Source of the DNA: Patescibacteria group bacterium
GTDB taxonomy: Bacteria > Patescibacteriota > Patescibacteriia > Veblenbacterales > UBA10138
Direction of reading: 5' to 3'
Length of the DNA stretch: 64,000 bases
NCBI GenBank assembly: GCA_018817715.1
Contig: JAHITT010000004.1
Coordinates: 125,784 to 189,783 of the forward strand
This document shows positions 1 to 64,000 of this stretch, piece after piece. The notes under the pieces were generated by a model. That model saw only the letters and a list, made by a program, of their open reading frames with translations. It was not told the origin of the DNA and did not search any database. Numbering within the stretch: the stretch's first letter is position 1; each line of letters opens with the position of its first letter. A program made the position numbers and the translations under genes.

Positions 1-480
1 TTAACAATTCTTTTAGTAGCTGGCGTATTTATGTAATTTTCTTCTACTAAAGGAACTAATAAGGGAGCAGCACAAGCTTGCACTTTAATAGATGCCTGGT
101 TTAACTTTGTTTGATAAGCTTGACTGTTAATAGTCGCCCGCGTTCCCATAATACCCACCTTTTTAAAATTACTTAGCTTAATTTTTTCCACTACTGGACT
201 AATTACTTCAAAAATTGGTACCTTAGGCCAAGTTTGCCTAATTTCCTCTATCCCCACTGCTGAAACAGTATTACAAGCCACTACCAAAACAGTAGCTCCT
301 TTTTCTAATAAAAACTTAGAAGCTTCCAAGCCATAGCCTTTAACTACCTGGGCACTTTTATTACCATAAGGTGTCCGGGCCGTATCACCAAAATAAACTA
401 AAGAAACATCGGGCAATAAACGTTGTAAAGCCCGTACCACTGTTAAACCACCAATACCAGAATCAAATAAACCAATCATA
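1..480 (-). CDS. murI: Glutamate racemase MurI, partial (the C-terminus lies beyond the window start).
   Basis: The reverse-strand translation starts MIGLFDSGIGGLTVVRAL... and contains ...VVACNTVSAV. The DSGxGG and ACNT motifs are diagnostic of Asp/Glu racemases. The ATG is at 478-480. Confidence 0.7.
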
Positions 481-482
481 AT

Positions 483-1814
483 TTATAAAATCTCTTTAAC
501 AAAATCTACTACTTCTTTTTTCTTCTCAACCAACAACTGTTCAGTATCGGCTTCTATAGTAATCCTTAAAAGCGGTTCTGTATTAGAAGGGCGCATATTG
601 CACCACCAATCATCATAAGATACTGTTACGCCGTCTAATTCCTCTATAGTAGCTAAGTGATATTTCTTTTTAAACTCTTGTAAAACAAATTGGGTATTAC
701 TGACTGCTAAATTAATTTCTGGAGATTTGGCATATGGTTTGTACTCTTTAACTAAAAGGGACAAGGGTTTATCTTCCAACGATAACAATTCTAAAATCAA
801 TAAAGCGGCAATAAATCCCGAATCAGCATAAAAATTATCTTTAAAAGAATAATGAGCTGACAATTCTCCACCCATTACCCCTTGCTGTTCTTTCATAGCT
901 GTACCGACATTCACATAACCAACCGCACTGCGAATTGGTCGACCTCCCCATTTGGCTATAAACTCCGGCACGGCCCGAGAACAAATCAAATTATAAGCTA
1001 TACCCGCACCAGGTTGACGATTAATAAACTGTTTGGCTAGTAAAAGCAAGGTTACATCGGCTGGCACAAAATTACCCAACTCATCAATTAAAAAAACCCT
1101 GTCCGTGTCACCATCAAACATTATTCCTAAATCAGCCTGACTAGCCAATACCTTGGCCTTAGCTTCGTCGGCTGCACCTGGCATTAAAGGATTAGACGGG
1201 CGGTTAGGAAAAGAACCATCCAACTCAAAAAATAACGACTCTACTCGGCAGGGTAAATTCTTCATCAATAAAGGTATAACCTTACCAGCTAAACCATTAC
1301 CAGCATCGATTACTATTTTTAAAGGTTTTAATTTATTTATATCAATAAAGGACCAAACATGTTCTAAATATTCTGGCCAAATATTTCGCTGATTAAAACT
1401 ACCAGATGTTCTAGCTGGCTTTCTTTCTGCTACCAATTTTTTTAAATCCCGCCCTCTTATCCAACTAACTCCCTGACCAACCACTTTAAAACCGTTATAA
1501 TCAGCTGGATTATGTGATGCTGTTACCATAACACCAGCTTGGTAACCATAAGTACCGACAGCAAAATAAACCGCATCAATTGGCACCATTTCTAAATCAT
1601 CTACCTCTAGGCCACCAGCTATTAAACCTTTTATCAAAGCTTCGTGCAATTGAGGCGATGATAACCTCATATCCCGACCTACTACCACCCGGCCAGTTTT
1701 AACTAAATTAGCTATGGCTAATCCAATCGCTTCAGCCGCTGCTTCGTTTATTTCTGAAGGGTAAAGACCTCTAACATCATAGGATTTAAAAATGGTTTCT
1801 GACCACTGTGACAT
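483..1814 (-). CDS. Phosphohexomutase of the phosphoglucomutase/phosphomannomutase family, possibly GlmM.
   Basis: 443 aa with the active-site motif TASHNPADYNGFK, which carries the phosphoserine loop, and an alpha-D-phosphohexomutase domain order. Confidence 0.75.
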   Translation of the reverse strand: MSQWSETIFKSYDVRGLYPSEINEAAAEAIGLAIANLVKTGRVVVGRDMRLSSPQLHEALIKGLIAGGLEVDDLEMVPIDAVYFAVGTYGYQAGVMVTASHNPADYNGFKVVGQGVSWIRGRDLKKLVAERKPARTSGSFNQRNIWPEYLEHVWSFIDINKLKPLKIVIDAGNGLAGKVIPLLMKNLPCRVESLFFELDGSFPNRPSNPLMPGAADEAKAKVLASQADLGIMFDGDTDRVFLIDELGNFVPADVTLLLLAKQFINRQPGAGIAYNLICSRAVPEFIAKWGGRPIRSAVGYVNVGTAMKEQQGVMGGELSAHYSFKDNFYADSGFIAALLILELLSLEDKPLSLLVKEYKPYAKSPEINLAVSNTQFVLQEFKKKYHLATIEELDGVTVSYDDWWCNMRPSNTEPLLRITIEADTEQLLVEKKKEVVDFVKEIL

Positions 1815-1821
1815 AAATTAA

Positions 1822-2973
1822 CTATTTATTAAAACTTAAACGAACTATCTGCCACAAAGCTCCCCAAACGGCCAAAGCGGCCAAAATAACAAAAACCATA
1901 CCTAAATAAGGTACTTGGGCAATTATTTCATATAAAATAATACCGACAAAAAGCAGCACTAAACCCGGCCATTTACCAAAAAATTTACTAAACAAGCCAT
2001 TGATTTTTAATAAATTAATCAAAACTAAACCAGCTAAAACCGGCACAACAATAAAACCAGCAATATAAAAAATTACCAGCAAGACAGCCAGTGGCCAACC
2101 GATTACTGTGATTAAAAAAATTATAGATAACAAAGGAACAAAAACTGCCCAAACCGCTCCCCAACCCAAACTAACCCACGGTCTTTTTATAATAACCTCA
2201 GCTGTGGCTTGCAAAGTTTTTGGCCACCAACTAAACAACACCATACCTAAAACCAAGGCGCTAAAAATTGCCACCAGCCAATTCCACCAAACGGCTGGTT
2301 TAGCAGAATTTTTTTCTGAGATTGGTATAAACTGTAAAGGGTAACTTAATTGGGCACCTTCAGCTATAACAGCTTGGTTATAGCTATGATAAGTAATTTG
2401 ATCGGCCATTACCGCTCCGGAACTTATTTTAAATTGACCATCTTTACCTAACCAATATTCAGCCGGACCTTTAACAATACCTGATAAATTAATTAAACCG
2501 CCAGCCGCTTTAACACTACCTTCTATTGTGCCAGCCATTTCCAAAGTACCAGCGGCAGCTGTTAAGTGTCCCAAAACTACACTGCCCGGCATTAACCTTA
2601 AAGTACCAGCCCCAGCCAAAACATTTTTAGACACTTGACTAGAAATTTCCACTGTACCACCCACCACTCTTACATTACCCTGTACCGGACCTTGTATTCT
2701 AACATTGCCACCAGCCACCAACACATCCCCACCTACTGGACCCAAAATTTCTACTGTACCACCAAAAACAAAAACATCGCTTAGCACTTGACCAATTACC
2801 TCCACAGTGGAACCTGTAACATAATAATTACCATTAACAATCTCGGTTGCCCCCAATTGATCCGAAGAGTTATCGGCCGAAACAGATTGAGTCAAAACAA
2901 AAAATAAACCTATAAAAAAAATACCGCAAATAAACACTTTAAAACCTTTTATCATAAAAAATAATTCTAACAA
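1822..2973 (-). CDS. Membrane protein with an N-terminal signal/TM, a bactofilin-like beta-helical repeat region and a C-terminal polytopic domain.
   Basis: 383 aa. The central region has repeated G-x-V-x-I/V-x-G-x-V units (GNVRIQGPVQGNVRVVGGTVEI...). The C-terminal half has about 5 hydrophobic helices. Confidence 0.4.
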   Translation of the reverse strand: MLELFFMIKGFKVFICGIFFIGLFFVLTQSVSADNSSDQLGATEIVNGNYYVTGSTVEVIGQVLSDVFVFGGTVEILGPVGGDVLVAGGNVRIQGPVQGNVRVVGGTVEISSQVSKNVLAGAGTLRLMPGSVVLGHLTAAAGTLEMAGTIEGSVKAAGGLINLSGIVKGPAEYWLGKDGQFKISSGAVMADQITYHSYNQAVIAEGAQLSYPLQFIPISEKNSAKPAVWWNWLVAIFSALVLGMVLFSWWPKTLQATAEVIIKRPWVSLGWGAVWAVFVPLLSIIFLITVIGWPLAVLLVIFYIAGFIVVPVLAGLVLINLLKINGLFSKFFGKWPGLVLLFVGIILYEIIAQVPYLGMVFVILAALAVWGALWQIVRLSFNK

Positions 2974-3013
2974 TTATAACATCATTATAATGCTTTAAAC
3001 CGACTTTAACAAG

Positions 3014-3043
3014 TAAAAAAGCCTCACTTAGGTGAGGCTTTTG
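3014..3043 (-). terminator. Rho-independent terminator for the 3061..4401 gene; hairpin plus T-run, bidirectional in shape.
   Basis: The sequence aaaaaagcctcac-tta-ggtgaggctttt forms a perfect 8-bp stem flanked by A- and T-runs. Confidence 0.6.
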
Positions 3044-3060
3044 GATTATTCTTTTTTAAT

Positions 3061-4401
3061 CTAATCAAAAATAACTGTTGATAAATAAGTATTTCGAGCG
3101 CCATGAACTAAAGGTGTGCCACGAGCCATAACCTCTAATCCGGCTAACCGCCCATTAAACAAAAAAGCTCCGTACTTGGTAAAAAGCTCTGCTTCACTTG
3201 GTTTACCGGCCTTATCCGCTAAAACTACTTTTTCTTTAACCGGTTCGTATTTTTGTACTACACTGCCAATCATCTCAGGCTGACTAAAAATACTATTCCA
3301 GTTTTTTTGACTGACGAACTCACCAATTATTATACCTCGACCACTAGAACCTGCTGGCGATTTTAAAATCCACTCTTGCCTTATTAATTGGCTAAAGTGT
3401 TTAGTCTCTTGGGTAAACATTATCAAACCACCTGACCGCAACAAACCTACTTCACAACAACTATCTACTAACAATTGATAATCAAATCCTAAATCTTCTT
3501 TAAACAAACTTCCTAATAAAAAATGTTGCCAAGCAAAAAACCATTTTTTATTACCAATAAAACGTCGACCTAAGGGACTTATTAAACATATCTTATGACG
3601 AGGCAACTGCAATAAATCATTATACCAACTATGCCCTTGTTTAATTCTACCTCTTAACAAACAATTATAACCAAGACCTATAAAATCAAACCAACCAGTA
3701 AAAATATCAACCCCCTCTACCCATGATTGATCCAGAAGAACTTTTTTTAAATTAACAAAATTATGCCAATCACCAGCCACGGAATCTAACAATATAGCAA
3801 TCTTAGCTGATCGTTGATAATTATTCTGATTACTCCAAGATAAATAAGCAGCCTTAAAAGTACTAACAAATTCCTCCTTAAGACAGAATTGATGGTGGTC
3901 CCCAGATCGTCCATAGGCTTCACTCAAAATAATATTATCACCTACCCCAGCTGGTCTGGTTGAATTTATATCTACCACTTTAAATCCTTGAGTAGTCCTT
4001 ATTAAATCCAGACGGATAAAGGGAGACAAAGGTTGATTATAGCCAGCATCCAGTAAACAATCTTCTTCTTCGCCAGATAATATTCCATCTAATCCATAAA
4101 TTTCCAGACTATTATCAGTTAACCAGCCAGCTTGAGCTAAATCTAACTGGCGGGTAATAATCTTAGGCCATAATTTAGCTAACCCTTCAAGTTGTTCAAC
4201 TTCTTTCATTTTTAATTTTATTGGACAAAGCAAGGGTTGAATTAACTCATCTACATACTTTCTTCCTTTTACATGGACCTCTTTGAATAAAGATGGATAT
4301 TTAGCACCGGATCGGTGGCTTAATAATTGCCAATCTACAAAAGGATAACGATAAGTTAAACCACTATTAAATAATTCGATAAATTTGTTTTTGTTTAACA
4401 T
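3061..4401 (-). CDS. Hypothetical protein, possibly an ATP-grasp-like ligase (weak).
   Basis: A 446-aa ORF immediately upstream of, and co-oriented with, the AstE/AspA-like gene. No unambiguous motif was recognised. Confidence 0.3.
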   Translation of the reverse strand: MLNKNKFIELFNSGLTYRYPFVDWQLLSHRSGAKYPSLFKEVHVKGRKYVDELIQPLLCPIKLKMKEVEQLEGLAKLWPKIITRQLDLAQAGWLTDNSLEIYGLDGILSGEEEDCLLDAGYNQPLSPFIRLDLIRTTQGFKVVDINSTRPAGVGDNIILSEAYGRSGDHHQFCLKEEFVSTFKAAYLSWSNQNNYQRSAKIAILLDSVAGDWHNFVNLKKVLLDQSWVEGVDIFTGWFDFIGLGYNCLLRGRIKQGHSWYNDLLQLPRHKICLISPLGRRFIGNKKWFFAWQHFLLGSLFKEDLGFDYQLLVDSCCEVGLLRSGGLIMFTQETKHFSQLIRQEWILKSPAGSSGRGIIIGEFVSQKNWNSIFSQPEMIGSVVQKYEPVKEKVVLADKAGKPSEAELFTKYGAFLFNGRLAGLEVMARGTPLVHGARNTYLSTVIFD

Positions 4402-4417
4402 TTTAAACTCCTATTTT

Positions 4418-5368
4418 TTATTTTAGATATCCTATTTTCTTACCAATCGTAGCAACTTTTTTACCAGCCATTATAAACCCGGGATAGGCAATAGTTAATA
4501 AAACACCAGGTAAGCCCCGCAAGGATTTTTTCTTAAAATCAACTAAACTAACTTGATCTCCTATTTTATCCGCGCTCTTCAATTTATCCAGCGGTTCTTT
4601 TGTTGGCCAAAACCAACCATTAACCTTCATTCTAATCAGCCGGCTAGTATATACTGAAATTGATCGCTTTACTGTCACACATTTTAAAAGGTCAACAGTT
4701 AACAAACCATAAAATTCAAAAACCACTAAAAACCTTTCCAACAAAGAATTCAAAAAACCTTCTGTCAAAACTATTGGCGGTGGTAATTCCAAAGCGATAG
4801 CCAATTTATTCTGTTGACCCAACCAAACAGTCAAGGCGCCAGCCTGTTCCTTATCGGATGATTGGCTAGAATTTATATACCAGATTAATTCTGGATCGAA
4901 CAATCTTAATACTTGCTTGGCTTTATCCTCCACTAACCGATTACTTTTAACCATCACTCCAGTAAAAACCGACCGACGACTGGTAAAGTTATGCAAATCA
5001 ATAACTAACTCTGCTGACTGACATTCTTTAGCTACCACATAAGCTATTTTGGTAGCACGATTATCTTGATTACCAGGGTACTGACGATTAATATCCAAAC
5101 CAGTAAAAGGCTCCTGCCTTTGTTTTTTTAATAAGCCTAAAACATTTACTGCTGGTAAAATAACCAAAGAACCCTTTAATAAAGGAAACTGCCGAAAATA
5201 ACAGAGCAATTTTTCTAACAGAAAAAAGGAAGAAACTTCGGCACCGTGCTGAAGCGCAATAATAACTATTTTAGGGCCTGGCTGTCCGGAAATAATCCGC
5301 CAACGCTGTAAATAAAACAAATTATCATTTGTTTTATTTACCTTAATATAATCTTTTAGAATTTTCAT
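4418..5368 (-). CDS. Zinc hydrolase of the succinylglutamate desuccinylase/aspartoacylase (AstE/AspA, M14-like) family.
   Basis: 316 aa carrying the family motifs in order: IVIIALQHGAEVSS (HGxE), GLDINRQYPG (DxNR) and VIDLHNF (DLH). Confidence 0.55.
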   Translation of the reverse strand: MKILKDYIKVNKTNDNLFYLQRWRIISGQPGPKIVIIALQHGAEVSSFFLLEKLLCYFRQFPLLKGSLVILPAVNVLGLLKKQRQEPFTGLDINRQYPGNQDNRATKIAYVVAKECQSAELVIDLHNFTSRRSVFTGVMVKSNRLVEDKAKQVLRLFDPELIWYINSSQSSDKEQAGALTVWLGQQNKLAIALELPPPIVLTEGFLNSLLERFLVVFEFYGLLTVDLLKCVTVKRSISVYTSRLIRMKVNGWFWPTKEPLDKLKSADKIGDQVSLVDFKKKSLRGLPGVLLTIAYPGFIMAGKKVATIGKKIGYLK

Positions 5369-5533
5369 AAAATAAAAAATTAACTATCCAAGCGGGTATG
5401 TTTTACCCGCTTGGCCTATAAGTGTGGACCTTGACCACCTAGGGAAAACCCTTGGCGTCCTTTTGTTTTTGGCATTAGTTCCTCCGTTTATTTTTTCCCC
5501 GATTAGGCCGGGGTAGCCCTTTAAATTTTTAAA

Positions 5534-5562
5534 GAACAAAAAACCCTCTCAGCGAGAGGGGT
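5534..5562 (-). terminator. Rho-independent terminator of the yerC-like gene.
   Basis: ccctctc-agc-gagaggg forms a 7-bp perfect stem. On the minus strand it is followed by TTTTTTGTTC. Confidence 0.65.
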
Positions 5563-5585
5563 AAAAAGATTAAAACAAAAACTAC

Positions 5586-5945
5586 TTACCTCTCCCGACG
5601 AGACAAAATAGTGTGATGGTTAGCCTTTGTTAAACGATCCAAAACTAATTGATAACCGCCCATACCCCGACGAAGCCAAGTAGCCACCCGGCCTACCGTG
5701 GTAGTGCTCATACCTAATTTATCAGCCACCTGCCGATAATCTACGTCTTTAGCTAATAATTTAGCTGCCTGCCATCTATCAGTCATATCAATCAATTCTT
5801 CGGGCGTGCATAAATCCCTAAAAAAACGTTTAGCTTCCTCGGTTGTTTTAAGACTAGTAATAGCCTTAAAAAGATCCTGACTATTTAAATTGTTCCAAGT
5901 TTTATTCTTTTTCATATCTTTAAAAATTATTCTTAAAAATTCCAC
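5586..5945 (-). CDS. TrpR-like protein of the YerC/YecD family, a helix-turn-helix regulator-like protein.
   Basis: 119 aa containing ...RWQAAKLLAKDVDYRQVADKLGMSTTTVGRVATWL..., typical of the YerC/YecD TrpR-like family. Confidence 0.6.
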   Translation of the reverse strand: MEFLRIIFKDMKKNKTWNNLNSQDLFKAITSLKTTEEAKRFFRDLCTPEELIDMTDRWQAAKLLAKDVDYRQVADKLGMSTTTVGRVATWLRRGMGGYQLVLDRLTKANHHTILSRRER

Positions 5946-6083
5946 CTTATTTTTTGTACCAATGTATTAACACATTAACACATAAAAAATACTGGGTCAA
6001 ATAGTAAAATTGTGGATAACTTTTCTACACTATCCCTTAAACAAAAAATAGACAAAAATACTAAGTAAAGCTAACATAAAGCC

Positions 6084-7376
6084 ATGCTAGAATACCTCTC
6101 TTCTCAAGATAAACCCATGGCTGATTTAATAAAATCAGAACTTGCTAGACAGCAAGCTGATTTACAAATGATACCATCAGAAAACTTTACTTCACTAGCT
6201 GTTATGGAAGCTTTAGGCTCTGTTTTAACTAACAAATATTCCGAAGGCTATCCGGGAAAACGTTACTATGGCGGCAACCACTATATTGACCAAATAGAAA
6301 ATTTAGCCAGACAAAGAGCTTGTCAATTATTTGGCGTACAACACGCCAATGTCCAAGCTTACTCTGGTTCACCAGCTAATCAAGCAGTTTATTTTGCCTT
6401 ACTTAAACCGGGCGACAAAGTAATGGGTTTAGAGCTTAATCAGGGAGGACATTTAACCCATGGTTATAAACTAAATTTCTCGGGAAAATACTATAAACCT
6501 TTAGGCTACAACCTTAACCCACAAACTCACTTATTGGATTATGATTTAATTAGGCAAGCTGCCCTAACTTATAAACCTAAATTAATAGTCTGTGGGGCCA
6601 CAGCTTATCCCAGACAAATAGACTTTGCCGCTTTTAGAAAAATTGCTGATGAAGTTAAAGCTTACTTACTGGCTGATGTTTCCCATATTAGCGGCCTTAT
6701 TATTAGTGGTGATCACCCCTCACCCGTACCTTATGCCGATGTAGTAATGACTACTACCCACAAAACACTACGTGGGCCACGAGGTGCTTTAATATTAATA
6801 CCTAACAAGCAAGATCGCTGGCACGACTTATATAGACCTAAAAGTAAAAAAAATTTAGCCGAACTGATAGATTCAGCTATTATCCCCGGCCTACAAGGTG
6901 GGCCTCATAATCAACAAACCGCTGCCATTGCTGTAGCCCTACAAGAAGCTTTATTGCCTGATTTCCAAAATTATGGTCACCAAATAGTTAAAAATGCCCA
7001 AGCGCTGGCTAATAGTTTAATTAAAAACGGTTTAGAGTTAATTACCGGCGGGACAGATAATCACCTAATCCTAATTAATCTTAATAACCAAGGTTTAACT
7101 GGTCAACAAGCCGAAACAGTGCTTGATTCAGTGGGTATTACTGTTAATAAAAACTTAATACCTTATGACTCTAGATCTCCTTTAGACCCTTCAGGCATAC
7201 GTTTAGGCACACCCGCCCTAACTAGTCGTGGTTTTAAAGAGTTAGAAATGACCACTATTGGCTATTTAATAAGCCAAACTTTAAAAAGCTGGCAAAATGA
7301 ATCTTCTCTTACAATTATTAAAAAACAAGTAAAAGAATTAAGTACTCAGTTCCCGCTCTACCCAGAGCTTAAATAA
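6084..7376 (+). CDS. glyA: Serine hydroxymethyltransferase.
   Basis: It contains the PLP-lysine motif TTTHKTLRGPRG and is similar to SHMT along its full length. An alternative start at 6117 (MADLIKSEL...) is possible. Confidence 0.9.
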   Translation: MLEYLSSQDKPMADLIKSELARQQADLQMIPSENFTSLAVMEALGSVLTNKYSEGYPGKRYYGGNHYIDQIENLARQRACQLFGVQHANVQAYSGSPANQAVYFALLKPGDKVMGLELNQGGHLTHGYKLNFSGKYYKPLGYNLNPQTHLLDYDLIRQAALTYKPKLIVCGATAYPRQIDFAAFRKIADEVKAYLLADVSHISGLIISGDHPSPVPYADVVMTTTHKTLRGPRGALILIPNKQDRWHDLYRPKSKKNLAELIDSAIIPGLQGGPHNQQTAAIAVALQEALLPDFQNYGHQIVKNAQALANSLIKNGLELITGGTDNHLILINLNNQGLTGQQAETVLDSVGITVNKNLIPYDSRSPLDPSGIRLGTPALTSRGFKELEMTTIGYLISQTLKSWQNESSLTIIKKQVKELSTQFPLYPELK

Positions 7377-7378
7377 AT

Positions 7379-8215
7379 ATGACCTTCTGTCTGGATGGAA
7401 AAAAACTGGCTAATAATCTATTAAAAGAACTAAGCCAGCAGGTTAGTCAGCTACCCCGGCCACCACATTTGGCCGTTTTATTAATAGGCGACGACCCAGC
7501 TTCTCATCTTTATGTTAATTTAAAAGCTAAAGCCGCTACCAAAACTGGTCTTAGAGTAACCAAGGTTATGTTACCAACCAAAACAAACCAACCAACTTTA
7601 CTTAAACTTATACAAGATTTTAATCAACAACCTGATATCGATGCCATCTTAGTTCAATTACCCCTACCTAAACATCTGGATGAATCAATCATCATCCAAA
7701 CTATTAAGCCCTCTAAAGATGCTGATGGTTTTCAGCCAATAAATATTCAAAAATTTCTAAACGGTCAAAACCAATTTATACCGGGTTTGATAGAAGGTAT
7801 AATTAAATTAATCAACCTAAGCAAAAAAAACTTAAACGGCGGGCAAGCCTGTTTATTAGTCAACAGTCCCCAATTCGGCCAACCCTTGGAAAAAGCCTTA
7901 ATTAATATGGGTTTAAAAGTCAATCTACTAAAAAATAAAACTGATAATATTTTAGCCCAAGCTGATTTAGTAATTAGCGCCCTGGGCCAACCACATTACT
8001 TAACAATTAATGATTTTAAAGACGAAGCCATAATTATTGATGTCGGCACTACTAAAATAAATAGTCATCTTCTAGGTGATGTTGACCCCAACAACCCTTT
8101 AAACAAACCAATCTTTCTAACTCCCGTACCAGGTGGCGTTGGCCCAGTAACAGTAGCCATGCTTTTATGGAGTGTTTATCGACTGACTATAAAAAACCTT
8201 TCTTCAAACATTTAA
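7379..8215 (+). CDS. folD: Bifunctional methylene-tetrahydrofolate dehydrogenase/methenyl-tetrahydrofolate cyclohydrolase.
   Basis: 278 aa with the motifs ILVQLPLPKHLDE and PVPGGVGPVTVAMLL. It directly follows glyA. Confidence 0.85.
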   Translation: MTFCLDGKKLANNLLKELSQQVSQLPRPPHLAVLLIGDDPASHLYVNLKAKAATKTGLRVTKVMLPTKTNQPTLLKLIQDFNQQPDIDAILVQLPLPKHLDESIIIQTIKPSKDADGFQPINIQKFLNGQNQFIPGLIEGIIKLINLSKKNLNGGQACLLVNSPQFGQPLEKALINMGLKVNLLKNKTDNILAQADLVISALGQPHYLTINDFKDEAIIIDVGTTKINSHLLGDVDPNNPLNKPIFLTPVPGGVGPVTVAMLLWSVYRLTIKNLSSNI

Positions 8216-8223
8216 ACCTCTAA

Positions 8224-8610
8224 CTACTTAGAAATAGAGGCTAGTGATTTAAAAAATAATTTAGCTGCTTTAATATCGGCTTGGATTATTTTTTTTAAAT
8301 TAGCTTTATTTGTTATAACAACCAAATCTCGCATTTTATCAAATAATTCGATAGTCAATTTCTCACCATATAAATTACCTTGCCAATCCAACAAATAAAC
8401 TTCCAAACGTGGCTGACCAGTTGCCTCTTTGTAAACACCACTAACTAAAATAGCCTCATATTTTAAACCAGTGGACCGTTTAACACGACAGGCGTAAATT
8501 CCCGGTTTTGGTCGAACCGTTTTAACAAATAATTTTAAATTAGCTGTAGGATAACCCAACTTTCTACCCTCTTTAAAACCCGGTACCACCAAACCCTTAA
8601 TTAGCTTCAT
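8224..8610 (-). CDS. Riboflavin kinase (monofunctional, RibF C-terminal-domain type).
   Basis: 128 aa with the motif GRKLGYPTANL, the flavokinase GxPTANL signature. Confidence 0.65.
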   Translation of the reverse strand: MKLIKGLVVPGFKEGRKLGYPTANLKLFVKTVRPKPGIYACRVKRSTGLKYEAILVSGVYKEATGQPRLEVYLLDWQGNLYGEKLTIELFDKMRDLVVITNKANLKKIIQADIKAAKLFFKSLASISK

Positions 8611-9184
8611 AATTCTTCTTAATAGCCAAATCGTAATTTATTTCTTCCAATCTGATTAAATGACGTTTAGCTTGATCAAATTTACTTCTTAAGGGTCCAG
8701 TTAAATTAAATTCCGCCAACCAGCCAGTTAAATTCGTGGCTAAAATTTGTAAAGATTTTACCTCGGCAACTTTTGATTGAGCGGCATACTTAACAGCTAA
8801 ACGAACGGTTTCCCCAATTGCATCACTTACAGCACCTAAATAAATTTCCGGAGAAATATTAAACTGCGGCAAAGACGAAATAGGTTGGTGTTTAAGTATA
8901 TCCAAAAATAATTTAGCCTCCACATATTCTTCCAAAGCCGCTCGATAAACTCCTAAATTTTCTAAATCTTGAAATTTTTTAAAGATTGGCTGAATTTTTT
9001 TTAAATAACCAGTCGCCTTAGTTAATAAACTAACAGACAAAGCCAAATCCCCGCGCTGAGCAACAAAAATAGACTGCTTGCTTAAATGCTGGGCTTCGCT
9101 AGCCAAACCGGTTAACCAACGCCTTTTAATTTGAGTTCTTTGATAATTCGTTTTTAATTTTTTAAAAAATCTTTTATCTATCAT
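8597..9184 (-). CDS. Hypothetical all-alpha protein.
   Basis: A 195-aa ORF that overlaps the riboflavin kinase start by 14 nt. No motif was recognised. Confidence 0.3.
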   Translation of the reverse strand: MIDKRFFKKLKTNYQRTQIKRRWLTGLASEAQHLSKQSIFVAQRGDLALSVSLLTKATGYLKKIQPIFKKFQDLENLGVYRAALEEYVEAKLFLDILKHQPISSLPQFNISPEIYLGAVSDAIGETVRLAVKYAAQSKVAEVKSLQILATNLTGWLAEFNLTGPLRSKFDQAKRHLIRLEEINYDLAIKKNYEAN

Positions 9185-9272
9185 GATAATATTTGTTAAT
9201 TATAAATTTACCCAATAATCTAGCAATTGCCAGCTACTTTATTTGCTGACATCTAAATGATATACTAATTAT

Positions 9273-9782
9273 ATGCCTATTAACCTTAATTTGGAACCCC
9301 AGACTAATCTGGGTACCGAACAAATCAGTTGGTCTTTTAAAGAATTTAACCCTATTATACGTAGCCGACGTTGGTGGTGGTTAGCCGGCGTTATCAGCCT
9401 GCTACTGCTCTTATACGCCGTTTTAACAGGTAATTTCTTATTTGCCTTAATACTCCTAATGGGCGCTATTTTATTCGTTAATGAAACCAAAAGGCAACCT
9501 CGCCATTTAAAATGCCAAATAACTAACAAGGGTTTAGCGGTTGGTAAAAAATTTTGGCGTTGGTCGGAACTAAATGAATTTTGGATAGCTTATCAACCAC
9601 CAACTATAGACAACCTTTATGTCTTACCAAAAAATCTCTTTGATCCCAGATTGTCTATACCCTTAAACAAAACCAATCCTTTAAAAGTCCGAACTGAACT
9701 TAAAAAATTTTTAAACGAAGATTTATCTAAAGAAGACGAACCAACCTCTGAAGCCTTGGCCAAACTCCTTAAATTACAATAA
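9273..9782 (+). CDS. Hypothetical membrane protein with 2 TM helices.
   Basis: 169 aa. A WWWLAGVISLLLLLYAVLTGNFLFALILLMGAILFV hydrophobic hairpin is followed by a terminator hairpin at 9806..9836. Confidence 0.35.
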   Translation: MPINLNLEPQTNLGTEQISWSFKEFNPIIRSRRWWWLAGVISLLLLLYAVLTGNFLFALILLMGAILFVNETKRQPRHLKCQITNKGLAVGKKFWRWSELNEFWIAYQPPTIDNLYVLPKNLFDPRLSIPLNKTNPLKVRTELKKFLNEDLSKEDEPTSEALAKLLKLQ

Positions 9783-9805
9783 TCCTAAAACCTTGATTTT
9801 TCCCC

Positions 9806-9836
9806 AAGCTTCACCTATACTGGTGAAGCTTTTAGT
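9806..9836 (+). terminator. Rho-independent terminator.
   Basis: aagcttcacc-tatact-ggtgaagctt forms a 10-bp perfect stem and is followed by TTAGTTG. Confidence 0.55.
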
Positions 9837-9973
9837 TGTAAATAATAGATCTTTGATAGTATTATAGCGTCAATTTTGCCCTCGTAGTTTCCGCCCAAGG
9901 CGGATCAGCCTCTGGCTGACAAGGGTATAAATTATGTAATTAATCATCATTTATTCACCATGTTATTTATTTT

Positions 9974-10048
9974 GCCCTCGTAGTTCAATGGATAGAACGC
10001 GAGCTTGCGGAGCTTGTGATGTAGGTTCGATTCCTACCGAGGGCACCA
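9974..10048 (+). tRNA. tRNA-Arg (anticodon GCG as read), with CCA encoded.
   Basis: The sequence folds as a cloverleaf: acceptor GCCCTCG/CGAGGGC, D-arm GTTC-AATGGATA-GAAC, anticodon stem CGAGC/GCTTG, loop TTGCGGA, T-arm GTAGG-TTCGATT-CCTAC, then A-CCA. Confidence 0.8.
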
Positions 10049-10167
10049 CGTAGGAAAAGTCAAAGAGTTTTGGTTCGCCTCGCTTCGCTCGGCGACTAAT
10101 TTGTATTCAATTTTGGGGGAAGAAAAGTTTTTAATCATAAAGTCGAAAATTAATCAAGAATTTTAAT

Positions 10168-10839
10168 ATGAATACTCAAAAAGGATTTGCAAACATTGTT
10201 TTGATTGTAATTGTTGTTGGCATTGTCGCTGTTGGTGGATATTTTGTTTTTTCTAAAAAATCAGTAACGCCGACTCAAAACGTAACCGATCAGACCACAT
10301 CTACGGACACTCCTATTAGTAAAAAATCGGTGATACAAGTTCCTTTCATTGATATGGGCGGCTCGGTTGGCTTTGGGGACAAAGTAGGTTATGACCAAAA
10401 TGCCATGAAGAAGGCTTACGAAACAGGAGAACTGATTGGTTGTGGCGATAAAGTTGTTTACGTCAGTAAAGAAGTTACGGCAACAACTCAACCACTCGCC
10501 GCCGCTTACAAAGAACTTTTTGCCACTGGAGCCACTGTGCGCTTTGCAGGAAAGGAACTTGCCAATCCAATCGCAGACCAAGCGAAGGAACGAACTATCA
10601 CTTATGAAAACAGGCCTGCCGATGTCTTCAAGCCACTGCGTTTCATCAAGGCAGAAATCCGTGGTAATGTAGCAATGGTTTATCTTGAAGGTGATCTTGT
10701 TTCTAATGAATGCAATGATCCGCGTGTTGAAGCACAAATTATTTTTACAGCAAAGCAGTTTACTAACATCAGCGAAGTCAAAACCTATTTGAACGGCAAA
10801 GAATTTAATTGGCGTGCATGGATGGATCAACGAGGATAA
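10168..10839 (+). CDS. Hypothetical secreted or membrane-anchored protein with a pilin-like N-terminus; possibly horizontally acquired.
   Basis: 223 aa. The N-terminus is MNTQKGFANIVLIVIVVGIVAVGGYFVF (KGF + hydrophobic helix, no E5). GC content and codon usage are visibly higher than in neighbouring genes. It lies immediately downstream of tRNA-Arg. Confidence 0.45.
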   Translation: MNTQKGFANIVLIVIVVGIVAVGGYFVFSKKSVTPTQNVTDQTTSTDTPISKKSVIQVPFIDMGGSVGFGDKVGYDQNAMKKAYETGELIGCGDKVVYVSKEVTATTQPLAAAYKELFATGATVRFAGKELANPIADQAKERTITYENRPADVFKPLRFIKAEIRGNVAMVYLEGDLVSNECNDPRVEAQIIFTAKQFTNISEVKTYLNGKEFNWRAWMDQRG

Positions 10840-11082
10840 CATTTGATCTATTTTCATTTTTTCAAAGAATTTGCCGCCAAGGAAAAACTTGAAATTGTCA
10901 GCGGTGTGGCTCCACCGCCTTTCCGAATTTTCGCGGAGGACTTCCTCGCCACCTGCGGCGGCGAAATGCGTTCGGACTAATTCAAGAATACTGCACCAGA
11001 AAACTATTTTAAAACCAGACAATGTATATTGTTTGTTTTTTATTTAATTGGCTTTTACAAAAATAACAGCCATAATGTATTT

Positions 11083-13131
11083 ATGAATAATTTAGCCAAA
11101 TCTTTAACTGATTTTAAGGGCGTAGGCCCGGTTCTACTAAAAAAATTAAACAAACTTGGGCTTAATACTGCTCAAGACTTATTATGGCACCTACCAACCA
11201 GATATGAAGATTTTTCCAATATTAAAAAAATTAAAGATTTAAAACCTAATGAAAAAATAACTATTAAAGGTAAAATTCAAACCATAAAAACCCAACGGCT
11301 CTGGCCACGACGATTAACTTTAACCCAAGCCTTATTAAATGACGGTAGCGGCACTATAAAAGCTATTTGGTTTAATCAACCTTATTTAGCTAAAAATTTA
11401 AAACCAGGTGAAGAAATTTGGTTATCTGGCCAATTAAAAGCCACCACTTATGGCCAGCAATTAGAACAACCTCATTATGAAAAATCATCCTCTCAAAAAA
11501 CCACTACTGCAAACCATTTAATACCTTATTATCCTTTAAGCGATGGCCTAACCCACCATACTTTTAGGCAATTAATAAAACAAATCCTGCCTTATACGCC
11601 GAGTTTAACAGATTGGCTACCAACAGAAATAAAAAATAAATTTAAGCTGCTCCACCATTCTAAAATGCTTACAGAGCTCCATTTTCCATCTGACAAAATA
11701 TCCTTAAGCCAAGCCAGGCGACGGCTAGTCTTTGATGAATTGTATTTAACCAGTTTACAAAATAATTTAGCCAAAATTAAAAGGGAGCAAAAAGAAGCGC
11801 CGCCTATGCCCTTTCAACCAGCCTTAAAAAATTTCGTTAACAAATTACCCTACCAGTTAACTAGTGACCAAAAAATAGCTGCCTGGGAAATAATAAAAGA
11901 TTTAGAAAAAGATAGTCCCATGTTCCGCTTATTACAAGGTGATGTTGGCTCGGGTAAAACAGTGGTAGCCGGCTTAGCCGCTTTAAATTGTTTCCTTAAC
12001 AACTACCAAACTGCTTTATTAGCACCGACCGAGGTATTAGCCAATCAACATTTTAACACCTTAAAAAAAATGCTGGCTGATTTTGATATTTCTTTAGCTC
12101 TACTAACCCAAGGACAAAGTTTAACAAATAATGACAATAAAATAAGTAAGGTTAATCTAAAAAAACTATTGGCTGACGGAAAAATAAATATTATTATCGG
12201 CACCCATACTTTATTGAAACCGGCTATAAAAATACCGCAATTAGGCCTGGTTATTGTAGATGAACAACACCGTTTTGGTGTTAACCAAAGACAAATTTTA
12301 ACCACTAAAAACAAAACACTTGCCCCGCATTTCCTGTCTTTAACTGCCACCCCAATTCCCCGCTCCTTAAGTTTGGCGCTGTATGGCGATTTAGCTATAT
12401 CTTTAATAAAAAAATTACCACCCGGCCGTAAGGCTATTATCACCAAAATAATTACCGACCGACAAAAAAAAGAAGCCTACCAACTGATTGAAAAAGAAAT
12501 TGCCTTAGGTAACAAGGTTTTTATTATTTGTCCTTTGGTGGAAGAAAGTGATTTATTAAACGCTACGGCAGCTAATCAAGAACACACCAGATTACAAAAA
12601 GAAATTTTTCCTAATATAAAATTAGGCTTATTGCATGGCCGTTTGAATAGTGCTGCTAAACAGCAAGCTTTAACAAATTTTAAAAACGGCCACACGCCTA
12701 TATTGGTGGCCACCTCGGTGGTGGAGGTTGGTTTAGATATACCCGAAGCTACTGTTATGGCCATAGAAAACGCCGAAAGGTTCGGCCTGGCCCAGCTACA
12801 CCAACTACGCGGTCGAATTGGCCGATCTAACCTAGACAGCCATTGCTTATTAATAACTAATAATGCTAAAAATGAACGTCTAACCGCCATGATTAAATAC
12901 CCCAATGGTTTTGATTTGGCTGAATTTGATTTAAAAACCCGAGGCCCGGGCAGTCTTTTGGGGGCTACTCAATCCGGTTTTATTAAATTAAAATACTGGG
13001 AACTGGTTAACAGTGAAATTATTAAAATAGTCCGCCAAGCAGTCTTACAAACTATTTCTTTAGATGCAACTTTACAAACCTGGCCTGAACTTAAACTTAA
13101 AATTAAACAAGAAAATACCCATTTAGAATAA
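11083..13131 (+). CDS. recG: ATP-dependent DNA helicase RecG.
   Basis: It has an N-terminal wedge/OB region and the helicase motifs GDVGSGKT, VIVDEQHRFGV and LTATPIPRSL. The start is taken at the MNNLAK ATG (the track ORF begins at 11029). Confidence 0.85.
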   Translation: MNNLAKSLTDFKGVGPVLLKKLNKLGLNTAQDLLWHLPTRYEDFSNIKKIKDLKPNEKITIKGKIQTIKTQRLWPRRLTLTQALLNDGSGTIKAIWFNQPYLAKNLKPGEEIWLSGQLKATTYGQQLEQPHYEKSSSQKTTTANHLIPYYPLSDGLTHHTFRQLIKQILPYTPSLTDWLPTEIKNKFKLLHHSKMLTELHFPSDKISLSQARRRLVFDELYLTSLQNNLAKIKREQKEAPPMPFQPALKNFVNKLPYQLTSDQKIAAWEIIKDLEKDSPMFRLLQGDVGSGKTVVAGLAALNCFLNNYQTALLAPTEVLANQHFNTLKKMLADFDISLALLTQGQSLTNNDNKISKVNLKKLLADGKINIIIGTHTLLKPAIKIPQLGLVIVDEQHRFGVNQRQILTTKNKTLAPHFLSLTATPIPRSLSLALYGDLAISLIKKLPPGRKAIITKIITDRQKKEAYQLIEKEIALGNKVFIICPLVEESDLLNATAANQEHTRLQKEIFPNIKLGLLHGRLNSAAKQQALTNFKNGHTPILVATSVVEVGLDIPEATVMAIENAERFGLAQLHQLRGRIGRSNLDSHCLLITNNAKNERLTAMIKYPNGFDLAEFDLKTRGPGSLLGATQSGFIKLKYWELVNSEIIKIVRQAVLQTISLDATLQTWPELKLKIKQENTHLE

Positions 13132-13204
13132 TTCCAGAATCTAAAAATTATTTTTTAAAATTAAAAATCCTAACGTCTAATACTTAGAATTATGACTTTT
13201 TACA

Positions 13205-13262
13205 AATACTTCCATACTTCCCAGTATCAAAGAATTTCCCTTAATTCTTAATTCTAATCTAT
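13205..13262. repeat. Left copy of a repeat unit (AATACTTCCATACT ... TTAATTCTTAATTCTAATCTAT) that flanks the recG-radA mini-cassette.
   Basis: The same core (aatacttccatact) and TTAATTC-TAATTCT-AATCTAAT tail recur at 13941..14098. Confidence 0.5.
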
Positions 13263-13269
13263 CCAACTA

Positions 13270-13298
13270 TTGACAAATTGCTTAAACTGTGATACAAT
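13270..13298 (+). promoter_or_regulatory. Near-consensus sigma70 promoter: TTGACA, a 17-nt spacer, then TACAAT with an upstream TG.
   Basis: ttgacaaattgcttaaactgtgatacaat; the -35 is at 13270-13275 and the -10 at 13293-13298. Confidence 0.55.
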
Positions 13299-13515
13299 GT
13301 TATATTAAAATAAATAAACTCTTTAACAATTTGTGCAAGCAGGGTATAAACACGTGTCGGTGGCTTCCTCCACCAACGTGCTGCGCAGCTTACCCTGTTT
13401 GTATTTCAAAATAAACAACATTCACAAACGAAATGGAGGAAAAATGTTTAATTCAAGTTAAAAAACATTACTCACAATTTTAATCAATCACTATAATGTA
13501 AAACCTGGAGAAAAA

Positions 13516-13833
13516 ATGGAAAAATTTAGAATAGGCTACTTAATGAATGGTGGGCCCAAAGAAATACCAATAAACATAAATAAAAATCTTCTAATAATTA
13601 CACCAGAAGAAAAAGAAATATCTTTGAAAGAATTTATTGAAAAACAAGTTAAACAAAAAAATAAATTCATCATTGATGACATACGAATTCTGGAAAAATT
13701 AGCAAAAGATGGTATTTTACTCGAAAAATGTCATATCGAAAAATCTATCAGACGTTTAGCATTAACCAAAGATCTTATAGCTGAAGGAGACGTTGATTCA
13801 GCTATAATCCATTATCAAGTAGCACTCCCCTAA
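13516..13833 (+). CDS. Hypothetical small protein (105 aa) carried on the mini-cassette.
   Basis: An RBS ggagaaaaaATG precedes it. The ORF is AT-rich and followed by a strong terminator. There is no recognisable motif. Confidence 0.4.
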   Translation: MEKFRIGYLMNGGPKEIPININKNLLIITPEEKEISLKEFIEKQVKQKNKFIIDDIRILEKLAKDGILLEKCHIEKSIRRLALTKDLIAEGDVDSAIIHYQVALP

Positions 13834-13896
13834 AATTGTGAGTAATTAAGTAATTTATCAGTTTTAAATTACGTAAATTACCCCCCATAATCACAG

Positions 13897-13931
13897 CCGG
13901 CCACCCCGTAAGGTGTCCGGTTTTCTTTTTT
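13897..13931 (+). terminator. Rho-independent terminator.
   Basis: ccggccacc-ccgtaa-ggtgtccgg forms a 9-bp stem with 1 mismatch, followed by TTTTCTTTTTT. Confidence 0.7.
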
Positions 13932-13940
13932 ATAAACCAC

Positions 13941-14098
13941 TAATACTTCCATACTCGCAAGTATGGAAGTATTAGCTAAAAATCGTGACTCTGATTGCTT
14001 TAATCATCATCCCACTCCGCCAGTTGGCGGACACGGGATAAAAACGAAGCTTTTATTCGTGATTCTTAATTCGTAATTCTTAACTCTAATTTATTATC
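13941..14098. repeat. Right copy of the cassette-flanking repeat; it includes a perfect 15-bp-stem hairpin.
   Basis: taatacttccatact-cgca-agtatggaagtatta (13941..13974) is followed by gattcttaattcgtaattcttaactctaatttat, similar to 13241..13262. Confidence 0.5.
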
Positions 14099-14100
14099 CT

Positions 14101-15453
14101 TTATAACCAATCCATTACCTCAAACAAATTGCCAACCACGGAAATTTCTAATACCTTGGGAAACTTTATATTATTAGGCAATTTTGAACAAAGAACTTGT
14201 TTAAAACCCAAACGAGCGCTCTCCTGTAATCTTTTAGGCATATTATTAACTGCTCTTATTTCCCCGCCTAAACCCACCTCGCCAAAAACCACTAAATCTT
14301 TAGCCAGTGGTTTTTTTTGCCGAGCTGATATAACAGCTAAACAAACCGCTAAATCCAAAGCTGGTTCTCGACTTTTTAAACCTCCAGCTAAATTAACATA
14401 AACATCATTATAACCAAATTTAAGACCAACTTTTTCTTCTAAAACAGCTATTAACAATTGTAAACGGGCACTATCATAACCAGTTGTAGCTCTTTTGGGG
14501 TAATTCAATTTAGTTACTCTAGTCACCAAAGCTTGCACTTCCACCAACAAACTGCGCGAACCTTGCTGCAGGGCTGTAATACAAGAACCAGCACCAGCGT
14601 GCCGATCGTCTAAAAATAAAGCTGAGGGATTGTTTACTTCTATTAAGCCTCCTTCCTCCATTTGAAAAACCCCTACTTCATCAGTGGAACCAAATCTATT
14701 TTTAGTCGCCCGTAAAATTTTAACCGACTGCTTATCTAAACTTTCTAAACTTAACACCACATCTACCAAATGCTCAATTGTTTTAGGCCCAGCCGCCTGG
14801 CCAGATTTTATAACATGACCAATTACCATAACAGCTGTTTTGGTTTCCTTGGCCAAAGCTACTAAATCACTCAAAATACTTTTTAATTGATTAGGCGAAC
14901 TGGAACCGACTAATGAATCCTCCGAAACCACCGTTTGTAAAGAATCTATTATTAATAATTTTACAGAATTTTGCCGAACCGCTTGGGCAATAGCCTGAAT
15001 ATTTGTTTCTGCAGTAAAACCTAATTTATCACCTTTAACTTTAAGCCGCCTAGCTCTTTGCTCAATTTGTTCTAAAGCTTCTTCGCCCGAAGCATATAAA
15101 ACTGGTTGGCTACAACTATCAGCCAAAGCTAAAAGTAGAGTAGATTTACCCGCTCCCGGCTCACCAGTTAATAAAGTAACTCCTCCTTCCACTAAACCAC
15201 CACCTAAAACTCTATCCACTTCATTTAAACCAGAAACAAAACGCTTTAAAGATAAATTGCTACCAAGTCTTAAAGAAGTTACGCCGGCCGCTTTGGTTGT
15301 TTTAAGAGAGGAAATTGATTGAGATTTAATTATGGTTTCTGGTTGGCTGGCAATGGTACCGAACTGGCCACATTCAGAACAACGGCCCAACCAGGTAGCC
15401 TGTTGGGCATCACAATTAGAACAAGTATAAATAATCGTTGTTTTAGCCGCCAT
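14101..15453 (-). CDS. radA: DNA repair protein RadA/Sms.
   Basis: It has an N-terminal C4 zinc finger (CSNCDAQ...CSECGQ), a Walker A motif GEPGAGKST, a RecA-like core and a Lon-protease-like C-terminal domain. Confidence 0.9.
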   Translation of the reverse strand: MAAKTTIIYTCSNCDAQQATWLGRCSECGQFGTIASQPETIIKSQSISSLKTTKAAGVTSLRLGSNLSLKRFVSGLNEVDRVLGGGLVEGGVTLLTGEPGAGKSTLLLALADSCSQPVLYASGEEALEQIEQRARRLKVKGDKLGFTAETNIQAIAQAVRQNSVKLLIIDSLQTVVSEDSLVGSSSPNQLKSILSDLVALAKETKTAVMVIGHVIKSGQAAGPKTIEHLVDVVLSLESLDKQSVKILRATKNRFGSTDEVGVFQMEEGGLIEVNNPSALFLDDRHAGAGSCITALQQGSRSLLVEVQALVTRVTKLNYPKRATTGYDSARLQLLIAVLEEKVGLKFGYNDVYVNLAGGLKSREPALDLAVCLAVISARQKKPLAKDLVVFGEVGLGGEIRAVNNMPKRLQESARLGFKQVLCSKLPNNIKFPKVLEISVVGNLFEVMDWL

Positions 15454-15462
15454 TTATTTAAA

Positions 15463-16953
15463 TTATGTACATTTATCACTGCCAGCTGGTTTATCTTTAC
15501 CAGCCTGCCAGCGGGCTGTACCCCATTCAAAATGCCACCATTCACCACAATATCTAACCCAACCAACTTCTGACATAACTTGCTGTAATAAAGATATATC
15601 AGTCCAAACATCATTGGGTACTAAATTAATAGACGGCCGGGCAAAAGCCGAACTAATATAAGGACAACTTTGTCCTTGCAGACAAACATCCACTGCCCCG
15701 CCGGTTAAATGAGGTGCGGCACAACTAGGATAGGCCACAAAACTTCGAACCTTATCCGCACCATGTTTAGCTATACCTTCATTAAACAGTTTAGTTTGCG
15801 TAGCCAAACTTCGATGTGCTGAATTGATTTGTAAGGTTTTATTATATTGTGTTTTTAATATGTTTTGTACTTCCAATAATTTTTGATAAGCCTCCTTATT
15901 AAGCCTAGGGTCGCTGGCATAAACCGCGCCAAATTTTTTGGTTTCTATAGCTGTTAAATTATCTTCATTGGCGCATTTATTTTGATTGCTTGCCGCCGCA
16001 TCACTGTCTGAACCAGTTTTGGCTATAATAGTATCCTCTCTGGTAATTGTTTCCAATTTTAAATCCTTAAATTCAACCAAAGCCGGATTAATTAATTGCA
16101 GTAAAGAATAAGACATTAAAGCAATTACTAAACCAACAATAGCGCTAATAATAGTAGAATTGGCGTTTTTGATAGTTTCGGCGCTACCAGCCGCGGCAAT
16201 ACGTTTAAAACCGCCCCACATTATCATAACCACGGCTATAACAGCTATTAAACCAGTAAAAAATTTATAAAAATCCGCTATATATTGACCTAAAGTATTC
16301 CCTGTTACTACCACAGGTTTACCAGCAGTAAAAATCGTACCCGGTATAGTAACTTGCGGAACGAATTCTGTTGTTTTAGATTCTTGGCTTTGGTTTTGTG
16401 TAGTATTATAACTGTCAGCTGGCATCACACAACCTAATTGCAACACTACTCCATTATCACCATATATCTCTTGACAAGTAGATGGACTACAACAATTTAA
16501 ATTACTACAAGCCGCCCCAACTAGACCTAACAATCCCTCCCAAAGTGACGGAGATTTAAATTCTCCAGGACTTACACAATCAATATTAGTACTAACAGCT
16601 GTAGCATCCGGCACTGTTTCATTAAAAGTATTAAAACTAACACATTTATAAACTTTGGAACCCTGACCTATGTCTTTTTGGCAACAAGCTTTACCAGAGA
16701 TAGCTGAAATAGAACAACCATTACAGTCTACGGCATTAGCCGAACCATAACCACAAACATCTACACCAGCTTCATTTTTTTGACAAGCCGAGGTAACAGG
16801 TGAGCTAAAACCTAGTTCATAACCTTCTGCCTGACAAGCCTGAACAGCTTTAGAAGTCGGATCCGATTGAGCTAAAACAAAAGTCGGCCAAGCAACTAAC
16901 CAACTGACAATCAATAATAAATAAACAACTTTCTGTTTCATATTAATAACCAC
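15463..16953 (-). CDS. Secreted Cys-rich protein with an internal two-helix membrane hairpin (VirB2/TrbC-pilin-like) and a C-terminal LAS/M15 (VanY-type) peptidoglycan peptidase domain. It is a candidate T4SS-associated cell-wall hydrolase.
   Basis: It has a signal peptide and an N-terminal region with many Cys. The hairpin reads FYKFFTGLIAVIAVVMIMWGGFKRIAAAGSAETIKNANSTIISAIVGLVIALMSYSLLQLI. The C-terminal domain contains SAHRSLATQ...AYPSCAAPHLTGGAVDV, matching the SxHxxGxAxD motif of M15 peptidases. Confidence 0.6.
   Translation of the reverse strand: MVINMKQKVVYLLLIVSWLVAWPTFVLAQSDPTSKAVQACQAEGYELGFSSPVTSACQKNEAGVDVCGYGSANAVDCNGCSISAISGKACCQKDIGQGSKVYKCVSFNTFNETVPDATAVSTNIDCVSPGEFKSPSLWEGLLGLVGAACSNLNCCSPSTCQEIYGDNGVVLQLGCVMPADSYNTTQNQSQESKTTEFVPQVTIPGTIFTAGKPVVVTGNTLGQYIADFYKFFTGLIAVIAVVMIMWGGFKRIAAAGSAETIKNANSTIISAIVGLVIALMSYSLLQLINPALVEFKDLKLETITREDTIIAKTGSDSDAAASNQNKCANEDNLTAIETKKFGAVYASDPRLNKEAYQKLLEVQNILKTQYNKTLQINSAHRSLATQTKLFNEGIAKHGADKVRSFVAYPSCAAPHLTGGAVDVCLQGQSCPYISSAFARPSINLVPNDVWTDISLLQQVMSEVGWVRYCGEWWHFEWGTARWQAGKDKPAGSDKCT
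16096..16272. repeat. A ~177-bp segment nearly identical to 20092..20268. It is an intragenic duplication or gene-conversion tract encoding the shared membrane hairpin.
   Basis: Direct comparison by eye shows about 90% nucleotide identity (ttgcagtaaagaataagacattaaagc...ccgcggcaatacgtttaaaaccgccccacattatcataacca...). Confidence 0.7.
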
Positions 16954-17593
16954 TTAACAAATCATTTAGTTCCGTTTGTGTTAAAATGCCACTATGCACC
17001 CGACCATTAATTATATAATAAGGTGTACCATCTAAACCAACCGACCGACCTTCCATAATATTCCTTTGAATTAATGGCAAAGTTTCGTTATTACTCAAGC
17101 AAGTTAAAAATTTAGGCATATTTAATTTTAAATCATTAGCGATTGATTCATACACGAAATCACTTAAACTAGATTGATTTTGAAAAAGTTTATCATGATA
17201 ATCCCAAAATTTACCCTGCAGCGAGGCACACTGAGCCGCTTTAGCAGCCGGCAAAGACTGCTCGTGTTCGGCCAAAGGAAAATCTTTCCAAACTAAACTA
17301 ACTCTATCTTTATTTTGGGCAACCATCACAGACAATAAAACAGCCATTTGAGCACAATAAGGACAAGTAAAATCGCTAAACTGAACAATCGTTAGTTTGG
17401 CTCCATTTTTTACTCCTCTTACTGGGTCAGCTGGAAAAATAGTCACCTCACTAGGATTTTTAGGTTGAACTTTTTCTGTCGGCTGTTCCAAAACTGGATT
17501 AATTATTTTTGATTGCTCTTTTAAATTAAAAAAAATCACGACCAACAAAACCACCGCTAATAAACCAAACCAGAAAGAAATTTTTTTTAACAT
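16943..17593 (-). CDS. DsbA-family thiol:disulfide oxidoreductase, membrane-anchored.
   Basis: 216 aa with an N-terminal TM, the CxxC active site FSDFTCPYCAQM and a thioredoxin-fold length. Confidence 0.7.
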   Translation of the reverse strand: MLKKISFWFGLLAVVLLVVIFFNLKEQSKIINPVLEQPTEKVQPKNPSEVTIFPADPVRGVKNGAKLTIVQFSDFTCPYCAQMAVLLSVMVAQNKDRVSLVWKDFPLAEHEQSLPAAKAAQCASLQGKFWDYHDKLFQNQSSLSDFVYESIANDLKLNMPKFLTCLSNNETLPLIQRNIMEGRSVGLDGTPYYIINGRVHSGILTQTELNDLLSGY

Positions 17594-17644
17594 AAAATAT
17601 TAAAACTTAAATCCTAAATAAATCCCAAATCACAATTTCCAAAC

Positions 17645-17860
17645 TTACTTATCTTTTAACATCTCTTTGTTTTTAAGCTTAATTATTATGGAGTTAAAGA
17701 TTAAGTTTAATTCCTTAGCTTCTTGCCATAATTTGCGAGCTGACCTTATTAATTGACTTATAATCGGCTTAATAACGGTATTATTAGGTAAAGTTTTAAC
17801 AAACTTTATCACAGCTATACCAAAGGCAGCTGTCCTGTTTTCTAAATCATACCTTGGCAT
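17645..17860 (-). CDS. Fragment of a four-helix-bundle protein, possibly truncated or a pseudogene.
   Basis: 71 aa. The N-terminus YDLENRTAAFGIAVIKFVKTLP resembles the four-helix-bundle (23S rRNA-IVS-type) family, but the ORF is only about half the usual length. Confidence 0.3.
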   Translation of the reverse strand: MPRYDLENRTAAFGIAVIKFVKTLPNNTVIKPIISQLIRSARKLWQEAKELNLIFNSIIIKLKNKEMLKDK

Positions 17861-17964
17861 TTTGGGTATTATTTAAGATTTAGAAATTAGGATTTGAGAT
17901 TTTATTAAATTGTTAAACCCCTCCATAGGTTTATTTGTTAATATTTAACCTATTTAAAATAACA

Positions 17965-19200
17965 CTAATTGTTCAACTTAATACTTCTTAACTGTCTAGT
18001 AGCTGAATCCGTAAAATAAAGCCACTGACCATCTTTAGAAACAGTTACCTCACCGACACTCATTCCCTCACCCCGCTCGTTTACCGGACTAGCTAAAAGA
18101 ATGGCCGAACCTGTGCCCAAATCTACTCGCCAAATATTATCTGGCTGACCTGTGGCTAATTCTGGTACCAAACCGGCTCCCTGGGGCATTTCTTGTGGAG
18201 CTGTGCAATAAGCTGCTGAACCAGTCAAGGTACACCTATCGGCCCAAGTAGCAATATTTAACTGACGTTTATTGGTTCCCACATTATCCGTACTAGCGTT
18301 TACTAACCATAAAGCTGGTTTAAAATCCGTTTTATCACTATAAACAGAATATAATAATTTTTGACCATCGGGTGACCACTTAGAATTAAAACCTCGACCA
18401 TCTACATATAAACCCTTAAAATTTTCCTGATTAAAACCAATTAATAATACTTGCTGAGAAAAGGCTGTATTATCGGTACCGGTTCTCGATAAAGCCACCA
18501 CCTGATTATTGGGCGACCAAGCAACTTCTACCTTGCTGGCGTTTTCACCCATAGGTTCTATGCCAGTTAACCCGGATCCATCGCTGTTTATTTTTACCAC
18601 CCAACGATCATTAACGCTATCAGCCAAATATTTACCGGCGATTTGGCCACTATCTGGCGAAAAAGAAAATTCAGCCATTTCTTTAGGCAAGGTATATTGT
18701 TTTTTTGATTTAAAATCATACACAATATTAGCACCATCGGGAAATTCTAAAACAGCCTTATCGCTATCTTTAGACCAAGTAACATTTTGCACGCTACAAT
18801 AATCTGTTTGATTAATCACCCTTTTAACACCACTGGCATCTATTTCATAAAATTTACAATCCTGCGGATTATAATACCTAAGGCGCCCAGAAGCTGTGTC
18901 TGGTTTAACCACTGGATCAGTCGTAACCAAAGGTAAAGCTTCGGCACCCCCTTGATCCAAACCTGTTCCTGGCCCACCTGGAGTTACTGTATCGGCTCCA
19001 GGCAAAGTACCGGTACCAGGCTCGGTTGTTGTACCGCTACCCGGTCCAGTTATGGGAAAATTAGTTTGACCGCCTGGCGTAATAACCGATGGTTGAACTT
19101 TGGGCCGCCATAATAAATACAAAAACCAAACTATTAAACCAATAGCCACAACTATTAATACACCAATCCAAAATTTTTTACTTTTTAAAAATTGCCACAT
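17965..19200 (-). CDS. Membrane-anchored beta-propeller protein, TolB/PD40-like, with a Gly/Thr/Pro-rich linker.
   Basis: 411 aa. It has an N-terminal TM (FWIGVLIVVAIGLIVWFLYLLW) and a low-complexity PGGQTNFPITGPGSGTTTEPGTG linker. Repeated blade-like segments (WSPDG.., SPDSGQ.., WSPNN..) follow. Confidence 0.5.
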   Translation of the reverse strand: MWQFLKSKKFWIGVLIVVAIGLIVWFLYLLWRPKVQPSVITPGGQTNFPITGPGSGTTTEPGTGTLPGADTVTPGGPGTGLDQGGAEALPLVTTDPVVKPDTASGRLRYYNPQDCKFYEIDASGVKRVINQTDYCSVQNVTWSKDSDKAVLEFPDGANIVYDFKSKKQYTLPKEMAEFSFSPDSGQIAGKYLADSVNDRWVVKINSDGSGLTGIEPMGENASKVEVAWSPNNQVVALSRTGTDNTAFSQQVLLIGFNQENFKGLYVDGRGFNSKWSPDGQKLLYSVYSDKTDFKPALWLVNASTDNVGTNKRQLNIATWADRCTLTGSAAYCTAPQEMPQGAGLVPELATGQPDNIWRVDLGTGSAILLASPVNERGEGMSVGEVTVSKDGQWLYFTDSATRQLRSIKLNN

Positions 19201-19206
19201 AATATT

Positions 19207-20727
19207 TTATCTATCAGGAAATTCTGTGTCTGTAATATTTAAATCGCAAGCGATTGGTTGCATTTTACCATTACTATCAAACGGCTGGAATAATTTATCA
19301 GCACTAACCTTCGTATAATCAATATCATCCGCTAATAAATCTAAAGCACAAATCGGATAGCCACTATGCCAACGCGTTACACCTATCCCGTTATTGTCCA
19401 AAATTTTCTTACTTATAGTACCACAAGTTGAAGCATCTATAGCATACCAATCATCACAACCGTCCGATTCCCTTTCCACCAACAAAGCCAAACCCTTAAC
19501 CCCGCCCGCTGCTGCACAATGATTGGTATTCTTTAAAGTCAAACCACTCCAACAACCCGTCAAAGTATAATAACCATTATTTTCCACATCCATAGTATCA
19601 CTAATAGTACCATTCGGTTTCATCATGCCACAATCAAAACCTACTTTATCACCGTTATTGCAGATTAATAAAGCATCTAACCTGTTTACTTCTATACCCA
19701 CTAACTTACCCTTTAACATATAGCTACTGCAAGCATAAGGAAAACCCTCCCGAGAAGAATTTTTAAAACAACCCTGACCTGTTTCCTGACATTCCAAACC
19801 AGTACATTCACCAGTACTCAAAACCAATTTTTTACCACAACTGCTACTAGGGGAATTTTTGCCTTGCCGTTCCACACAGGTACCATTTTTTGTTTCACCA
19901 GCCGCTGGCTTACAATCTTCATCTTTAAAACAAGGTAGTCTATCAAATGAACCACCGACACATTCATAATAAGTGTACCCGGCATTATACAAAGATTTGG
20001 CTTCTTGGTATGCAGGGCAAAAACCAAATATTTCCGGCTTAACCATTTCTATGCCCGGCAAGGTATTTTTAACCAAAGCCGGGTTAACCAGTTGCAGTAA
20101 AGAATAAGACATTAAAGCGATTACTAAACCGACAATAGCACTAATAATAGTAGAATTGGCATTCTTTATGGTTTCAGCACTACCGGCCGCGGCAATACGT
20201 TTAAAACCGCCCCACATTATCATAACCACAGCAGCTACAGCCAAAAAACCAATAAAAAATTTATAAAAGGCTGCCAAATAACCAGGAAAACCACCAGTAA
20301 TCCCTGGTCGGCAAAAACCCAAACCTTTTTGCTGACAATCTTGATCAGTAGAACAAGAAGTTGGCTCCTCGCCTAAAGTATAACTGGAACAAAATTTTTC
20401 ACTAACTCCCGGTATACCTACTTGTAAGGGTATAGAGGGGCTGGGGGCAAAACAACGAGCCGTGGCCTGACCGCCAACTTCATCACAATTTTGACAACTG
20501 ATATTAGTCGGATTAGCGGCACAACCACCCGGCAAAACAGAAGGATCTTTTTCCCATAAGCCTTTGCCCTCTTTACAATTATCTTCAAACCAACAACGTT
20601 GCTGAACAAAATCTCCAGCCGCCGCTTTGGCGCTATAACTAAAAATAAAAAATAAAACCAAACTAAAAAAGAAAAATAATAATACTTTTGATGGCTTTAT
20701 TAAAAAAAATCTTTGTAAAATAATCAT
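19207..20727 (-). CDS. Secreted Cys-rich protein with the same VirB2/TrbC-pilin-like two-helix hairpin as 15463..16953. It is a paralogue without the peptidase domain.
   Basis: It has a signal peptide (start chosen at the MIILQRFF ATG) and more than 40 Cys. The hairpin FYKFFIGFLAVAAVVMIMWGGFKRIAAAGSAETIKNANSTIISAIVGLVIALMSYSLLQLV is almost identical to the module in the 15463..16953 protein. Confidence 0.5.
   Translation of the reverse strand: MIILQRFFLIKPSKVLLFFFFSLVLFFIFSYSAKAAAGDFVQQRCWFEDNCKEGKGLWEKDPSVLPGGCAANPTNISCQNCDEVGGQATARCFAPSPSIPLQVGIPGVSEKFCSSYTLGEEPTSCSTDQDCQQKGLGFCRPGITGGFPGYLAAFYKFFIGFLAVAAVVMIMWGGFKRIAAAGSAETIKNANSTIISAIVGLVIALMSYSLLQLVNPALVKNTLPGIEMVKPEIFGFCPAYQEAKSLYNAGYTYYECVGGSFDRLPCFKDEDCKPAAGETKNGTCVERQGKNSPSSSCGKKLVLSTGECTGLECQETGQGCFKNSSREGFPYACSSYMLKGKLVGIEVNRLDALLICNNGDKVGFDCGMMKPNGTISDTMDVENNGYYTLTGCWSGLTLKNTNHCAAAGGVKGLALLVERESDGCDDWYAIDASTCGTISKKILDNNGIGVTRWHSGYPICALDLLADDIDYTKVSADKLFQPFDSNGKMQPIACDLNITDTEFPDR
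20092..20268. repeat. Second copy of the ~177-bp near-identical segment (see 16096..16272).
   Basis: About 90% nucleotide identity to 16096..16272 over the hairpin-coding region. Confidence 0.7.
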
Positions 20728-20737
20728 AAAATAAAAA

Positions 20738-21115
20738 CTACTTAGCAATTGCCTCAATTGCCGCCTCCATACCAACAAAAGGAGTTGATACTGCCTTTAA
20801 ACCAAAAGTGGACACGCACTGAAAAGTATTATCTAAACACCAAGCCGACACAATAATAACAATTAAAACCCCTAAAATCACCCAAGTTATAGGATTGCCT
20901 AATATAGAAGCCACGACACTAATTAACCAAATCATTATTCTCTTCTTAATCTTTGCCTTAATTTTCTGAACTGCTTGTGTCTTAGCTTCACCTAAAGCAG
21001 CTTGCTGGCCCAAATTTTGTGCCTGTTTTAACACTTGTTGACGCCTAGCCATTTCCAGTTGTTCCTGGTATTGTTGTTGCATTTCTTGCTCTTTTTGTTC
21101 TGGTTGGTCGGGCAT
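20738..21115 (-). CDS. Small membrane protein with an N-terminal Q/E-rich coiled coil and two C-terminal TM helices.
   Basis: 125 aa containing MIWLISVVASILGNPITWVILGVLIVIIVSAW. It lies in the cluster between the VirB4-like gene and the pilin-like gene. Confidence 0.4.
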   Translation of the reverse strand: MPDQPEQKEQEMQQQYQEQLEMARRQQVLKQAQNLGQQAALGEAKTQAVQKIKAKIKKRIMIWLISVVASILGNPITWVILGVLIVIIVSAWCLDNTFQCVSTFGLKAVSTPFVGMEAAIEAIAK

Positions 21116-21271
21116 AATTTATAAAAACCCTAATTACTAATTTCTAAATCCTAATAAAATTCAAAACCACAACTTAAATTTAATATTCTTTTATGTCATC
21201 CTGAAATTACCTGATTCTTCGTTTCGCTCCGAATGACACAATTTTTAGTTTTAATTTGTGCTTTTTATTTT

Positions 21272-21853
21272 TTACTGCCACTCGGCGCCATTTACTAACC
21301 AATCATTATTAATTAAAATCATTTTTAGTTCAATAGCTTGATATTTTATAGTTGCTTCACCATCGCGTGCTTTACTTTCCTGACGCTGAGTACTAACCAA
21401 AACTGTAGCTTGATTTGTTTGGCTAGCTAATACTTCCACTGCCAAAGCCCTAGTAGCCACACTATAAAAAACATCGGTTAACTCCTGGTTAAGCAAAGAA
21501 TTCAAATAACTTTGATAAGCTGGGGTAGTTAAATCAGCCACACTAATTAAATTGGCAAAAGGGTTGTCAGTTGAATAAGAACCAAATTTCTCAACAAATA
21601 AACGTGCCTTGGCTTGTCTGGCATACTGCTGACTATCCGCTGAACTCGTTGCCTCTAAATTATCTAAAGGTAGTTCAATTGTAGAATTATTATTAGTAAT
21701 GGCCGAAAGACTATCGTCTAACTCGGTAATTTCCTGGTTACCAGGCATTTTAGGGGACTCTTGACCCTTAAATTGCCACAAAATAGCAACCACTATTAAT
21801 AAAACAACAATTGAACTTATGATGATGATTAGGTGACGGCGAGAGAGGTACAT
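21272..21853 (-). CDS. Bitopic membrane protein with the topology of a VirB8-like protein (inference).
   Basis: 193 aa. A short cytoplasmic N-terminus and one TM (LIIIISSIVVLLIVVAILW) are followed by a ~150-aa extracytoplasmic domain. It lies immediately downstream of VirB4. Confidence 0.35.
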   Translation of the reverse strand: MYLSRRHLIIIISSIVVLLIVVAILWQFKGQESPKMPGNQEITELDDSLSAITNNNSTIELPLDNLEATSSADSQQYARQAKARLFVEKFGSYSTDNPFANLISVADLTTPAYQSYLNSLLNQELTDVFYSVATRALAVEVLASQTNQATVLVSTQRQESKARDGEATIKYQAIELKMILINNDWLVNGAEWQ

Positions 21854-21928
21854 AAAACTGAAGGCTAAATAGTAAGGGTGCTAATTAAAAATCCTAAATT
21901 ATAAATATCAAATCTTCAAACTAATTAT

Positions 21929-23803
21929 CTATCCTATTTCCGGTTCTTGCAGGCTTTGTTCAAAATCTTTTTTAGCCTGCTCTATTTCCAACAATTGCCT
22001 AGGATCGGAAGTTATTAATTGATCTTCGGTATAAGAAGCCACTATTTTAATAGCGGCATGCTTAGCGCCAGCAAAAAATATTCCTTCACCCACACCACAC
22101 TCCAAAAGCAAATATTTTTCCCCTTCCGTCAATAAGAAAACAGAAGCGATTTTATCTATGGCCGCCGATGATTGTTTAAGCAGTAACTGTAAAGAAGAGT
22201 TAGTTACTATGGCCTGACCATAAGGTGAATTTAAAAAGTCATTAACATCTTGGGTAATAGTTGTAACACCCAAATAATACTTACGGCAACGTTTAACTAA
22301 AGCAAAAATAAACTTGGCGCTATCTTCGTTCTGCATTAACCACCAAGCTTCATCAATTACCAAAACTCGCTTTTTCATTTCCGAACGAACCACGTTCCAA
22401 ATATAATTAACTATGGTATAAATAGCGATCGGTCTTAACTCATCTTCCAAATCTCGGACCGAAAAAACCACCAATTGGTTCTTCATATCCACAGTGGTCG
22501 GACTATTAAATAATCCAGAAAAAGTGCCTTCGGTATATTTTTTAATTCTTAATACTAAACTTTCTCCACCTTCCATACCGGCCAAAACTTCCTGAAAATC
22601 CGACATAACTGGCGGTTCTACCTGAGATAAATCAGAAGAAATGGTAATATCTTTTTTAGCGTAAGTTTCCAGCAATGCTCGGTCTATCAAAGAATCTTCT
22701 TGATGAGTTAAATTACCCAACATTAAACGCATTAAACCTTTTAAGGTTATAACAGCCGAACGAATAATATCACCAGCCTTAACATCACCCACCGGCCGAG
22801 GTAAATCAAAAGGATTAATCTTGGCTTCAGAATTAAGAGAAATATTAACATAACTACCACCTACGGCCGCTGATAAATGTTTGTATTCCATTTCTGGGTC
22901 AATAATAATAACATCCGTGCCCATCATTAAAGAACGCAAAACTTCTAATTTAACAGCATAACTTTTACCCGCACCTGAAGTGGCAAAAACTACTGAGTTA
23001 GCGTTTTGCAAACTAAAACGATCAAATAGAATCAAAGAATTATTATGCCGATTGATGCCATATAATATACCATCGTCGCTAGTTAATTCGGCCGACATAA
23101 AAGGAAAGGATGAAGCGACCGGCGAAGAATTCATATTAAAATAAACCTGCAATTCATCCATACCCAAAGGCAAGGTTGAATTAAAACCCTGCTCCGCTTG
23201 CCACAAAGCCCGCCGAGAATAAACCAACTTAGAACCAAACAAACCTTCCACTTGTTGAGTTATTTTGTCTAACTCTTTTAGGGTAGACGCATACAAAGTT
23301 ACATATAAAGCATATTGAAAAAACCTTTCTGATCCTTGAGTCAAATTATCCCTTAATTGTTCAATATCCTGTAAAGCTGTCTCCCGAACCGGATCCCTAG
23401 GCGCTCCTTTTTCCCGATCAGCCATCATTTGCGCTTCTAGGGCACCAACTTTATTCCTAAGTTGTTTTAAAATTACTTCGGACGGTATCATATAAAAATA
23501 CATACCCACATCCAAAGTAACATTAAGATTAACTACCGGCACAAACCAACCTAAAGAAATATACCGAGGATAAGCCATTACAAAAATGGTACGTAAAAAC
23601 TGTCCGTTTAACTCTATGTGATTAGGCGTTACCTTAAAAGCTGCCGGAGCAATAAGTTCTTTTATTTTAACCGAACCCTCGCGCAATACTTTTTCCGCTT
23701 CAATCAATTCCTTTTCTGAAGATACGGTCATAGACGAACCAGCTTGTTCCAACTGCTCTTGGTCTTGTAATTCTTTTTTTGCTTGGTGTATAGAAATAGC
23801 CAT
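21929..23803 (-). CDS. Type IV secretion/conjugation ATPase of the VirB4/TrbE/CagE family.
   Basis: 624 aa with the Walker A motif FATSGAGKSYAV, which is immediately followed by the VirB4-typical IIDPEMEY (DPxGEY-like). The Walker B motif is VLVIDEAWWLM. Confidence 0.8.
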   Translation of the reverse strand: MAISIHQAKKELQDQEQLEQAGSSMTVSSEKELIEAEKVLREGSVKIKELIAPAAFKVTPNHIELNGQFLRTIFVMAYPRYISLGWFVPVVNLNVTLDVGMYFYMIPSEVILKQLRNKVGALEAQMMADREKGAPRDPVRETALQDIEQLRDNLTQGSERFFQYALYVTLYASTLKELDKITQQVEGLFGSKLVYSRRALWQAEQGFNSTLPLGMDELQVYFNMNSSPVASSFPFMSAELTSDDGILYGINRHNNSLILFDRFSLQNANSVVFATSGAGKSYAVKLEVLRSLMMGTDVIIIDPEMEYKHLSAAVGGSYVNISLNSEAKINPFDLPRPVGDVKAGDIIRSAVITLKGLMRLMLGNLTHQEDSLIDRALLETYAKKDITISSDLSQVEPPVMSDFQEVLAGMEGGESLVLRIKKYTEGTFSGLFNSPTTVDMKNQLVVFSVRDLEDELRPIAIYTIVNYIWNVVRSEMKKRVLVIDEAWWLMQNEDSAKFIFALVKRCRKYYLGVTTITQDVNDFLNSPYGQAIVTNSSLQLLLKQSSAAIDKIASVFLLTEGEKYLLLECGVGEGIFFAGAKHAAIKIVASYTEDQLITSDPRQLLEIEQAKKDFEQSLQEPEIG

Positions 23804-23841
23804 AAAATAATAAATTCAGAGTCAAAAATTATGAATAAACT

Positions 23842-24531
23842 CTATTCTGCTTCCACTTCCAATTTATCCATATTAACCAATTTTTGCTGTTGAGATAATT
23901 CTGGATTATAACTAGTATAATAAAGTTCTACTAAGCCTTGAGTGTCCAAACGAACGCTCTTAAGTCCCAAAGAAGACAAACCACCCGACACCGAATAAAC
24001 TCTTTGCTCTAAAGATTCTAAATAATGAACAAAACGCTCCCGAGAAAGTTGGATGGATTTAGCCGCCGAAAATATTGCTACCAATCTTTGCCAAAAACCA
24101 CGACTTTTATCAGCTCCTGGATTATAAGGTACCACCACATAAAAACGCTTAGTCATAATATCCCCCAAACCAATCAACTCTTTAATATAACCAATATAAT
24201 CTGTCATTTGAACACGCAATAATTCATTAGTTTGTTGTTTTAGTAGGCCACCTAATTTGTCCAAATAACCATCAATATTTAATCGGCGAGATTGGATAAC
24301 AATTTGTAAAGGAAATTCTAAAGAATTTAAAAATTGAACATAACCTTGAATAATGGCCTCTTGCTCTTGTTCACTTTTTAAAACAAAGTTAACTGAAGAG
24401 CAAAGCAAAACCGCCCTTAAAGTACCATCTTTAAGAACAACGGCATCTTCTCTGATTTCTTGAATAGCTAAATGAGAAACCGTGGAAGCCAGTTGGGATT
24501 TTTTACCTGATAATTCTTTTTTAGTAGCCAT
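23842..24531 (-). CDS. Hypothetical soluble protein in the T4SS-like cluster.
   Basis: A 229-aa ORF tightly packed between the VirB3-like and VirB4-like genes. No motif was recognised. Confidence 0.4.
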   Translation of the reverse strand: MATKKELSGKKSQLASTVSHLAIQEIREDAVVLKDGTLRAVLLCSSVNFVLKSEQEQEAIIQGYVQFLNSLEFPLQIVIQSRRLNIDGYLDKLGGLLKQQTNELLRVQMTDYIGYIKELIGLGDIMTKRFYVVVPYNPGADKSRGFWQRLVAIFSAAKSIQLSRERFVHYLESLEQRVYSVSGGLSSLGLKSVRLDTQGLVELYYTSYNPELSQQQKLVNMDKLEVEAE

Positions 24532-24537
24532 AAATAA

Positions 24538-24981
24538 TTATTGATTAATATCTTCTTCCGGATTATAAGCCCCGCCGGTATCTACCATTAAAACTAATTC
24601 CTGTAAGCGCGACTTATTAAAAGGTTGTTTGCTGGAAAGGCTAACTTTAGCCGGCATAACCACTGGCCGACGAACAGCCTTTTTTAAATCTTCCTCATTT
24701 ATTTCTTTCCGCCATATTCTCTCTTTGGGTTGTTTAATACCTTGGAATAAATTCAATAAAAAATAATGAACGGGCATACCATTAACTTTAACAAAAGAGA
24801 AAATAATAGATAAACCAGCTGTTATAATTCCCAACAATAAAAATAAAGCAAAATCAAATAGCTTAAATTCAGCAAACACCAAAAAACCACCAATCATTAA
24901 TATAATAAATTGTCGACTGGTTATCGGACCAAAAATTTTGTCCTCAATGTCTATAAATTGTGGTACCACAAACTGTTTCAT
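24538..24981 (-). CDS. PrgI/VirB3-like small membrane protein with 2 TM helices.
   Basis: 147 aa containing FIILMIGGFLVFAEFKLFDFALFLLLGIITAGLSIIFSFV. Its size, topology and position just upstream of VirB4 match VirB3/PrgI. Confidence 0.4.
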   Translation of the reverse strand: MKQFVVPQFIDIEDKIFGPITSRQFIILMIGGFLVFAEFKLFDFALFLLLGIITAGLSIIFSFVKVNGMPVHYFLLNLFQGIKQPKERIWRKEINEEDLKKAVRRPVVMPAKVSLSSKQPFNKSRLQELVLMVDTGGAYNPEEDINQ

Positions 24982-24986
24982 AAATT

Positions 24987-26846
24987 CTAGAACCTTAATT
25001 TTTCATTAAAATCCACTACCGCCTGGAACTCTTCTTCTGTTAAATAAATTTGGCCAACCAGCGATTGCTCGGAAATAATTTGACTGATTGATTTACCATG
25101 CTCAATACTTAGACGGCCTAAATCTAAATAATTACGATAAACCTCGGAGGCCTGCCAAGAACGAATAGCTTCAATTTTTTTAGCTATGGAAGTTTCACCA
25201 ATTAATTCTATTTTAGTTTGTATCTTACGCAAAGCCTCTGTAGGCTTAACAGACAAACGCCGAAAATCCACTAAGGTCAAGGTCTTTAATTCTTCTAAAG
25301 GACCTAAAAGTCTAGACGGCGCTTTAACATCAGTAAGTTGCGGTTTAGGTTTAGTTAAAATAACTGGCTGATCGGATTTAATAGAAGAATTTTTATTACT
25401 AACCGGACTAGCCGAACCAACAGAAACGGCAGCCGACCTGGCTAATTCTTGTAAAACTTTTTGCCGATCTAACTTAACATCTTCTTTTTTAACAAATTCT
25501 ATTTTTGGTTTTACTGTAATTTCCGGCCTAACTATAGAAGCCTGAGGCGACTCCACCTTTTTAACCACAGGTAAAGCTACTGGCTTGGCTGGTAAAACTA
25601 CTGGCAATTCAGCGGCGATTAATTTATCTATCTCTTGTTTGCCAGTTGAAATTTTAGCCGGCTTATTATTTATCTTTAACGATTGACGATCAACAATTGG
25701 CGATTCAAAATCCTTTTTAGCTTTTTCGATTATACCGGCTACTTTATCGGCTACTGGTTCACTTAGACCTAACCCACCAACAGTTACCAACTTCATTAAT
25801 GATTCCTTAACCTCTACTTGATTACGCACCTCTTTAAGCCTAGAAACAAACAATAATTCAAAGCGCCGAGCATTTACTTCATCTTTAAAACTCAAATTAT
25901 TCTTAACTATTACTTCCTTAGCAAAATCCCTTAGCCTCTCTTCTAGGGGTACTTTTGGGGTCTGCTTTGTTTCGTTAGTTTGATCTCGGTATTTATCAGC
26001 TTCTTTTTCATCAGCCTCGTCAAACAAAAAAGCAGGAGCTGATGATTTTAAAACTTGAGGAGTATTAGATGTTTCTATTTTTACTTCTTTCAACTCTTTC
26101 TTAGGTAATATTTTACTTATTATAGGACCAGCATCAGCTTCTTGTATTTCTCTAACTTGACCTTTGTCTAAAATTATTTTTTTATCATTTTCTATAAAAC
26201 TACCTTTTTCTTCTAAACCTTCTGGGGTCAAAGAAGAATGCCCTAAATAATCAAACAAGACTAATAACTTTCTTACCTCCTCTTTAACAGCTGGGTCTAA
26301 TTTCTTTAAAGATTCTCTTTGGGACATATATTGCTCCCTCTTAAGAGAATCCGATATCTCCACACCAACCACTGAAATATAATCTTTAAGCCAATCACCA
26401 ACTGTACGCAAAGAACCGCTTGCTCCGTGACTTTCCACAAAAATAGCTCTACTATTAACTAAAACCTCTTTTAAATTTTTCTTTAAAATATCTCTATCTT
26501 CGTGTATTAAAATTCTTAAAAGCTTGGCTTCTAATTTAGCCAATAAATCAATTTCATTACTTCCTAATACTACTGATAAACCCTGACGAAAAAATTCTAG
26601 TACCTCATCATTATTCAAAAAAGGTAAACACTCTCCATGCAATAACCAAATAATTTTATTATAATTATTTTTGGTTAATTGATCTAACGACTTATCTTGT
26701 TCCACAGCTGATTTTATTTTTTTTAAAAATTCATAAGAGGTTCCAATATCGTCTTGGACAATCAACCAGTTAGCATAATCAGACAATCTTTCAAAAAATT
26801 GTTGGTCTCTTAAGGGAATATTCTTTATAATATTTTGTGTAACCAT
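24987..26846 (-). CDS. Hypothetical charged or coiled cytoplasmic protein in the cluster.
   Basis: A 619-aa, K/E-rich ORF with no nucleotide-binding motif seen. It is operonic with its neighbours, with gaps of 5-14 nt. Confidence 0.4.
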   Translation of the reverse strand: MVTQNIIKNIPLRDQQFFERLSDYANWLIVQDDIGTSYEFLKKIKSAVEQDKSLDQLTKNNYNKIIWLLHGECLPFLNNDEVLEFFRQGLSVVLGSNEIDLLAKLEAKLLRILIHEDRDILKKNLKEVLVNSRAIFVESHGASGSLRTVGDWLKDYISVVGVEISDSLKREQYMSQRESLKKLDPAVKEEVRKLLVLFDYLGHSSLTPEGLEEKGSFIENDKKIILDKGQVREIQEADAGPIISKILPKKELKEVKIETSNTPQVLKSSAPAFLFDEADEKEADKYRDQTNETKQTPKVPLEERLRDFAKEVIVKNNLSFKDEVNARRFELLFVSRLKEVRNQVEVKESLMKLVTVGGLGLSEPVADKVAGIIEKAKKDFESPIVDRQSLKINNKPAKISTGKQEIDKLIAAELPVVLPAKPVALPVVKKVESPQASIVRPEITVKPKIEFVKKEDVKLDRQKVLQELARSAAVSVGSASPVSNKNSSIKSDQPVILTKPKPQLTDVKAPSRLLGPLEELKTLTLVDFRRLSVKPTEALRKIQTKIELIGETSIAKKIEAIRSWQASEVYRNYLDLGRLSIEHGKSISQIISEQSLVGQIYLTEEEFQAVVDFNEKLRF

Positions 26847-26860
26847 AGTCTAGTACAGTA

Positions 26861-29800
26861 TTATTTGATTTTTAATATTTTTTTAATATCATCAAATTCG
26901 TCATGCATACCTGTACCATAATTTCGAACACGACCCATAATTGATTTAAATTGACCATACTGACTTCTAGCAATAATACCTGTTTTTTGGGCTAAATTAT
27001 CTAAATTTTCTAAATTATTATTAGAACCAACTTTAGTAGCTAGGTTAACATTAAAACGACCTCGACCCATCATATCAGGATATTTTGAATAATTTTCTAA
27101 AATATAAGCTTTACCAAAATCGTTCAATTCGAATTTTCTATTACGATGTTCTCTATAATATTTGGCTTTTTCTTCGCGACTAGCGTCAGCTGGCAAATTA
27201 CCATACTCAATTACTTCACGCCCATAAGCCAAACGATTTGCTCGACGGCTAAAGTTTTCAAAATCCTGTTTTCTAACTTCAGCTAAACATTCAATCATTC
27301 TCTCATCTTCATCAGCCCATTCTAAACGACCATTTTTTACATTAACAGCCCTAGCTACACCCCAGTGCTGTACACCTTCTCCGGTATAAGCTATATCACT
27401 AGCGACGGACAAAGCTTGCTCCCTAGCCATACCTAATTTTTTAATAAATATATCCTCAACAAATTGTTTTAACCCACCAGCATCTGAATCATAACCATAC
27501 ATATTAAAAAATTCATTCTCATTTCCATATTCTGTAGCTTTCAAGGCAGCTGCTGCCGCTCGATTAGAATCACCCACATGAACAGCATCTTCAAATATTT
27601 TAAATAATTCTTCCCAGTTATCTGTCGTCATATCACCCTTTTCTTTATTAATAGCCAAACGTTGATCGCGCCTAATACCATAATCAGTTGATGGGCTAAA
27701 TTTTTCTGCACTTTTACCTAAGACACCCGCTTCGTCTTTTAATTGTTTAATTTGTCTATTAAGCTCATCTAATTCACCCGCACCAACTGCCGAAGATTTA
27801 AAGTTTTCTTGCAACTTTTCCGCCTCTTTCCTTAATATAGATGCTTGTTTAATATTCTCGTCTTTTTCTTTTTTAGTAAGTTGGTCATTTCTTCTCAAGT
27901 TTTTCAAATCTTCATCAATTCTTCTTAATAAATCATTATCCTTTTTTAATAATTCATTAATTTCTTGCGGTGTTCTGCCTTTAACCTTCTCTTGAGTTCG
28001 ACGGTTTTCTCTATCTTTAATAACATCTTTTTTTTGTTCCTCTAATTTATCAATTTCCTTTTTTCTACTGTGTCTTTGTTGTTTTGTTAATTTGTCTGGA
28101 CCTAAATTATCAGCCTCAATTAATAATTTATCTATATCATCTTTTAGCTCATTGTTTTTTAAATCAGCCAATTCACTATTAGGTAATAACAATTTTTTAT
28201 TTATATCATCTAATTTTTTTCGTGCTTGTGAAAATTTCAACCTATTATTCTGTAATAATTTTTCTTTTCCCGAATCAGTACTCATGATATCTATTAACTT
28301 AGATAACTCATCCGCCTCCTCTTGTTTTTCCATAGCCTGACTGACCTTACCTTGCCCTTGAAAATTAGCCATTTCCTTTTTTAAAGATTCGAGATGAACG
28401 TGAGCCTGTTTAATATTTCGACCATCCTCAATCATTTTATAATCATCATCAAAAACCTTCAATTCTTCCTCAAATAATTTTTGACCTCCTAATAATTCTC
28501 CCCTATAAGAACCTCCTTTATCTCGCATTTTTAACTGCTCTTCTAATGCCTTAGCTTGCTCCAATTTTTCTTGTTGCTGTTGATAATGTTCAGCAGCTTT
28601 TTTACCTGTTACTTCATCCATATGCCCCGTAGCCACCTTACCCAAGGTACGCCAATTCCACTGATGTTCAAATAAATGCTCGGGCGAGCCCAATACTTGC
28701 CAAAAACTGCCTTTTTCCCGACGTTTAGAATAAACACTTTGACGAATAGTATCTCGTGATTCTTCACGCTTATGCTTACCCGCTTCCCAACCATGCTTCC
28801 ATTTTTCAATTGAACCTTGTACACCTAAACGAGCGGAAGCTTCTGACCACAAATAACTACCCAATTCCTTGGCTCCTTTACCAGCTAAACCAGCCACCCC
28901 CTTAGCCACTGTAAACGGCGATTTAACTATAGACGAACCTATACTCTGCATTTTAGCCAAGGCGCTACCGGCTAATTTACCACCCGCCACACCTAATTTT
29001 TGTGTCATCCACAAACCACCCAACAAAATAACAATATTAATTATAAAAGACAGTAAAATCTCTGATTGACCAATGCCGGTTATAGCCACCCCTGGCACAT
29101 CTTTAAAAGAATAATCACTTCCACTCTGACCGACAAAAGAATCCAAAACATTATTAGAGGTTTGCATCATGGACAAAGCCAACCATAGAAAAAAAGCTAA
29201 AATCGGACCAGCTGACAAATATTTACCAAAATACTCCCACCATTCTGAAGAATATTTTTTAGCTTGCCCAGGAAAAGCTGCTAACAAAAAAGCCAAAGGA
29301 GACATAATAGTTAACAGCCACAAAAAAGCTATTCGCACCAAAAAAACCACTAAATAAATAGCCACCACCACCATAGCCACAGTTATACTGATAAGAGCTA
29401 AAATACTGGCCACAAAAAAACTGTTTTCATTCGGAGTAGCTCCTTCAATGGTCTTGCTTTTAGAGAATTCAAACATTTCCGACAAATGAAAACCATTCAC
29501 CAAATTGCCAGCGGCCGCTTCTTTAAAACCATTAACAAAAGTCAACATGACCACCTGAGCAAAATCAATAAAAAAACCGGTTAACATTTTGGAAAAATTA
29601 ACCAGCACCGACATTATTAAAAGTTTACTTAATAGTTTTTTATATTGATACTCTTCTATGCGAAAAACTGTGGCAAAAGCTATAACCAACATCACCACGA
29701 TAACAAACATGTTGGCTAGATCCCTAATAATTACCCAGCCCTTAGCTACGGCCGGAGCATTTATAAAATCATTATATTGAACTATGCCAATTAAAATGCC

Positions 29801-29989
29801 AATTAAAGTAACGGTTAAACCACCAATAAATTCGGCCAAAGGCAGTATTAAATTCTGTCCTAACCAGCTACCAAAATTAGCTGAGGCAGTTGTTGGCAAA
29901 AAAAGTCCTAAACCCAAAATTAAAACCAAACCCAGCAAAAAACCGGTTTTTTTTAAGCTTATTTTAGTAAAAACCTTTGCTAGGTTCAT
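26861..29989 (-). CDS. VirB6/TrbL-like polytopic membrane protein with a long C-terminal coiled-coil/charged extension.
   Basis: 1042 aa. The N-terminal ~400 aa have 7 or more TM helices, starting after an N-terminal signal-like TM. A ~350-aa coiled coil rich in E/K/Q and a ~250-aa globular C-terminus follow. Confidence 0.5.
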   Translation of the reverse strand: MNLAKVFTKISLKKTGFLLGLVLILGLGLFLPTTASANFGSWLGQNLILPLAEFIGGLTVTLIGILIGIVQYNDFINAPAVAKGWVIIRDLANMFVIVVMLVIAFATVFRIEEYQYKKLLSKLLIMSVLVNFSKMLTGFFIDFAQVVMLTFVNGFKEAAAGNLVNGFHLSEMFEFSKSKTIEGATPNENSFFVASILALISITVAMVVVAIYLVVFLVRIAFLWLLTIMSPLAFLLAAFPGQAKKYSSEWWEYFGKYLSAGPILAFFLWLALSMMQTSNNVLDSFVGQSGSDYSFKDVPGVAITGIGQSEILLSFIINIVILLGGLWMTQKLGVAGGKLAGSALAKMQSIGSSIVKSPFTVAKGVAGLAGKGAKELGSYLWSEASARLGVQGSIEKWKHGWEAGKHKREESRDTIRQSVYSKRREKGSFWQVLGSPEHLFEHQWNWRTLGKVATGHMDEVTGKKAAEHYQQQQEKLEQAKALEEQLKMRDKGGSYRGELLGGQKLFEEELKVFDDDYKMIEDGRNIKQAHVHLESLKKEMANFQGQGKVSQAMEKQEEADELSKLIDIMSTDSGKEKLLQNNRLKFSQARKKLDDINKKLLLPNSELADLKNNELKDDIDKLLIEADNLGPDKLTKQQRHSRKKEIDKLEEQKKDVIKDRENRRTQEKVKGRTPQEINELLKKDNDLLRRIDEDLKNLRRNDQLTKKEKDENIKQASILRKEAEKLQENFKSSAVGAGELDELNRQIKQLKDEAGVLGKSAEKFSPSTDYGIRRDQRLAINKEKGDMTTDNWEELFKIFEDAVHVGDSNRAAAAALKATEYGNENEFFNMYGYDSDAGGLKQFVEDIFIKKLGMAREQALSVASDIAYTGEGVQHWGVARAVNVKNGRLEWADEDERMIECLAEVRKQDFENFSRRANRLAYGREVIEYGNLPADASREEKAKYYREHRNRKFELNDFGKAYILENYSKYPDMMGRGRFNVNLATKVGSNNNLENLDNLAQKTGIIARSQYGQFKSIMGRVRNYGTGMHDEFDDIKKILKIK

Positions 29990-30258
29990 AAATTAGTTTA
30001 AAGTTTTTAAACTTAAATTTTAAGTTAAAAAGCCTAACTTAACCACTTTTATCATACCACAGTTTTAACTAAAAAAGACAGGCACTATTACCTTAATTAT
30101 ACCATAATTTTATATTTTAAGCAAGAAAAACACTCCTCTAAATACCCTGACCACAAAACAACTCCTCCAAGCAAATATTTAAAACCGACCCTCCTATTTT
30201 TGGACACCATTTCTCGTCAGTGCAAAAAAGACGTCCTAAGTAAAACTAAATAATAAAT

Positions 30259-30284
30259 AACGCCACTTAAGTGGCGTTATTTTT
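30259..30284 (-). terminator. Terminator-like hairpin just after the stop of the giant gene.
   Basis: aacgccac-ttaa-gtggcgtt forms an 8-bp perfect stem with T/A-rich flanks on both sides. Confidence 0.4.
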
Positions 30285-30303
30285 GAAACTAATTAAATAA
30301 TTT

Positions 30304-33300
30304 CTAATTCTTGGGCTTAACAATAATTCGTTTAGGATAATAATCAGCCCGAGCTGACCAATTAAAACCAGTATTAATGCTAGGCAATTTATCTTCATAT
30401 TGTCCATTATCCTTAGCCCACCAACCCCAGTTGTCCCGCAAAGCTACACCGGGTTTATAAACACAAGCCTGCAAAGTACTATCCCAATTTAAATTATTTT
30501 TACCACTACAAGTATAAGTAGTAGTATAAAAGAAATAACCTACTTGATTATCCTGATCGGCCACACAAGCTTCGGGACTATCACCAAAGTTAAAAGCTGG
30601 ATTGTTAAGACAAGTCTTACCGCTTGCACATTGTTTGTCCGTAGTGCAAGGTGTGGGTGTACCAATACAAACCTTGGGTGACTGACAGATAGGTTTATGA
30701 TTTCTTAAAGAAGCTTCCACTTCAATATTTCTAGATTTACCCAAAGCACCATTAATACCCCAATCTACACCCACAAATCTGATAGGCATTTGATTACCAT
30801 TGGGGTTATAACCATAAAAAGATAAAGTAATCGGCAAAGGACTTTGACCCATAATATCCTCACTAGTATGACTGGTACCAGAATAAGACACGGTTACTTT
30901 AGCACCAGCATCTTGACCCATGGTTTTACCTTTAGCATCAAAAGACACACCCGCTATAACAGGGGCTTGCGGTTCCACTACGCCCGGAATAGTCTGATTG
31001 CTTAAATCAAAACTACCACCTGGTAAAGTTATGGGAATATTAAATATCGGAATAGTAAAAGTTATAGGATCTTTAGGCAAGGCTTTATATTTGGCTGTGG
31101 CAGTATCCCAATTAAAAGTATTGTAAAACTTAACAAACAAATTCTTTATTAAATTAACTCCGCCAATACTACTCGTTGGCAAACTTAAGGCTGGGCTGGT
31201 ACCCGTACACATAAAAGGAGTTTTCTGAGTGGGACAAGGTTGGCCAGTCGAAGAATCACAATGAACCGTTGGATCATAATAGCCACAGAATCTGTTTTCG
31301 CCAGTGGCCGCTGGATCACACAACGATTTATCTTTGTTTATTGTTATATTAGGATTATCTTTATCTGGCACACCAGCTAAACACATCCAACCACTACAAC
31401 TGCCCCCACCGGCGCCACTACAACCATAAACACCCGGGGCATAAGGCTGAATTTCATTACTAATTAAAGGTTGATATTGAGCTACTGGTATTACCCTGGT
31501 CGGTTCCAATTCCGGACCTAAATGTCCTGTGTATTCAAAAGTAGTGGAAGATGGTACAAAAGCGCCAAAAGGTGCATTTAAATAATGATTAGCTTTACTA
31601 CCGGCGGTAGCATAAGTATAACCAACCTGGGGCACCACATAATTACTTAATTCATTAACCCGATTAGTTTGAGCCTTGTTATTAATAACATCATTAGGAT
31701 TAGAACTGACTACTTGGGCCACCACATCACACCACTCTCGCAAGGTATATTTAAGAACTATATAAAAATCGGCCGCCCCACCTGGATCTTTATCATTAAT
31801 CCGCAAAGTTAAATACTTATCCGGATCATTAGGATTAAAAACAGCAGTCATAGAACACAAACCCTTACCATCACTATCACAACTGTAACGATTTACCTGA
31901 TCGCTTAATTTATAACGACTAACAATTAAACGTGAGCGTTTATTATTACTATCGGTTTGACCGTATTTTCTAAAATGACCTTCAATTTCTATACTCTCAA
32001 TGGCATCTAAACCACCCAGTTGTTTTTCCAAACCGCCCAAACTTAAAGCAAAAGACATTTCATAATCCACTTTACCGGAAATTATTAATGGTGCAAAAGG
32101 TTGACCAGTCTTAGCTGGAGAAAAAATTCCCGTTAAGCCGAAAAGGCTAAATGACTGACCACCTACATTGGGACACACCTTATCTTTACCATCCCAAGCC
32201 GTGCTAGCATTCGGACTATATAAACAATCAGTAGTTGGGCCAGTTACCACATCACTAGGCGCTAATGGTACACCCTGAACCGACCGAGCGTTCTCGGGAA
32301 GAAAAGTAATCGGCTGAGGATTATCCAAATAATAAAGCTGACTCTGCTTAGAAGTTGTCTGAGCCAAACCACGAGCAGCGGCACAATAATACATAGCCTG
32401 ATTACCTGGTGACACAAAACCGGCTTTAGGCCTATCATCATAAATAGAAACTTCACCTTGTACCACATCTATCGGTAGCCAAGTTAAACAAGCGTCATCG
32501 GCGCCGTTATTTATTTTGCGAGCTGAATCTTTTTCTAAACAATAACCCTTTAACCCTTGAGCAAAAGTTATTTGTTTTAAGGCGCTTTGCTCCTGCTTGG
32601 CTTCTAGACAAGGTTCGCTGCCAGATAAAGAACCAGCACAAACCTCACCTACCGGATTAATCGGGTCAGTAGGCTGGCTACGATAATTATAAAACCTAGT
32701 TTCACCATTCTTATAAACCGCCCGTTGATAAGCGCACTCACAATTTTCATCTGGATCAGTACTTGGCTGACAAACATTAGCGTCTTTATAACCAGGCGCC
32801 CGGCTCATTAATTTAGCTTCTTTGCTTTCTGAATTCCAAGTAGCCACATTAGCTGGGAAGGGGGCGTCGGGCTCGGGATATAAGCGACAAGCTTTGGTGC
32901 TAGCCAAAGAAACTGCACAAGCTGAACTGGAATTAATAGCATCTAAAGAACACAAACCTGGTATAGAATAGCCAGTGTAATCCTGGCCAGCCCAAGTGGT
33001 GTTCCGCCCGATATAATCCGCTTCATCCAAAGGATGCTGTTCTGACTGCGGTTCTAACCAATTACCACAACCGCCAGCCGCATTGCCACTACTAGCCTGA
33101 TTACAACGACCCAAAGAATAACATAATTCCCGAGGCTTGCCAGCCGAATCGGTAATGGTCGTGCTAGTCTGACAACTTAACCACTCAGCACAAACCCGAT
33201 CACGCTGAACTTTTAAGATAGTATTAGCACTAGGTTGTTGACCTTGAGTAAACGAACAATAAACATTGTCACCTAAACAATCAGCAGTTTTTTGACAAGA

Positions 33301-36300
33301 ACGACTAGGCTCACTAGAACAAACCCCACGAGGCGCTAAGGGTGCTACCTGAGCATTATCTTGGCTACGACTTTGTTCATAAGTTAAAGGAGCAGACCAA
33401 GCTAAATCGCCACCCAGTGACAAATCGGTTACTAACAAACAACCATCTTTTTCACCAACTTTACCACCGCAAGTGGAACGATCCAATTTACCATTATCCA
33501 AATAATAATAAGTCCGGTTGGTTAAAGTATTGTCCTGGAAAGCTTTGCAAGACGAAGCTTCAGCTGGACAAGTATAAGCATAAGGCACAGCCAAAAACTC
33601 CTTAGCTTGATCATTAGTTAAACTATTAGGCAATTCTAATAAACGAACATCATCCACATAAACAGTGCTAGTTTGACGTAAACTACCTTCGTTAGTTATT
33701 AAACCAACTGATAAGGTATCAATATTAGGCTTAGTTTTTATAATATAAGTTCGATTGAGCCAAACTCCTTTAGGATCAGTGACTACAATTGTTGGATTAC
33801 CAGCCACCATCTCATAATGATGACAAGTACCCCCACCGCAACCCGTACCGACTTTGGGATAAGCGTGCCTAGACAAAGACCAACTACCCTGCAGAACTTC
33901 TTCCTTGGGTAAATAAATTTGAGCGGAAACTAAGAATAATCTTTCTTGGTTTTTAGGTTCCACTGTCACATGGGAGGACCAAACGCCAGAATATTGCTGA
34001 TCTGAAGTGGCTTTAACCTTAAGCAAACTACCACCCCAATATTGACCGTTTAAGGATCCTTGAGCGTATAACTGACCCTTACCATCTTCTTGACCGGCGC
34101 CATTTCTTTCCCAGCCGACAAAATAATCTTGAGTATTATCGTTTATTTGACCAGAACCCTTCAGGCCACTTATACCGGCAAAATTTTCAAAACTACCATT
34201 AATCAAAAGATTACAAGGCTCGGTTGTGCCAGTCTTGTACCAATCATAAGATTGGCCAGCCCGAAGTTGTTTATATTCACAAGTTCTAGAACCAGGATCT
34301 TTAAAATAATAAGTACTATTACCAGCTTTATATTCCTGACAACGATCTTGTTCTTTAGAACAAAGAGGTGAAGTTGGTCCAGCGGCAAAATTATCCGGAT
34401 CTAAACGCATAAATTTATCTGACCAACCCTGCAAAAATCCAGCAGCCGTAAAACTCGGTTCACCCAATCTTTGGCAAGATTGCATTTGTGCCGAACACTG
34501 TTTAGTCCGATCATAAATACGGTAAACCACCTGATCTTTAGCTGTGGTGACAGTCTGCCCGCCTACGGTAACTGTTTGCAATTGAGGACTTAGAGAATTT
34601 TTAGTGTCGACCAAAGCTTCACAACCAACAGCTTCTTGACGGCACAATTTAGAAAAACCAGTAAAAGAATAGGCTCGATTCTGCCTATCTTTATAAGATC
34701 GGCAACCTAAATATTTTAATTGATCGCCGTTAGGCTGACAGCTTGTCGGCGTAGTCCAAGAATCTTTTTTCAAAAAGAACCGGTCACCAACTTCTTGCAC
34801 AGCAATATTATCAGCCACAAATCTTACACCGGCCGCGGCCAATTGCACCCTGACACCTTGGCTAATATTGGCACTGGTTGGTAAAGTAACTGGTCCAATA
34901 GTATAAAGTTGCCAATCATTAGTTAGTTCGGAAGCTGGTAAATTAAAATTAATAGTTGCTTGAGGATTCAAACTGGATTCGGCCGCACTAACATAATTAA
35001 CTGTATAAGTTAAAGATCCGTTGTCAGTCAAAATACCATTAACTGGTCCACAATCATTACCAATACAAGTCTGGCTACCACCGGGATTAGCTTCTACGGA
35101 ATAAACTGTGGCACCACTAGTGCCTACTGGATTACCTGAACGCCAAATAAAATTAAAATCTCCTGATGGCTGATTGGAACGTATTACTAAACCAGTTATG
35201 GGAATATTACTACCAGCCGTATTGTTATTTAAACTGTAAGCTCCACCACCAGCCACTGGCTGACCATTCAAAGTCATTTTTAAATAAACCGTGCCTTGGT
35301 TGGTGACCACAGGATCACCCGACCCAGTGCCAGGGGGGGTAGTAGGTGTACGTGGGGTACTAACAACAGTTGTTAAACCTTTGGATTCACCACCACTATT
35401 ATAAGCCCTAACCTGATAAACAAACCGACCATCCAAACTTAAACCTTTGTTTTGACCATCAACAGGATCTACTCCTAAATCCGGAAAACTAACCGCGCCG
35501 GCATTGGGCAATACTTGAATAAGTTTAACGGCCCGACCATTATCGCCCCGATAAACAGTAAAACCAGTTTCATTATCACTACTATCTTGCCAATTTAAAG
35601 TAGCCTTATATTGACCGCTAGGACAATCGCCCGAACAAATCGCTAAACTGGCGGTTAAACCAGTAGGCGCAATTGGTAATTGAATATTTTTATTAGAACC
35701 AACATCTTTAGGTAAAGAAAAGAAACCAGTGCCAGAACCCGCCTGGGCAACAAAAGTATCTACTAAAAAGTAAGAAAATTTACCCCCATCACTAATTGTT
35801 TGACCAGCCAAATTTTTAGCCGTTACTCGCCAAGCATAAGTACGGCCTGGCTCTAAACCGATAAAATCACTTGCTGCTAACCCAGCCACGGGCAAACTTA
35901 AAGTAAATCTATCAACATCATTTTTTCGGCCAATTTCTTGCCAACCATCAGCTAAAGTTGATTTATCGTCATAGTGCATCAATTGAACATCATACTTATC
36001 AGCATAATTGGCCCGCTGCCAAGTCAAAACCGGATTATTAGTATTCACTTTAGCGTAATTGTCCTGACTGCCGTGCGGATCTACCGTAGCAAAAGCCTGC
36101 GGTGGCACCTGAGTAATAAATTCAATAGCTCTTTCCGTTGGCGTGCCAGCGCTATTGTAAGCCACCACCCTAATTTTAGTAGCCTGACCTAATTTAATTG
36201 CTCCAACATTAACCGGCATAGTCAATTCCGTTTTGGCTAAAGCGCGCCAAATAACTGGCGTGCCATAAGGTTGTTCAATAATTACTAAATAATTAACAGC

Positions 36301-39300
36301 GTCGCTGGAAGCTCCCCAAGCAACAGTAAAGGGTAAGGGCATGCTCTTTTTTTCGTCCTCAGGTGTGGTTGGATCATCGGCTGGTGAATAAATATCAAAC
36401 GGTTTAGCAGCCAAAGAACCGGTAGTAAAAGTAATAGTTTTTTCTTCTGTTTTAGAACTATCATTTTTAGCTATTACCCTAACTGTATAATTAGTATTGG
36501 CTGATAAAATATTACCAGGTACAGTAAAACTGGTAGCTGTAGTTGTAGTACTATAAGCTGTACCACCAGTTATAGAAATATCATACTTGTTAGCCCGTAA
36601 AGAACTCGTCCATTGAATAGTTGGGCTTAAAACCTGATTACTAGAACCGTCGACCGGTACTGTAATATTAAATTTACCTGGTGGGTTATTTACTTGAACT
36701 GGCGCCTGCCGATTAACAGTCGTTGTACCATTATAAACTACTGTTAAATCATAAGTTTTAGAAATCGGTAAAGTATAACCATCGCTAAAACTTTGCGTGG
36801 GTAAATTAACATTAATGGTACCTGATTTGGGTCCAGTGGGAGCTGACTGACAAACCGGTGTCTTATCTATACAATCATCTTTAACACCACAAACCTGACC
36901 AGACTTAAAACCAGAATCACATTTACTAACAGTGGATAAACATTGGGCACTAGGATAACGACAGTCGCTATCCAAAGAACAAATTTTGGTATTTTCGTTA
37001 GAACAAATCTTTTTAGTTGCTTGACAAAGAGCCGTAGTACTACGACAAGGAGTAGTATCGGTTCCTACGCAAGCAATGGCATTATTATTGGAACACTTAT
37101 TATCCACACAGGTGGCGGTGGTATTCCGACAGTCACTATTACCATTAGCTATATTACAAGCGCTATCGTTATAAGGCCCACCTACACATTTATAATCAAC
37201 AGAATTACAAGTAGCTGTGGGTTGCTGACAAAAATTATTGTCTGTCGGCGAACAAGTTTTATTTATATTTAAACCGCTAGTACATTTAAAATCCTGCGGC
37301 ACACAAGCCGGCGTTAAATCACGACAAGCATCATTATTAGTACAAGGATTATCGGTCTTAGAACCGGCATAAAAACAACGACTGTCGGCCTTAAAAGAAG
37401 TACTTAAAACACCAGGAATATTAACAGTAATAGCGTCCGTGGCTGTAGTGGAGGCTGACCAGCTTAAATTGGTAGAAAAAGCATTAGCAAAACCAGTATT
37501 ATCAAAAACCGACGGACTAGCCTGCAAAGCTACGGTGGCGGTTTGAGCAATGGCTTCGCTAATAAAAGTCCAATTGCCAAATAAATTTTGCCAAGCTAAT
37601 TTATTGGCCTTAATTAAAGAATTAACCAATTGGTTAGACCAGCTAACTTTAGCCGGCAAGTTGGTTGTTAAAGTAACTGCCGGAACTTGACTGCTAGTCT
37701 CCGCCAAACCCAAACTGCTTTTTTTGGCCCAAACAGACACTAAATACTGTTGGCCTAAAACTGCCGAACCAACGACATCTTTATAAATTGCTCCATCCGT
37801 ACCCGAATCATAGGAATGTCCAAAAGCTGAAGTAGACTCGTTAGATGGCGTACCTGAATACCAGCCACTAGAAGGTGCTGCATCATAAGTTACACGAGCT
37901 GTGGAATCCTTATCGCCAAAAGTAGATAAAGGAAAAACTAATTTTACACTATTAGCATTAGGGCCTTTATACTCACGGCAACCATTATATTGCACAGAAC
38001 ATTTTTTACCCTCCTGTGGTATAGCTCGATAATAACAAGCGTTATTTTCCCAATTACCCCCTGTGGCTAAACAATCAACTTGATTGCCTTCGGTTTTTCG
38101 ATAACGTGTACAACTACTGGAAGCGGTAACTGTTTTAGAAGCCAAACGATAATAAACCTGGCCATCAGAAGCGTATAATTGTTTACAATCTGGATTACTG
38201 GTTGGCCAACTACCACTTAACCGACAATCTCCTGAATTATCCGTAGTTACTGGGCCGGTGGCCTCGAATTTTAATTGCCAAGCCTTAAGTTGATAACCAG
38301 TTAAATCTGAACCAACCCAAGTATAATATGTCCTATCACCCTCCCCCGGCTGAACACACTGCCTAAGTTCGGTAAAATATTCTTTTTGTTCACCTAAACC
38401 AACATTAGTAAACTCACTACAACCCACCGCCTCAGCCGGACAAGTTTGAGCAGTTTTTGTTATAAAATATTTAACTGATTTATCTGACGGATTAAGCTTG
38501 GTTGGCTGTTGTTCATAAGCCTGATAACCCACGCACTCCCCCGGACAAGTATAATCCGGATGCGGTTGACCGGGCACGGCCGGTGTGCCATCCAACGGTG
38601 TATAAAGCTCACAACCAACTTCACCAGCCGCACACCAACCTATATATTTAGCACACTCTGGGGAATCATTTTTTAAATCATTGTCATAACACTTTAAATA
38701 ATCGGGCGCCTGTTTTAAATAAACTTCAGCTGTTGTGGCATAGGTTGAATAATCCTGACCTGACTGACTTGTCACCTGATTAACCACTTTTTCCACCGGA
38801 TTAGCCCCGGCAGCAGTTAAACTAGTTGAAATATTACTTAAACGAAGTAAAGCCGTACAACCTTCGTCATTAGACGAACAAGAATAACGATCTATATTCT
38901 TGGCATACAAACGACTATTTAAATCATACCGGCCTAAAGAAGTATCCAAAGAATTAAAAGCCGTGGAATACCACTTACAACCAGTTGCACCAGTACAATT
39001 ACCATCATTAAAACTGGCTAAAGAATTAGTTAAGTAAGAAGCCGAACCGCCACCGCTAGAAGAAAAAGTTTGGCAAGAAGCAAAAGGCGCCTGACCAGAA
39101 TCCCTGGGGAATTCACAACTGTCGCCACCTAAACGCCAAACATTTTTTTCTTTAGTACAATAACCCCAAGAAGCGCAAGTTCCATCAGGATTTTCCACCA
39201 CACAGTTCTGCGTATCCACACAAATATCCTGACGATTAGAACCCTGTTGTTCCAATATTTGCCCGGAGCCTTGCAAACGACACTGGGCCAAAGGGGCTTT

Positions 39301-40731
39301 AATAATCCAATTAGGATCTATTAAATGATAATAAGGGTTGGTTTGATTAACGTCGTTATTTAAATAAGGTTGGCCAAAATTAGATAAGACTTCATTCAAG
39401 GTAACACCCCGTGAGCCAACTTTTTGCGTAGCCAATTCCCAACCCAAAGGCAAAATCCTGGCCAAACGTAATTTTTTAATATCTGAAAGATACCAAGCAT
39501 CCGGTGTTCTAATATTACGCGGCCTGTCCAATTTAAACACCCAATTACCATTAAGCAATCCAGCGTCCACGGCTTCCTGAACCGTTACTGCTTTACCTTC
39601 TTGAGCCTGACGTAAGGCTCTTTCGAACTTGGAATCAATTGTACAATTATTAAGCGCTGCATAATCCTGATTTTGTGGACAATTGGAAAATTCACTTATG
39701 ACATCAATTGCTTCACCACCAACTATCTGCGGCATAGCAATTAAAGTATTAATTTTTGTGGCGTAATCAGTACCGCTACCGAATTCAGCGGCAAAAATTG
39801 AACCCTTACCAATAGAAGCCGGATTAGGTATTTCTCCTTCCATTAATCTTTTTAATAAACGGGCGGCTAAGGTATTAGTAAAAGTTCCCAAAGCATCAGC
39901 CATAATATCGCCAGTAAACACTAAAGGCTCGGCCAAAGCTTGCTGAAACGACCAGTCCTTAGTATTAGCCACACTACGAGCCGGTGTTTTAATAAAACCA
40001 GTAATAGATTGAACTATATCTTTGTAACCCTGATTAGATGTTTGCTCTAATTTAGCCAGTTCTTTTTTAGTATTAACATCTTTAATTAAATTTTGCTGAA
40101 TATTTAAGGATACACCCAAATCATGTTGCTTGGGATCTAAAGAAACTTTAAAATTCTTTAAAAAATTCTTACGCTCTATTGGATCATTCAAAGCTTTGTC
40201 CCAATTATTTCTTAATTGGCTTAAGGTACACTTAGGTACTGGCGGTTTTTGCTCTTGAAAAGCTGTTAAGCCAATAATTAACTTAACCGAAGGAGCGCCC
40301 GGGCCACTTGGCTGACAAACATTAAAATTACCCCAGGCGTCGCCACTGGTTATACCATCTAAAAAATCTCCCGCCGCCGCATCACCAGCATCCTTAACTG
40401 ATTGCCCTAAATTTTTCCAAGTAAAAAGCGGAGTTTGACCAGTACCACCCGAAGCCAACATTACAGCCGCATCATAAGCTATTTTTTGCGTAAAAGTCCG
40501 GGCAGCATTCCTAAAACCAATAGCTGCCCCATGTTCCAAAGTCCAACTAACAGCTGACTGAACCTTTTCCCAAATAAAATTAGCTAATTTTATTGGGGCA
40601 CCCAAAATATCTGATACTGGAATCGCCTGAGCAGGCCGAGCTGTTAAGGTAAAACCTCCCAACAAAACAAAAATTATGGCAAAAATTGTTGCTATTTTTT
40701 TGAGTGTTTCCCAAAGGGAGTGTTTAAACAT
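30304..40731 (-). CDS. Giant secreted multidomain surface protein (3475 aa) with a signal peptide, FN3-like modules, EGF-like Cys-rich repeats and beta-rich domains. It is a candidate adhesin or tip/cargo of the T4SS-like system.
   Basis: The ORF is uninterrupted for 10.4 kb and begins with a signal peptide (...LTARPAQA|IPV). FN3-like repeats containing YxVxVxAxN are encoded at about nt 35900-36800. A Cys-rich module with spacings of the CxxxxC..C type is encoded at about nt 36850-37400. Cys is abundant throughout. Confidence 0.8.
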   Translation of the reverse strand: MFKHSLWETLKKIATIFAIIFVLLGGFTLTARPAQAIPVSDILGAPIKLANFIWEKVQSAVSWTLEHGAAIGFRNAARTFTQKIAYDAAVMLASGGTGQTPLFTWKNLGQSVKDAGDAAAGDFLDGITSGDAWGNFNVCQPSGPGAPSVKLIIGLTAFQEQKPPVPKCTLSQLRNNWDKALNDPIERKNFLKNFKVSLDPKQHDLGVSLNIQQNLIKDVNTKKELAKLEQTSNQGYKDIVQSITGFIKTPARSVANTKDWSFQQALAEPLVFTGDIMADALGTFTNTLAARLLKRLMEGEIPNPASIGKGSIFAAEFGSGTDYATKINTLIAMPQIVGGEAIDVISEFSNCPQNQDYAALNNCTIDSKFERALRQAQEGKAVTVQEAVDAGLLNGNWVFKLDRPRNIRTPDAWYLSDIKKLRLARILPLGWELATQKVGSRGVTLNEVLSNFGQPYLNNDVNQTNPYYHLIDPNWIIKAPLAQCRLQGSGQILEQQGSNRQDICVDTQNCVVENPDGTCASWGYCTKEKNVWRLGGDSCEFPRDSGQAPFASCQTFSSSGGGSASYLTNSLASFNDGNCTGATGCKWYSTAFNSLDTSLGRYDLNSRLYAKNIDRYSCSSNDEGCTALLRLSNISTSLTAAGANPVEKVVNQVTSQSGQDYSTYATTAEVYLKQAPDYLKCYDNDLKNDSPECAKYIGWCAAGEVGCELYTPLDGTPAVPGQPHPDYTCPGECVGYQAYEQQPTKLNPSDKSVKYFITKTAQTCPAEAVGCSEFTNVGLGEQKEYFTELRQCVQPGEGDRTYYTWVGSDLTGYQLKAWQLKFEATGPVTTDNSGDCRLSGSWPTSNPDCKQLYASDGQVYYRLASKTVTASSSCTRYRKTEGNQVDCLATGGNWENNACYYRAIPQEGKKCSVQYNGCREYKGPNANSVKLVFPLSTFGDKDSTARVTYDAAPSSGWYSGTPSNESTSAFGHSYDSGTDGAIYKDVVGSAVLGQQYLVSVWAKKSSLGLAETSSQVPAVTLTTNLPAKVSWSNQLVNSLIKANKLAWQNLFGNWTFISEAIAQTATVALQASPSVFDNTGFANAFSTNLSWSASTTATDAITVNIPGVLSTSFKADSRCFYAGSKTDNPCTNNDACRDLTPACVPQDFKCTSGLNINKTCSPTDNNFCQQPTATCNSVDYKCVGGPYNDSACNIANGNSDCRNTTATCVDNKCSNNNAIACVGTDTTPCRSTTALCQATKKICSNENTKICSLDSDCRYPSAQCLSTVSKCDSGFKSGQVCGVKDDCIDKTPVCQSAPTGPKSGTINVNLPTQSFSDGYTLPISKTYDLTVVYNGTTTVNRQAPVQVNNPPGKFNITVPVDGSSNQVLSPTIQWTSSLRANKYDISITGGTAYSTTTTATSFTVPGNILSANTNYTVRVIAKNDSSKTEEKTITFTTGSLAAKPFDIYSPADDPTTPEDEKKSMPLPFTVAWGASSDAVNYLVIIEQPYGTPVIWRALAKTELTMPVNVGAIKLGQATKIRVVAYNSAGTPTERAIEFITQVPPQAFATVDPHGSQDNYAKVNTNNPVLTWQRANYADKYDVQLMHYDDKSTLADGWQEIGRKNDVDRFTLSLPVAGLAASDFIGLEPGRTYAWRVTAKNLAGQTISDGGKFSYFLVDTFVAQAGSGTGFFSLPKDVGSNKNIQLPIAPTGLTASLAICSGDCPSGQYKATLNWQDSSDNETGFTVYRGDNGRAVKLIQVLPNAGAVSFPDLGVDPVDGQNKGLSLDGRFVYQVRAYNSGGESKGLTTVVSTPRTPTTPPGTGSGDPVVTNQGTVYLKMTLNGQPVAGGGAYSLNNNTAGSNIPITGLVIRSNQPSGDFNFIWRSGNPVGTSGATVYSVEANPGGSQTCIGNDCGPVNGILTDNGSLTYTVNYVSAAESSLNPQATINFNLPASELTNDWQLYTIGPVTLPTSANISQGVRVQLAAAGVRFVADNIAVQEVGDRFFLKKDSWTTPTSCQPNGDQLKYLGCRSYKDRQNRAYSFTGFSKLCRQEAVGCEALVDTKNSLSPQLQTVTVGGQTVTTAKDQVVYRIYDRTKQCSAQMQSCQRLGEPSFTAAGFLQGWSDKFMRLDPDNFAAGPTSPLCSKEQDRCQEYKAGNSTYYFKDPGSRTCEYKQLRAGQSYDWYKTGTTEPCNLLINGSFENFAGISGLKGSGQINDNTQDYFVGWERNGAGQEDGKGQLYAQGSLNGQYWGGSLLKVKATSDQQYSGVWSSHVTVEPKNQERLFLVSAQIYLPKEEVLQGSWSLSRHAYPKVGTGCGGGTCHHYEMVAGNPTIVVTDPKGVWLNRTYIIKTKPNIDTLSVGLITNEGSLRQTSTVYVDDVRLLELPNSLTNDQAKEFLAVPYAYTCPAEASSCKAFQDNTLTNRTYYYLDNGKLDRSTCGGKVGEKDGCLLVTDLSLGGDLAWSAPLTYEQSRSQDNAQVAPLAPRGVCSSEPSRSCQKTADCLGDNVYCSFTQGQQPSANTILKVQRDRVCAEWLSCQTSTTITDSAGKPRELCYSLGRCNQASSGNAAGGCGNWLEPQSEQHPLDEADYIGRNTTWAGQDYTGYSIPGLCSLDAINSSSACAVSLASTKACRLYPEPDAPFPANVATWNSESKEAKLMSRAPGYKDANVCQPSTDPDENCECAYQRAVYKNGETRFYNYRSQPTDPINPVGEVCAGSLSGSEPCLEAKQEQSALKQITFAQGLKGYCLEKDSARKINNGADDACLTWLPIDVVQGEVSIYDDRPKAGFVSPGNQAMYYCAAARGLAQTTSKQSQLYYLDNPQPITFLPENARSVQGVPLAPSDVVTGPTTDCLYSPNASTAWDGKDKVCPNVGGQSFSLFGLTGIFSPAKTGQPFAPLIISGKVDYEMSFALSLGGLEKQLGGLDAIESIEIEGHFRKYGQTDSNNKRSRLIVSRYKLSDQVNRYSCDSDGKGLCSMTAVFNPNDPDKYLTLRINDKDPGGAADFYIVLKYTLREWCDVVAQVVSSNPNDVINNKAQTNRVNELSNYVVPQVGYTYATAGSKANHYLNAPFGAFVPSSTTFEYTGHLGPELEPTRVIPVAQYQPLISNEIQPYAPGVYGCSGAGGGSCSGWMCLAGVPDKDNPNITINKDKSLCDPAATGENRFCGYYDPTVHCDSSTGQPCPTQKTPFMCTGTSPALSLPTSSIGGVNLIKNLFVKFYNTFNWDTATAKYKALPKDPITFTIPIFNIPITLPGGSFDLSNQTIPGVVEPQAPVIAGVSFDAKGKTMGQDAGAKVTVSYSGTSHTSEDIMGQSPLPITLSFYGYNPNGNQMPIRFVGVDWGINGALGKSRNIEVEASLRNHKPICQSPKVCIGTPTPCTTDKQCASGKTCLNNPAFNFGDSPEACVADQDNQVGYFFYTTTYTCSGKNNLNWDSTLQACVYKPGVALRDNWGWWAKDNGQYEDKLPSINTGFNWSARADYYPKRIIVKPKN

Positions 40732-40743
40732 GGTTTAATTTAA

Positions 40744-41457
40744 TTAAAAACCAAATAACTGTTTAACCGTAGCCTGCAAAGTAGTGTCATCTATTATATC
40801 TAATTCCTTAGCATCGGCGCCGCCAGCTATTAAAAACTGCCTTAATTCAGCACCGGACATTTTTTGTAAAAGCTCTTTTTCTTGATCCGTTAACTGAAGA
40901 CTGGTATCTAAAGCTCCGGCTGACCCTGTAGTTGCTTTATTTTCACCAGCCACTTGCTGATAAATATTAATTAATGTTTGGTCATTATATTTAGCCAACA
41001 TTTCATCAGTGGCGCCGTTATTCTTAAGCATTTGCCTAATTTCCTCGGGACTGGGCGCTGCTTCAACATCATAACCAGCGGTTTCTGATTGGCTAACTGG
41101 AGCCACAAATTTTAAACAATCCTGACCTTGAGGACAATTAGGATCACTACCATTATCCACTTCCGCTTTGTCATCTAAACCATCTGAATCAGTATCTTTT
41201 AAATAAAGACTAGTCCGGTAAAAATTTATTTCCTCATAATCAGACAAACCATCACCATCCGTATCACTAGCCCGTAAAACCGTTTCATTAGCTACTGTCA
41301 TTTGACTATCGTCATTGTAAATTTTGGGTGCAAAGGGCAATTTTATTGAATTACTAATCTGCCAAACTCCGAAAACTACTGCCAATAAAGCTATGGTGGC
41401 CAAACCCCAATTATGCCCAGTCGGCCCGTTTATTTCGGAAATATCTTGCTCGGCCAT
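40744..41457 (-). CDS. Membrane-anchored protein with calcium-binding DxDxDG repeats (thrombospondin type-3-like).
   Basis: 237 aa with an N-terminal TM and the repeats DTDGDGLSDYEE and DTDSDGLDDKAE. Only 12 nt separate it from the giant gene. Confidence 0.45.
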   Translation of the reverse strand: MAEQDISEINGPTGHNWGLATIALLAVVFGVWQISNSIKLPFAPKIYNDDSQMTVANETVLRASDTDGDGLSDYEEINFYRTSLYLKDTDSDGLDDKAEVDNGSDPNCPQGQDCLKFVAPVSQSETAGYDVEAAPSPEEIRQMLKNNGATDEMLAKYNDQTLINIYQQVAGENKATTGSAGALDTSLQLTDQEKELLQKMSGAELRQFLIAGGADAKELDIIDDTTLQATVKQLFGF

Positions 41458-41609
41458 TGTTTTAAAAAATAATTTTTTGAAAAGATTTGGAATTAGCTAA
41501 ATCTCAAAACAAAAAATACTCTAAAAGATATCTGAATTATATCACATCAACACCCAAATGTCAAAAGCCTTCAAAAACAAAAATCCAGCTTCAAGAGTAA
41601 AAAAATGTT

Positions 41610-42485
41610 TTATAAAAACCGAATAACTAACTCCTTAGATAGCCCAATCCACTGCTCCAAAGATAATTCTTGAGGGCGAGCAGTTGTTTTTAAATTAACT
41701 TTATGAAGAGCTTGAGTGATAAAAGCTCTATCTAAAGCTAAACCAGCGCTTAAACTACCTACTAATTGCTTACGTTTGGTAGTAAAAGCTGTTTTAGCTA
41801 CTCGCCAAAAAAAATCTTCTGATAAACCGGCTAATAATTTAGTCTTGTCCTCAGCAGATTTAATATCCAGCCTAACCACAGCTGATCCCACTTTGGGTGG
41901 CGGTAAAAATGCGGCTGGGGTAACTTTCTTAAACACTTGTACCTGGGCATTAAGTTGAGCTTGCAAACCCAACAAGCTTAATTGGCCAGGTTTGGCTGCT
42001 AATCTATCCGCCACTTCCTTTTGTAAAAGCAAAACCATCCTACTGGGTTTAAAACTACCTGACAAAAATCGACGTAAAAAGGCACCGGATATTTCGTAAG
42101 GTAAATTAGCCAATAAAAACCAAGACTGGTTAATTGATAAATTAAGAGCTTGTTTTAATTCAGTATCACTAATTTTTAATATATCAGCCTCTACTACCTT
42201 AAAGTTAGTACTAAATTTTTTATAACCCTCTAAAATGCTTGCTAATTTTTTATCTAATTCCACAACTGTCAAATTAACTTTCTTCTCTAACAAAAATAAA
42301 GTTAAAGTGCCGAAACCGCCACCAACTTCTAAAACCGCTTGATTGGGTTTTAAATCAGCCACTGTTAAAACTTCTTCAATAACCGACCGATCAATTAAAA
42401 AATGTTGTCCCAAACGACGACCAGGTTTAAGTTGATATTTAGCAATCAAAACTTTAGTCCACTTTAACAAATTATCAGGTAACAT
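41610..42485 (-). CDS. rsmA: 16S rRNA (adenine1518/1519-N6)-dimethyltransferase.
   Basis: 291 aa with the motifs GQHFLID and LEVGGGFGTLT (SAM-binding), characteristic of the KsgA/Dim1 family. Confidence 0.85.
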   Translation of the reverse strand: MLPDNLLKWTKVLIAKYQLKPGRRLGQHFLIDRSVIEEVLTVADLKPNQAVLEVGGGFGTLTLFLLEKKVNLTVVELDKKLASILEGYKKFSTNFKVVEADILKISDTELKQALNLSINQSWFLLANLPYEISGAFLRRFLSGSFKPSRMVLLLQKEVADRLAAKPGQLSLLGLQAQLNAQVQVFKKVTPAAFLPPPKVGSAVVRLDIKSAEDKTKLLAGLSEDFFWRVAKTAFTTKRKQLVGSLSAGLALDRAFITQALHKVNLKTTARPQELSLEQWIGLSKELVIRFL

Positions 42486-42512
42486 AATGGAATAAAAAAT
42501 TTAAAACACAAA

Positions 42513-43673
42513 CTACTTTAACAGCAAATAAAGTAATGACATAGCGGCGCCAGTTAACCAAGCGGCTGTCCAAGATTCACCAAAACTAAAAATCGCTAAA
42601 AGTATTAAGGCGGCTACGATTTTGCCAACCGATAAACTCATTTCAAAAAAAACACCTCCGGCCATAACCGAAGTCAGTTTTGATCGACGATAAGTAATAG
42701 ACATTAAAGGAATAATCACAGCATTTTTAGACACCCTCGACCAAGCATCCACCACAAAAACCGAAAAAGGTAAACGGGTGGCCAGTCGACCCAACCAGCT
42801 TAAAAAATAAACTAACACCGATAAACGTAAAACTTTTCCCGCATCTTGCTCGTCACTTAATTTACCAATATACAAAGTAACTAAAGCCATAACTAACGTC
42901 GAAGCGGCTACCACCGCACCGATTTCCGCATAATTAACTAAAACAACAGCTATAAAAACCGGCCAAAGCACCATAACAATAAGCTCTTCACCAAACCCAA
43001 TATAAGCTAATAAACGCCGCCAATTTTGCCGACCAAAAACTTGTTTATAAGTATCCCAATAAGAAAAATCCGTTGGTTTAAAAATCTCTTTAGTACGCAA
43101 CAGGGGCCAATTAGACAACAATAAAATAAAACTACCAATTATAAAAAGCCACAACCAAGAAAAAAAGGTTAACAACAAACCGGCCAATAAAGGACCCAGT
43201 ACATAAACCAAGGCTATACAAACCGACAACCCACTCAATTCCTTACCTTGTTCAGCAGAATCGGAATTATGGGCAAAATCTGCATGATAAGCCGGCCAAT
43301 ATAAACTCTTTTGTCCGGCATAAGCCACCACCGTAATAACCAACCACCACCAAGACCAAGCCGACAGAAACAAAGTCAATAAATAAATTGCTTGACTAAC
43401 AGTTGATAAAGCAATTGATGTTTCATAGCCAAAACGATTGGCCAGTTTGGCTCCCAGCGGCATAATCAAAACATATAAAACATAAACCGCTAGATAAAAA
43501 ATCAATATTCCTTTAAGCCCCAGTCCTTGTTGCCACAAATAAATCGGTTCAAAAATAATAATCATGGCCAAAGCCAATGATTGTAAAATAGTAGCCAAAT
43601 AAAGTTCCTTAACCTGCCTGGCTAAACGTTTAGGAAATAAACGACCAAAACTTAAAGCAAATTGATGAAGCAT
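42513..43673 (-). CDS. Polytopic membrane transporter, MFS-like.
   Basis: 386 aa with about 10-12 hydrophobic helices. The assignment rests on general MFS-like organisation, which is weak. Confidence 0.4.
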   Translation of the reverse strand: MLHQFALSFGRLFPKRLARQVKELYLATILQSLALAMIIIFEPIYLWQQGLGLKGILIFYLAVYVLYVLIMPLGAKLANRFGYETSIALSTVSQAIYLLTLFLSAWSWWWLVITVVAYAGQKSLYWPAYHADFAHNSDSAEQGKELSGLSVCIALVYVLGPLLAGLLLTFFSWLWLFIIGSFILLLSNWPLLRTKEIFKPTDFSYWDTYKQVFGRQNWRRLLAYIGFGEELIVMVLWPVFIAVVLVNYAEIGAVVAASTLVMALVTLYIGKLSDEQDAGKVLRLSVLVYFLSWLGRLATRLPFSVFVVDAWSRVSKNAVIIPLMSITYRRSKLTSVMAGGVFFEMSLSVGKIVAALILLAIFSFGESWTAAWLTGAAMSLLYLLLK

Positions 43674-43818
43674 AATAAAAGTAAAATCCTAAACCTTAAA
43701 ACTTAAATAATCTACAGCTATAAATAAATTCCCGAACTACTTACTACCAAATTAATTAATTTGGCTATTAAGTATTGATTGTAAATTTGTAATTTAATAT
43801 TGGGAATTAAAATTTTAG

Positions 43819-44457
43819 TTACTTATATCTTATCACATCCTCTATTCTGGCTAAGGAAATAGCCCCCCTCCTTAAAACTCGTAAGTGACCTTTACGTACT
43901 CTAACTACCGTGGAAACTGGCCTAATTGGTAAACGTCGACTAGCGACTAAATACTTTAAATTATTAGGCGCCAACTGTTTAGCTACTTCCTTATAATCAT
44001 ATAAAACAGGTTGTCCCGACAAATTAGCTGAAGTGGCGGTTACAGGACGACCTAAGCTTCCAGATAATTTACGTAACCAAGAGGAACTAGTTAAACGCAA
44101 ACCAATTTCTGCTTGACCAGCTAACAGCCGAGCTGGCCAAAAAGACTGCTGGGTGGGTAAAACCAAAGTTAAAGGTCCTGGCCAAAAAGCTTGAGCTAAT
44201 TTTAAAGACAAACTATCAAAATCAGCCCATTTTTTGGCCATGGCCAAAGTCGCCACGACCACTGGACAGGGTTTATGGGCGGGACGACCTTTAATATAAA
44301 AAATTTTTTTAAGAGCTGCTTGATTGGTGGCATCGGCCAATAAACCGTAAGCTGTTTCTGTTGGACCAGCCACCACTTGCCCTTTTTTAAATAAACTCAC
44401 CAGCTTAAGTATATCTAAATCAGTTTTGGAAAAAAATTCCATAAATTTAACCCTCAA
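43819..44457 (-). CDS. tsaC: L-threonylcarbamoyladenylate synthase of the YrdC/Sua5 family.
   Basis: 212 aa carrying the YrdC domain motif IKGRPAHKP...LTLVLPT. Confidence 0.7.
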   Translation of the reverse strand: MRVKFMEFFSKTDLDILKLVSLFKKGQVVAGPTETAYGLLADATNQAALKKIFYIKGRPAHKPCPVVVATLAMAKKWADFDSLSLKLAQAFWPGPLTLVLPTQQSFWPARLLAGQAEIGLRLTSSSWLRKLSGSLGRPVTATSANLSGQPVLYDYKEVAKQLAPNNLKYLVASRRLPIRPVSTVVRVRKGHLRVLRRGAISLARIEDVIRYK

Positions 44458-44460
44458 CCA

Positions 44461-46917
44461 TTAATCAATTACAAAATTTACTATTTTATCAGCCACATAA
44501 ATTGTTTTTTTGATTGTTTGGTTGGCTAAATATTTTTGTACACCCGGCAAAACCTTAGCCTGATTAATTATTTCTTCTTTAGATAAACTAACGGAACAAT
44601 TTAATTGCCCTCTTAATTTACCATTAACCTGAATGGCTAAAACCGTGGTTAATGTTTGTAAAGCAGCTGCCTGATAGGTTGGCCACACCTGCTCAGCCAA
44701 AGAACCAACCCACTTAAACTGACTCTGACTCAATTGCCATAATTCACTGGTAATATGCGGTGCCAACGGATAAAGCAAAATCAAAAGATTTTTAAAACCT
44801 TCCAAACGATTGTTTAATAAATTATTTTTATCTTCTGTTAAATAATTAGTAAACTCCATTAAACCACTAATAGCTGTATTAAAACGAAACGACTCTATAT
44901 CTTCGGTTGTTTTCTTTATGGTTAAATTCAATTGCCACTTGAATTCGGCTGATTGATCCGCTAAATCTGTTGGCACTATTTCTTTAGGCAATAAATTATT
45001 GCCCAAGTTCCAAATCTTTTCTAAAAATCTTCTTAAACCAACAATTCCCCGTTCTTGCCAAGGTTTAGCATCCTCCAAAGGACCTAAAAACATTTCAAAC
45101 AAACGTAAACAATCAGCGCCCCATTGTTCAATGACTTCATCAGGGTTAACAACATTATCAAAACTTTTAGACATTTTACGTCCATCAGCCGCTAAAATTA
45201 TTCCTTGATTTACTAGACGTAAAAAAGGTTCTTGATGATTAACCAAACCCTGATCATACAAAACTTTATGCCAGAACCTAGCATATAATAAATGCAAAAC
45301 GGCGTGCTCAGCACCACCTACATAAATATCAACTGGCGCCCACTTAGAAACTGCTTGGGAATCAAAAAGCTCCTGAGAATTATTAGGATCACAAAATCTT
45401 AACCAATACCAAGAAGAGCCCGCCCATTGCGGCATGGTATCTGTTTCCCGTTTAGCTGACTTACCACATTTAGGGCAAACTGTCTCAACCCAGTCAGTAA
45501 TTGTGGCCAAAGGCGATTCGCCAGTACCCGACGGCTGATAAAATTCTACCTCGGGCAAAGTTACTGGTAAATCCTCAACTGGCACTGGTACGGCTCCGCA
45601 AGATAAACAATGAATTATAGGAATAGGTTCACCCCAATAACGCTGACGAGAAAATAACCAATCTTTAAGTTTATAATTAACAGCTGGTTGACCTAAATTT
45701 TGTTTTTTTAACCAATCAGTTATTTGCTTTCTAGCCTGCTCGGAAGATAAACGAGTAAATTGTCCAGAGTCAACCAGGCGACCCTCACCTAAATAAGCCT
45801 TGCGGGCAGCTTGACGCACTGAAGAATCTGGCACAATGACTACTCTTTCTGGTAAACCAAATTTTTGAGCAAAAGCAAAATCTCTTTCATCATGAGCCGG
45901 CACAGCCATAACTGCTCCAGTACCATAAGAAGCTAAAACATAATCCGCTACCCAAATAGGCACTGGTTCATTAGTGGCTGGATTAATAGCATAACTACCC
46001 GTAAAAACTCCGGTTTTTTTTCTTTTAAAATCAGCCCGATCATACTCACTAACGGTTTTTACTTTTTCCACATAACGCCCAACCTCACTCCGTTGTTCCA
46101 ATTTTATTAATTTATCCAATTGAGCATATTCCGGAGCTACTACCAAATAAGTAACTCCAAATAAAGTATCTGACCTAGTAGAAAAAACTGAAATAAAAAA
46201 ATCATCATCTACTAATTTAAATTTAATATAAGCCCCGACTGAACGACCAATCCAATTGGCCTGCATAGTTTTTATTTTTGTTGGCCAGGTCAAAGAATCT
46301 AAATCGGCCAACAAGCGATCGGCATAATCGGTAATTTTTAACAGCCACTGTTTTTTTTGTTTTTTTATAATAATTGTCTGACAACGTTCACAAGCACCAT
46401 CAATTACTTCCTCATTGGCCAAACCAGTCTGACAAGAAGGACACCAATTAATCGGCACGACCGCCTGATAGGCTAATTGCTGGGCAAAAAGTTTTAAAAA
46501 AATCCATTGTGTCCAGCGGTAATACTGAGGATCAGAAGTAGCAACTTCCCTGGACCAATCATAAGAACAACCCAAACGCTTTAACTGCTGACGAAAACGA
46601 TTAATATTTTGTTCCGTTACTAACTTAGGATGAATCTTTTTTTTAATAGCGTAATTTTCGGCCGGCAAACCAAAAGAATCCCAACCCATCGGATGCAAGA
46701 CTTCAAAACCTTTAAGTCGAAAATAACGGCTAATAATATCAGCCGCCGTATAACTTTCCACGTGCCCAACATGCAAACCGGCTCCAGACGGATAAGGGAA
46801 CATATCCAAAATATACTTTTTGGGTTTAACTGAACTGTTGTCCGCCTGATAATAATTATTAGTTTGCCAGATTTTCTGCCACTTGTCTTCAACTAGTTGA
46901 TGATCATACTTAGCCAT
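44461..46917 (-). CDS. leuS: Leucyl-tRNA synthetase.
   Basis: 818 aa with the HIGH motif (PYPSGAGLHVGH), the KMSKS motif (GRKMSKSFDN) and a CP1 editing-domain insertion. Confidence 0.9.
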   Translation of the reverse strand: MAKYDHQLVEDKWQKIWQTNNYYQADNSSVKPKKYILDMFPYPSGAGLHVGHVESYTAADIISRYFRLKGFEVLHPMGWDSFGLPAENYAIKKKIHPKLVTEQNINRFRQQLKRLGCSYDWSREVATSDPQYYRWTQWIFLKLFAQQLAYQAVVPINWCPSCQTGLANEEVIDGACERCQTIIIKKQKKQWLLKITDYADRLLADLDSLTWPTKIKTMQANWIGRSVGAYIKFKLVDDDFFISVFSTRSDTLFGVTYLVVAPEYAQLDKLIKLEQRSEVGRYVEKVKTVSEYDRADFKRKKTGVFTGSYAINPATNEPVPIWVADYVLASYGTGAVMAVPAHDERDFAFAQKFGLPERVVIVPDSSVRQAARKAYLGEGRLVDSGQFTRLSSEQARKQITDWLKKQNLGQPAVNYKLKDWLFSRQRYWGEPIPIIHCLSCGAVPVPVEDLPVTLPEVEFYQPSGTGESPLATITDWVETVCPKCGKSAKRETDTMPQWAGSSWYWLRFCDPNNSQELFDSQAVSKWAPVDIYVGGAEHAVLHLLYARFWHKVLYDQGLVNHQEPFLRLVNQGIILAADGRKMSKSFDNVVNPDEVIEQWGADCLRLFEMFLGPLEDAKPWQERGIVGLRRFLEKIWNLGNNLLPKEIVPTDLADQSAEFKWQLNLTIKKTTEDIESFRFNTAISGLMEFTNYLTEDKNNLLNNRLEGFKNLLILLYPLAPHITSELWQLSQSQFKWVGSLAEQVWPTYQAAALQTLTTVLAIQVNGKLRGQLNCSVSLSKEEIINQAKVLPGVQKYLANQTIKKTIYVADKIVNFVID

Positions 46918-47311
46918 AAAAACTATAAGCTGTTAACTACTTAAGGCTGATATAATGCTAGCATCTTAAAACCACTTAAGACAAGACAAAAAAATAAAAT
47001 CAGAAATTACAAATTGAGTTAAACCGTCTTATGATGACAATTAATAATTCGCACCCTTTAATTCTAATTCTTGTTTGGTTACTTTGACCTAAAGCCTTAA
47101 AAATGTTATGTTATAGTTCACTTGTTTACTTTAAACCGCTTGGTGAAACGGTCGGAAAATCGGCCTTTTATTTTTGAACAAACCGCTGTAATCAAACGGT
47201 AAAAGGGTTAATACTATTAGTAAACATTTAATCATAATAATCTGGCATAAGGTTAAGCAAGTCGCCTGGCTTTTAAAAAAAATAAGCCCCTGGCTTAAGA
47301 AACCATTTAGC

Positions 47312-48535
47312 TTGCTAACCACCTTAATAAAAATTATCTCCCAACCAGTCGGTCAAGCCATCTGGCGTTTTTTGGTTGTCTGGCCGTATGATTTTTACCT
47401 ACGTTGGCACAGAAAATTACGCCAAGGCCAATTAAATTTTAATTTAAGACTGGTTTTAAGAAGTCACCGCACGATTTTAATTGCTTTAATCTGTGGCGGT
47501 TTATTAATTAGTCTTAATAATCTTCAAGCTAAACAAACTAATCGACAATTAACCGCTGGGCAAAATAATCTTATTTATCCTTTAATTAAAAATGAATTCG
47601 ACGGTACCATCATAGATGATAATACGCCTGGCATCCTCCCCCCCAGCCAAAATAGTCTGCAACTTAAAGCTGATAATACAGAAAGAGGCGTTGGTATTCC
47701 AACTGATCTGCCTATAACTTTAATAAATGGCACTTCTATTTTGAAACCCAATATTATTCACTCCCAAATTAGTGTAGCCAAACGACAAGAAATTGAAAAA
47801 TACACAGTTGAAACCGGTGACACCTTGGCCAGTATAGCCAAAAAATTCGGTTTAAGCCTTAACACTTTATTATGGGAAAATAATCTAAGAAGTGGCAGCC
47901 TAATTAGGCCCGGACAAAACATAACAATTTTGCCAATTAATGGCCTAAGTTACAAAATACGATCGGGTGACACTTTATCAGCCATTGCCAGCCGTTATCG
48001 AGTTTCCATTGATGCCATTACTGAAGCTAATCCTGTGGGTAACAAATTAACCATTGGCCAAAACATCATTATACCGGGTGCCCAGCCCCTAACAATCAGA
48101 ACCAGCCCAGTGGTAGCCAGCCAACCCGGACAAAACAATCTCCAACCGTCAGGCAGTAGTGCTTCTATTAGTAACACTAAATTACAATGGCCGACTGTTA
48201 GACGAAAAATTACTCAATATTATAGCTGGCGACACACTGGTTTAGATATTGCTGATAAAGTAGGCACCCCACTTTACGCTGCCGAAGACGGTGTTGTTAC
48301 GGTGGCTGGTTGGAATCGAGGCGGCTACGGTTATTACATAATTATTGACCACGGTGGCGGATTACAAACATTATACGGACACAATAGCAAACTATTCGTA
48401 TCGGTTGGAGAAAAAGTAAACCGCGGCCAAGAGATTGCCGCTATGGGGTCCACCGGCCGTTCTACTGGACCACATATTCATTTTGAAGTGCGCTTAAACG
48501 GCCGACGTCTTAATCCTTTAAGTTACACCCGCTAA
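47312..48535 (+). CDS. Peptidoglycan endopeptidase with LysM domains and a C-terminal M23 (LytM) peptidase domain.
   Basis: An N-terminal TM is followed by two LysM repeats (YTVETGDTLASIAKKFG...; YKIRSGDTLSAIASRY...). The C-terminal M23 signature is HTGLDI...GSTGRSTGPHIHFEV. The start is a TTG. Confidence 0.75.
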   Translation: MLTTLIKIISQPVGQAIWRFLVVWPYDFYLRWHRKLRQGQLNFNLRLVLRSHRTILIALICGGLLISLNNLQAKQTNRQLTAGQNNLIYPLIKNEFDGTIIDDNTPGILPPSQNSLQLKADNTERGVGIPTDLPITLINGTSILKPNIIHSQISVAKRQEIEKYTVETGDTLASIAKKFGLSLNTLLWENNLRSGSLIRPGQNITILPINGLSYKIRSGDTLSAIASRYRVSIDAITEANPVGNKLTIGQNIIIPGAQPLTIRTSPVVASQPGQNNLQPSGSSASISNTKLQWPTVRRKITQYYSWRHTGLDIADKVGTPLYAAEDGVVTVAGWNRGGYGYYIIIDHGGGLQTLYGHNSKLFVSVGEKVNRGQEIAAMGSTGRSTGPHIHFEVRLNGRRLNPLSYTR

Positions 48536-50058
48536 TTAAAATTAGCGCGCGGGCGATATTGCAAGGCCTCAGCCAAATGGTTTGTTCTAACTTCAGCTGA
48601 TCCGGCCAAATCGGCAATCGTCCGCGCTACTTTAAGCAAACGATGATAAGACCGACCAGAAAGCTGCCAACGCTCCATAGCTTGTTTTAATAAAAGAGAA
48701 CTGCCTGATTCTAAATTAATCCACTTTTTTAAATCCTGATTAGACATAGTGCTATTAAGTTGAACTGCCGAGTTGTTAAACCTAAGTAATTGTTTTTGCC
48801 TGGCCAAAATTACTCTTTGTTGAACAATTGAACTATTTTCACCCCCTTCAGCTGCCGCCATTTTAGAATAAGGTAAGCGCGGTACCATAATATGTAAATC
48901 AAACCGGTCCAACAACGGGCCAGACAGCCGTCTTTGATAACGATAAATTTGATTGACAGTACATTGGCAATCTTTTTTGGGATCACCAGCAAAACCACAA
49001 GGACAAGGATTAAGGGCGGCTATTAAAATAAATCTGGCTGGAAATTTTACACTACCGCTGGCCCGAGAAATTGTTACCCAACCCTCTTCCAAAGGTTGGC
49101 GCAAACTTTCTAAAACCGATCGAGGAAATTCTGGTAACTCATCCAAAAAAAGTACTCCTCGATGAGCTAATGATATTTCACCTGGCCGCAGGGCAGTACC
49201 ACCACCGATTAAAGATATTTCTGAAGCAGTATGATGGGGCGACCGACAAGGTCTTAAATAAACCAAAGGCTCCTCCTTGGTTAATAAACCGGCCACACTA
49301 TAAATAGCTGTTACCTCTAAAACCTCTTGCCTGGCTAAATCAGGCAACAAACCAGTTAAAGCTCGAGCTAATAAAGTTTTACCTGAACCAGGCGGCCCAA
49401 ATAATAACAAATTATGGCCACCAGCCGCTGCTATTTCTAAAGCTCTTTTAGCCTGCTCCTGACCATAAATATCAGCCAAATTAACCAAAGGATTAAATCC
49501 TTTGCTTTGCTTCAAACTAGTAACAGGTTGAGGTGATAAAATTTTACGACTAGTTAAATACTGTAAAACTTCAGCTAAATTATTAACAGCTAAAATTTTT
49601 ATATCTTCTATTAAAGCAGCCTCCTTAGCATTAGCTTGAGGTACCAACAAACAATCAAAACCCAAACGTCGAGCCGCCTGAGCCATAACCAAAATACCCT
49701 TAACTGGCCGTAAATCACCAGCCAAAGACAGTTCCCCAATAAACAAAAGCTTCTTTAAATCAACCGCTGGTTTTAATTGACCACTAGCTAAAAGCAAGGC
49801 CAAGGCGATGGGTAAATCGTAAGAGGAGCCTTCTTTTTTTAAATCAGCCGGTGCTAAATTTACTGTTACCTTTGTCCTAGGAAAATAACAATCAGAATTT
49901 TTTAAAGCCGAACGAACCCTCTCTTTAGCCTCATCAACCGCCTTGTCAGGCAAACCTACAATAAAAATACCTGGTAATTGACTGGAGGTATCTGCCTCTA
50001 CCTCAATTAACCTGGCTGCTAGACCTAAAACATGGATAGTAAATACTTTAGCTGCCAT
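48532..50058 (-). CDS. comM: Mg-chelatase-like AAA+ ATPase of the YifB/ComM family.
   Basis: 508 aa with an N-terminal Lon-like domain and a Walker A motif LLFGPPGSGKTLLA. The sensor and arginine-finger regions are typical of ComM. Confidence 0.8.
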   Translation of the reverse strand: MAAKVFTIHVLGLAARLIEVEADTSSQLPGIFIVGLPDKAVDEAKERVRSALKNSDCYFPRTKVTVNLAPADLKKEGSSYDLPIALALLLASGQLKPAVDLKKLLFIGELSLAGDLRPVKGILVMAQAARRLGFDCLLVPQANAKEAALIEDIKILAVNNLAEVLQYLTSRKILSPQPVTSLKQSKGFNPLVNLADIYGQEQAKRALEIAAAGGHNLLLFGPPGSGKTLLARALTGLLPDLARQEVLEVTAIYSVAGLLTKEEPLVYLRPCRSPHHTASEISLIGGGTALRPGEISLAHRGVLFLDELPEFPRSVLESLRQPLEEGWVTISRASGSVKFPARFILIAALNPCPCGFAGDPKKDCQCTVNQIYRYQRRLSGPLLDRFDLHIMVPRLPYSKMAAAEGGENSSIVQQRVILARQKQLLRFNNSAVQLNSTMSNQDLKKWINLESGSSLLLKQAMERWQLSGRSYHRLLKVARTIADLAGSAEVRTNHLAEALQYRPRANFN

Positions 50059-50488
50059 AAGGTTGTTTGATCCCTCTTAACAAACAACTTAAACCAATAA
50101 TTAAATAAACATCTGCCAGATTAAAAGAAAAAAAGTTAAACCAATGCCAATAATCCACTACGCCAGCCCAAAATAAACGATCATAAAAATTACTTAACCC
50201 ACCCACCAATAAAAAAAGCAACCCTGCCGTTAACCAAGTCCGGTCTAAGGGCCAAATTTTCAATAAACCAACCAACAAACCAACTATTATTAATAAATTA
50301 AAAATTACTAACCACCAATTAGACAAAGGCAAACTAAAAATACCTTGGGAATTAAGAGAAAAGCCAAAAGAAAAAAAACTCTGACCAATCGTTTTAATCG
50401 GCTGAGTTACTGCCCCTTGTTTTATCAAACGGTCAACTATTAATAACACCATAACCCCTCCCAGGGTGCTAAAAGACCTTTTAATCAT
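50048..50488 (-). CDS. lspA: Lipoprotein signal peptidase (signal peptidase II).
   Basis: 146 aa with 4 TM helices and the motifs VGGLSNFYDRL and FNLADVYLIIG (catalytic Asp). Confidence 0.7.
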   Translation of the reverse strand: MIKRSFSTLGGVMVLLIVDRLIKQGAVTQPIKTIGQSFFSFGFSLNSQGIFSLPLSNWWLVIFNLLIIVGLLVGLLKIWPLDRTWLTAGLLFLLVGGLSNFYDRLFWAGVVDYWHWFNFFSFNLADVYLIIGLSCLLRGIKQPYGS

Positions 50489-50853
50489 TAAAGCTTATTT
50501 AACAATTTGGTTTTACAATCAACACAAGAACTTGATTCTGGTCGAGCCCGCAGGCGTCGCTCATCAATCTTTGTTTGGCAATATTTACACACACCATAAC
50601 TACCGTCCGTTATCCTACGTAAAGCTGACTCCACATCTTCTAAGGTTTCTTCTAAAGCCCTGTTTAAAGACAACTTATCAGAAAAAGTCGCCACTTCAGC
50701 GGCATTTTCATCATCTTTATCGCCATATTCAGGCCAAGTAGCTTTGTCGGTTTTTTTACCAGATTCAGCCTTGACCAAATCCAACTCCTGCCGCAAGCGG
50801 TTTTGAGTCTGGCCTAAAATAGTCTTCATTTCTTCAACAAAAGTTTGCTTCAT
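50488..50853 (-). CDS. Zinc-finger regulator of the DksA/TraR family.
   Basis: 121 aa with the C4 finger CKYCQTKIDERRLRARPESSSCVDCK and an N-terminal coiled coil. Confidence 0.6.
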   Translation of the reverse strand: MKQTFVEEMKTILGQTQNRLRQELDLVKAESGKKTDKATWPEYGDKDDENAAEVATFSDKLSLNRALEETLEDVESALRRITDGSYGVCKYCQTKIDERRLRARPESSSCVDCKTKLLNKL

Positions 50854-51003
50854 AAATTTTAGCTGCCAACTAAGATCTACCCAATAAAATGTAGTGGAAT
50901 TATAGCCTGAGAGTTAAATTTATTCAAGCCTTAAAAGGGTTTTGGCTAATTTGGCAATAATATTAAATTACAAGACTAGTTATTTAATCTGTTAAAATTT
51001 AAC

Positions 51004-51038
51004 AATAAAAATAGGCGCCAGTAGGCGCCCATTTTTTA
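51004..51038 (-). terminator. Bidirectional terminator-like hairpin in the pnp-dksA intergenic region.
   Basis: aataaaaat-ggcgcc-agta-ggcgcc-cattttttaaaaaa forms a 6-bp GC stem flanked by an A-run and a T-run. Confidence 0.4.
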
Positions 51039-51504
51039 AAAAACTTAATTAATGGCGTACTGGCGCCTTAATTGCGACGCTTGCGCTACTTAGTAAATCC
51101 CAAATTAATTTGAAACTTGCTAAGAATGTATCCTCAAGCGACTTGATTAGGCGCGTACACTGGCTAAATATAAAGTACGCTTTGTTCTTACCGTCCTGTG
51201 GCAACTCTCCCACCCTTATTAAGGCAGAAGCGCCATTTTAGTTTTTGTTTCAAAATTTTTTTTGGTACTGCCACCAGTTAACAGTTCCAAAAGGACAGTA
51301 AGAAAAGAATTATTGCCAAATTTTATCTAGCCACAAATCTTTACCTCTGTCTTTTTAAAGAACATCTTTAATATAGCATACTTTTTAAAATCAGTCAATA
51401 GCTATTTTTTAGCTTAAATTAAACAAAAAACCTCTATAATAGATGGGCACATATTATGTTCATTATCCACAGTAATCACAACTTATCCACAAAAATAACC
51501 ACAA

Positions 51505-51556
51505 CTAAAAACCAGCTTATTCACCAATTAATTAACTGGTTTAAGCTGGTTTTTCG
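51505..51556 (-). terminator. Rho-independent terminator downstream of pnp.
   Basis: aaaaaccagctta...taagctggttttt forms a 10-bp stem flanked by an A-run and a T-run, 20 nt after the pnp stop. Confidence 0.55.
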
Positions 51557-51577
51557 CTAACCTTAAATAAATATTAA

Positions 51578-53809
51578 CTAACGTCTTGAACCATGTCCTT
51601 GTGATTCTCGACCGCGCCCACCAGCAAAAGGCCGACTATTACGAGCCGGCTGATAAGCTGTCTCAGCGGAAGCAACATAACCCTCGGGTTTAGGTAAAAG
51701 CTGTTTATGGGACAAATTAACCCGTCCTTGATCATCTATCTCAGTCACCTTCACTTCTATCTCATCGCCTACATTAACCGCTTCCTGCACAGTATTAATT
51801 CTGGCCCAAGCCAATTCAGAAATATGAACCAAACCTTCAGTCCGAGGCAATATTTCCACAAAAGCCCCAAAATTCATTAAACGAGTTACCTTGCCTTTAT
51901 AAACTTCACCGACTACTACCTGCCGAGTAAGATTCTTTATCCAATCAACTGCTTGAGCTGAACCCGAAGCATTATTAGAAGTTACCATGACCAAACCACT
52001 ATCCTCGATATCTATAGCTACACCCGTTACAGCAATGATTTCATTGATCATCTTGCCACCTGGCCCAATAACATCTCTAATTTTATCAACTGGTATATAA
52101 AAAGAGATTATTCTAGGAGCGTAAGGTGACATTTCTGGCCGGGGCTGGGCTAAAGCCTTAGACATCACTTCTAATATCTGTAATCTAGCTTCCTTAGCTT
52201 TGTTTAAAGTTTCTTCTACTATAGCCAAAGAAATACCACCTAATTTAATATCTAGTTGAACAGCCGTAATACCTTTAGTCGTACCACCAACTTTAAAATC
52301 CATATCGCCAGAATGATCTTCAATACCTTGAATATCAGTCAAAATGGCATATTTAGTCGGCTGATCCAAATCGGTTATTAAACCCATAGCTATACCAGCC
52401 ACTGGCGCACTAATTGGTACACCGGCATCCATTAAAGCCAAAGAGGATCCACAAATGGAAGCCTGAGAAGAAGAACCATTAGAAGATAACACTTCGGAAA
52501 CCACTCTAATAGTGTAAGGAAACTTTTCTTTGTCTTGAGGAATCACTGGCATCAAAGCTTTTTCTGCTAGAGCACCATGGCCAATTTCCCGGCGACCCGG
52601 TGAACGAATTGGTTTTACTTCGCCTACTGAATAAGCTGGAAAATTATAATGATGCATATAGCGCTTTTTACCATCTTCTTCCATGCCATCTAAAGTCTGT
52701 TCATCACCTGGGCTACCTAAGGTCACCACCGATAAAACTTGCGTTTCGCCACGTTGAAACAAACCACTACCATGAGTACGCGGTAACAAACCTACTTCCG
52801 CTGACAAAGACCTAATTTGATCAAAAGCCCGACCATCTACTCTTTTACCAGTTGCTAAAACATACTGGCGTGAAGCTTTATCCAAATAAAACTCTATCAA
52901 CTTTAAGCCTCGACCGGCCTCTTCTTTACTAACCTCATTATCAGCTTTTAAAGCCTCGGACAAACCTTGTTCTATTTGACGTAAACCATCCTTAAAAGAC
53001 TGCTTGGAAGAGCCACCAAATAATGAATCAAATTTACCATTTAAATACTGCTCCACCTTAGCTTTAAGTTTGGCTTGTTGTTCTTTAAGTTCAGTAGAAA
53101 TTTCTATTTCAGCCAATTTAGGTTGAGCGCAAGCTTGAATAACCTCCTGCATAAAAGGAAACAATTTGGCGATTTGTTGATGACCAAAAGTTATAGCGGC
53201 AGACATATCAGCTTCTACAACTTCTTGGCTACCTGCTTCCAACATAACTATTTCTTCAGCCGTAGCCGAAATAAAAACATCCAAATCCGACTTACTTCTA
53301 GCTTCATAAGAAGGATTAAAAACCCATTGACCATCAACCCGACCAACTCGGCCAGCCGCAATCGGACCTGACCACTTAACCGGTGAAATAGCCAAAGCCA
53401 AAGAAGCGGCTAACAAAGATGGTACATCTGGATCGTTTTCTCCATCCACAGACAAAACCGTAACCATTACTTGAACATCTCGCCGTTCACTGTCACCAAA
53501 TAACGGCCGCACCGAACGATCAATTACTCGAGCGGTTAGAATAGCCTCATCGGTAGGGCGGCCTTCTCGTTTAATAAACCGAGAACCTTTAATTTTTCCA
53601 GCTGCATACAATCTTTCTTCGTAATCCACCATCAAAGGGAAATAATCTATACCCTCCCTTGGGGTAGAAGCTTGAACAACTGTTGCTAAAACAACTGTAT
53701 CGCCGTAACGAACAGTACAAGCACCTTGGGCCTGATTGGCTAATTTACCAACTTCCACCTCTAAAGGCTGGCCGGCTAATTCGTGCTTAAAAATTTTTAC
53801 ATTACTCAT
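51578..53809 (-). CDS. pnp: Polyribonucleotide nucleotidyltransferase (PNPase).
   Basis: 743 aa with two RNase PH domains followed by KH and S1 domains. A Gly/Arg-rich C-terminal tail is present. Confidence 0.9.
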   Translation of the reverse strand: MSNVKIFKHELAGQPLEVEVGKLANQAQGACTVRYGDTVVLATVVQASTPREGIDYFPLMVDYEERLYAAGKIKGSRFIKREGRPTDEAILTARVIDRSVRPLFGDSERRDVQVMVTVLSVDGENDPDVPSLLAASLALAISPVKWSGPIAAGRVGRVDGQWVFNPSYEARSKSDLDVFISATAEEIVMLEAGSQEVVEADMSAAITFGHQQIAKLFPFMQEVIQACAQPKLAEIEISTELKEQQAKLKAKVEQYLNGKFDSLFGGSSKQSFKDGLRQIEQGLSEALKADNEVSKEEAGRGLKLIEFYLDKASRQYVLATGKRVDGRAFDQIRSLSAEVGLLPRTHGSGLFQRGETQVLSVVTLGSPGDEQTLDGMEEDGKKRYMHHYNFPAYSVGEVKPIRSPGRREIGHGALAEKALMPVIPQDKEKFPYTIRVVSEVLSSNGSSSQASICGSSLALMDAGVPISAPVAGIAMGLITDLDQPTKYAILTDIQGIEDHSGDMDFKVGGTTKGITAVQLDIKLGGISLAIVEETLNKAKEARLQILEVMSKALAQPRPEMSPYAPRIISFYIPVDKIRDVIGPGGKMINEIIAVTGVAIDIEDSGLVMVTSNNASGSAQAVDWIKNLTRQVVVGEVYKGKVTRLMNFGAFVEILPRTEGLVHISELAWARINTVQEAVNVGDEIEVKVTEIDDQGRVNLSHKQLLPKPEGYVASAETAYQPARNSRPFAGGRGRESQGHGSRR

Positions 53810-53962
53810 TGATAACTAATTCCTTATGGCGTTGTTGGCCAAAAACTTTTTGGGAGATTGGTTATTTGAAAGGAGCTGGCCTTAAAACAAGGCAACCTCT
53901 CTTCAAATAACATATCCAACCCTAGATTGAACCAAACCACGCTTAATTAATAATTTTTTAAT

Positions 53963-54490
53963 CTACTTAGAACGTCTAATTTGACCTTGACGACCTCTTA
54001 ATAAGAACTTATTTTTTTCTTCTGACAAGTCAAAAAAATCATCCGCTTGCTCTTTTAATTTCGCTGAGGTGGTTTCAATAAAAGCCATAACTTCCACCCG
54101 CTGGCCCAAAAACTGCAAATACTGAACTAAAGGCACAAAGTCACCGTCGCCAGTTACTAAAATAACCACATCCAACTTATTAGCCATAGTCACAGCGTCA
54201 ATAGTTATACCAACATCCCAATCGCCCTTTTTGGCTCCCCCCACGAAAACCTGCAGATCTTTCATATTTACTTCAAAACCCTGTTTATCCAAAGCTTCAA
54301 AAAACTTTATTTCCTCAGGTGCTTCAGCCTTAACTACGTAGGCCACTGCCCGAATAAGTTTTCGATCTTGCACAGCCTGCTGCAAGATATTGGCAAAATT
54401 AACCCGAGAACCATAAAGGTTGCGGGCTGAATAATACATATTCTGCACATCGACAAAAACTCCAACGCGCTGATCTTTGTGTTTAAGCAT
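53963..54490 (-). CDS. NYN-domain (LabA-like, PIN-related) protein.
   Basis: 175 aa with VGVFVDVQNMYYSA...DVGITIDAVTMA...VILVTGDGDFVPLV, typical of the NYN/LabA family. It lies between rpsO and pnp. Confidence 0.6.
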   Translation of the reverse strand: MLKHKDQRVGVFVDVQNMYYSARNLYGSRVNFANILQQAVQDRKLIRAVAYVVKAEAPEEIKFFEALDKQGFEVNMKDLQVFVGGAKKGDWDVGITIDAVTMANKLDVVILVTGDGDFVPLVQYLQFLGQRVEVMAFIETTSAKLKEQADDFFDLSEEKNKFLLRGRQGQIRRSK

Positions 54491-54507
54491 ATTAACTCTA
54501 ATTCTTT

Positions 54508-54852
54508 CTAAGATTCATCCGACTCCACAGATTGCTCTATCGACTCTTCGGCTTCTTCGCCTAAAATAGCCGACTGGTCAGAAATCTTAACTTTAAGTTT
54601 TAATTTCTTTACTATTTCTTCAAAACTAACTTTATTCTCACGTTGTAAAAATTTAAGCAATTTACGGCGTTGATTAACCTTTTTAATCAGACCACGACGA
54701 GAAGAAAAATCTTTCTTATGACCCTTTAAATGCTCGGTTAATCGGGTTATTTCTTCGGTCAGAATAGCTATCTGAACTTCGGCCGAACCTGTATCCTGAT
54801 CATGCGTCTTAAACTTCTTAATTATCTTATCCTTAGCTACTTTATCCAACAT
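54508..54852 (-). CDS. rpsO: 30S ribosomal protein S15 with an acidic C-terminal extension.
   Basis: The core reads TGSAEVQIAILTEEITRLTEHLKGHKKDFSSRRGLIKKVNQRRKLLKFLQ. The start is taken at the MLDKV ATG, with GAGGA 8 nt upstream. It has the classic position upstream of pnp. Confidence 0.8.
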   Translation of the reverse strand: MLDKVAKDKIIKKFKTHDQDTGSAEVQIAILTEEITRLTEHLKGHKKDFSSRRGLIKKVNQRRKLLKFLQRENKVSFEEIVKKLKLKVKISDQSAILGEEAEESIEQSVESDES

Positions 54853-55044
54853 ATTTTTATCCTCTATGAGCGTCGAGTCGAGTTTAGGGATTTTCCACCA
54901 ACCCAAGTTCGCGCCTTAATGATTAAGCGACATAACTGTAACAGATTAAACAAATAAAATCAAGTGCTAAGGGTAAGGTAATTAAAAAACAATATTTTTG
55001 CTTAATTTTAAGATGTGTCGTAAAATATGAACAACTGAAAAAAT

Positions 55045-55923
55045 ATGCCTAACCAATCTACCAATTTAATAAAAACTTTCTTAACTGATTTGGAAAATCA
55101 GGGGAAAAATAATCTGACTATAAAAAATTATCAACTATATTTAAAAAAATTCGCTCTATGGCTTAAAACAAAAAACCTAAGTCTGCCACAAGTTGATAGT
55201 TTGGTAATAAAAAACTTTGCTCAGAGCCTGGCTAACCAACAGCCAACTTTAAAAAATAATACCATTAATTATCATTTAACAGCTCTGCGTTCCTTCAATC
55301 GATTCTTAAAAAATAAAAATCTTTCTAATCTAAAAACCAATGATATAAAATTAAATCCCTTAAAAAGGAAAACGGTCACAAAAGAAATCGACCCAACAGA
55401 TAAATTACACCAAGCAATCCAATCAACCCTAGCCAGTCAAGTTATTAACTTAAGAGATTCAACTATAATAGAATTGCTTTTAACTAATGGCCTAAAAGTT
55501 TCGGAGGTTTCCAACCTAACTAAAGCCGATGTTGATTTTGAAAAAAAAGAACTAACTGTAAAAAAATCAAAGCACACTCGAAAATTAATTCTAACCGCAG
55601 AATCTCAACAATTATTAATAAATTATTTAAAAGAACGGCATGATACTGACCCAGCTTTATTTATTAACCACGACCGAGCGGCTAAATCTGCTAAACGGAC
55701 TCAAAAAATCAACCATAATTTAAGCAGTCGCAGCATCCAAAGATTAATCGCTTATTATGGACGACTGGCCGGTTTAGAAAAACCACTAACTCCTAGTCAT
55801 TTAAGAAAAATTTACAGTCAAAAATTAATTCAAAATAAAATTCCAACAATTCAGATTAAAAGCCTTCTTGGTTACAAACATACTAGTAGTATTAATTGGT
55901 ATAAACCCAGTCAGGTTGACTAA
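55045..55923 (+). CDS. Tyrosine site-specific recombinase of the XerC/XerD phage-integrase family.
   Basis: 292 aa with an N-terminal SAM-like core-binding domain. The C-terminal catalytic residues are ...LLTNGLKVSEV (R), HLRKIY (HxxR) and LLGYKHTS (Y). Confidence 0.75.
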   Translation: MPNQSTNLIKTFLTDLENQGKNNLTIKNYQLYLKKFALWLKTKNLSLPQVDSLVIKNFAQSLANQQPTLKNNTINYHLTALRSFNRFLKNKNLSNLKTNDIKLNPLKRKTVTKEIDPTDKLHQAIQSTLASQVINLRDSTIIELLLTNGLKVSEVSNLTKADVDFEKKELTVKKSKHTRKLILTAESQQLLINYLKERHDTDPALFINHDRAAKSAKRTQKINHNLSSRSIQRLIAYYGRLAGLEKPLTPSHLRKIYSQKLIQNKIPTIQIKSLLGYKHTSSINWYKPSQVD

Positions 55924-55985
55924 AACAGACAGTTGGCCTTAACTTATCGTTACAGTCTTTTAAGAAATTACTTGGTCTAACTTAT

Positions 55986-56057
55986 GCCCCTGTAGTTCAA
56001 TGGATAGAACTGTGGACTTCTAAGCCACTAATAGAGGTTCGATTCCTCTCAGGGGCA
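55986..56057 (+). tRNA. tRNA-Arg (anticodon TCT), with no CCA encoded.
   Basis: Acceptor GCCCCTG/CAGGGGC, D-arm GTTC-AATGGATA-GAAC, anticodon loop CTTCTAA, T-arm AGAGG-TTCGATT-CCTCT, discriminator A. Confidence 0.75.
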
Positions 56058-56179
56058 CAAGTTAGCTCAAGTCGCCAATCTAAAAAGAGTGGCGCAGTTG
56101 GCCTAAGCAAGTTATAATATATAACATATAAAAATATCTTCCCTCAAAAGATATTACTAATGGAGGTAACCTAAAAAAT

Positions 56180-57514
56180 ATGCCAGAAAAAAAACACCGT
56201 TCAACAACTAGTCAAAAAAAACAACCAGTTGTTAAAAAAACCATTTCTAAACAGCCGGCTAAACCAAAACCAACGACTAAAAGAAAAAAACCACTCCGCC
56301 GTCCTAAAAAACCAGCACCCAAAAAAGTAACATCGGCCAAACCTTCGGTGGGGGCCAAAACAATCCAACCAATTACAGAAAATAACTTCCCGCCAGCCAC
56401 TTTAACTTACCAAAAAACACCCACTAGCTATTGGAGTTGGTTAATTGGTTTTACTATAGTGGCTTTAGCTTTACTAATTGTTTCCGGTTTAATATCCATA
56501 TTTTCTTTTTCTAATAATTTTAAAAAAAACTCACCCTTAGCCCCGACGCCGCCTGTCCAAGACTCCTTACTTCAACCAGCTTTAACAGCCTTAGCCCCTT
56601 TAACTGGACTTAAAACCGATGAAGTTTCAGCTAGACGTCGACCTTGGGCAATAATTATAGAAAATTTTCCAACCGTCAGGCCCCAAAGTGGCCTATCTTT
56701 CGCTGATGTGGTAATTGAATCACCAACTGAAGGTGGCATTACCCGTTTTGCTGCTATTTTCCAAAGTCAATTGCCCACCGGCCAAATTGGCCCAATTCGT
56801 AGTGCCCGCTCTTATTTTAATGATTGGCTAAGACCTTTAGCTCCTTTTTTTAGCCATTCTGGTGGCAGTACCAAAGCCTTGCAACAATTAGCCAAAGGCT
56901 ATGGTGATATTCAAGACGTTAATGAATTTTATAACGGTTCAGCTTACCAAAGAAACAATTCATTAAACGCTCCACACAATCTTTTTACCACGGCGGAAAA
57001 ATTCTTTAGTTATGTCCAACAAAAAAATTGGCCTAGCCAACAGAACATACAACCACTTAATTTTTCCACTAACTATCAGCCGGGCCAACCAGCCAATCAA
57101 ATAATGATTCCCTACCAACCCGAAGAATATACTGTCACCTACCAATACTTACCTGAAAGCAAAGTTTACCAGCGCAGTTTAATGGGTGTAAAACAAACTG
57201 ATGCCAGCAACAACCAACCAATCCTGGTAACCAATGCTATAGTCCTAGCTACCGACATTGATCCTATACCTAATGACGAACTAAAAAGAACCGAACTTAG
57301 AACTTTGGGCACGGGTACAGCTTGGTTATTCACTAATGGCCAAATTTATAAAGGCCAATGGCGCAAAGACAAACCAGACAGTTACTTAGAATTCGTTGAT
57401 TCATCTGGCCAACCCCTACCTTTGCAACCTGGTAATACTTGGATTTCGGTAATTGATAACAGTCTGCTTAAAGATATAAAAATAGACAGTCTGCTACCCA
57501 GTCTTGAATCTTAA
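56180..57514 (+). CDS. Membrane-anchored protein with a Lys/Pro-rich N-terminus and a DUF3048 (YerB-like) domain.
   Basis: 444 aa. A basic, K/P-rich N-terminus and a TM are followed by a domain starting RRPWAIIIENFPTVRPQSGLSFADVV..., reminiscent of the DUF3048 family. Confidence 0.4.
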   Translation: MPEKKHRSTTSQKKQPVVKKTISKQPAKPKPTTKRKKPLRRPKKPAPKKVTSAKPSVGAKTIQPITENNFPPATLTYQKTPTSYWSWLIGFTIVALALLIVSGLISIFSFSNNFKKNSPLAPTPPVQDSLLQPALTALAPLTGLKTDEVSARRRPWAIIIENFPTVRPQSGLSFADVVIESPTEGGITRFAAIFQSQLPTGQIGPIRSARSYFNDWLRPLAPFFSHSGGSTKALQQLAKGYGDIQDVNEFYNGSAYQRNNSLNAPHNLFTTAEKFFSYVQQKNWPSQQNIQPLNFSTNYQPGQPANQIMIPYQPEEYTVTYQYLPESKVYQRSLMGVKQTDASNNQPILVTNAIVLATDIDPIPNDELKRTELRTLGTGTAWLFTNGQIYKGQWRKDKPDSYLEFVDSSGQPLPLQPGNTWISVIDNSLLKDIKIDSLLPSLES

Positions 57515-57561
57515 ATAAAGCCGTGTTAAAATCTGTTCTACCCTAATTAAACAGGGTTTAT

Positions 57562-57636
57562 GGCGGCTATAGTTCAATGGTAGAACACTGGTTTGTGGTA
57601 CCAGTTACGAGGGTTCGATTCCCTCTAGTCGCCCCA
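57562..57636 (+). tRNA. tRNA-His (anticodon GTG) with the extra 5' G(-1), and CCA encoded.
   Basis: G-1 pairs with C73. Acceptor GCGGCTA/TAGTCGC, anticodon stem CTGGT/ACCAG with loop TTGTGGT, T-arm GAGGG-TTCGATT-CCCTC, then C-CCA. Confidence 0.85.
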
Positions 57637-57717
57637 CAAAGGACATCAGTGTTGACTGGTGTTTTTTGTTTAACTAATAAGCTTTTTTCGGTTCTGATTG
57701 AGTGGTATAATTTACTT

Positions 57718-58110
57718 ATGCTAGCTGAGATAGAAAAAGTTCCTCTCTGGAAAGAGGACGAACGAGGTAAGGCTTATCAATTCTCAACTCGAGAGAGTAG
57801 TTTTTATATTGCCCTCTACCGCCGCAAAGGGACCACGAGTGGTGACCATTACCACAAGGGAACAATTAAATCTAAATCTCCCGAGATATTTTATTTTATT
57901 GACGGTAAAGCAGAATTACACCTCAAAGACCAGAAAAGCGGGCTTGAAGAAAGGCACATCATAGAGCCTGGTACCAAAATCCAAATACCGCCCAACATTT
58001 ACCACTCGTTCAGGGCCTTAACTGATATTATCCTAATCGAGTTTAATGTTAGTAAGAGCGACTTTGAAAACTACGAGGCCGATACAATTAAGCTTAACCC
58101 ACACCAATAG
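57718..58110 (+). CDS. Cupin-fold protein.
   Basis: 130 aa with the start trimmed so it does not overlap tRNA-His. It has the cupin motifs (GDHYHKGT...YFIDG...IIEPGTKIQIPPNIYHS). A TGgTATAAT extended -10 box ends 7 nt upstream of the ATG, so the mRNA may be leaderless. Confidence 0.5.
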   Translation: MLAEIEKVPLWKEDERGKAYQFSTRESSFYIALYRRKGTTSGDHYHKGTIKSKSPEIFYFIDGKAELHLKDQKSGLEERHIIEPGTKIQIPPNIYHSFRALTDIILIEFNVSKSDFENYEADTIKLNPHQ

Positions 58111-58382
58111 CGGTAAATACAGTCACGACTTTACCCCAATCCACCCCAAGAAAAATAGCTTTCTCGCCTGCCGAGGAGGCTATTTTTCTTTGTAGGAATT
58201 ACTTAGGGAATCAAAGGGTACGGATAAAAAGTGAACTGCTTCACTTTTTAGACGACCCCGGTCTCTGGAGGAGAAACGAGCGTTGCCCCACGAATGTGGG
58301 GCCGCGAGATTCGGGGGAATAGGATTTCTTGCTCTAACCACCACATCAAAAAGAAAATTGATTTAGTTTATTTACACGATCT

Positions 58383-58685
58383 CTAACTCTTAACTCGCCA
58401 ACGATAATAGGCCACCAAGATTAAACTAAGACTGGTAATAATCAAACTTATCAAATTAGAAACAAAGATGCTCATCACCCGATTGCGCCAAGCATCATAA
58501 GTAATAATAGCAATACCAGCCACGGTTAAAGCATACATAGCTAAACTAATATCAGCGCTGCTTTTTCTTTTAAGCAAACGATAAATCTGTGGCAAACCAG
58601 AAATAGTAAAAAAAACCGCTGGCAAATAATAAAACATTTGTCCCATAATTTTATAGCTTATCCTAATTATTCTAAATAATAACAC
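58383..58685 (-). CDS. PQ-loop/SemiSWEET-like small transporter with 3 TM helices.
   Basis: About 100 aa with the motif SGLPQIYRLLKRK (PQ-loop) and three hydrophobic helices. The start may instead be the internal MGQMFYY ATG at 58646. Confidence 0.5.
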   Translation of the reverse strand: MLLFRIIRISYKIMGQMFYYLPAVFFTISGLPQIYRLLKRKSSADISLAMYALTVAGIAIITYDAWRNRVMSIFVSNLISLIITSLSLILVAYYRWRVKS

Positions 58686-58803
58686 ATTTAAATTTAAAAA
58701 ATACCCCTATAACACATTGACTGAGCGACTAAAAAATGGTAATGTTGGCTTCGGAAGAAATTGTCCTTATTGTAAGGCAATTTTTTCGCATTTGGACAAT
58801 TTT

Positions 58804-59997
58804 ATGAAAATACTGTTTAATGGCTATCAAAATTTATTGCCACCACGCAACGGTCACCACTATGGCGGACCGCAAAGTTTTACTAATTCCTTTATTAATT
58901 ACTTGAAACAAAAAACCAATCACACCTTCACGGCTATTATTTTAAGAAGTGACCAAAGAATCAAAGGCTCTGACTTAAAAATTAAAAAAACTAAAGAAGG
59001 CCCAAATAACTGGCTAACTATTCGGGCCAATTTAAAAATTAAAAAAATCATTAAAGCCTCAACAACCACCTTACCTTATGGCTATCAAGCAATTATTAAA
59101 AAATTGACTGCCGAGATAAAAAATATTCAACCAGATGTTATTTTATTTAATGGTTTTTCCGTACCTAATTGGTATTTGTTAAAAGCTGCTCACCAAAGTG
59201 GTTTGCCCATTTTAGTTGCCCATCACGGTTTATGGTTTAAAGACATTCAAGCCACTGGCCAGTTATATAGCAACTCTGGTAAAAAATTAGCCTTAAAAAT
59301 GGAAAAAGATATTTATCTATTAGCTGATCAACAAATATTTTTTAATGATTTTAGTCAAAAAATTTTTACTACTAAAATTGGGGGTTTTTTCGCAAATAAA
59401 ATAAACTACCTACCTCTACCCTATAATACTGTTTACTTAAATAAGAAAAAACCAGCCACGGCTAATAGTAAAATATTAAAAATCGGCTTAATCGGCCGTT
59501 GGGATAATATAAAAAATCACCGCGCCTTTTGGCAACTGGCTAAAACAACTACTAAACAAAAATTACCTTGGAAATTTTATTCCGTTACCCATTGGCCAGA
59601 CAATAAACCACTTAATAATCTGCAAAAAAAATATAAAAAACATATCCAACTAGTCGGCCAAATGACGCCAGCTAAACTTAAAAAATTTTACCAGTCTATG
59701 AATCTACTAGTCCTACCCTCACATTTTGATGTGTCACCGACGGTTGTTATGGAAGCGGCTTTGCAAAATCGTCTAACCCTTATTTCGGCTAATGTCGGCT
59801 GGGTAAGTATTTATAAAAAATTCGGTTTAAACAAATTAATTGCTAACTTTAATCAACCTAAACAAATTATCAATCTCATAAAAAATAATACTAAACAACC
59901 GGCGCCAACAAAATTTTATAATTACATAAAAACCCAACATCATCCCAGTGAAGTGTTTAAAAAATATTTAAAACTAGCTTCCCTAGCTAAAAAATAG
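58804..59997 (+). CDS. Glycosyltransferase, GT-B fold, family-4-like.
   Basis: The C-terminal sugar-donor region reads PSHFDVSPTVVMEAALQNRLTLISANVG (EX7E-like). The start is taken at the MKILFNG ATG (the track ORF begins at 58717). Confidence 0.5.
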   Translation: MKILFNGYQNLLPPRNGHHYGGPQSFTNSFINYLKQKTNHTFTAIILRSDQRIKGSDLKIKKTKEGPNNWLTIRANLKIKKIIKASTTTLPYGYQAIIKKLTAEIKNIQPDVILFNGFSVPNWYLLKAAHQSGLPILVAHHGLWFKDIQATGQLYSNSGKKLALKMEKDIYLLADQQIFFNDFSQKIFTTKIGGFFANKINYLPLPYNTVYLNKKKPATANSKILKIGLIGRWDNIKNHRAFWQLAKTTTKQKLPWKFYSVTHWPDNKPLNNLQKKYKKHIQLVGQMTPAKLKKFYQSMNLLVLPSHFDVSPTVVMEAALQNRLTLISANVGWVSIYKKFGLNKLIANFNQPKQIINLIKNNTKQPAPTKFYNYIKTQHHPSEVFKKYLKLASLAKK

Positions 59998-60000
59998 ACT

Positions 60001-61059
60001 ATGAAAATCGCCCAATTAGTTTCTAATTACCATCGTGTCAGTCCCAGCACCAAACAAGCCATTTATTCCCTAGTGGCCGCTTTAAGTAATGGTTTAACTA
60101 AACAAAATAATGAAGTAACCCTCTTCGCCAGTGGCGATTCTATTAGCCAAGCTAAATTAATCTCGGTAACTGCCAGCGCCACTTATAAATTGAATCTGGA
60201 TGAACCAATGAAACGTTATCATTTGCATAATCTCATTTCCGAATGCTACAGACAGGCAGATAGTTTTGATATTATTCATTCTCATTTTAATTTATTATCT
60301 TCTTTTTACGCCGACTTAGTAAAAACGCCCAGCCTTAAATCCTTGCACAGTCCGATTAATACCGAGCTAAAACCCTTGCTAAAAAAATTCAAGCACCATA
60401 ATTACATATCTTTTTCTTTGGCCCAGCGCAAACAAATGCCCGAACTTAACTGGGTAGCCAATATTTATCATGGCGTGGATACCCACAAATTCAAATTCAA
60501 ATTGCGACCAAAAAATTATTTGATGTATTTAGGTAGAATTACCGAAGACAAGGGTGTCCACTTAGCTATTGAAGCGGCCCAAGCCGCCAAATTACCACTA
60601 GTCATTGCCGGTATGAGCTACGAAAACGAAGGCTATTGGCACAACGCCATTGAATCTAAGATTGATGGCAAAAATATTATTTATGCTGGCCAATTGGATT
60701 TTGATACTAAAATAGAATACTTAAGGAATGCCCGTGGCTTACTGTTTCCCACTCAATACGATGAAGTATTTGGTCTGGTAATGATAGAAGCTATGGCTTG
60801 TGGCACACCGGTTATCGGTTGGAAAAGTGGTTCCGTACCAGAAATAATTCAGCACAAACAAACCGGCTATGTGATTAAAAGTGTGACCGAAATGGTAAAA
60901 GCTATAAGCCATTTAGGTAAAATTAACCGTCAAGCTGCTCGTCAACGAGTGGAAAACTTATTCAGCATAGAAAAAATGGTACTTGGTTATGAAAAAGTTT
61001 ATCAACGCATAGTAGAAGAACACCGCCAGCAGGCCGATAAAAACAACCTAACCAAATAA
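60001..61059 (+). CDS. Glycosyltransferase family 4 (group 1).
   Basis: 352 aa with GRITEDKGVHLAIEA...FPTQYDEVFGLVMIEAMACGTPVIGWKSGSVPEII, the canonical GT4 C-terminal motif. Confidence 0.8.
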   Translation: MKIAQLVSNYHRVSPSTKQAIYSLVAALSNGLTKQNNEVTLFASGDSISQAKLISVTASATYKLNLDEPMKRYHLHNLISECYRQADSFDIIHSHFNLLSSFYADLVKTPSLKSLHSPINTELKPLLKKFKHHNYISFSLAQRKQMPELNWVANIYHGVDTHKFKFKLRPKNYLMYLGRITEDKGVHLAIEAAQAAKLPLVIAGMSYENEGYWHNAIESKIDGKNIIYAGQLDFDTKIEYLRNARGLLFPTQYDEVFGLVMIEAMACGTPVIGWKSGSVPEIIQHKQTGYVIKSVTEMVKAISHLGKINRQAARQRVENLFSIEKMVLGYEKVYQRIVEEHRQQADKNNLTK

Positions 61060-61068
61060 ACCTTAATT

Positions 61069-61881
61069 ATGTCTGGACAAAAAAATAAACTAGGTTTGGC
61101 TTTGGGTAGTGGTGGACCAAGAGGCTTAGCACATATTGGCGTACTTAAATTTTTAATTTCCAAAAACCTAAAACCAAACTTTTTAGCCGGCAGTAGTATA
61201 GGTGCCTGGGTGGCGGCGCATTATGCAGTGCACGAAAACATAGACAAACTTATTCAAGACACTCTGGGTAATAAGTGGGAAAAATTTTATTCATTATTAG
61301 AACCTGCTTGGTCTAGCGGGTTAATTCAAGGGCACCGACTAGAAAAATTATTACAGAATTTTTTGGGCACACCTAATTTCGAAGATTTAAAAATACCCTT
61401 AACTATAGTAGCCACTGATTATCAAACCGGCCAAATTATTAATATTAATTCTGGCCCTCTATTAACTGCTCTACGTGGCAGTATGGCCGTACCGCCGATT
61501 TTCCAACCAGTTAAATATCAAAATTATTTTTTAATAGACGGCGCCCTAAGCAATCCTGTACCAGTCCAATCTTTAAAAGCCATGGGGGCCAACCAAATAA
61601 TCGCTGTTAATCTAAACCAATTAATTTCTGATCCAGAAACTAAAATTGATTTAAAGCCCTCCTTAACCCAAACCAGTCGCCGCAGTTTAAATATTATACA
61701 CCATCATTTAGCTGATTTATCTTGCGCGGCAGCTGACGTTGTAATAACTCCCCAACTAAAAAACAATGGCTTTAAATCTTGGCGACAATATTTTACCGGC
61801 GATCACCACCAACAAATTATTGAACAAGGTTTTTTGGCTACCGAAACTAATTGGCCAAAAATAAAAAACCTGCTTAATTAA
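61069..61881 (+). CDS. Patatin-like phospholipase.
   Basis: 270 aa with the motifs GSGGPRGLAHIGVL (GxGxxG), GSSIGA (GxSxG nucleophile) and DGALSNPVP (DGA catalytic Asp). Confidence 0.8.
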   Translation: MSGQKNKLGLALGSGGPRGLAHIGVLKFLISKNLKPNFLAGSSIGAWVAAHYAVHENIDKLIQDTLGNKWEKFYSLLEPAWSSGLIQGHRLEKLLQNFLGTPNFEDLKIPLTIVATDYQTGQIININSGPLLTALRGSMAVPPIFQPVKYQNYFLIDGALSNPVPVQSLKAMGANQIIAVNLNQLISDPETKIDLKPSLTQTSRRSLNIIHHHLADLSCAAADVVITPQLKNNGFKSWRQYFTGDHHQQIIEQGFLATETNWPKIKNLLN

Positions 61882-62162
61882 AAAGTGTCTCCTCTTAATT
61901 CTCGCCGACTGGCGAAAAATCTAAAAAGAGACACCAAGATATTTTCTGACTGACTTTCTTTACTGCATTTCTTCTTCACTGGCTTCAGTACCACAGGTGC
62001 ATGGCTCATTACCGCATACTGGGCAAATGTCCATCATATAACTTTTCCTTATGCCTGCTGGCCAATTAATTGGCAGCAGAATTAAGATTAAGGGCCTTAC
62101 TAAGGCCTTTTTATATTAGCATATTGACCTTAAAAATAAACCCCGCCAAAACATTGCTTTAA

Positions 62163-62546
62163 GTGGCTAAAATGTTAATCTTAAAACATATGAAAAATCA
62201 ACCAACTAATCAAAGCAACGAAGGAATTGAACTACTTTATACTAAAGATTGCCAAGCTTGGCCAACTACTCTAGTTAACCTTAAAAAAGCCTTAGCCGAA
62301 CTTAAAGTAACAGATAAACCTAAAATAATTAAAATAAACACTATTATTGAGGCCCAATTGTACAATTTTTTTGCTTCACCAGCCATTCATATTAATGGCC
62401 AAGATATTGATCCGACTGCTAGGCGCTCCCATAAACGGGGCCTAGGCTACGGCCGACCTTATTTTTACAATAAATCCAGCCACCCTTACCCCAGCGTTGA
62501 ACAAATTAAATCCGCCCTGCAAAAACTATATTTTGATAAAGTTTAA
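62163..62546 (+). CDS. Hypothetical small protein, possibly with a thioredoxin-like fold and a single Cys.
   Basis: A 127-aa ORF. The only Cys is in YTKDCQAW, and an SPAIHINGQ stretch is also present. There is no clear family assignment. Confidence 0.3.
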   Translation: MAKMLILKHMKNQPTNQSNEGIELLYTKDCQAWPTTLVNLKKALAELKVTDKPKIIKINTIIEAQLYNFFASPAIHINGQDIDPTARRSHKRGLGYGRPYFYNKSSHPYPSVEQIKSALQKLYFDKV

Positions 62547-62588
62547 TATTTAGGTACACTATTAATACTCAAGACTAACAAAAAATTT

Positions 62589-63626
62589 ATGCCTAACTCT
62601 TCTTTGGAACAATTATTCAGTCAAGCAGCTGAAGCTGGAGCCTCCGATCTTCACTTAGTGGCTGGCCAACCGCCAGTCATTAGATTACATGGCGCCTTAA
62701 AACCTATAAACGAAGGTGTCCTAAACGCCGATGTTCTACAAAAAATAGTTTATGGCATACTCAGTCCGGAAATAAAAACCAAACTAGAAAAAAATCGTGA
62801 ACTAGATACTTCCTACCAAATTAGTGATGGTACCCGTTTTAGGGTGAACGTTTTTTACGAAAAAGGTAATTTAAGTTTAGCCGCCCGAGTAATTCCCACC
62901 ACCATTCCCAGCCCAGAAGAATTATACTTACCAGAAGTTGCTCAAAATCTTACCAAATTAAATCATGGTTTAGTTTTAGTTACTGGGCCAACTGGCTCGG
63001 GTAAATCTACTTCCATTGCCTCTTTAATCGAAATGATTAATCAGCAAAGGAATTTAAATATAATAACTCTAGAAGATCCAATCGAATTTCTGTTTGAATC
63101 CAAAAAAAGCCTAATCCAACAAAGACAACTGGGCACGGATATGCTGTCCTTTGCTGAGGGGCTAAAGCATGTTTTAAGGCAGGATCCTAATGTTATTATG
63201 ATTGGCGAAATGCGCGATCTAGAAACCATTTCTACCACTTTAACCTTAGCCGAAACCGGTCACTTGGTATTTGCCACCTTGCATACCAATAACGCTGCCG
63301 AAACTATTGATCGTATCGTGGATGTTTTTCCACCCCACAAACAAAACCAGGTTCGCCTTCAACTATCCCTTTCCTTACAAGCTGTGGTTTCACAAAGACT
63401 ACTGCCCTTACTAGCCGGTGGCCGACGAGCAGCCTTTGAAGTCTTAATAAATAATCCAGCTGTTGCCAACCTCATAAGAGAAAATAAAATAGGCCAGATA
63501 AAATCTGTTATCCAAACCAGTGCCGACCAAGGTATGATAACCTTAGAAAGATCAGTTAAAGATTTATTGCAACAAGGTTTAATAAATGAAGAAATAGCCA
63601 GTCGACACATTAATCTGGAAGACTAG
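62589..63626 (+). CDS. pilT: Type IV pilus retraction ATPase PilT (twitching motility protein).
   Basis: 345 aa with the Walker A motif GPTGSGKST, the Asp box IITLEDPIEF, the Walker B motif IMIGEMRDLET and the His box FATLHTNNA. Confidence 0.85.
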   Translation: MPNSSLEQLFSQAAEAGASDLHLVAGQPPVIRLHGALKPINEGVLNADVLQKIVYGILSPEIKTKLEKNRELDTSYQISDGTRFRVNVFYEKGNLSLAARVIPTTIPSPEELYLPEVAQNLTKLNHGLVLVTGPTGSGKSTSIASLIEMINQQRNLNIITLEDPIEFLFESKKSLIQQRQLGTDMLSFAEGLKHVLRQDPNVIMIGEMRDLETISTTLTLAETGHLVFATLHTNNAAETIDRIVDVFPPHKQNQVRLQLSLSLQAVVSQRLLPLLAGGRRAAFEVLINNPAVANLIRENKIGQIKSVIQTSADQGMITLERSVKDLLQQGLINEEIASRHINLED

Positions 63627-63771
63627 CCAAAATAAAAGACTTCCCGACTTGAAACCAAACAAACTTTATGTTACTTTGGGTGATGCTTTGATAAAGCATC
63701 TAAGGCTTCTTATCGACCCGTTCTTTTAAAAATTAACCAATCATTAAATCAAATACCATCTATCTAATTAG

Positions 63772-63843
63772 GCCCTCGTGGTGAAATGGATATCACGGCT
63801 GGCTTCGGACCAGTTATTGGGGGTTCGAATCCCTCCGGGGGCA
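63772..63843 (+). tRNA. tRNA-Arg (anticodon TCG), with no CCA encoded.
   Basis: Acceptor GCCCTCG/CGGGGGC (one G-U pair), D-arm GTGA-AATGGATA-TCAC, anticodon stem GCTGG/CCAGT with loop CTTCGGA, T-arm GGGGG-TTCGAAT-CCCTC. Confidence 0.7.
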
Positions 63844-63871
63844 AAATAATTAGCAGCCATCTAGTAACTTA

Positions 63872-63946
63872 GGGTCGTTAGCTCAATGGTAGAGCAGCTG
63901 CCTCTTAAGCAGTTGGTTACAGGTTCGAGTCCTGTACGACCCACCA
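63872..63946 (+). tRNA. tRNA-Lys (anticodon CTT), with CCA encoded.
   Basis: Acceptor GGGTCGT/ACGACCC, D-arm GCTC-AATGGTA-GAGC, anticodon stem GCTGC/GCAGT with loop CTCTTAA, T-arm ACAGG-TTCGAGT-CCTGT, then A-CCA. Confidence 0.85.
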
Positions 63947-64000
63947 AACGCTAAAAAATAATTACAGTTTATAGTCAGTAATTATTACTATATAAACTAC

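What the first reader, a model, noticed from the sequence alone, without database searches (positions are those of the whole stretch)
10050..11020. Higher-GC gene with a pilin-like N-terminus immediately downstream of tRNA-Arg; candidate horizontal acquisition.
The ORF 10168..10839 is visibly GC-richer (frequent GCC, GCG, CCG and CGC codons) than flanking genes. It begins MNTQKGFANIVLIVIVVGIVAVGGYF, a KGF + hydrophobic-helix start resembling type IV (pseudo)pilin prepilin-peptidase substrates but lacking Glu5. It sits directly 3' of tRNA-Arg, a classic integration hotspot. An antisense 253-aa ORF on the opposite strand is almost certainly spurious.
Basis: partly seen in the sequence, partly recalled or inferred. 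Interest (0 to 1): 0.5.

Follow-up and report, generated by a model that had tools for sequence, protein, structure and literature searches.

The report
tRNA-docked mobile gene cassette cargo
The flagged gene encodes a membrane-anchored cell-envelope protein and sits in a 950-base mobile cassette inserted exactly at the end of a tRNA gene; the cassette belongs to an apparently undescribed, serine-recombinase-linked family spread across the ultra-small Patescibacteria (CPR).

Summary

Composition is only mildly unusual: GC 41.7% against 37.2 +/- 3.0. Strand skew and codon usage are outliers.

The decisive evidence is comparative. Six relatives keep the order SHMT-FolD-169aa-tRNA-Arg(GCG)-recG. 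Five have no gene in the slot and one has a different gene.

The gene lies in a cassette, 10049-10998, with two conserved ends. The 5' module is a ~97-nt repeat plus leader that starts right after the tRNA's CCA. The 3' module is ~140 nt and ends in a mimic of a tRNA 3' end (...GCACCA).

These modules recur next to 16 tRNA isoacceptors in at least 106 DNA stretches from diverse Patescibacteria, each with one small, variable cargo gene. Autonomous copies also carry a large serine recombinase, 81-92% identical across classes.

The "pilin-like" N-terminus belongs to the conserved 5' module and is shared with other cargo proteins.

Horizontal acquisition is supported. The integration mechanism is inferred. 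I found no published description of the element.

The parts
9974..10048 (+). tRNA-Arg(GCG). Its 3' end GCACCA (10043-10048) is the docking point (attB-like) of the cassette.
   Evidence: ARAGORN; Rfam RF00005 at 70.4 bits. All six relatives have the same tRNA between the 169-aa gene and recG. GCACCA precedes the repeat in 91 of 113 family copies.
10049..10167 (+). Cassette 5' module. It holds the conserved terminal repeat (IR; 10049-10116, core 10094-10116), leader 'b' (10111-10136) and an extended leader up to the ATG. This copy lacks the inner ~33 nt of the repeat, between two TTTTGGGGG repeats.
   Evidence: nhmmer profile of 99 family copies hits 10050-10132 with E 5e-24. There are 0 mismatches to the IR5 and IR-core consensus. 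Identity to other loci is 92-98% and 91% to relative L015 together with the tRNA. No Rfam family matches.
10168..10839 (+). Cargo gene, 223 aa. Signal-anchor (residues 1-32, 10168-10263), disordered Thr/Ser/Gln-rich linker (about 33-52), GerMN domain (about 53-220) with invariant Cys92 and Cys182.
10856..10998 (+). Cassette 3' module. It holds a 35-nt piece like codons ~31-44 of the family's recombinase (10861-10899), a terminator-like hairpin GCGGTG/CACCGC (10901-10918) followed by a T-rich run, a second GC hairpin (10947-10963), and the pseudo-tRNA end GGACTAATTCAAGAATACTGCACCA (10974-10998).
   Evidence: nhmmer profile of 47 copies hits 10856-10998 with E 1e-41. Identity is 92% over 141 nt to L030 and 88% to L043. 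The recombinase-like piece is seen by tblastn and blastn against L097.
10999..11082 (+). Native tRNA-recG spacer, which resumes directly after the cassette. It holds the tRNA terminator hairpin with T-run (~11015-11040) and the recG upstream region.
   Evidence: Aligns with the spacer of relatives L005 (11030-11085 against 2638-2693) and L007. In L005 the uninterrupted junction reads GCACCA|GA, as at 10993-11000 here.
10261..11022 (-). Antisense 253-aa ORF, judged spurious.
   Evidence: It overlaps the homolog-supported sense gene and the conserved non-coding 3' module. Its GC3 of 0.53 compares with a genome value of 0.30.

Best explanation
**What it is.** ORF 10168-10839 is the single cargo gene of a 950-bp non-autonomous integrative cassette (10049-10998). 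The cassette is inserted exactly after the 3' CCA of tRNA-Arg(GCG).

**The family.** The cassette belongs to a family found across Patescibacteria.
- Each member starts with a ~97-nt conserved repeat plus leader that abuts a tRNA 3' end (...GCACCA).
- It carries one small variable ORF.
- It ends with a ~140-nt conserved module whose last 25 nt mimic a tRNA 3' end (GG-17 nt-GCACCA).
- Autonomous relatives additionally carry a large serine recombinase.

**Inferred mechanism.**
- The recombinase recombines the junction 'pseudo-end|repeat' of a circular cassette (attP) with a tRNA gene's 3' end (attB).
- This leaves tRNA|repeat on one side and pseudo-end|host on the other.
- Cassettes without a recombinase, such as this one, would be moved in trans.

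**The protein.** It is a bitopic, extracytoplasmic envelope protein: an N-in signal-anchor, a flexible linker and a GerMN domain with a probable disulfide. It most likely acts as a wall- or membrane-proximal binding or scaffold module, as GerMN domains do in GerM. Its N-terminal anchor is part of the conserved 5' end of the cassette, not a pilin signal.

**Shown:** boundaries, module conservation, target specificity, empty sites in relatives, cargo diversity, domain fold.

**Inferred:** catalysis by the recombinase, trans-mobilisation, expression signals, topology, disulfide, biochemical role.
For: **Empty sites.** The relatives ranked by RecG identity are L005 71%, L007 64%, L013 57%, L008 56%, L014 54% and L015 54%.
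- All keep 169aa-tRNA-Arg(GCG)-recG.
- The spacers are 82, 116, 70, 267 and 371 nt with no GerMN gene (tblastn).
- L015 carries the same repeat but a different 322-aa Gmad2+Germane gene.

**Junctions.**
- attL-like: GGGCACCA|CGTAGG.
- attR-like: CTGCACCA|GAAAAC.
- Uninterrupted L005: GGGCACCA|GATAC.
- Host sequence alignment resumes after 10998.

**Family.**
- The 24-nt repeat core occurs in 106 genome stretches from many Patescibacteria lineages.
- Of 118 copies, 77 directly follow an ARAGORN-called tRNA of 16 isoacceptor types (Leu 39, Arg 21, Tyr 6...).
- GCACCA precedes the repeat in 91 of 113 copies.
- At least 19 loci show the same layout of tRNA|repeat-one ORF-3' module, 660-1570 nt long.
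- The contiguous 'pseudo-end|repeat' junction is seen in 18 recombinase-bearing loci.

**Recombinase.**
- It has the Resolvase, Recombinase and Zn_ribbon_recom domains.
- The canonical composite layout is seen in at least 13 loci and in L122.
- The recombinases are 81-92% identical across Falkowbacteria, Saccharibacteria and Paceibacterota loci.

**Mobility.** The same cargo occurs at different tRNAs: L064/L097 100%, L104 84%, L039/L056 94%.

**Cargo diversity.** CYTH, HD, NUDIX, AP_endonuc_2, Exo_endo_phos, BNR, and many unannotated membrane or secreted proteins.

**Composition.** Skew z 3.45, codon usage z -2.7.

**Protein.**. A DsbA-like gene lies nearby at 16946-17593. One homolog, P0152, is fused to PG_binding_1.
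Against: - No recombinase is present in the 64-kb window, so movement in trans is assumed.
- No circular form or excision product has been observed.
- GC content alone lies within the genome's spread.
- The composite elements contain a second, inverted copy of the 3'-module/repeat block, which a simple attP x attB model does not explain.
- The closest GerMN homologs (L001, L002, L004, L010, L011) show no cassette modules. The ectodomain therefore also exists outside cassettes, and how it was captured is unknown.
- The repeat core was found by exact-match search, which over-represents well-conserved copies.
- Loss from five relatives, instead of gain, is not formally excluded.
Confidence: 0.8

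Rival explanations
1. The gene is ancestral at this locus and was lost several times. On this reading the conserved sequence after the tRNA is a native regulatory leader or tRNA trailer, not a mobile-element end.
For: A distant relative (L015) has the same leader and a gene with a GerMN domain in the same slot. The window copy has no recombinase.
Against: - The L015 gene is not an ortholog. Similarity is confined to the first ~44 residues; the GerMN parts align at 25% identity, E 0.14.
- The five closer relatives lack both the leader and the gene.
- The same leader and 3' module flank unrelated genes next to 16 different tRNA types in distant lineages and pair with a serine recombinase.
- The 3' module ends in a copy of the tRNA-end motif exactly where host sequence resumes.
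Confidence: 0.05
2. The protein is a type IV (pseudo)pilin-like substrate of prepilin peptidase. It would be cleaved after Gly6 and either assembled into, or displayed by, a pilus-type machine.
For: The start M-N-T-Q-K-G-F followed by ~22 hydrophobic residues has the shape of a class III signal peptide (sequence). The QKGF motif is strongly conserved in more than 20 unrelated proteins. From established knowledge, Gly-1, not Glu5, is what cleavage requires.
Against: - Residue +5 is Val.
- There is no N_methyl (PF07963) or prepilin NCBIfam hit even at E<=1.
- The model shows helix 7-28, then ~24 low-confidence residues, then an autonomous GerMN domain with no pilin alpha-beta roll.
- Other family members use lipoprotein signals or plain membrane helices in the same position.
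- No canonical KGFTLIE pilin occurs in the window, and none of the 10 neighbouring ORFs scanned is a PilD.
Confidence: 0.1
3. The insert is the decayed remnant of a classical tRNA-targeted genomic island or prophage that was inserted by a tyrosine integrase.
For: Insertion at a tRNA 3' end with a short duplicated tRNA-end motif is the classical signature of such islands (established knowledge). The insert has atypical skew and codon usage.
Against: - The insert is only 950 bp with sharply conserved ends shared by many one-gene units.
- The only recombinase associated with these ends is a large serine recombinase.
- The element has no match in the phage or plasmid collections, and the repeat core none in viral contigs.
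- The tRNA-end repeat is a conserved 25-nt mimic, not a copy of this tRNA.
Confidence: 0.04

Closest known systems
GerM / GerMN-domain proteins (Pfam PF10646; B. subtilis GerM, PDB 6gzb/6gz8)
   Different: It has a single GerMN domain on a membrane helix, not a lipoprotein with tandem domains. It shares 16% identity with GerM. It has two invariant cysteines. The organism is a non-sporulating Patescibacterium, so the sporulation role cannot apply. The focal protein alone scores just below Pfam's cut-off (21.2 against 23 bits).
tRNA-targeted integrative elements / genomic islands
   Same: It is inserted at the 3' end of a tRNA gene. It leaves the tRNA intact and places a tRNA-end-like repeat at the far boundary. 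It is absent from the same site in relatives.
   Different: The associated recombinase is a large serine recombinase, not a tyrosine integrase. The junction lies right after CCA. Many tRNA species that share GCACCA are used, not a single one. The mobile unit is a one-gene cassette of about 0.7-1.6 kb.
Integron gene cassettes (IntI, attI, attC)
   Same: Both are units of one small, highly variable ORF bounded by conserved recombination-type modules. Both have a conserved structured 3' module and cargo of mixed function. In both, cassettes without a recombinase sit alongside recombinase-bearing platforms.
   Different: There is no IntI tyrosine recombinase, no attC similarity shown and no long arrays. 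Docking is at tRNA ends scattered round the genome. The 5' module supplies a leader, and in one subfamily it also supplies the first ~32 codons.
Large serine recombinase (phage-type integrase / TnpX-type) elements
   Same: Autonomous family members encode the Resolvase + Recombinase + Zn_ribbon_recom architecture, about 470-510 aa.
   Different: No phage or conjugative genes are present. The element is about 2.7 kb with one cargo gene and an inverted duplicate of the end block. It targets tRNA 3' ends. Its recombination sites have not been defined experimentally.
Type IV pilin class III signal peptides
   Same: It has a short polar leader ending in K-G, Phe at +1 and a ~22-residue hydrophobic stretch.
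   Different: It has no Glu5, no HMM match, no pilin fold and a long disordered linker.

Membership tests
GerMN domain proteins (PF10646 Germane) | Match to the Germane profile above the curated cut-off | tested here: inconclusive
   The focal protein scores 21.2 bits against a cut-off of 23 (E 4.7e-4). 29 of 40 aligned family members match, best E 1.9e-13.
GerMN domain proteins (PF10646 Germane) | GerMN fold | tested here: met
GerMN domain proteins (PF10646 Germane) | Extracytoplasmic placement by an N-terminal signal, lipobox or membrane helix | tested here: met
   A helix is predicted at residues 7-28 followed by a linker. Homologs carry membrane helices or lipoprotein signals. The topology itself was not tested.
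Type IV pilins / pseudopilins | Gly at -1 and Phe/Met at +1 after a short basic leader | tested here: met
   MNTQKG|F.
Type IV pilins / pseudopilins | Glu at +5 | tested here: not met
   F-A-N-I-V: residue +5 is Val. It is also absent from the shared N-terminal module in more than 20 proteins.
Type IV pilins / pseudopilins | Match to the prepilin N-terminal methylation/cleavage profile (PF07963, TIGR02532) | tested here: not met
   Neither profile is listed at E<=1 in Pfam or NCBIfam.
Type IV pilins / pseudopilins | Pilin fold: a long N-terminal helix packed on a beta-sheet head | tested here: not met
   The helix ends at residue 28. Residues ~29-52 have low confidence. The head is a GerMN domain.
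Type IV pilins / pseudopilins | A prepilin peptidase in the genome | not testable with these tools
   Only 64 kb of the genome is available. No PilD was found among the 10 ORFs scanned.
tRNA-targeted integrative elements | Insertion at the tRNA 3' end with the site empty in relatives | tested here: met
tRNA-targeted integrative elements | A repeat of the tRNA 3' end at the distal boundary | tested here: met
   GCACCA occurs at 10043-10048 and at 10993-10998. The distal copy lies within a conserved 25-nt mimic of a tRNA end.
tRNA-targeted integrative elements | The element encodes its own integrase | tested here: not met
   The window has no recombinase, only a 35-nt recombinase-like piece. Other family members do encode one.
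Large serine recombinase elements | Recombinase with Resolvase + Recombinase + Zn-ribbon domains linked to the end modules | tested here: met
   L064, L122 and at least 13 composite loci. This holds for the family, not for the window copy.
Large serine recombinase elements | Defined attP x attB recombination with a central dinucleotide | not testable with these tools
   Only junction sequences are available.
Integron cassettes | IntI tyrosine recombinase and attC sites | tested here: not met
   The associated recombinase is of the serine type. The 3' module matches no Rfam family.

The most novel reading that the evidence does not exclude
The cassette would be one instance of a previously undescribed, Patescibacteria-wide gene-cassette system.
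- A large serine recombinase docks circular one-gene cassettes onto the near-universal ...GCACCA 3' end of tRNA genes.
- The cassettes cross class- and phylum-level boundaries.
- One cassette subfamily carries a built-in leader plus signal-anchor (MNQKGFAN...GGYFVFSKKS). Interchangeable ectodomains are thereby delivered ready for display on the cell surface of these episymbionts.
- In function this resembles an integron for surface proteins.
Probability: 0.45. Interest if true: 0.85.

Novelty: new variant of a known kind. Interest (0 to 1): 0.72.

Why it matters
Patescibacteria have tiny genomes and depend on host cells, so their surface proteins and the way they exchange genes are central open questions.

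A compact cassette system would be a concrete route for rapid turnover of envelope proteins and for gene flow between very distant lineages. This one uses tRNA ends as landing pads, is driven by a serine recombinase, and often delivers membrane-anchored or secreted proteins.

There are also practical consequences.
- It gives a natural, small, tRNA-end-specific large serine recombinase with recognisable sites, which could serve as a genetic tool for organisms that are otherwise hard to manipulate.
- The repeats sit at many contig ends, so they probably break assemblies, and this would explain that.
- It warns annotators that the KGF + hydrophobic-helix starts in these genomes are not pilins.

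Tried and rejected
- **Rfam on 9500-11300.** Only the tRNA matched; nothing matched either cassette module.
- **RNA folding.** The 5' flank and 3' flank fold no better than shuffles (z +1.8 and -0.7).
- **Direct repeats of the tRNA 3' half as a classical att site.** The repeat finder found only the 17-nt 5'-end copy upstream. The relevant repeat is the 6-nt GCACCA inside a conserved mimic.
- **The search for related loci with the GerMN alignment.** Genome contigs gave nothing. Metagenome contigs gave 3 loci without tRNAs.
- **Cassette remnants in the homolog loci and empty-site relatives.** None was found at E<=1. My by-eye impression of a decayed pseudo-end in L008 was not confirmed by the profile.
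- **Phage and plasmid collections and viral contigs.** They returned only tRNA matches, or none.
- **Literature.** Seven searches returned results (an eighth, errored) and one targeted reading was made. None described the element or the QKGFAN motif.
- **Inversion switching between the two repeats of composite elements.** Rejected as a frequent event: 28 tRNA-side copies face the recombinase 3' end against 1 in the flipped state.
- **PilD.** It was not among the 10 neighbouring ORFs scanned.

Full report
**1. The observation**

The ORF 10168..10839 (+, 223 aa, MNTQKGFANIVLIVIVVGIVAVGGYF...) and the tRNA-Arg(GCG) at 9974-10048 are as described.

The compositional claim holds only weakly.
- GC is 41.7% against 37.2 +/- 3.0% for 46 other long ORFs (z 1.5). 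10.7% of equal-size windows are as GC-rich.
- The strongly GC-rich piece is the non-coding stretch 10870-10975, at 57.5%.

Two signals do stand out.
- The whole window is C-rich on the + strand whatever the gene orientation. This ORF alone is G-rich there: +0.079 against -0.197 +/- 0.08 (z 3.45).
- Its codon usage is the second most atypical (z -2.7).

**2. The protein**

The exact sequence is in public databases as 'GerMN domain-containing protein [Patescibacteria group bacterium]' on a 251,903-bp contig.
- Only six full-length close homologs were found.
- An exhaustive HMMER search found 604 cluster representatives, most of them matching residues ~85-213.
- The focal protein scores just under Pfam's Germane cut-off, but 29 of 40 aligned relatives match it.
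- With that alignment AlphaFold gives pLDDT 90.3: helix 7-28, a low-confidence linker to ~52, then a compact alpha/beta domain.
- Cys92 and Cys182 are invariant across 40 sequences.
- A DsbA-like gene lies at 16946-17593.
- One homolog is fused to a peptidoglycan-binding domain.

I read this as a membrane-tethered, extracytoplasmic envelope protein. Topology, disulfide and ligand are inferred.

**3. It is not a pilin**

The K-G-F start is real. However:
- residue +5 is Val;
- no prepilin profile matches at E<=1;
- the fold is not a pilin's;
- relatives have lipoprotein signals or plain helices in the same place.

The first ~33 residues are 60-90% identical to the N-termini of more than 20 proteins with unrelated C-terminal domains. 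That is closer than to the protein's own orthologs. Section 6 explains this.

**4. Relatives have an empty site**

I ranked relatives by RecG identity.
- Six genomes keep SHMT-FolD-(flavokinase-translin)-169aa-tRNA-Arg(GCG)-recG.
- In L005, L007, L013, L008 and L014 the tRNA-recG spacer is 82, 116, 70, 267 and 371 nt.
- tblastn finds no trace of the gene in them.
- The window's sequence from ~10999 onward aligns with those spacers.
- L005 reads GGGCACCA|GATAC. The window reads GGGCACCA|CGTAGG at 10048/10049 and CTGCACCA|GAAAAC at 10998/10999.
- L015, a more distant relative, has a different 322-aa gene (membrane helix + Gmad2 + Germane) in the slot.
- The 90 nt after the tRNA in L015 closely match the window's; tRNA plus trailer together are 91% identical over 166 nt.

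**5. That 90-nt stretch is the end of a mobile element**

Its 24-nt core occurs exactly in 106 stretches of the species-representative genome collection.
- The taxa include Saccharibacteria, many Parcubacteria lineages, Microgenomates, WWE3 and Doudnabacteria.
- It often lies at contig ends.
- Of 118 copies, 77 start immediately after an ARAGORN-called tRNA of 16 isoacceptor types.
- GCACCA precedes the repeat in 91 of 113 copies.
- Another 18 copies are preceded by a conserved mimic of a tRNA end, GGACTAATTCAAGAATACTGCACCA.

Downstream of the repeat there are three contexts.
- The 5' end of a large serine recombinase with Resolvase + Recombinase + Zn ribbon domains.
- The antisense 3' end of that recombinase.
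- An unrelated small ORF.

At least 19 loci share the window's layout: tRNA|repeat-leader-one ORF-3' module ending in the mimic, 660-1570 nt long.

At least 13 loci, and L122, show the autonomous layout. In tRNA orientation it reads tRNA | repeat | recombinase (antisense) | inverted repeat | inverted mimic and GC module | leader | cargo | 3' module | host.

Further observations on the family:
- The recombinases are 81-92% identical across classes.
- The same cargo occurs at different tRNAs.
- Cargo is varied: CYTH, HD, NUDIX, AP endonuclease-like, Exo_endo_phos, BNR, and many unannotated membrane or secreted proteins.

**6. The window copy**

Profiles built from the family hit 10050-10132 (E 5e-24) and 10856-10998 (E 1e-41). 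They hit nothing in the empty-site relatives or in the loci of the closest GerMN homologs.

The 3' module is 92% identical to that of a WWE3 genome (L030) and 88% to L043. It contains:
- a 35-nt piece like recombinase codons ~31-44;
- a terminator-like hairpin;
- a second GC hairpin;
- the mimic.

DNA similarity to cassettes L030, L043 and L049 runs through the tRNA, repeat, leader and codons 1-32, and then stops.

Two proteins sharing the N-terminal module were looked up. Both are cassette cargo.
- P0009 sits in a composite element at another tRNA-Arg(GCG).
- P0027 sits after tRNA-Leu.

So the 'pilin-like' N-terminus belongs to the conserved 5' end of one cassette subfamily, joined here to a GerMN ectodomain. 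The closest relatives of that ectodomain (68% identity and below) sit outside such cassettes.

**7. Mechanism**

This is inferred. A circular cassette carries the junction mimic|repeat, which is seen intact in recombinase-bearing loci. The serine recombinase would recombine that junction with a tRNA 3' end. The result would be tRNA|repeat on one side and mimic|host on the other, which is exactly the window's two junctions. The window copy has no recombinase, so it would depend on one supplied in trans.

Unexplained points:
- why autonomous elements hold a second, inverted copy of the end block;
- how new cargo is captured;
- why other GerMN/KGF genes (L001, L002, L126) also sit directly after tRNAs without these modules.

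**8. What is known**

Insertion at tRNAs, large serine recombinases, single-ORF cassettes (integrons) and GerMN domains are each known. This combination was not found in seven literature searches and one targeted reading, in Rfam, or in the phage, plasmid and viral collections. The library is incomplete, so prior description cannot be excluded.

**9. Verdict**

- The GC argument is weak.
- The pilin reading fails membership.
- Horizontal acquisition next to the tRNA is well supported and now has a concrete vehicle.
- The gene itself is an ordinary GerMN envelope protein. The interest lies in the cassette family it reveals.

Noticed in passing
window 9873-9933 (and L005 2430-2533): There is an exact 17-nt copy of ATTTT plus the first 12 nt of tRNA-Arg about 96 nt upstream of the tRNA. 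It is followed by a closing stem with two hairpins (fold z -3.45). The closest relative has a similar partial 5' copy. Its function or origin is unknown.
   Followed up: partly
window 1-64000: The + strand is C-rich throughout (GC skew about -0.2) whatever the gene orientation. Genes on the two strands therefore differ by ~0.35 in coding-strand skew. This is a strong replication-type asymmetry.
   Followed up: partly
window 14104-29989 and 30304-40731: The region holds RadA, two T4SS_pilin-domain proteins (one fused to VanY), a DsbA-like thioredoxin and a TraG-like ATPase, which together look like a Patescibacteria T4SS-type cluster. A 3475-aa ORF follows.
   Followed up: partly
L014 3168-3260: A relative has a second, partial copy of tRNA-Arg(GCG), from the anticodon arm to the T arm and interrupted by an insertion, 40 nt after the real tRNA. 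This suggests past events at the same site.
   Followed up: no
L126 1190-2873: tRNA-Leu(CAG) is followed by two genes: a GerMN protein starting MNQKGF, and a Kre9_KNH+Germane protein. Each is preceded by a similar ~75-nt leader unlike the repeat family studied here. This may be a second cassette family or a small array.
   Followed up: partly
L001 5987-6762; L002 5846-6564: The closest GerMN homologs lie 26 and 83 nt after tRNA-Arg(CCG) and tRNA-Gln(CTG), with different neighbours and no detectable cassette modules. tRNA adjacency recurs in 4 of 7 loci of the family's close or module-sharing members and is unexplained.
   Followed up: partly
window 57577-58110: This ORF overlaps tRNA-His (57563-57636) and has the most atypical codon usage in the window. 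It is probably not a gene.
   Followed up: no
L028, L037, L039, L042, L050, L057, L067, L088: Contigs carrying the repeat come from MAGs labelled Gammaproteobacteria, Chryseobacterium, Deltaproteobacteria or Bdellovibrionales. This means either mis-binned Patescibacteria contigs or a wider host range.
   Followed up: no
L064 1700-3520, L122 627-3477 and 11 further loci: Autonomous elements contain two inverted copies of the block '3' module + mimic + repeat', and a 26-nt inverted pair (AAATATGGTTCGAGCCGATGTTTTTC) that flanks the recombinase unit. A simple one-site integration model does not predict this layout.
   Followed up: partly
L045 about 2140-2190: A run of N (masked bases) interrupts the recombinase gene in this public record as served by the tool.
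   Followed up: no

Follow-up and report, generated by a model that had tools for sequence, protein, structure and literature searches.

In the window, the 64,000-nt stretch of an AT-rich Patescibacteria genome analysed here, a 970-nt gap lies between recG (11029-13131, plus strand) and radA (14101-15453, minus strand). The gap contains a GC-rich hairpin and ORF105, a small open reading frame that carries the NCBI label hypothetical protein. The following features were recognized, in the order of their first positions:

13270..13298, plus strand: sigma-70-type promoter, with the -35 hexamer TTGACA at 13270-13275, a 17-nt spacer and the -10 hexamer TACAAT at 13293-13298
13319..13327, plus strand: leader word CUCUUUAAC, 5' of the hairpin; the family consensus is CUUUAAAA(A)
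13333..13404, plus strand: structured RNA domain, a 72-nt imperfect hairpin with the helices P1, P2 and P3
13333-13346 with 13391-13404, plus strand: helix P1, including CAGGGUA/UACCCUG
13351-13355 with 13376-13380, plus strand: helix P2, CACGU with ACGUG (MFE fold)
13359-13363 with 13370-13374, plus strand: helix P3, GGUGG with CCACC (MFE fold)
13364-13369, plus strand: apical loop CUUCCU (MFE fold)
13365..13373, plus strand: pyrimidine strand UUCCUCCAC, anti-Shine-Dalgarno-like, pairing with GGUGG within the hairpin
13381-13390, plus strand: asymmetric internal loop CUGCGCAGCU (MFE fold)
13405..13434, plus strand: A/C-rich spacer from the hairpin to the SD of the mini-ORF, without predicted structure
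13435..13461, plus strand: SD GGAGG (13435-13439) and mini-ORF ATG TTT AAT TCA AGT TAA (13444-13461), encoding MFNSS
13467..13482, plus strand: 5' arm of a perfect 16-nt inverted repeat, beginning 6 nt past the mini-ORF stop, with its partner at 13831-13846
13507..13833, plus strand: SD GGAG (13507-13510) and ORF105 (13516-13833), a 105-aa small protein of a fast-evolving, lineage-restricted family
13831..13846, plus strand: 3' arm of the 16-nt inverted repeat, beginning at the ORF105 stop codon
13895..13931, plus strand: canonical intrinsic terminator, a 10-pair stem with a 1x1 internal mismatch, then UUUUCUUUUUU (-14.9 kcal/mol, z = -4.0)

Orthologous loci were reached through RecG, and the DNA downstream of recG was then read. 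RecG served as the handle because ORF105 alone gave no relatives: a single-sequence search returned only ORF105 itself, and an exact look-up only near-identical contigs. The same arrangement was found at the recG-radA gap of 11 further distinct lineages (L093, L091, L004, L084, L085, L087, L089, L090, L092, L094 and L095), with RecG proteins 53-66% identical to that of the window. At this identity neutral intergenic DNA should be beyond recognition, and MAFFT indeed could not align the RNA domains. Among the relatives found to carry the element, L093 was the closest. The members had in order a TTGACA promoter, a rod-like GC-rich hairpin of 72-133 nt, an A/C-rich spacer, a strong SD and a mini-ORF of 4-10 codons. 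The main ORF, of 83-140 aa, followed the mini-ORF after 54-95 nt and was itself followed by a terminator. In long-form members there was a second small hairpin after the first one, before the A/C-rich spacer. Beyond the terminator, on the opposite strand, some lineages had a DNA glycosylase gene, and then came radA.

The leader was found at one locus per genome. Two RecG loci had no such element in the DNA available: L083 (RecG 64%), in which the recG-radA gap was only 146 nt long and the entire cassette was absent, and L003 (RecG 70%), in which none was visible in the 340 nt between recG and the contig end. Scanning metagenomes with the pattern GGAGN{3,9}ATGYTTAAYTCAASTTAA gave only three copies of the L004 type and one chance match. 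The same pattern had 0 matches in the viral scan, and the 41 viral matches of a looser pattern were taken as chance.

The promoter agreed with the consensus at 11 of 12 positions, in line with the TTGACA/TACAAT promoter that an earlier sequence-only reading of this DNA had proposed, and every sequence feature named there was found at its stated coordinates. It had an extended -10 TG at 13290-13291 and was the sole site above 9/12 within 12000-15000 in the promoter scan. In all 12 member loci the sequences showed a TTGACA just past the recG stop, and a 17-nt spacer leading to a -10-like hexamer was read directly in the relatives as well. It is this recurrence of TTGACA with its 17-nt spacer, at the equivalent place in 12/12 related loci, that lets the promoter be called real. 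From its position we infer a transcription start near 13305, which would give a leader of ~210 nt up to the ATG at 13516. The word CUUUAAAA(A) was found in L004, L084, L085, L087 and L090, with variants in the window, L093 and L089. A/C-rich spacers of a similar kind were also present in the relatives.

ORF105 has the GGAG ribosome binding site that had been noted for it, at 13507-13510, ahead of the ATG at 13516. The downstream ORFs of the members were homologous to each other and to ORF105, with 51% identity between the small ORFs of L084 and L090, and E = 4e-6 for that of L087 against the window. The leader thus always stands ahead of the same gene. As judged from these comparisons, ORF105 is a real, conserved and fast-evolving gene. 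Among 1.84 billion proteins the small downstream protein had only 13 cluster representatives, and no homologue of known function was detected for it. The terminator at 13895-13931, a short GC stem followed by UUUUCUUUUUU, differs in form from the hairpin at 13333-13404. On its flanks the cassette has direct repeats and a perfect hairpin of REP-like form.

Folding of 13333-13404 gave an MFE of -30.7 kcal/mol, against -19.5 +/- 2.9 kcal/mol for 200 dinucleotide shuffles, none of which was as good (z = -3.9). The stems and the loop CUUCCU described in the sequence-only reading were reproduced exactly by this fold. The minus strand of the same segment folded more weakly (z = -2.5), and the G-U pairs in P1 are consistent with a plus-strand RNA only. 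Counted on its own sequence, the hairpin has ~54% G+C. In 100-nt bins its G+C content was 0.41-0.43, compared with 0.19-0.29 in the flanks, so that it does stand out as a GC-rich element from AT-rich DNA, as had been claimed. The hairpin segment is a single copy within the 64-kb window.

The domain was predicted to be structured in the relatives too. All 11 domains folded, from the window and 10 relatives, were better than their shuffles (z = -2.2 to -6.0), with a mild bias because the edges for folding were taken from the predicted outer stems. The helices stayed complementary across members despite their diverged sequence. P1 reads CAGGGUA/UACCCUG in the window, GCCGGAG/CUCCGGC in L004 and L090, GCCGGAA/UUCCGGC in L084, GGCUGCC/GGCAGCC in L092, GCCGUCA/UGACGGC in L094 and GAUAGAG/CUCUAUC in L091. 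An automatic alignment of the domains with MAFFT and RNAalifold did not recover P1, and for this reason a hand-fitted alignment of 10 sequences (A7) was used. In A7, which was fitted (N-padded) to each sequence's own predicted fold and thus biases the covariation counts upward, 96.9% of the cells were standard pairs and 16 of the 17 pairs varied on both sides. None of 500 shuffles reached these values, and the signal collapsed when the partner was shifted by 1-3 columns.

Because A7 had been fitted to the sequences' own folds, an alignment-free cross-pairing test was added. The outer 18 nt paired with their own 3' end at -19.4 kcal/mol and with those of the other members at -10.8 kcal/mol. For the next 26 nt inward, the values were -11.6 kcal/mol (own) and -7.8 kcal/mol (other members). 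In both cases 0 of 20000 permutations were as good. As to the check on structure and compensatory changes that accompanied the sequence-only reading, pairing was kept in the relatives under changed sequence, both in the hand-fitted A7 and in the alignment-free test.

Several words were conserved among the members: ACAC after P1, an apical GGNGG followed by UUU, AUGGUUCC leading into the CCNCC strand, and CUUUAAAA 5' of P1. Otherwise the internal sequence conservation was modest, the domain length varied from 72 to 133 nt, and the domains of L092 and L093 were branched. The shortest form was that of the window and L091, which have in common a 15-nt core, AACACGUGUCGGUGG. The 5' strand of L093, GCCGGAGGGUGU, forms a bridge between GCAAGCAGGGUAU of the window and the long-form consensus. 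The position of the domain, the similarity in P1 and P3 and the intermediate L093 suggest that the short type (window and L091) is homologous to the long type.

A structure of this kind might also act at the DNA level, as a REP-like repeat or as a site of recombination or protein binding, or it might be a chance hairpin without function. The repeats around the cassette, the absence of the entire cassette from L083 and the palindrome CTGCGCAG within the window hairpin would agree with such an origin. However, the hairpin is present only once in the window, a conserved promoter lies upstream of it, and palindromic words were found in only 3 of the 12 members. Further, the compensatory changes and the G-U pairs are workable only as plus-strand RNA, and it is the plus strand that folds better. 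Taken as a whole, a DNA element or a chance hairpin is very improbable.

Comparison with known RNA families gave no assignment. In Rfam 15 the window element had no overlapping match, either at the gathering threshold or at E <= 10. L004 had no match, and neither had 10 further members at E <= 5. The Rfam scan that had been suggested thus left every member without a matching family. SRP (4.5S) RNA, tmRNA, 6S RNA, the T-box and the fluoride riboswitch were weighed on account of the long shape of the hairpin and of the words CCGGAAGG and AUGGUUCC, but no model of these matched, and the words sit in stems, outside the defining loops. An SRP RNA, tmRNA or tRNA-like gene was likewise rejected, as there was no Rfam match at the element and the apical loop is CUUCCU, with no GNRA tetraloop.

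The most strongly conserved part of the leader was the mini-ORF. In the window its ATG is separated from GGAGG by aaaa. The sequence-only reading did not list this mini-ORF between the hairpin and the 105-aa ORF. The 12 peptides were MFNSS, MFNSS, MKLNTS, MLNST, MYDTS, MYNSS, MNSS, MDTS, MLNSS, MKLNSS, MKKILVFDSS and MFIFFDSS. All 12 ended with [F/L/Y/M]-[N/D]-[S/T]-[S/T]-stop, while the N-terminal part differed in both length and sequence. The stop codon was TAA in 10 members and TAG in two. The last residue was encoded by a Ser codon AGT or AGC in nine members, by TCA (Ser) in two and by ACT (Thr) in one. These codon changes, synonymous ones among them, suggest that selection acts on the peptide, for a small hydroxyl residue, and not on the RNA sequence, although they may trace back to one evolutionary switch from AGY to TCA only.

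The SD followed by an [ND][ST][ST]-stop mini-ORF occurred exactly once per member locus. There was no second copy in the 64-kb window, with 0.04 expected by shuffling, and none in the 31 other RecG loci scanned. We infer that the mini-ORF is translated. A 42-aa ORF starting with GTG and running through the hairpin (13333-13461) was also considered and rejected, because the in-frame upstream extension varied from 5 to 39 codons of unrelated sequence among the members.

In 8 of the 12 members a helix was predicted to mask the SD or the start codon of the main ORF, at -13.0 to -18.3 kcal/mol. Relative to the end of the mini-ORF stop codon, the 5' arm of this helix begins at -6 to +4 nt; the 3' arm covers the ATG or the SD. 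The predicted masking duplexes were:

L084: -18.3 kcal/mol
L093: -17.2 kcal/mol
L004: -15.3 kcal/mol
L090: -14.5 kcal/mol
L095: -14.3 kcal/mol
L092: -13.2 kcal/mol
L094: -13.1 kcal/mol
L091: -13.0 kcal/mol

No masking helix was found in L085 and L089, nor was a convincing one in the window, where the best pairing with the ORF105 RBS had only -4.1 kcal/mol (z = +0.9). There, the segment after the mini-ORF pairs instead with the 3' end of ORF105, through the inverted repeat 13467-13482/13831-13846 (-20.0 kcal/mol, z = -5.1). This pairing of the 5' UTR with the 3' end was specific to the window and occurred in no other member. Since the masking helix is not evident and the segment has another partner, the window copy may be under different or weaker regulation.

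The sequence-only reading had offered the hairpin as the end of a ~100-nt sRNA, as an RNA thermometer or as a regulatory leader. For the first of these, the feature in question is the U-rich TTTGTATTTC. It is present in the window (13398-13407), but most of it pairs and forms the 3' side of the extended P1. Among the relatives, a U-run after the outer stem was found only in L093, and it was absent from the 9 other members with a defined P1 (L004, L084, L085, L087, L089, L090, L091, L092 and L094), most of which have a further, non-terminator hairpin at that place. The scan for terminators on the plus strand did not call the element. With the U-run restricted to the window and L093, a conserved terminator or sRNA end is unsupported, and the hairpin is most likely not a free-standing small RNA.

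A transcription attenuator could nevertheless have arisen in the window's own lineage, with the outer stem and UUUGUAUUUC terminating transcription, so that a ~100-nt RNA would dominate and read-through into the mini-ORF and ORF105 would be conditional. Of the 10 nt past CAGGGUA/UACCCUG in the window, 7 are U, and in L093 CGGC and then UUUUUCUUU come directly past the outer stem. Neither locus has the additional hairpin found past P1 in long-type members, and the window is also without the RBS-masking helix, so that control might have shifted to the level of transcription. Besides the pairing of the U-run inside P1 in the MFE fold, its absence from the other nine members and the missing call in the terminator scan, the shape also speaks against it: the hairpin is irregular, 58-72 nt long and has large internal loops, whereas the canonical terminator stands at 13895-13931. 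Further downstream there are a strong SD, the conserved mini-ORF and a conserved gene, all in the same orientation and with no other promoter-like site of similar quality. We regard this attenuator as unlikely.

The thermometer was not upheld, because the hairpin at 13333-13404 holds neither the SD at 13435-13439 nor that at 13507-13510. What remains from the sequence-only reading is the regulatory leader, as the hairpin lies in the 5' leader of a conserved gene, that of the 105-aa ORF, behind a recurring promoter; it stands in a form other than a thermometer or an sRNA terminator. Most likely, this leader regulates the ORF105 gene in cis.

Probably, the hairpin is the structured domain of a cis-regulatory 5' leader of the ORF105 mRNA, which would work by upstream-ORF translation attenuation, with the mRNA ending at the terminator 13895-13931. 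The conserved module has five parts: (i) a strong promoter; (ii) the rod-like P1-P2-P3 domain, with an apical helix formed by an SD-like GGNGG strand and an anti-SD-like CCNCC strand; (iii) the unstructured A/C-rich spacer; (iv) a strong SD and the mini-ORF, whose product would end with a hydrophobic residue, Asn or Asp, two residues of Ser or Thr, and the stop; and (v), in most lineages, the helix between the region of the mini-ORF stop and the main gene's start codon or SD. Ribosomes would load efficiently on the mini-ORF. A ribosome with the mini-ORF stop codon in its A site would cover the 5' arm of the masking helix, given the size of the ribosome footprint. While dwelling there it would melt this arm and free the RBS of the main gene, as in erm/cat-type translation attenuation. 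How long it dwells at the stop codon would be set or modulated by the conserved C-terminal peptide.

The hairpin domain may tune this process, with its CCUCC strand swapping between the internal GGUGG and the SD of the mini-ORF. For UUCCUCCA the alternative partner would be the SD region of the mini-ORF, UGGAGGAA (13434-13441), in a duplex predicted at -14.7 kcal/mol in the window. A CCUCC-like strand was found in all members. Across the 12 members, these strands preferred the SD of their own locus only weakly (permutation p = 0.023); pairing with CCUCC would be expected of any SD. Alternatively, the hairpin may bind a factor or a ligand.

A passive role can be set against this. The hairpin would then only stabilise the mRNA or organise the 5' UTR, and the mini-ORF would be a ribosome-loading or coupling site with no sensing involved. 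Rod-like hairpins in the 5' UTR are able to protect mRNAs, which lends this some weight, as do the modest internal sequence conservation, the variation in length from 72 to 133 nt and the presence of one leader locus per genome, which differs from most riboswitch classes. However, the hairpin starts ~28 nt or more from the putative 5' end, while classical 5' stabilisers sit at the very end. The words ACAC, GGNGG-UUU, AUGGUUCC and CCUCC were kept despite the diverged helices, a conserved C-terminal peptide would be needless for a pure loading site, and an RBS-masking helix beside the mini-ORF stop has the look of a regulatory design. A purely passive element thus appears distinctly unlikely.

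Translation attenuation through the mini-ORF has its closest parallels in the leaders of ermC, cat-86 and cmlA. In them, too, the regulated gene is preceded by a short leader ORF that has an SD, as seen here in 12/12 members, and there is an RBS-masking helix with its 5' arm at or near the leader ORF, openable by a paused ribosome, as predicted here in 8/12 members. The critical peptide is very short as well, with ~5 residues; that of cat-86 is MVKTD. The differences are that the putative pause would be at the stop codon, whereas in erm and cat it is at an internal sense codon, and that here a large conserved RNA domain stands ahead of the leader ORF, with no counterpart in the erm and cat leaders. 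Moreover, the regulated gene encodes a small protein that is no known resistance determinant, and the window copy is without the masking helix.

With its conserved part at the C-terminus, directly ahead of the stop codon, the mini-ORF peptide is comparable to MsrDL, TnaC and PepNL. Such conservation is expected if the nascent chain acts while the A site holds the stop codon. Stalling by MsrDL, likewise a very short peptide, prevents the accommodation of release factors and regulates the downstream gene (PMC10314930). PepNL blocks termination (PMC11890864). The mini-ORF peptides have no sequence similarity to these three, and their stalling is putative, by analogy. The targets of MsrDL and TnaC are transcription termination or Rho, while for the present leader we propose unmasking of the RBS, and none of the three systems has an upstream structured domain of this kind.

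More speculatively, the mini-ORF could represent a new class of ultra-short arrest peptide, which would hold the ribosome at the stop codon in dependence on a signal, with the rod-like domain as a second, independent sensor. We give such a two-input leader a rather small chance. The signal might be a ligand of the peptidyl-transferase centre, e.g., a chloramphenicol-like natural product, or equally the status of release factors or tRNA. A penultimate residue of the Ser/Thr class favours, after Ala, chloramphenicol-dependent stalling (bioRxiv 10.1101/2021.06.17.448903). The penultimate residue was always Ser or Thr in the 12 mini-ORF peptides, and the idea of a chloramphenicol-like ligand comes from the fit of this invariant position to the context rule; the likeness is an analogy only. 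If true, a leader with two inputs would control a small protein sited among DNA-repair genes.

Riboswitches and protein-binding 5' leaders, e.g., those of ribosomal proteins, resemble the present leader in having a promoter-proximal structured RNA with covarying helices, which were seen here in the hand-fitted alignment. They are also similar in the conserved single-stranded words upstream of the SD and in the possible alternative pairing of an anti-SD-like strand with the SD. They differ from it in that no Rfam family matched, that the present leader was found at one locus per genome and with one gene family, and that the SD which could be sequestered is that of the mini-ORF and not that of the regulated gene. 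With an intrinsic terminator or attenuator the leader shares, in the window and L093, the GC-rich stem base followed by a U-rich run. It departs from these in the long, irregular hairpin (58-72 nt) and in the U-run, which is mostly in the stem and is not conserved.

The principle of a leader ORF with a masked RBS is well known; what is new is the combination of the rod-like RNA domain, the termination-proximal peptide motif and the gene family. We found no description of such a leader in the literature on leader peptides or RNA motifs of Patescibacteria. To our knowledge, almost nothing is known of gene regulation in the Patescibacteria (CPR), which cannot be grown alone. The present leader would be a lineage-specific cis-regulatory one, recovered from comparative sequence alone; its comparative signal is clear, but the family is small. 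Were the leader only structural, the result would be a modest annotation, with one new leader RNA motif and one new family of small proteins. Should the peptide pause termination, a new and very short arrest motif would be added to the few known. The testable centre is the upstream ORF of 4-10 codons, in which 12 lineages keep the last four amino-acid positions fixed. The presence of the leader also singles out the small downstream protein as one that the cell controls with care.

The gene order SHMT, FolD, 169-aa ORF, tRNA, recG, cassette, radA and pilin-like gene was retained across lineages at ~55% RecG identity. The cassette, comprising promoter, hairpin leader, mini-ORF, ORF105 and terminator, was wholly missing from the recG-radA gap of L083, a relative whose RecG is 64% identical to that of the window. 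This absence indicates that the leader and small-ORF module is, as judged from locus comparison, dispensable or mobile within the clade.

Features of the recG-radA neighbourhood and of the cassette flanks
Window 9974-10045: tRNA gene directly upstream of recG
L084 2856-2927, L087 2660-2731, L091 2558-2629 (member loci), and other relatives: tRNA gene directly upstream of recG
L083 5047-5192: recG-radA gap of 146 nt, with a plain terminator inside
Window 13202-13262 and 13939-14094: degenerate direct repeats on either side of the promoter-to-terminator cassette
Window 13940-13975: perfect 16-bp hairpin (z = -9), inside the right repeat copy

The flanking direct repeats shared 70% identity over 57 nt and 90% over 21 nt, and the sequence ATACTTCCATACT was confined to the cassette-flank locus within the 64-kb window. 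In the member locus L093, a hairpin matching that of the right repeat copy was found between recG and the promoter. Together, the repeats and the L093 hairpin suggest a local duplication or a history of cassette gain and loss.

ORF105 (13516-13833, plus strand) and its homologues form a very small, fast-evolving protein family (alignment A5), for which no homologue of known function was detectable. Conserved motifs were IG.V.TN.NG..I.IR.D, LM...PG and F.I.DK.TV..LA..GI.L. The gene was located between recG and radA in every case, adjoined in some lineages by a Pur_DNA_glyco glycosylase gene.

Further elements were found around ORF105 and in the RNA domain, the leader hairpin at 13333-13404.

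Inverted repeat and palindromic words
Window 13467-13482 and 13831-13846: perfect 16-nt inverted repeat
Window 13381-13388: palindromic GC-rich word CUGCGCAG, unpaired part of the RNA domain
L091 5163-5168: palindromic GC-rich word CUCGAG, unpaired part of the RNA domain
L004 (member locus) 5770-5777: palindromic GC-rich word GCCGCGGC, unpaired part of the RNA domain

The 5' arm of the inverted repeat begins 6 nt past the mini-ORF stop, and the 3' arm starts with the ORF105 stop codon. Pairing of the arms (-20 kcal/mol, z = -5.1) would close a 348-nt loop with the entire ORF105. Among the members, only the window copy carries this repeat; it may serve in mRNA 5'-3' pairing, stand in place of the RBS-masking helix, or mark an invertible segment. 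The palindromic words, present in three of the 12 members, could serve as loop-loop dimerisation or protein sites.

Sub-threshold matches to the Rfam family "Ysr141" were found on the minus strand within recG, at the same position of the coding sequence in several relatives (L094 3792-4004, L092 3793-4049 and others). The best of them had E = 1.8e-6 and scored 37 bits, where the family's gathering score is 196. Conserved coding sequence, and not an RNA gene, is the probable source of these matches.

Follow-up and report, generated by a model that had tools for sequence, protein, structure and literature searches.

A probably non-conjugative chromosomal T4SS locus of Patescibacteria type, with a giant Cys-rich secreted protein

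The apparatus locus occupies positions 15463–41457 of the window (i.e., the whole 64-kb stretch of DNA that was analysed) on the minus strand, and every ORF that the sequence-only reading had assigned to this strand was recovered in place. Its features, listed in the direction of transcription, are the following:

41536–41564, minus strand: promoter-like site TTGACA-17-TATAAT with TG (12/12 consensus match only), in the gap between KsgA and TSP3, upstream of the TSP3 gene
40744–41457, minus strand: TSP3 Ca-binding anchor, 237 aa (Pfam TSP3_bac, 7.6e-9)
30304–40731, minus strand: giant secreted protein, 3475 aa (signal peptide ending in AQA; 116 Cys)
30255–30282, minus strand: terminator-like hairpin, 12-bp stem with a T-rich tail behind it (pattern match only)
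26861–29989, minus strand: extended VirB6/TrbL-like protein, 1042 aa (TM segments; orthologs match PF04610 TrbL)
24987–26846, minus strand: soluble charged protein, 619 aa (between VirB6 and PrgI in every case)
24538–24981, minus strand: PrgI/VirB3-like two-TM protein, 147 aa (Pfam PrgI, 2.5e-8)
23842–24531, minus strand: TrsD/TraC-like protein, a split VirB4 N-domain, 229 aa (NCBIfam VirB4_plasma, TrsD, CD1110)
21929–23803, minus strand: VirB4-family ATPase, 624 aa (P-loop_TraG; NCBIfam conju_CD1110)
21272–21853, minus strand: VirB8-like bitopic protein, 193 aa (TM 5–29, NTF2-like domain 70–193)
20738–21115, minus strand: two-TM protein with a Q/E-rich N-terminus, 125 aa (TM segments, translation)
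19207–20778, minus strand: Cys-rich pilin-fusion protein, 523 aa as listed (T4SS_pilin, 3.9e-6)
17965–19200, minus strand: membrane-anchored PD40/TolB-like beta-propeller, 411 aa (Pfam PD40, 2.3e-7)
17645–17860, minus strand: truncated 23S_rRNA_IVP gene remnant, 71 aa (intact homologs match PF05635)
16943–17593, minus strand: membrane-anchored DsbA-like thiol-disulfide oxidoreductase, 216 aa (Thioredoxin_4, 9.5e-24)
15463–16953, minus strand: Cys-rich pilin-fusion protein with a C-terminal M15 (VanY/LAS) peptidase, 496 aa (T4SS_pilin, 1.4e-9)
14101–15453, minus strand: RadA/Sms, a conserved neighbour 9 nt downstream of the cluster

The sequence-only reading had described 15 co-directional genes running from 41457 to 15463 with gaps of mostly 5–15 nt. 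The genes are indeed co-directional, but the count comes to 13 genes associated with the apparatus, with an unrelated remnant in addition, and the minus-strand run extends past both ends, to RadA on one side and to KsgA–MFS–TsaC–LeuRS on the other. Most of the gene order holds as well, except for the 3′ end, which reads 523-aa pilin fusion, propeller, (IVP remnant), DsbA and pilin–M15 fusion. The short gaps are found at most junctions, the exceptions being the giant–virB6 gap of 314 nt, the propeller–DsbA gap of 371 nt (with the IVP remnant inside it) and three further junctions of 38, 75 and 156 nt. The remnant, which does not belong to the apparatus, derives from a four-helix-bundle family whose intact homologs match PF05635 at 7e-17 to 3e-13. 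The flanks are made of housekeeping genes (RadA, RecG, KsgA, LeuRS), of which RadA is possibly co-transcribed with the cluster. As for the 314-nt gap, it contains both the terminator-like hairpin, starting 22 nt past the giant stop codon, and an extended −10 element (TGGTATAAT, at about 30100, upstream of virB6; pattern match only). Judging from this hairpin and the promoter-like sites, the giant gene appears to form its own transcription unit in the window.

To place the locus among its relatives, the 80 best related loci were kept, with one genome per species, mostly from ABY1-class Patescibacteria. Across these, VirB4 identity is 70–94%; VirB4 is also better conserved than the adjacent RadA in the same loci (e.g., 81% vs. 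57% in L004), and a recurring order is observed: giant–VirB6–619–PrgI–229–VirB4–193–pilin–propeller–DsbA–pilinM15–RadA, RadA following the cluster in 31–32 loci. Such identity combined with the same gene order points to a vertically inherited core machine and not to an ICE. Hence, the synteny among the 80 related loci and the housekeeping flanks answer the question of the sequence-only reading (conserved core machine or ICE) in favour of the former. Its report of no relaxase or coupling protein also holds across the 64-kb window, the coupling-protein part being valid for those 64 kb only. No ICE integrase was found in the window either, nor any flanking direct (att-like) repeats; the sole tyrosine recombinase is Xer-like and 14 kb distant, on the far side of LeuRS, PNPase and S15. 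GC content varies between 0.32 and 0.43 along the window (somewhat higher, at 0.40–0.43, across most of the giant gene), with no marked composition break.

The profile matches of the proteins lie well outside chance expectation. The ATPase belongs to the VirB4 family, with matches to P-loop_TraG (5.5e-29) and, above the family cutoff, to NCBIfam conju_CD1110 (3.7e-106; 356 bits vs. a cutoff of 325), and its translation carries the three motifs reported earlier: GAGKS (Walker A), DPEMEY and DEAW (Walker B, VIDEAW). Having passed this cutoff, it was rejected as an FtsK or HerA protein. The 229-aa protein, found in 78 of the 80 loci at a median identity of 55%, matches VirB4_plasma (positions 92–232, 7.3e-9), TrsD (2e-5) and CD1110 (positions 6–76), while its orthologs bear PF26593 (TraC-like); from these matches, it is a TrsD/TraC-like VirB4 N-terminal domain that has been split off. 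PrgI exceeds the Pfam gathering score (34.8 bits vs. a cutoff of 27) and is present in 75 loci out of 80. The VirB6-like protein begins with a signal-like segment and about seven TM helices within its first 330 aa, followed by a K/E-rich, Cys-poor tail of some 700 aa that we infer to be cytoplasmic. The window protein has no Pfam match, but PF04610 (TrbL) is matched by 4 of 24 orthologous N-domains (best 3.8e-6; orthologs of 744–1570 aa), so that its proposed VirB6 identity is supported by transitive homology. The possibly VirB8-like protein gains support from its fold: a TM helix (5–29), a disordered linker and an NTF2-like domain (70–193). PrgI/VirB3, the extended VirB6 and this VirB8-fold protein constitute the membrane translocon. 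Detected by tblastn in 73/80 loci, the 619-aa protein has no Pfam, NCBIfam or PDB match, its conserved stretches in alignment being aa ~330–360 and the C-terminal ~120 aa. The 125-aa protein is poorly conserved, with a detectable homolog in only 4–5 loci.

Both Cys-rich proteins score above the PF18895 (T4SS_pilin) gathering threshold, in agreement with the VirB2/TrbC-pilin-like hairpins noticed earlier. In the 523-aa protein, which also matches the Mbov_0395 pilin-like family (1e-6) and whose true start is likely an internal Met at about 20727, a signal peptide and a Cys-rich ectodomain precede the VirB2-type hairpin (aa 170–236), itself followed by a 290-aa Cys-rich ectodomain. The 496-aa protein has a signal peptide, a Cys-rich ectodomain, the hairpin (aa 227–293) and an M15 domain (VanY, 4e-7; Peptidase_M15, 6.9e-5; vanXY, 3e-10) with intact Zn and catalytic motifs (SAHRS, PHLTGGAVD, EWWH). 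Both ectodomains of each protein should face outward. In many genomes, the hairpins are more identical to each other (0.85–1.0) than to their best match in another genome, and the flanking domains are unrelated; this homogenisation would count in favour of hairpin co-assembly. Alternatively, the hairpins of these ~500-aa proteins may serve only as membrane anchors, rather than form polymers like the 7-kDa VirB2. Cysteines make up 3.3–5.4% of the secreted parts (116 in the giant, 28 in the 523-aa protein and 20), for 0–2 in each cytoplasmic or translocon protein. The DsbA and the beta-propeller of the sequence-only reading were both recovered: the former (DSBA, 1.2e-16, in addition to Thioredoxin_4) has a CPYC active site and occurs in ~30 loci, and the latter is anchored by a TM helix (4–35), its position being kept in 35–37 loci.

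These two proteins, along with the Ca-binding TSP3 anchor and the 3475-aa Cys-rich protein, complete the extracytoplasmic set. The TSP3 protein combines one N-terminal TM helix (16–38) with DxDxDG repeats, as expected for the predicted Ca-binding anchor, and its gene lies directly upstream of the giant homolog in all seven loci that show the 5′ end of the latter. The giant, correctly recognised as secreted, consists of a conserved N module (aa 1–1000), a lineage-variable insert (aa ~1000–1940; Cys-knot repeats and an Fn3 array, with CBM_4_9 in homologs) and a conserved C module (aa 1940–3475), the conserved modules having no Pfam domain match. Its family numbers 1431 representative clusters, of which 1117 reach E ≤ 1e-30. 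The typical length is 2400–3700 aa, and the members whose names were looked up are either "hypothetical" or nameless.

Taken together, the CD1110-type VirB4, the PrgI, the pilin, the TrbL-matching orthologs and the split N-domain uphold the Gram-positive-type (MPF-FATA-like) T4SS, since the tests proposed for it all came out in favour. We compared the locus with MPF-FATA systems of Firmicutes and Tenericutes (C. difficile CTn-type CD1110, pCF10 Prg/Pcf, pGO1 Trs and Mycoplasma ICE Mbov_0395/0397). Like them, it has PrgI and lacks an outer-membrane core (VirB7, VirB9, VirB10); its VirB4 falls within the C. difficile family, its split N-domain recalls the pGO1 subclass, its VirB8-fold protein resembles PrgL, TcpC and TraM, and its hairpin matches the Mycoplasma family. 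In contrast, relaxase, T4CP, oriT and integrase are missing from its surroundings, its chromosomal position is fixed among the relatives retrieved (i.e., it is not mobile), its hydrolase is an M15 peptidase rather than a lytic transglycosylase/CHAP, its hairpins are fused to large Cys-rich ectodomains, and there is no PrgB-type LPXTG adhesin.

The resemblance is closer to the T4SS that Wang et al. 2023 (PMC10633639), the phylum-wide survey of Quinonero-Coronel et al. 2025 (PMC12102498) and a 2025 FEMS review (PMC12857230) have already published for Patescibacteria. As in these systems, a TrsD-like gene and PrgI come before VirB4, VirB6 is extended to about 1000 aa, an NTF2/VirB8-like protein is present, PF18895 VirB2-like pilins occur in a monoderm, and the cluster includes a cell-wall hydrolase. 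The T4SS of Ca. Southlakia epibionticum ML1 (SEML1_0006–0019) is likewise chromosomal, with no adjacent relaxase or T4CP, and is essential to this Saccharibacteria member's growth as an epibiont (PMC10633639). It features six small (~130-aa) pilins in an array and a lysozyme, whereas the window has hairpins inside 496- and 523-aa Cys-rich proteins and a fused M15 peptidase; the ABY1 locus further adds DsbA, the PD40 propeller, the TSP3 anchor and the ~3000-aa protein. The survey describes a distinct, chromosomal VirB4 clade without relaxase, in which ABY1 loci are associated with comF, recG and radA (PMC12102498); the window similarly lies beside radA and recG, near ksgA. According to it, many Patescibacteria genomes also carry VirD4-like genes, for the most part at a long distance from virB4, and a T4CP could be encoded elsewhere in the genome. 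With a probability of roughly 85%, we take the locus for a chromosomal T4SS of Patescibacteria type and not for a conjugative element. This core finding is real but already published, down to the missing relaxase, the pilins of VirB2 type and the link of ABY1 loci to radA and recG.

Whether the giant protein is part of the machine is less straightforward. In many relatives, a long Cys-rich ORF stops 0–17 nt ahead of VirB6, which implies an operon-like arrangement, and TSP3–giant–VirB6…VirB4 is found in L083, L084, L087, L088 and L089. Yet KsgA, MFS and TsaC are equally syntenic, so that synteny alone is weak evidence. Moreover, in the window a terminator-like hairpin and promoter-like sites set the giant gene apart from virB6, and one relative (L086) has KsgA–TSP3–giant with no T4SS within 10 kb downstream. 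TSP3 and the giant might thus constitute an independent surface-adhesin unit adjoining the T4SS through frozen gene order. We consider this doubtful in view of the close spacing in relatives, of an adjacency kept even at about 30% giant-protein identity, and of the Cys-rich, DsbA-dependent chemistry common to the giant and the hairpin proteins.

Regarding transport, an effector or protein translocator acting into or onto the host, subverting the host cell, has been speculated for Saccharibacteria (PMC10633639, PMC11665869), and T4CP-less effector systems are known (Ptl and Brucella VirB; PMC12102498). As cargo, one could think of the giant, of the hairpin fusions or of effectors unlinked to the locus. 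The cluster does encode an M15 peptidase and large secreted proteins, but the giant and the hairpin proteins bear classical Sec-type signal peptides, and hence can exit the cytoplasm without the T4SS. With no recognisable effector, toxin or chaperone gene in the cluster and no T4CP within 64 kb, this role looks rather unlikely.

A more specific version of uptake would be a DNA importer of the Helicobacter ComB type, with RadA, RecG and ComF processing imported DNA for recombination or salvage. H. pylori ComB and archaeal Ced are T4SS-derived DNA importers without relaxase, ComB also being devoid of VirD4; the locus is T4SS-derived too, with no relaxase in the window. Its VirB2-, VirB3-, VirB4-, VirB6- and VirB8-type parts and its lack of a T4CP are those of ComB, and its VirB4 weakly matches CedB and CedD. 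DNA-processing genes are linked to the locus as well: RadA on the same strand, RecG adjoining, ComF (Pribosyltran) directly after the VirB8-like gene in L087 and L089, in line with the published ABY1 linkage. However, the ComF family was not detected in the window, unrelated housekeeping genes show conserved order too, the VirB7, VirB9 and VirB10 of ComB, a diderm MPF-T system, are all absent here, and Ced is archaeal with other membrane parts. Furthermore, Southlakia deleted for comEC is no longer transformable yet stays viable, whereas its T4SS is essential (PMC10633639, PMC12857230); comEC-dependent competence being separable from T4SS essentiality, a classical-transformation role is unlikely in Saccharibacteria, and we regard a ComB-type function here as unlikely.

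Finally, a conjugative element or its decaying remnant, with relaxase, T4CP and integrase beyond the window, would agree with a VirB4 of the family known from clostridial conjugative transposons (CD1110), the Mycoplasma ICE-like hairpins and the relaxases of a few Patescibacteria (PMC12102498), but it is extremely improbable given a locus whose housekeeping surroundings stay the same across dozens of species-level genomes, a VirB4 more conserved than RadA, the absence of att-like repeats and of a marked composition break, a single, distant Xer-like recombinase and ORFs that are all intact.

What appears undescribed is the conserved partnership of the T4SS with a giant Cys-rich surface-protein family, which together with TSP3 forms a unit usually found right beside VirB6, as well as the fusion of pilin hairpins, homogenised within a genome, into such large proteins. 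Concerning the former, for which novelty had been claimed, no description is found in the searched main text of the survey, nor where Wang et al. 2023 and the FEMS review treat the T4SS, and in these texts DsbA, the PD40 propeller, the TSP3 anchor and the ~3000-aa protein go unmentioned; the names Thioredoxin_4, PD40, TSP3_bac, VanY and DSBA are likewise absent from two supplementary files of the survey.

For the organism, our preferred reading is that monoderm (MPF-FATA) conjugation machinery would have been repurposed for the episymbiont–host interface. The Cys-rich ectodomains would be oxidised by DsbA, and VirB6/VirB4 would be the base on which the hairpin proteins form a short, decorated filament or collar, whose M15 domain may open peptidoglycan, either its own or that of the host. 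The TSP3-anchored giant would bind the host surface through its swappable CBM/Fn3/Cys-knot middle module, and VirB4 would power the passage of macromolecules through the contact. An uptake role has been proposed before (PMC11665869), and a RNA-feeding Patescibacterium displays tubular structures that may be T4SS pili (10.64898/2026.06.21.733656). A role in adhesion only is distinctly improbable, and the apparatus is most likely a host-contact conduit, probably for uptake, with host nucleic acid or other building blocks as the leading, if tentative, candidates for what it would take up.

Between 15463 and 41457, the minus strand carries a typical ABY1 member of the already known Patescibacteria T4SS. 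The translations showed the ORFs of the cluster to lie where the sequence-only reading had placed them, but the 15 genes it had counted amount to 13 apparatus-associated genes and an unrelated 71-aa 23S_rRNA_IVP remnant. Moreover, its gene order had to be corrected at the 3′ end, from the 523-aa hairpin protein onward, and among its gaps of mostly 5–15 nt there is one of 314 nt, between the genes for the giant protein and VirB6. In their order on the minus strand, the genes are:

40744-41457 (-): 237-aa protein with TSP3 Ca-binding repeats behind one TM helix (profile match and TM prediction), hereafter the TSP3 anchor
30304-40731 (-): 3475-aa secreted Cys-rich protein, hereafter the giant
next gene (-): 1042-aa putative VirB6
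24987-26846 (-): 619-aa charged protein
next gene (-): 147-aa PrgI/VirB3
23842-24531 (-): 229-aa TrsD/TraC-like protein
next gene (-): 624-aa VirB4 ATPase
21272-21853 (-): 193-aa predicted VirB8-like protein
next gene (-): 125-aa 2-TM protein, no family assigned
19207-20778 (-): 523-aa hairpin-fusion protein
next gene (-): 411-aa anchored PD40 propeller (Pfam)
17645-17860 (-): 71-aa remnant
next gene (-): 216-aa DsbA-type thioredoxin with CPYC (profile match and translation)
15463-16953 (-): 496-aa hairpin-fusion protein with an M15 domain

The remnant is a truncated gene of the four-helix-bundle 23S_rRNA_IVP family, intact copies of which (119–136 aa) occur in related loci, in L004 likewise between the propeller and DsbA genes and in L018 in other places within the cluster; in appearance it is a small selfish or filler gene, not a part of the apparatus.

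The Gram-positive-type (MPF-FATA-like) identity proposed for the system holds, through profile matches for VirB4, PrgI and the pilins, orthologs for VirB6 and the fold for VirB8. The 624-aa ATPase matches the NCBIfam profile “VirB4-like conjugal transfer ATPase, CD1110 family” (conju_CD1110; 3.7e-106, 356 bits for a curated cutoff of 325), as well as Pfam P-loop_TraG (5.5e-29), AAA_10 and DUF87, and its translation contains GAGKS (Walker A), DPEMEY and VIDEAW (Walker B); passing the VirB4 family cutoff rules out an FtsK/HerA identity, which had been raised as an alternative. This ATPase spans positions 150–729 of the CD1110 profile. The 229-aa protein, which has no similarity to it in BLASTP, matches the N-terminal part of VirB4 profiles (VirB4_plasma positions 92–232, 7.3e-9; CD1110 positions 6–76), and its orthologs carry Pfam PF26593 “TraC-like”. 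VirB4 is therefore split in two genes, as in the TrsD/TrsE arrangement of pGO1. The match of the 229-aa protein to TrsD (2e-5) is below the NCBIfam full-length cutoff, and its family profile returned only noise from PDB sequences. Two genes upstream of virB4, the PrgI/VirB3 protein has two TM helices and reaches 34.8 bits for a Pfam PrgI cutoff of 27.

In the first 330 aa of the 1042-aa protein, a signal-like segment is accompanied by about 7 TM helices; behind them comes a charged tail of ~700 aa with hardly any Cys. The protein itself has no Pfam match, while 4 of 24 orthologs (N-domains 30–58% identical) match PF04610 TrbL/VirB6 (best 3.8e-6), which makes it a putative “extended VirB6” by transitive homology only; a profile search of PDB sequences with the N-domain gave nothing but noise. 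The 193-aa protein, earlier flagged as possibly VirB8-like, has no sequence-level match (neither in Pfam nor with its family profile against PDB sequences, which yielded noise) and recovers only 3 matches when used alone as a homolog-search query. Its AlphaFold2 model (14 homologs) shows a TM helix that a disordered linker joins to an NTF2-like domain modelled with confidence, so that the suggestion is borne out by fold and the protein is predicted to be bitopic and VirB8-like, with the NTF2-like domain on the extracytoplasmic side. The window thereby supplies a clear VirB8-fold protein in a phylum where sequence-profile searches detect VirB8 only sporadically. Finally, a scan restricted to one genome per GTDB species returned 443 VirB4 relatives, the best 80 of which were used for comparisons: the 619-aa soluble protein is conserved in 73 of these 80 loci, most strongly over its last ~120 aa. 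Pfam scans of 26 members of its family gave no match, and phmmer searches of PDB with this protein and with the giant returned nothing useful.

Because the locus fits the published ABY1 description point for point, the central claim of the sequence-only reading is correct but not new. According to Wang et al. 2023 (PMC10633639), the Saccharibacterium Southlakia epibionticum cannot grow epibiotically without its T4SS cluster, which is similar to Gram-positive conjugative systems, has no recognisable coupling protein or relaxase, and unusually encodes essential pilins. In the survey of Quinonero-Coronel et al. 2025 (PMC12102498), most VirB4 form a distinct clade sister to MPF-FATA, and genes for TrsD, PrgI, VirB6 and VirB2-like (PF18895) proteins cluster with virB4. 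VirB8 homologs are reported as rare and as hardly occurring outside ABY1; relaxases are nearly absent, T4CP homologs are common and mostly distant from virB4, and comF, recG and radA are typical members of the ABY1 loci, where ksgA often lies near virB4. These points recur in a 2025 FEMS review (PMC12857230). A 2024 perspective (PMC11665869), in which the function is called “completely unknown”, suggests the uptake of nucleotides. A 2026 preprint (10.64898/2026.06.21.733656) reports tubular structures, maybe T4SS pili, in a Patescibacterium that feeds on RNA, and connects PNPase with VirB4 as traits of ancient origin in RNA-feeding Patescibacteria. In the window, PNPase is encoded at 51578-53809 (-), 10 kb from the T4SS.

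The suggestion that the cluster is a core machine is upheld by its housekeeping flanks and by the recurrent gene order in relatives. The remainder of the window encodes housekeeping functions (phosphoglucomutase, SHMT, FolD, RecG, RadA, KsgA, TsaC, LeuRS, PNPase and S15), along with a PilT-like ATPase, glycosyltransferases and five tRNAs, and an Rfam scan of the window found tRNAs only. RadA, RecG and KsgA flank the cluster, and relatives show an equal context, in agreement with PMC12102498. In the best 80 of the 443 relatives, which are mostly Patescibacteria MAGs, many of them ABY1-type (Kerfeld-, Veblen-, Falkow-, Magasanik-, Uhr-, Buchanan- and Komeilibacteria), VirB4 is 70–94% identical and is more conserved than the adjacent RadA in shared loci (e.g., 81% vs. 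57% in L004). The order giant (C-terminus)–VirB6–619–PrgI–229–VirB4–193–(125)–pilin–propeller–DsbA–pilin-M15–RadA recurs with few local inversions. Conserved order and VirB4 conservation are together the signature of a vertically inherited core machine, and the cluster thus appears to be one, under strong constraint. An ICE or plasmid identity is opposed by this stable order and context and by the lack of relaxase, T4CP and att repeats in the window. Indeed, family searches uphold the earlier statement that the 64 kb hold no relaxase or coupling protein: no relaxase family matched the window ORFs of at least 100 aa or the 71-aa ORF within the cluster, the only trace of a T4CP (VirD4 or TcpA) in the 64 kb is a T4SS-DNA_transf match (0.099) inside VirB4 itself, and the unassigned window ORFs include no ComF, relaxase or T4CP. 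No att-like direct repeats were found around the cluster, and there is no marked composition break (GC 0.32–0.43 along the window, and somewhat higher, at 0.40–0.43, over most of the giant gene). The only tyrosine recombinase in the window is Xer-like and lies 14 kb from the cluster, behind essential genes.

This Xer-like recombinase (55045-55923 (+), 292 aa; best matches XerA, XerD, XerC), directly upstream of tRNA-Arg (55986-56058), probably serves in chromosome dimer resolution; it is no ICE integrase. Elsewhere in the window, a 195-aa protein (8597-9184 (-)) matches the Translin family (PF01997, 1.9e-10), and two overlapping opposite-strand ORFs (10168-10839 (+) and 10261-11022 (-)), neither with a family match, lie just upstream of RecG. 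The listed start of a cupin-domain ORF (57577-58110 (+)) overlaps tRNA-His (57563-57636), its true start being probably further downstream. A DF family (seleno)protein (62163-62546 (+); NCBIfam 6.4e-20) is followed by the PilT-like T2SSE ATPase (62589-63626 (+)); no other gene of type IV pilus type was seen in the window.

The PF18895 VirB2-like pilin is a hallmark of the Patescibacteria-type T4SS, and the window has two, both in large fusions. T4SS_pilin matches of 27.3 and 38.3 bits (gathering score 26.6) were obtained in the two Cys-rich proteins, in which the hairpins are atypically embedded (523 and 496 aa, respectively). The M15 peptidase announced for one of them is confirmed by a VanY/M15 match in the 496-aa protein, with the LAS-enzyme motifs SAHRS, PHLTGGAVD and EWWH intact. 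Across 43 related loci, 62 hairpin-bearing ORFs measure 297–705 aa, with 7–30 Cys and the hairpin internal, in contrast to the ~130-aa pilins of Southlakia. Over 66 aa, the hairpins of the window share 92% identity (75% in BLASTP over a longer 91-aa stretch), and their coding segments (16072-16284 and 20068-20280) form a 213-nt direct repeat with a DNA identity of about 85–86%, whereas outside the hairpin the two proteins are unrelated. Within many genomes, the hairpins are more alike (identity 0.85–1.0) than in the best comparison between genomes (0.53–0.80), which indicates homogenisation or a shared assembly constraint and suggests concerted evolution of the hairpins between unrelated flanking ectodomains. 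Any gene conversion in the window is not very recent, since 14 of 61 identical codons differ synonymously. Under the positive-inside rule (KR in the loop), both domains flanking the hairpin would face outward, which agrees with their Cys content and with the DsbA of the cluster. A LysM and M23 peptidase gene lies on the opposite strand (47312-48535 (+)), 6 kb from the cluster; LysM/M23 domains occur in some VirB1-like Patescibacteria proteins, according to PMC12102498.

The residual novelty is the giant/TSP3 unit and the hairpin-fusion architecture, for which we found no description in the available parts of PMC12102498, PMC10633639 or PMC12857230. Besides a Sec-type signal peptide, the giant contains 116 Cys (3.3%); a variable middle (aa ~1000–1940) with Cys-knot repeats and Fn3 separates its conserved N module (aa 1–1000) from a C module that is conserved too. 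HMMER, run exhaustively with aa 1–1020, gathered 1431 representative clusters (1117 at E ≤ 1e-30), whose members are mostly 2400–3700 aa long, those name-checked being “hypothetical” or nameless. Giant homologs carry CBM_4_9 in the variable region, one such domain being the sole match in a Pfam scan of three of them. The C-terminal 896 aa gave no matches as a homolog-search query, and no fold could be assigned to the N-terminus, owing to a poor AF2 model of the first 650 aa (pLDDT 56, only aa ~340–490 confident) without a Foldseek match in PDB at E < 1.

The TSP3 anchor gene directly precedes the giant gene in all seven loci with a visible 5′ end, the T4SS operon directly follows the giant gene in five related loci (L083, L084, L087, L088, L089), and a long Cys-rich ORF ends 0–17 nt before virB6 in many genome loci. 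Against such a linkage, KsgA, MFS and TsaC are as syntenic as the giant unit. Moreover, a further locus, L086, shows that this unit is separable from the T4SS operon: KsgA and a TSP3-like gene precede its giant homolog (10001-18730, 2909 aa), and downstream of this homolog lie radical-SAM and other genes in place of a T4SS. In the window, a site upstream of the TSP3 gene (41536-41564 (-)) matches the sigma-70 consensus at 12/12 positions and has a TG extension, a strong terminator-like hairpin with a 12-bp stem (30255-30282 (-)) immediately follows the giant gene in the giant/virB6 gap, and, after it, an extended -10 element (TGGTATAAT, at ~30100) stands upstream of virB6. This suggests two transcription units, TSP3–giant being apparently separate from the virB6 side.

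From these components, whose identities and conservation are observed, we infer a mechanism in which VirB4, TrsD, PrgI, VirB6 and VirB8 would form the membrane translocon, DsbA would oxidise the secreted parts, and the hairpin proteins would build up, on the translocon, a decorated filament or collar, the M15 domain of which would take a VirB1-like wall-opening role; the TSP3-anchored giant would contact the host via its variable cassette, and VirB4 would drive macromolecule passage. As for the direction of transport, we favour uptake: neither a T4CP nor a relaxase lies nearby, the link to RadA, RecG and ComF is conserved, ComB and Ced set a precedent, and the literature describes the phylum as poor in biosynthetic capacity. 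The comparison with ComB-type systems involves a core without T4CP or relaxase and adjacent RadA and RecG, with ComF found in relatives (behind the VirB8-like gene in L087 and L089) and none in the window; the diderm VirB7, VirB9 and VirB10 of ComB are absent here. Instead of uptake, the apparatus may export effectors, or its role may be purely adhesive.

A bolder proposal, to which we give about three chances in ten, is that the ABY1 T4SS builds no simple pilus but a composite, disulfide-locked host-contact organelle made of hairpin fusions, a TSP3-anchored giant and a swappable cassette. The hairpin fusions, whose hairpins gene conversion would keep near-identical inside a genome, would form a decorated conduit with its own M15 wall-cutting enzyme, the TSP3-anchored ~3000-aa protein, from an unannotated family of more than 1,400 clusters, would be the conserved host-binding or penetrating element, and the swappable CBM/Fn3/Cys-knot cassette would set host specificity.

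In the single species where this was tested, the Patescibacteria T4SS proved essential, and the system is a leading candidate for the means by which these ultra-small bacteria draw nucleic acids and building blocks from the hosts they live on. The window adds no new kind of system to this picture; it gives a clean and complete ABY1-type parts list, with a VirB8-fold protein, a split VirB4, hairpins fused to large ectodomains and a strongly conserved giant partner. The giant/TSP3 unit and the hairpin-fusion architecture merit systematic co-occurrence and structural study and, if the giant and the hairpin fusions are real structural parts, they would be concrete targets for cryo-ET, host-range prediction and the genetics of cultivated CPR–host pairs. 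Were the composite organelle to prove true, the giant family would count as a T4SS component that had so far gone unrecognised, and it would determine host range in a large part of the CPR.
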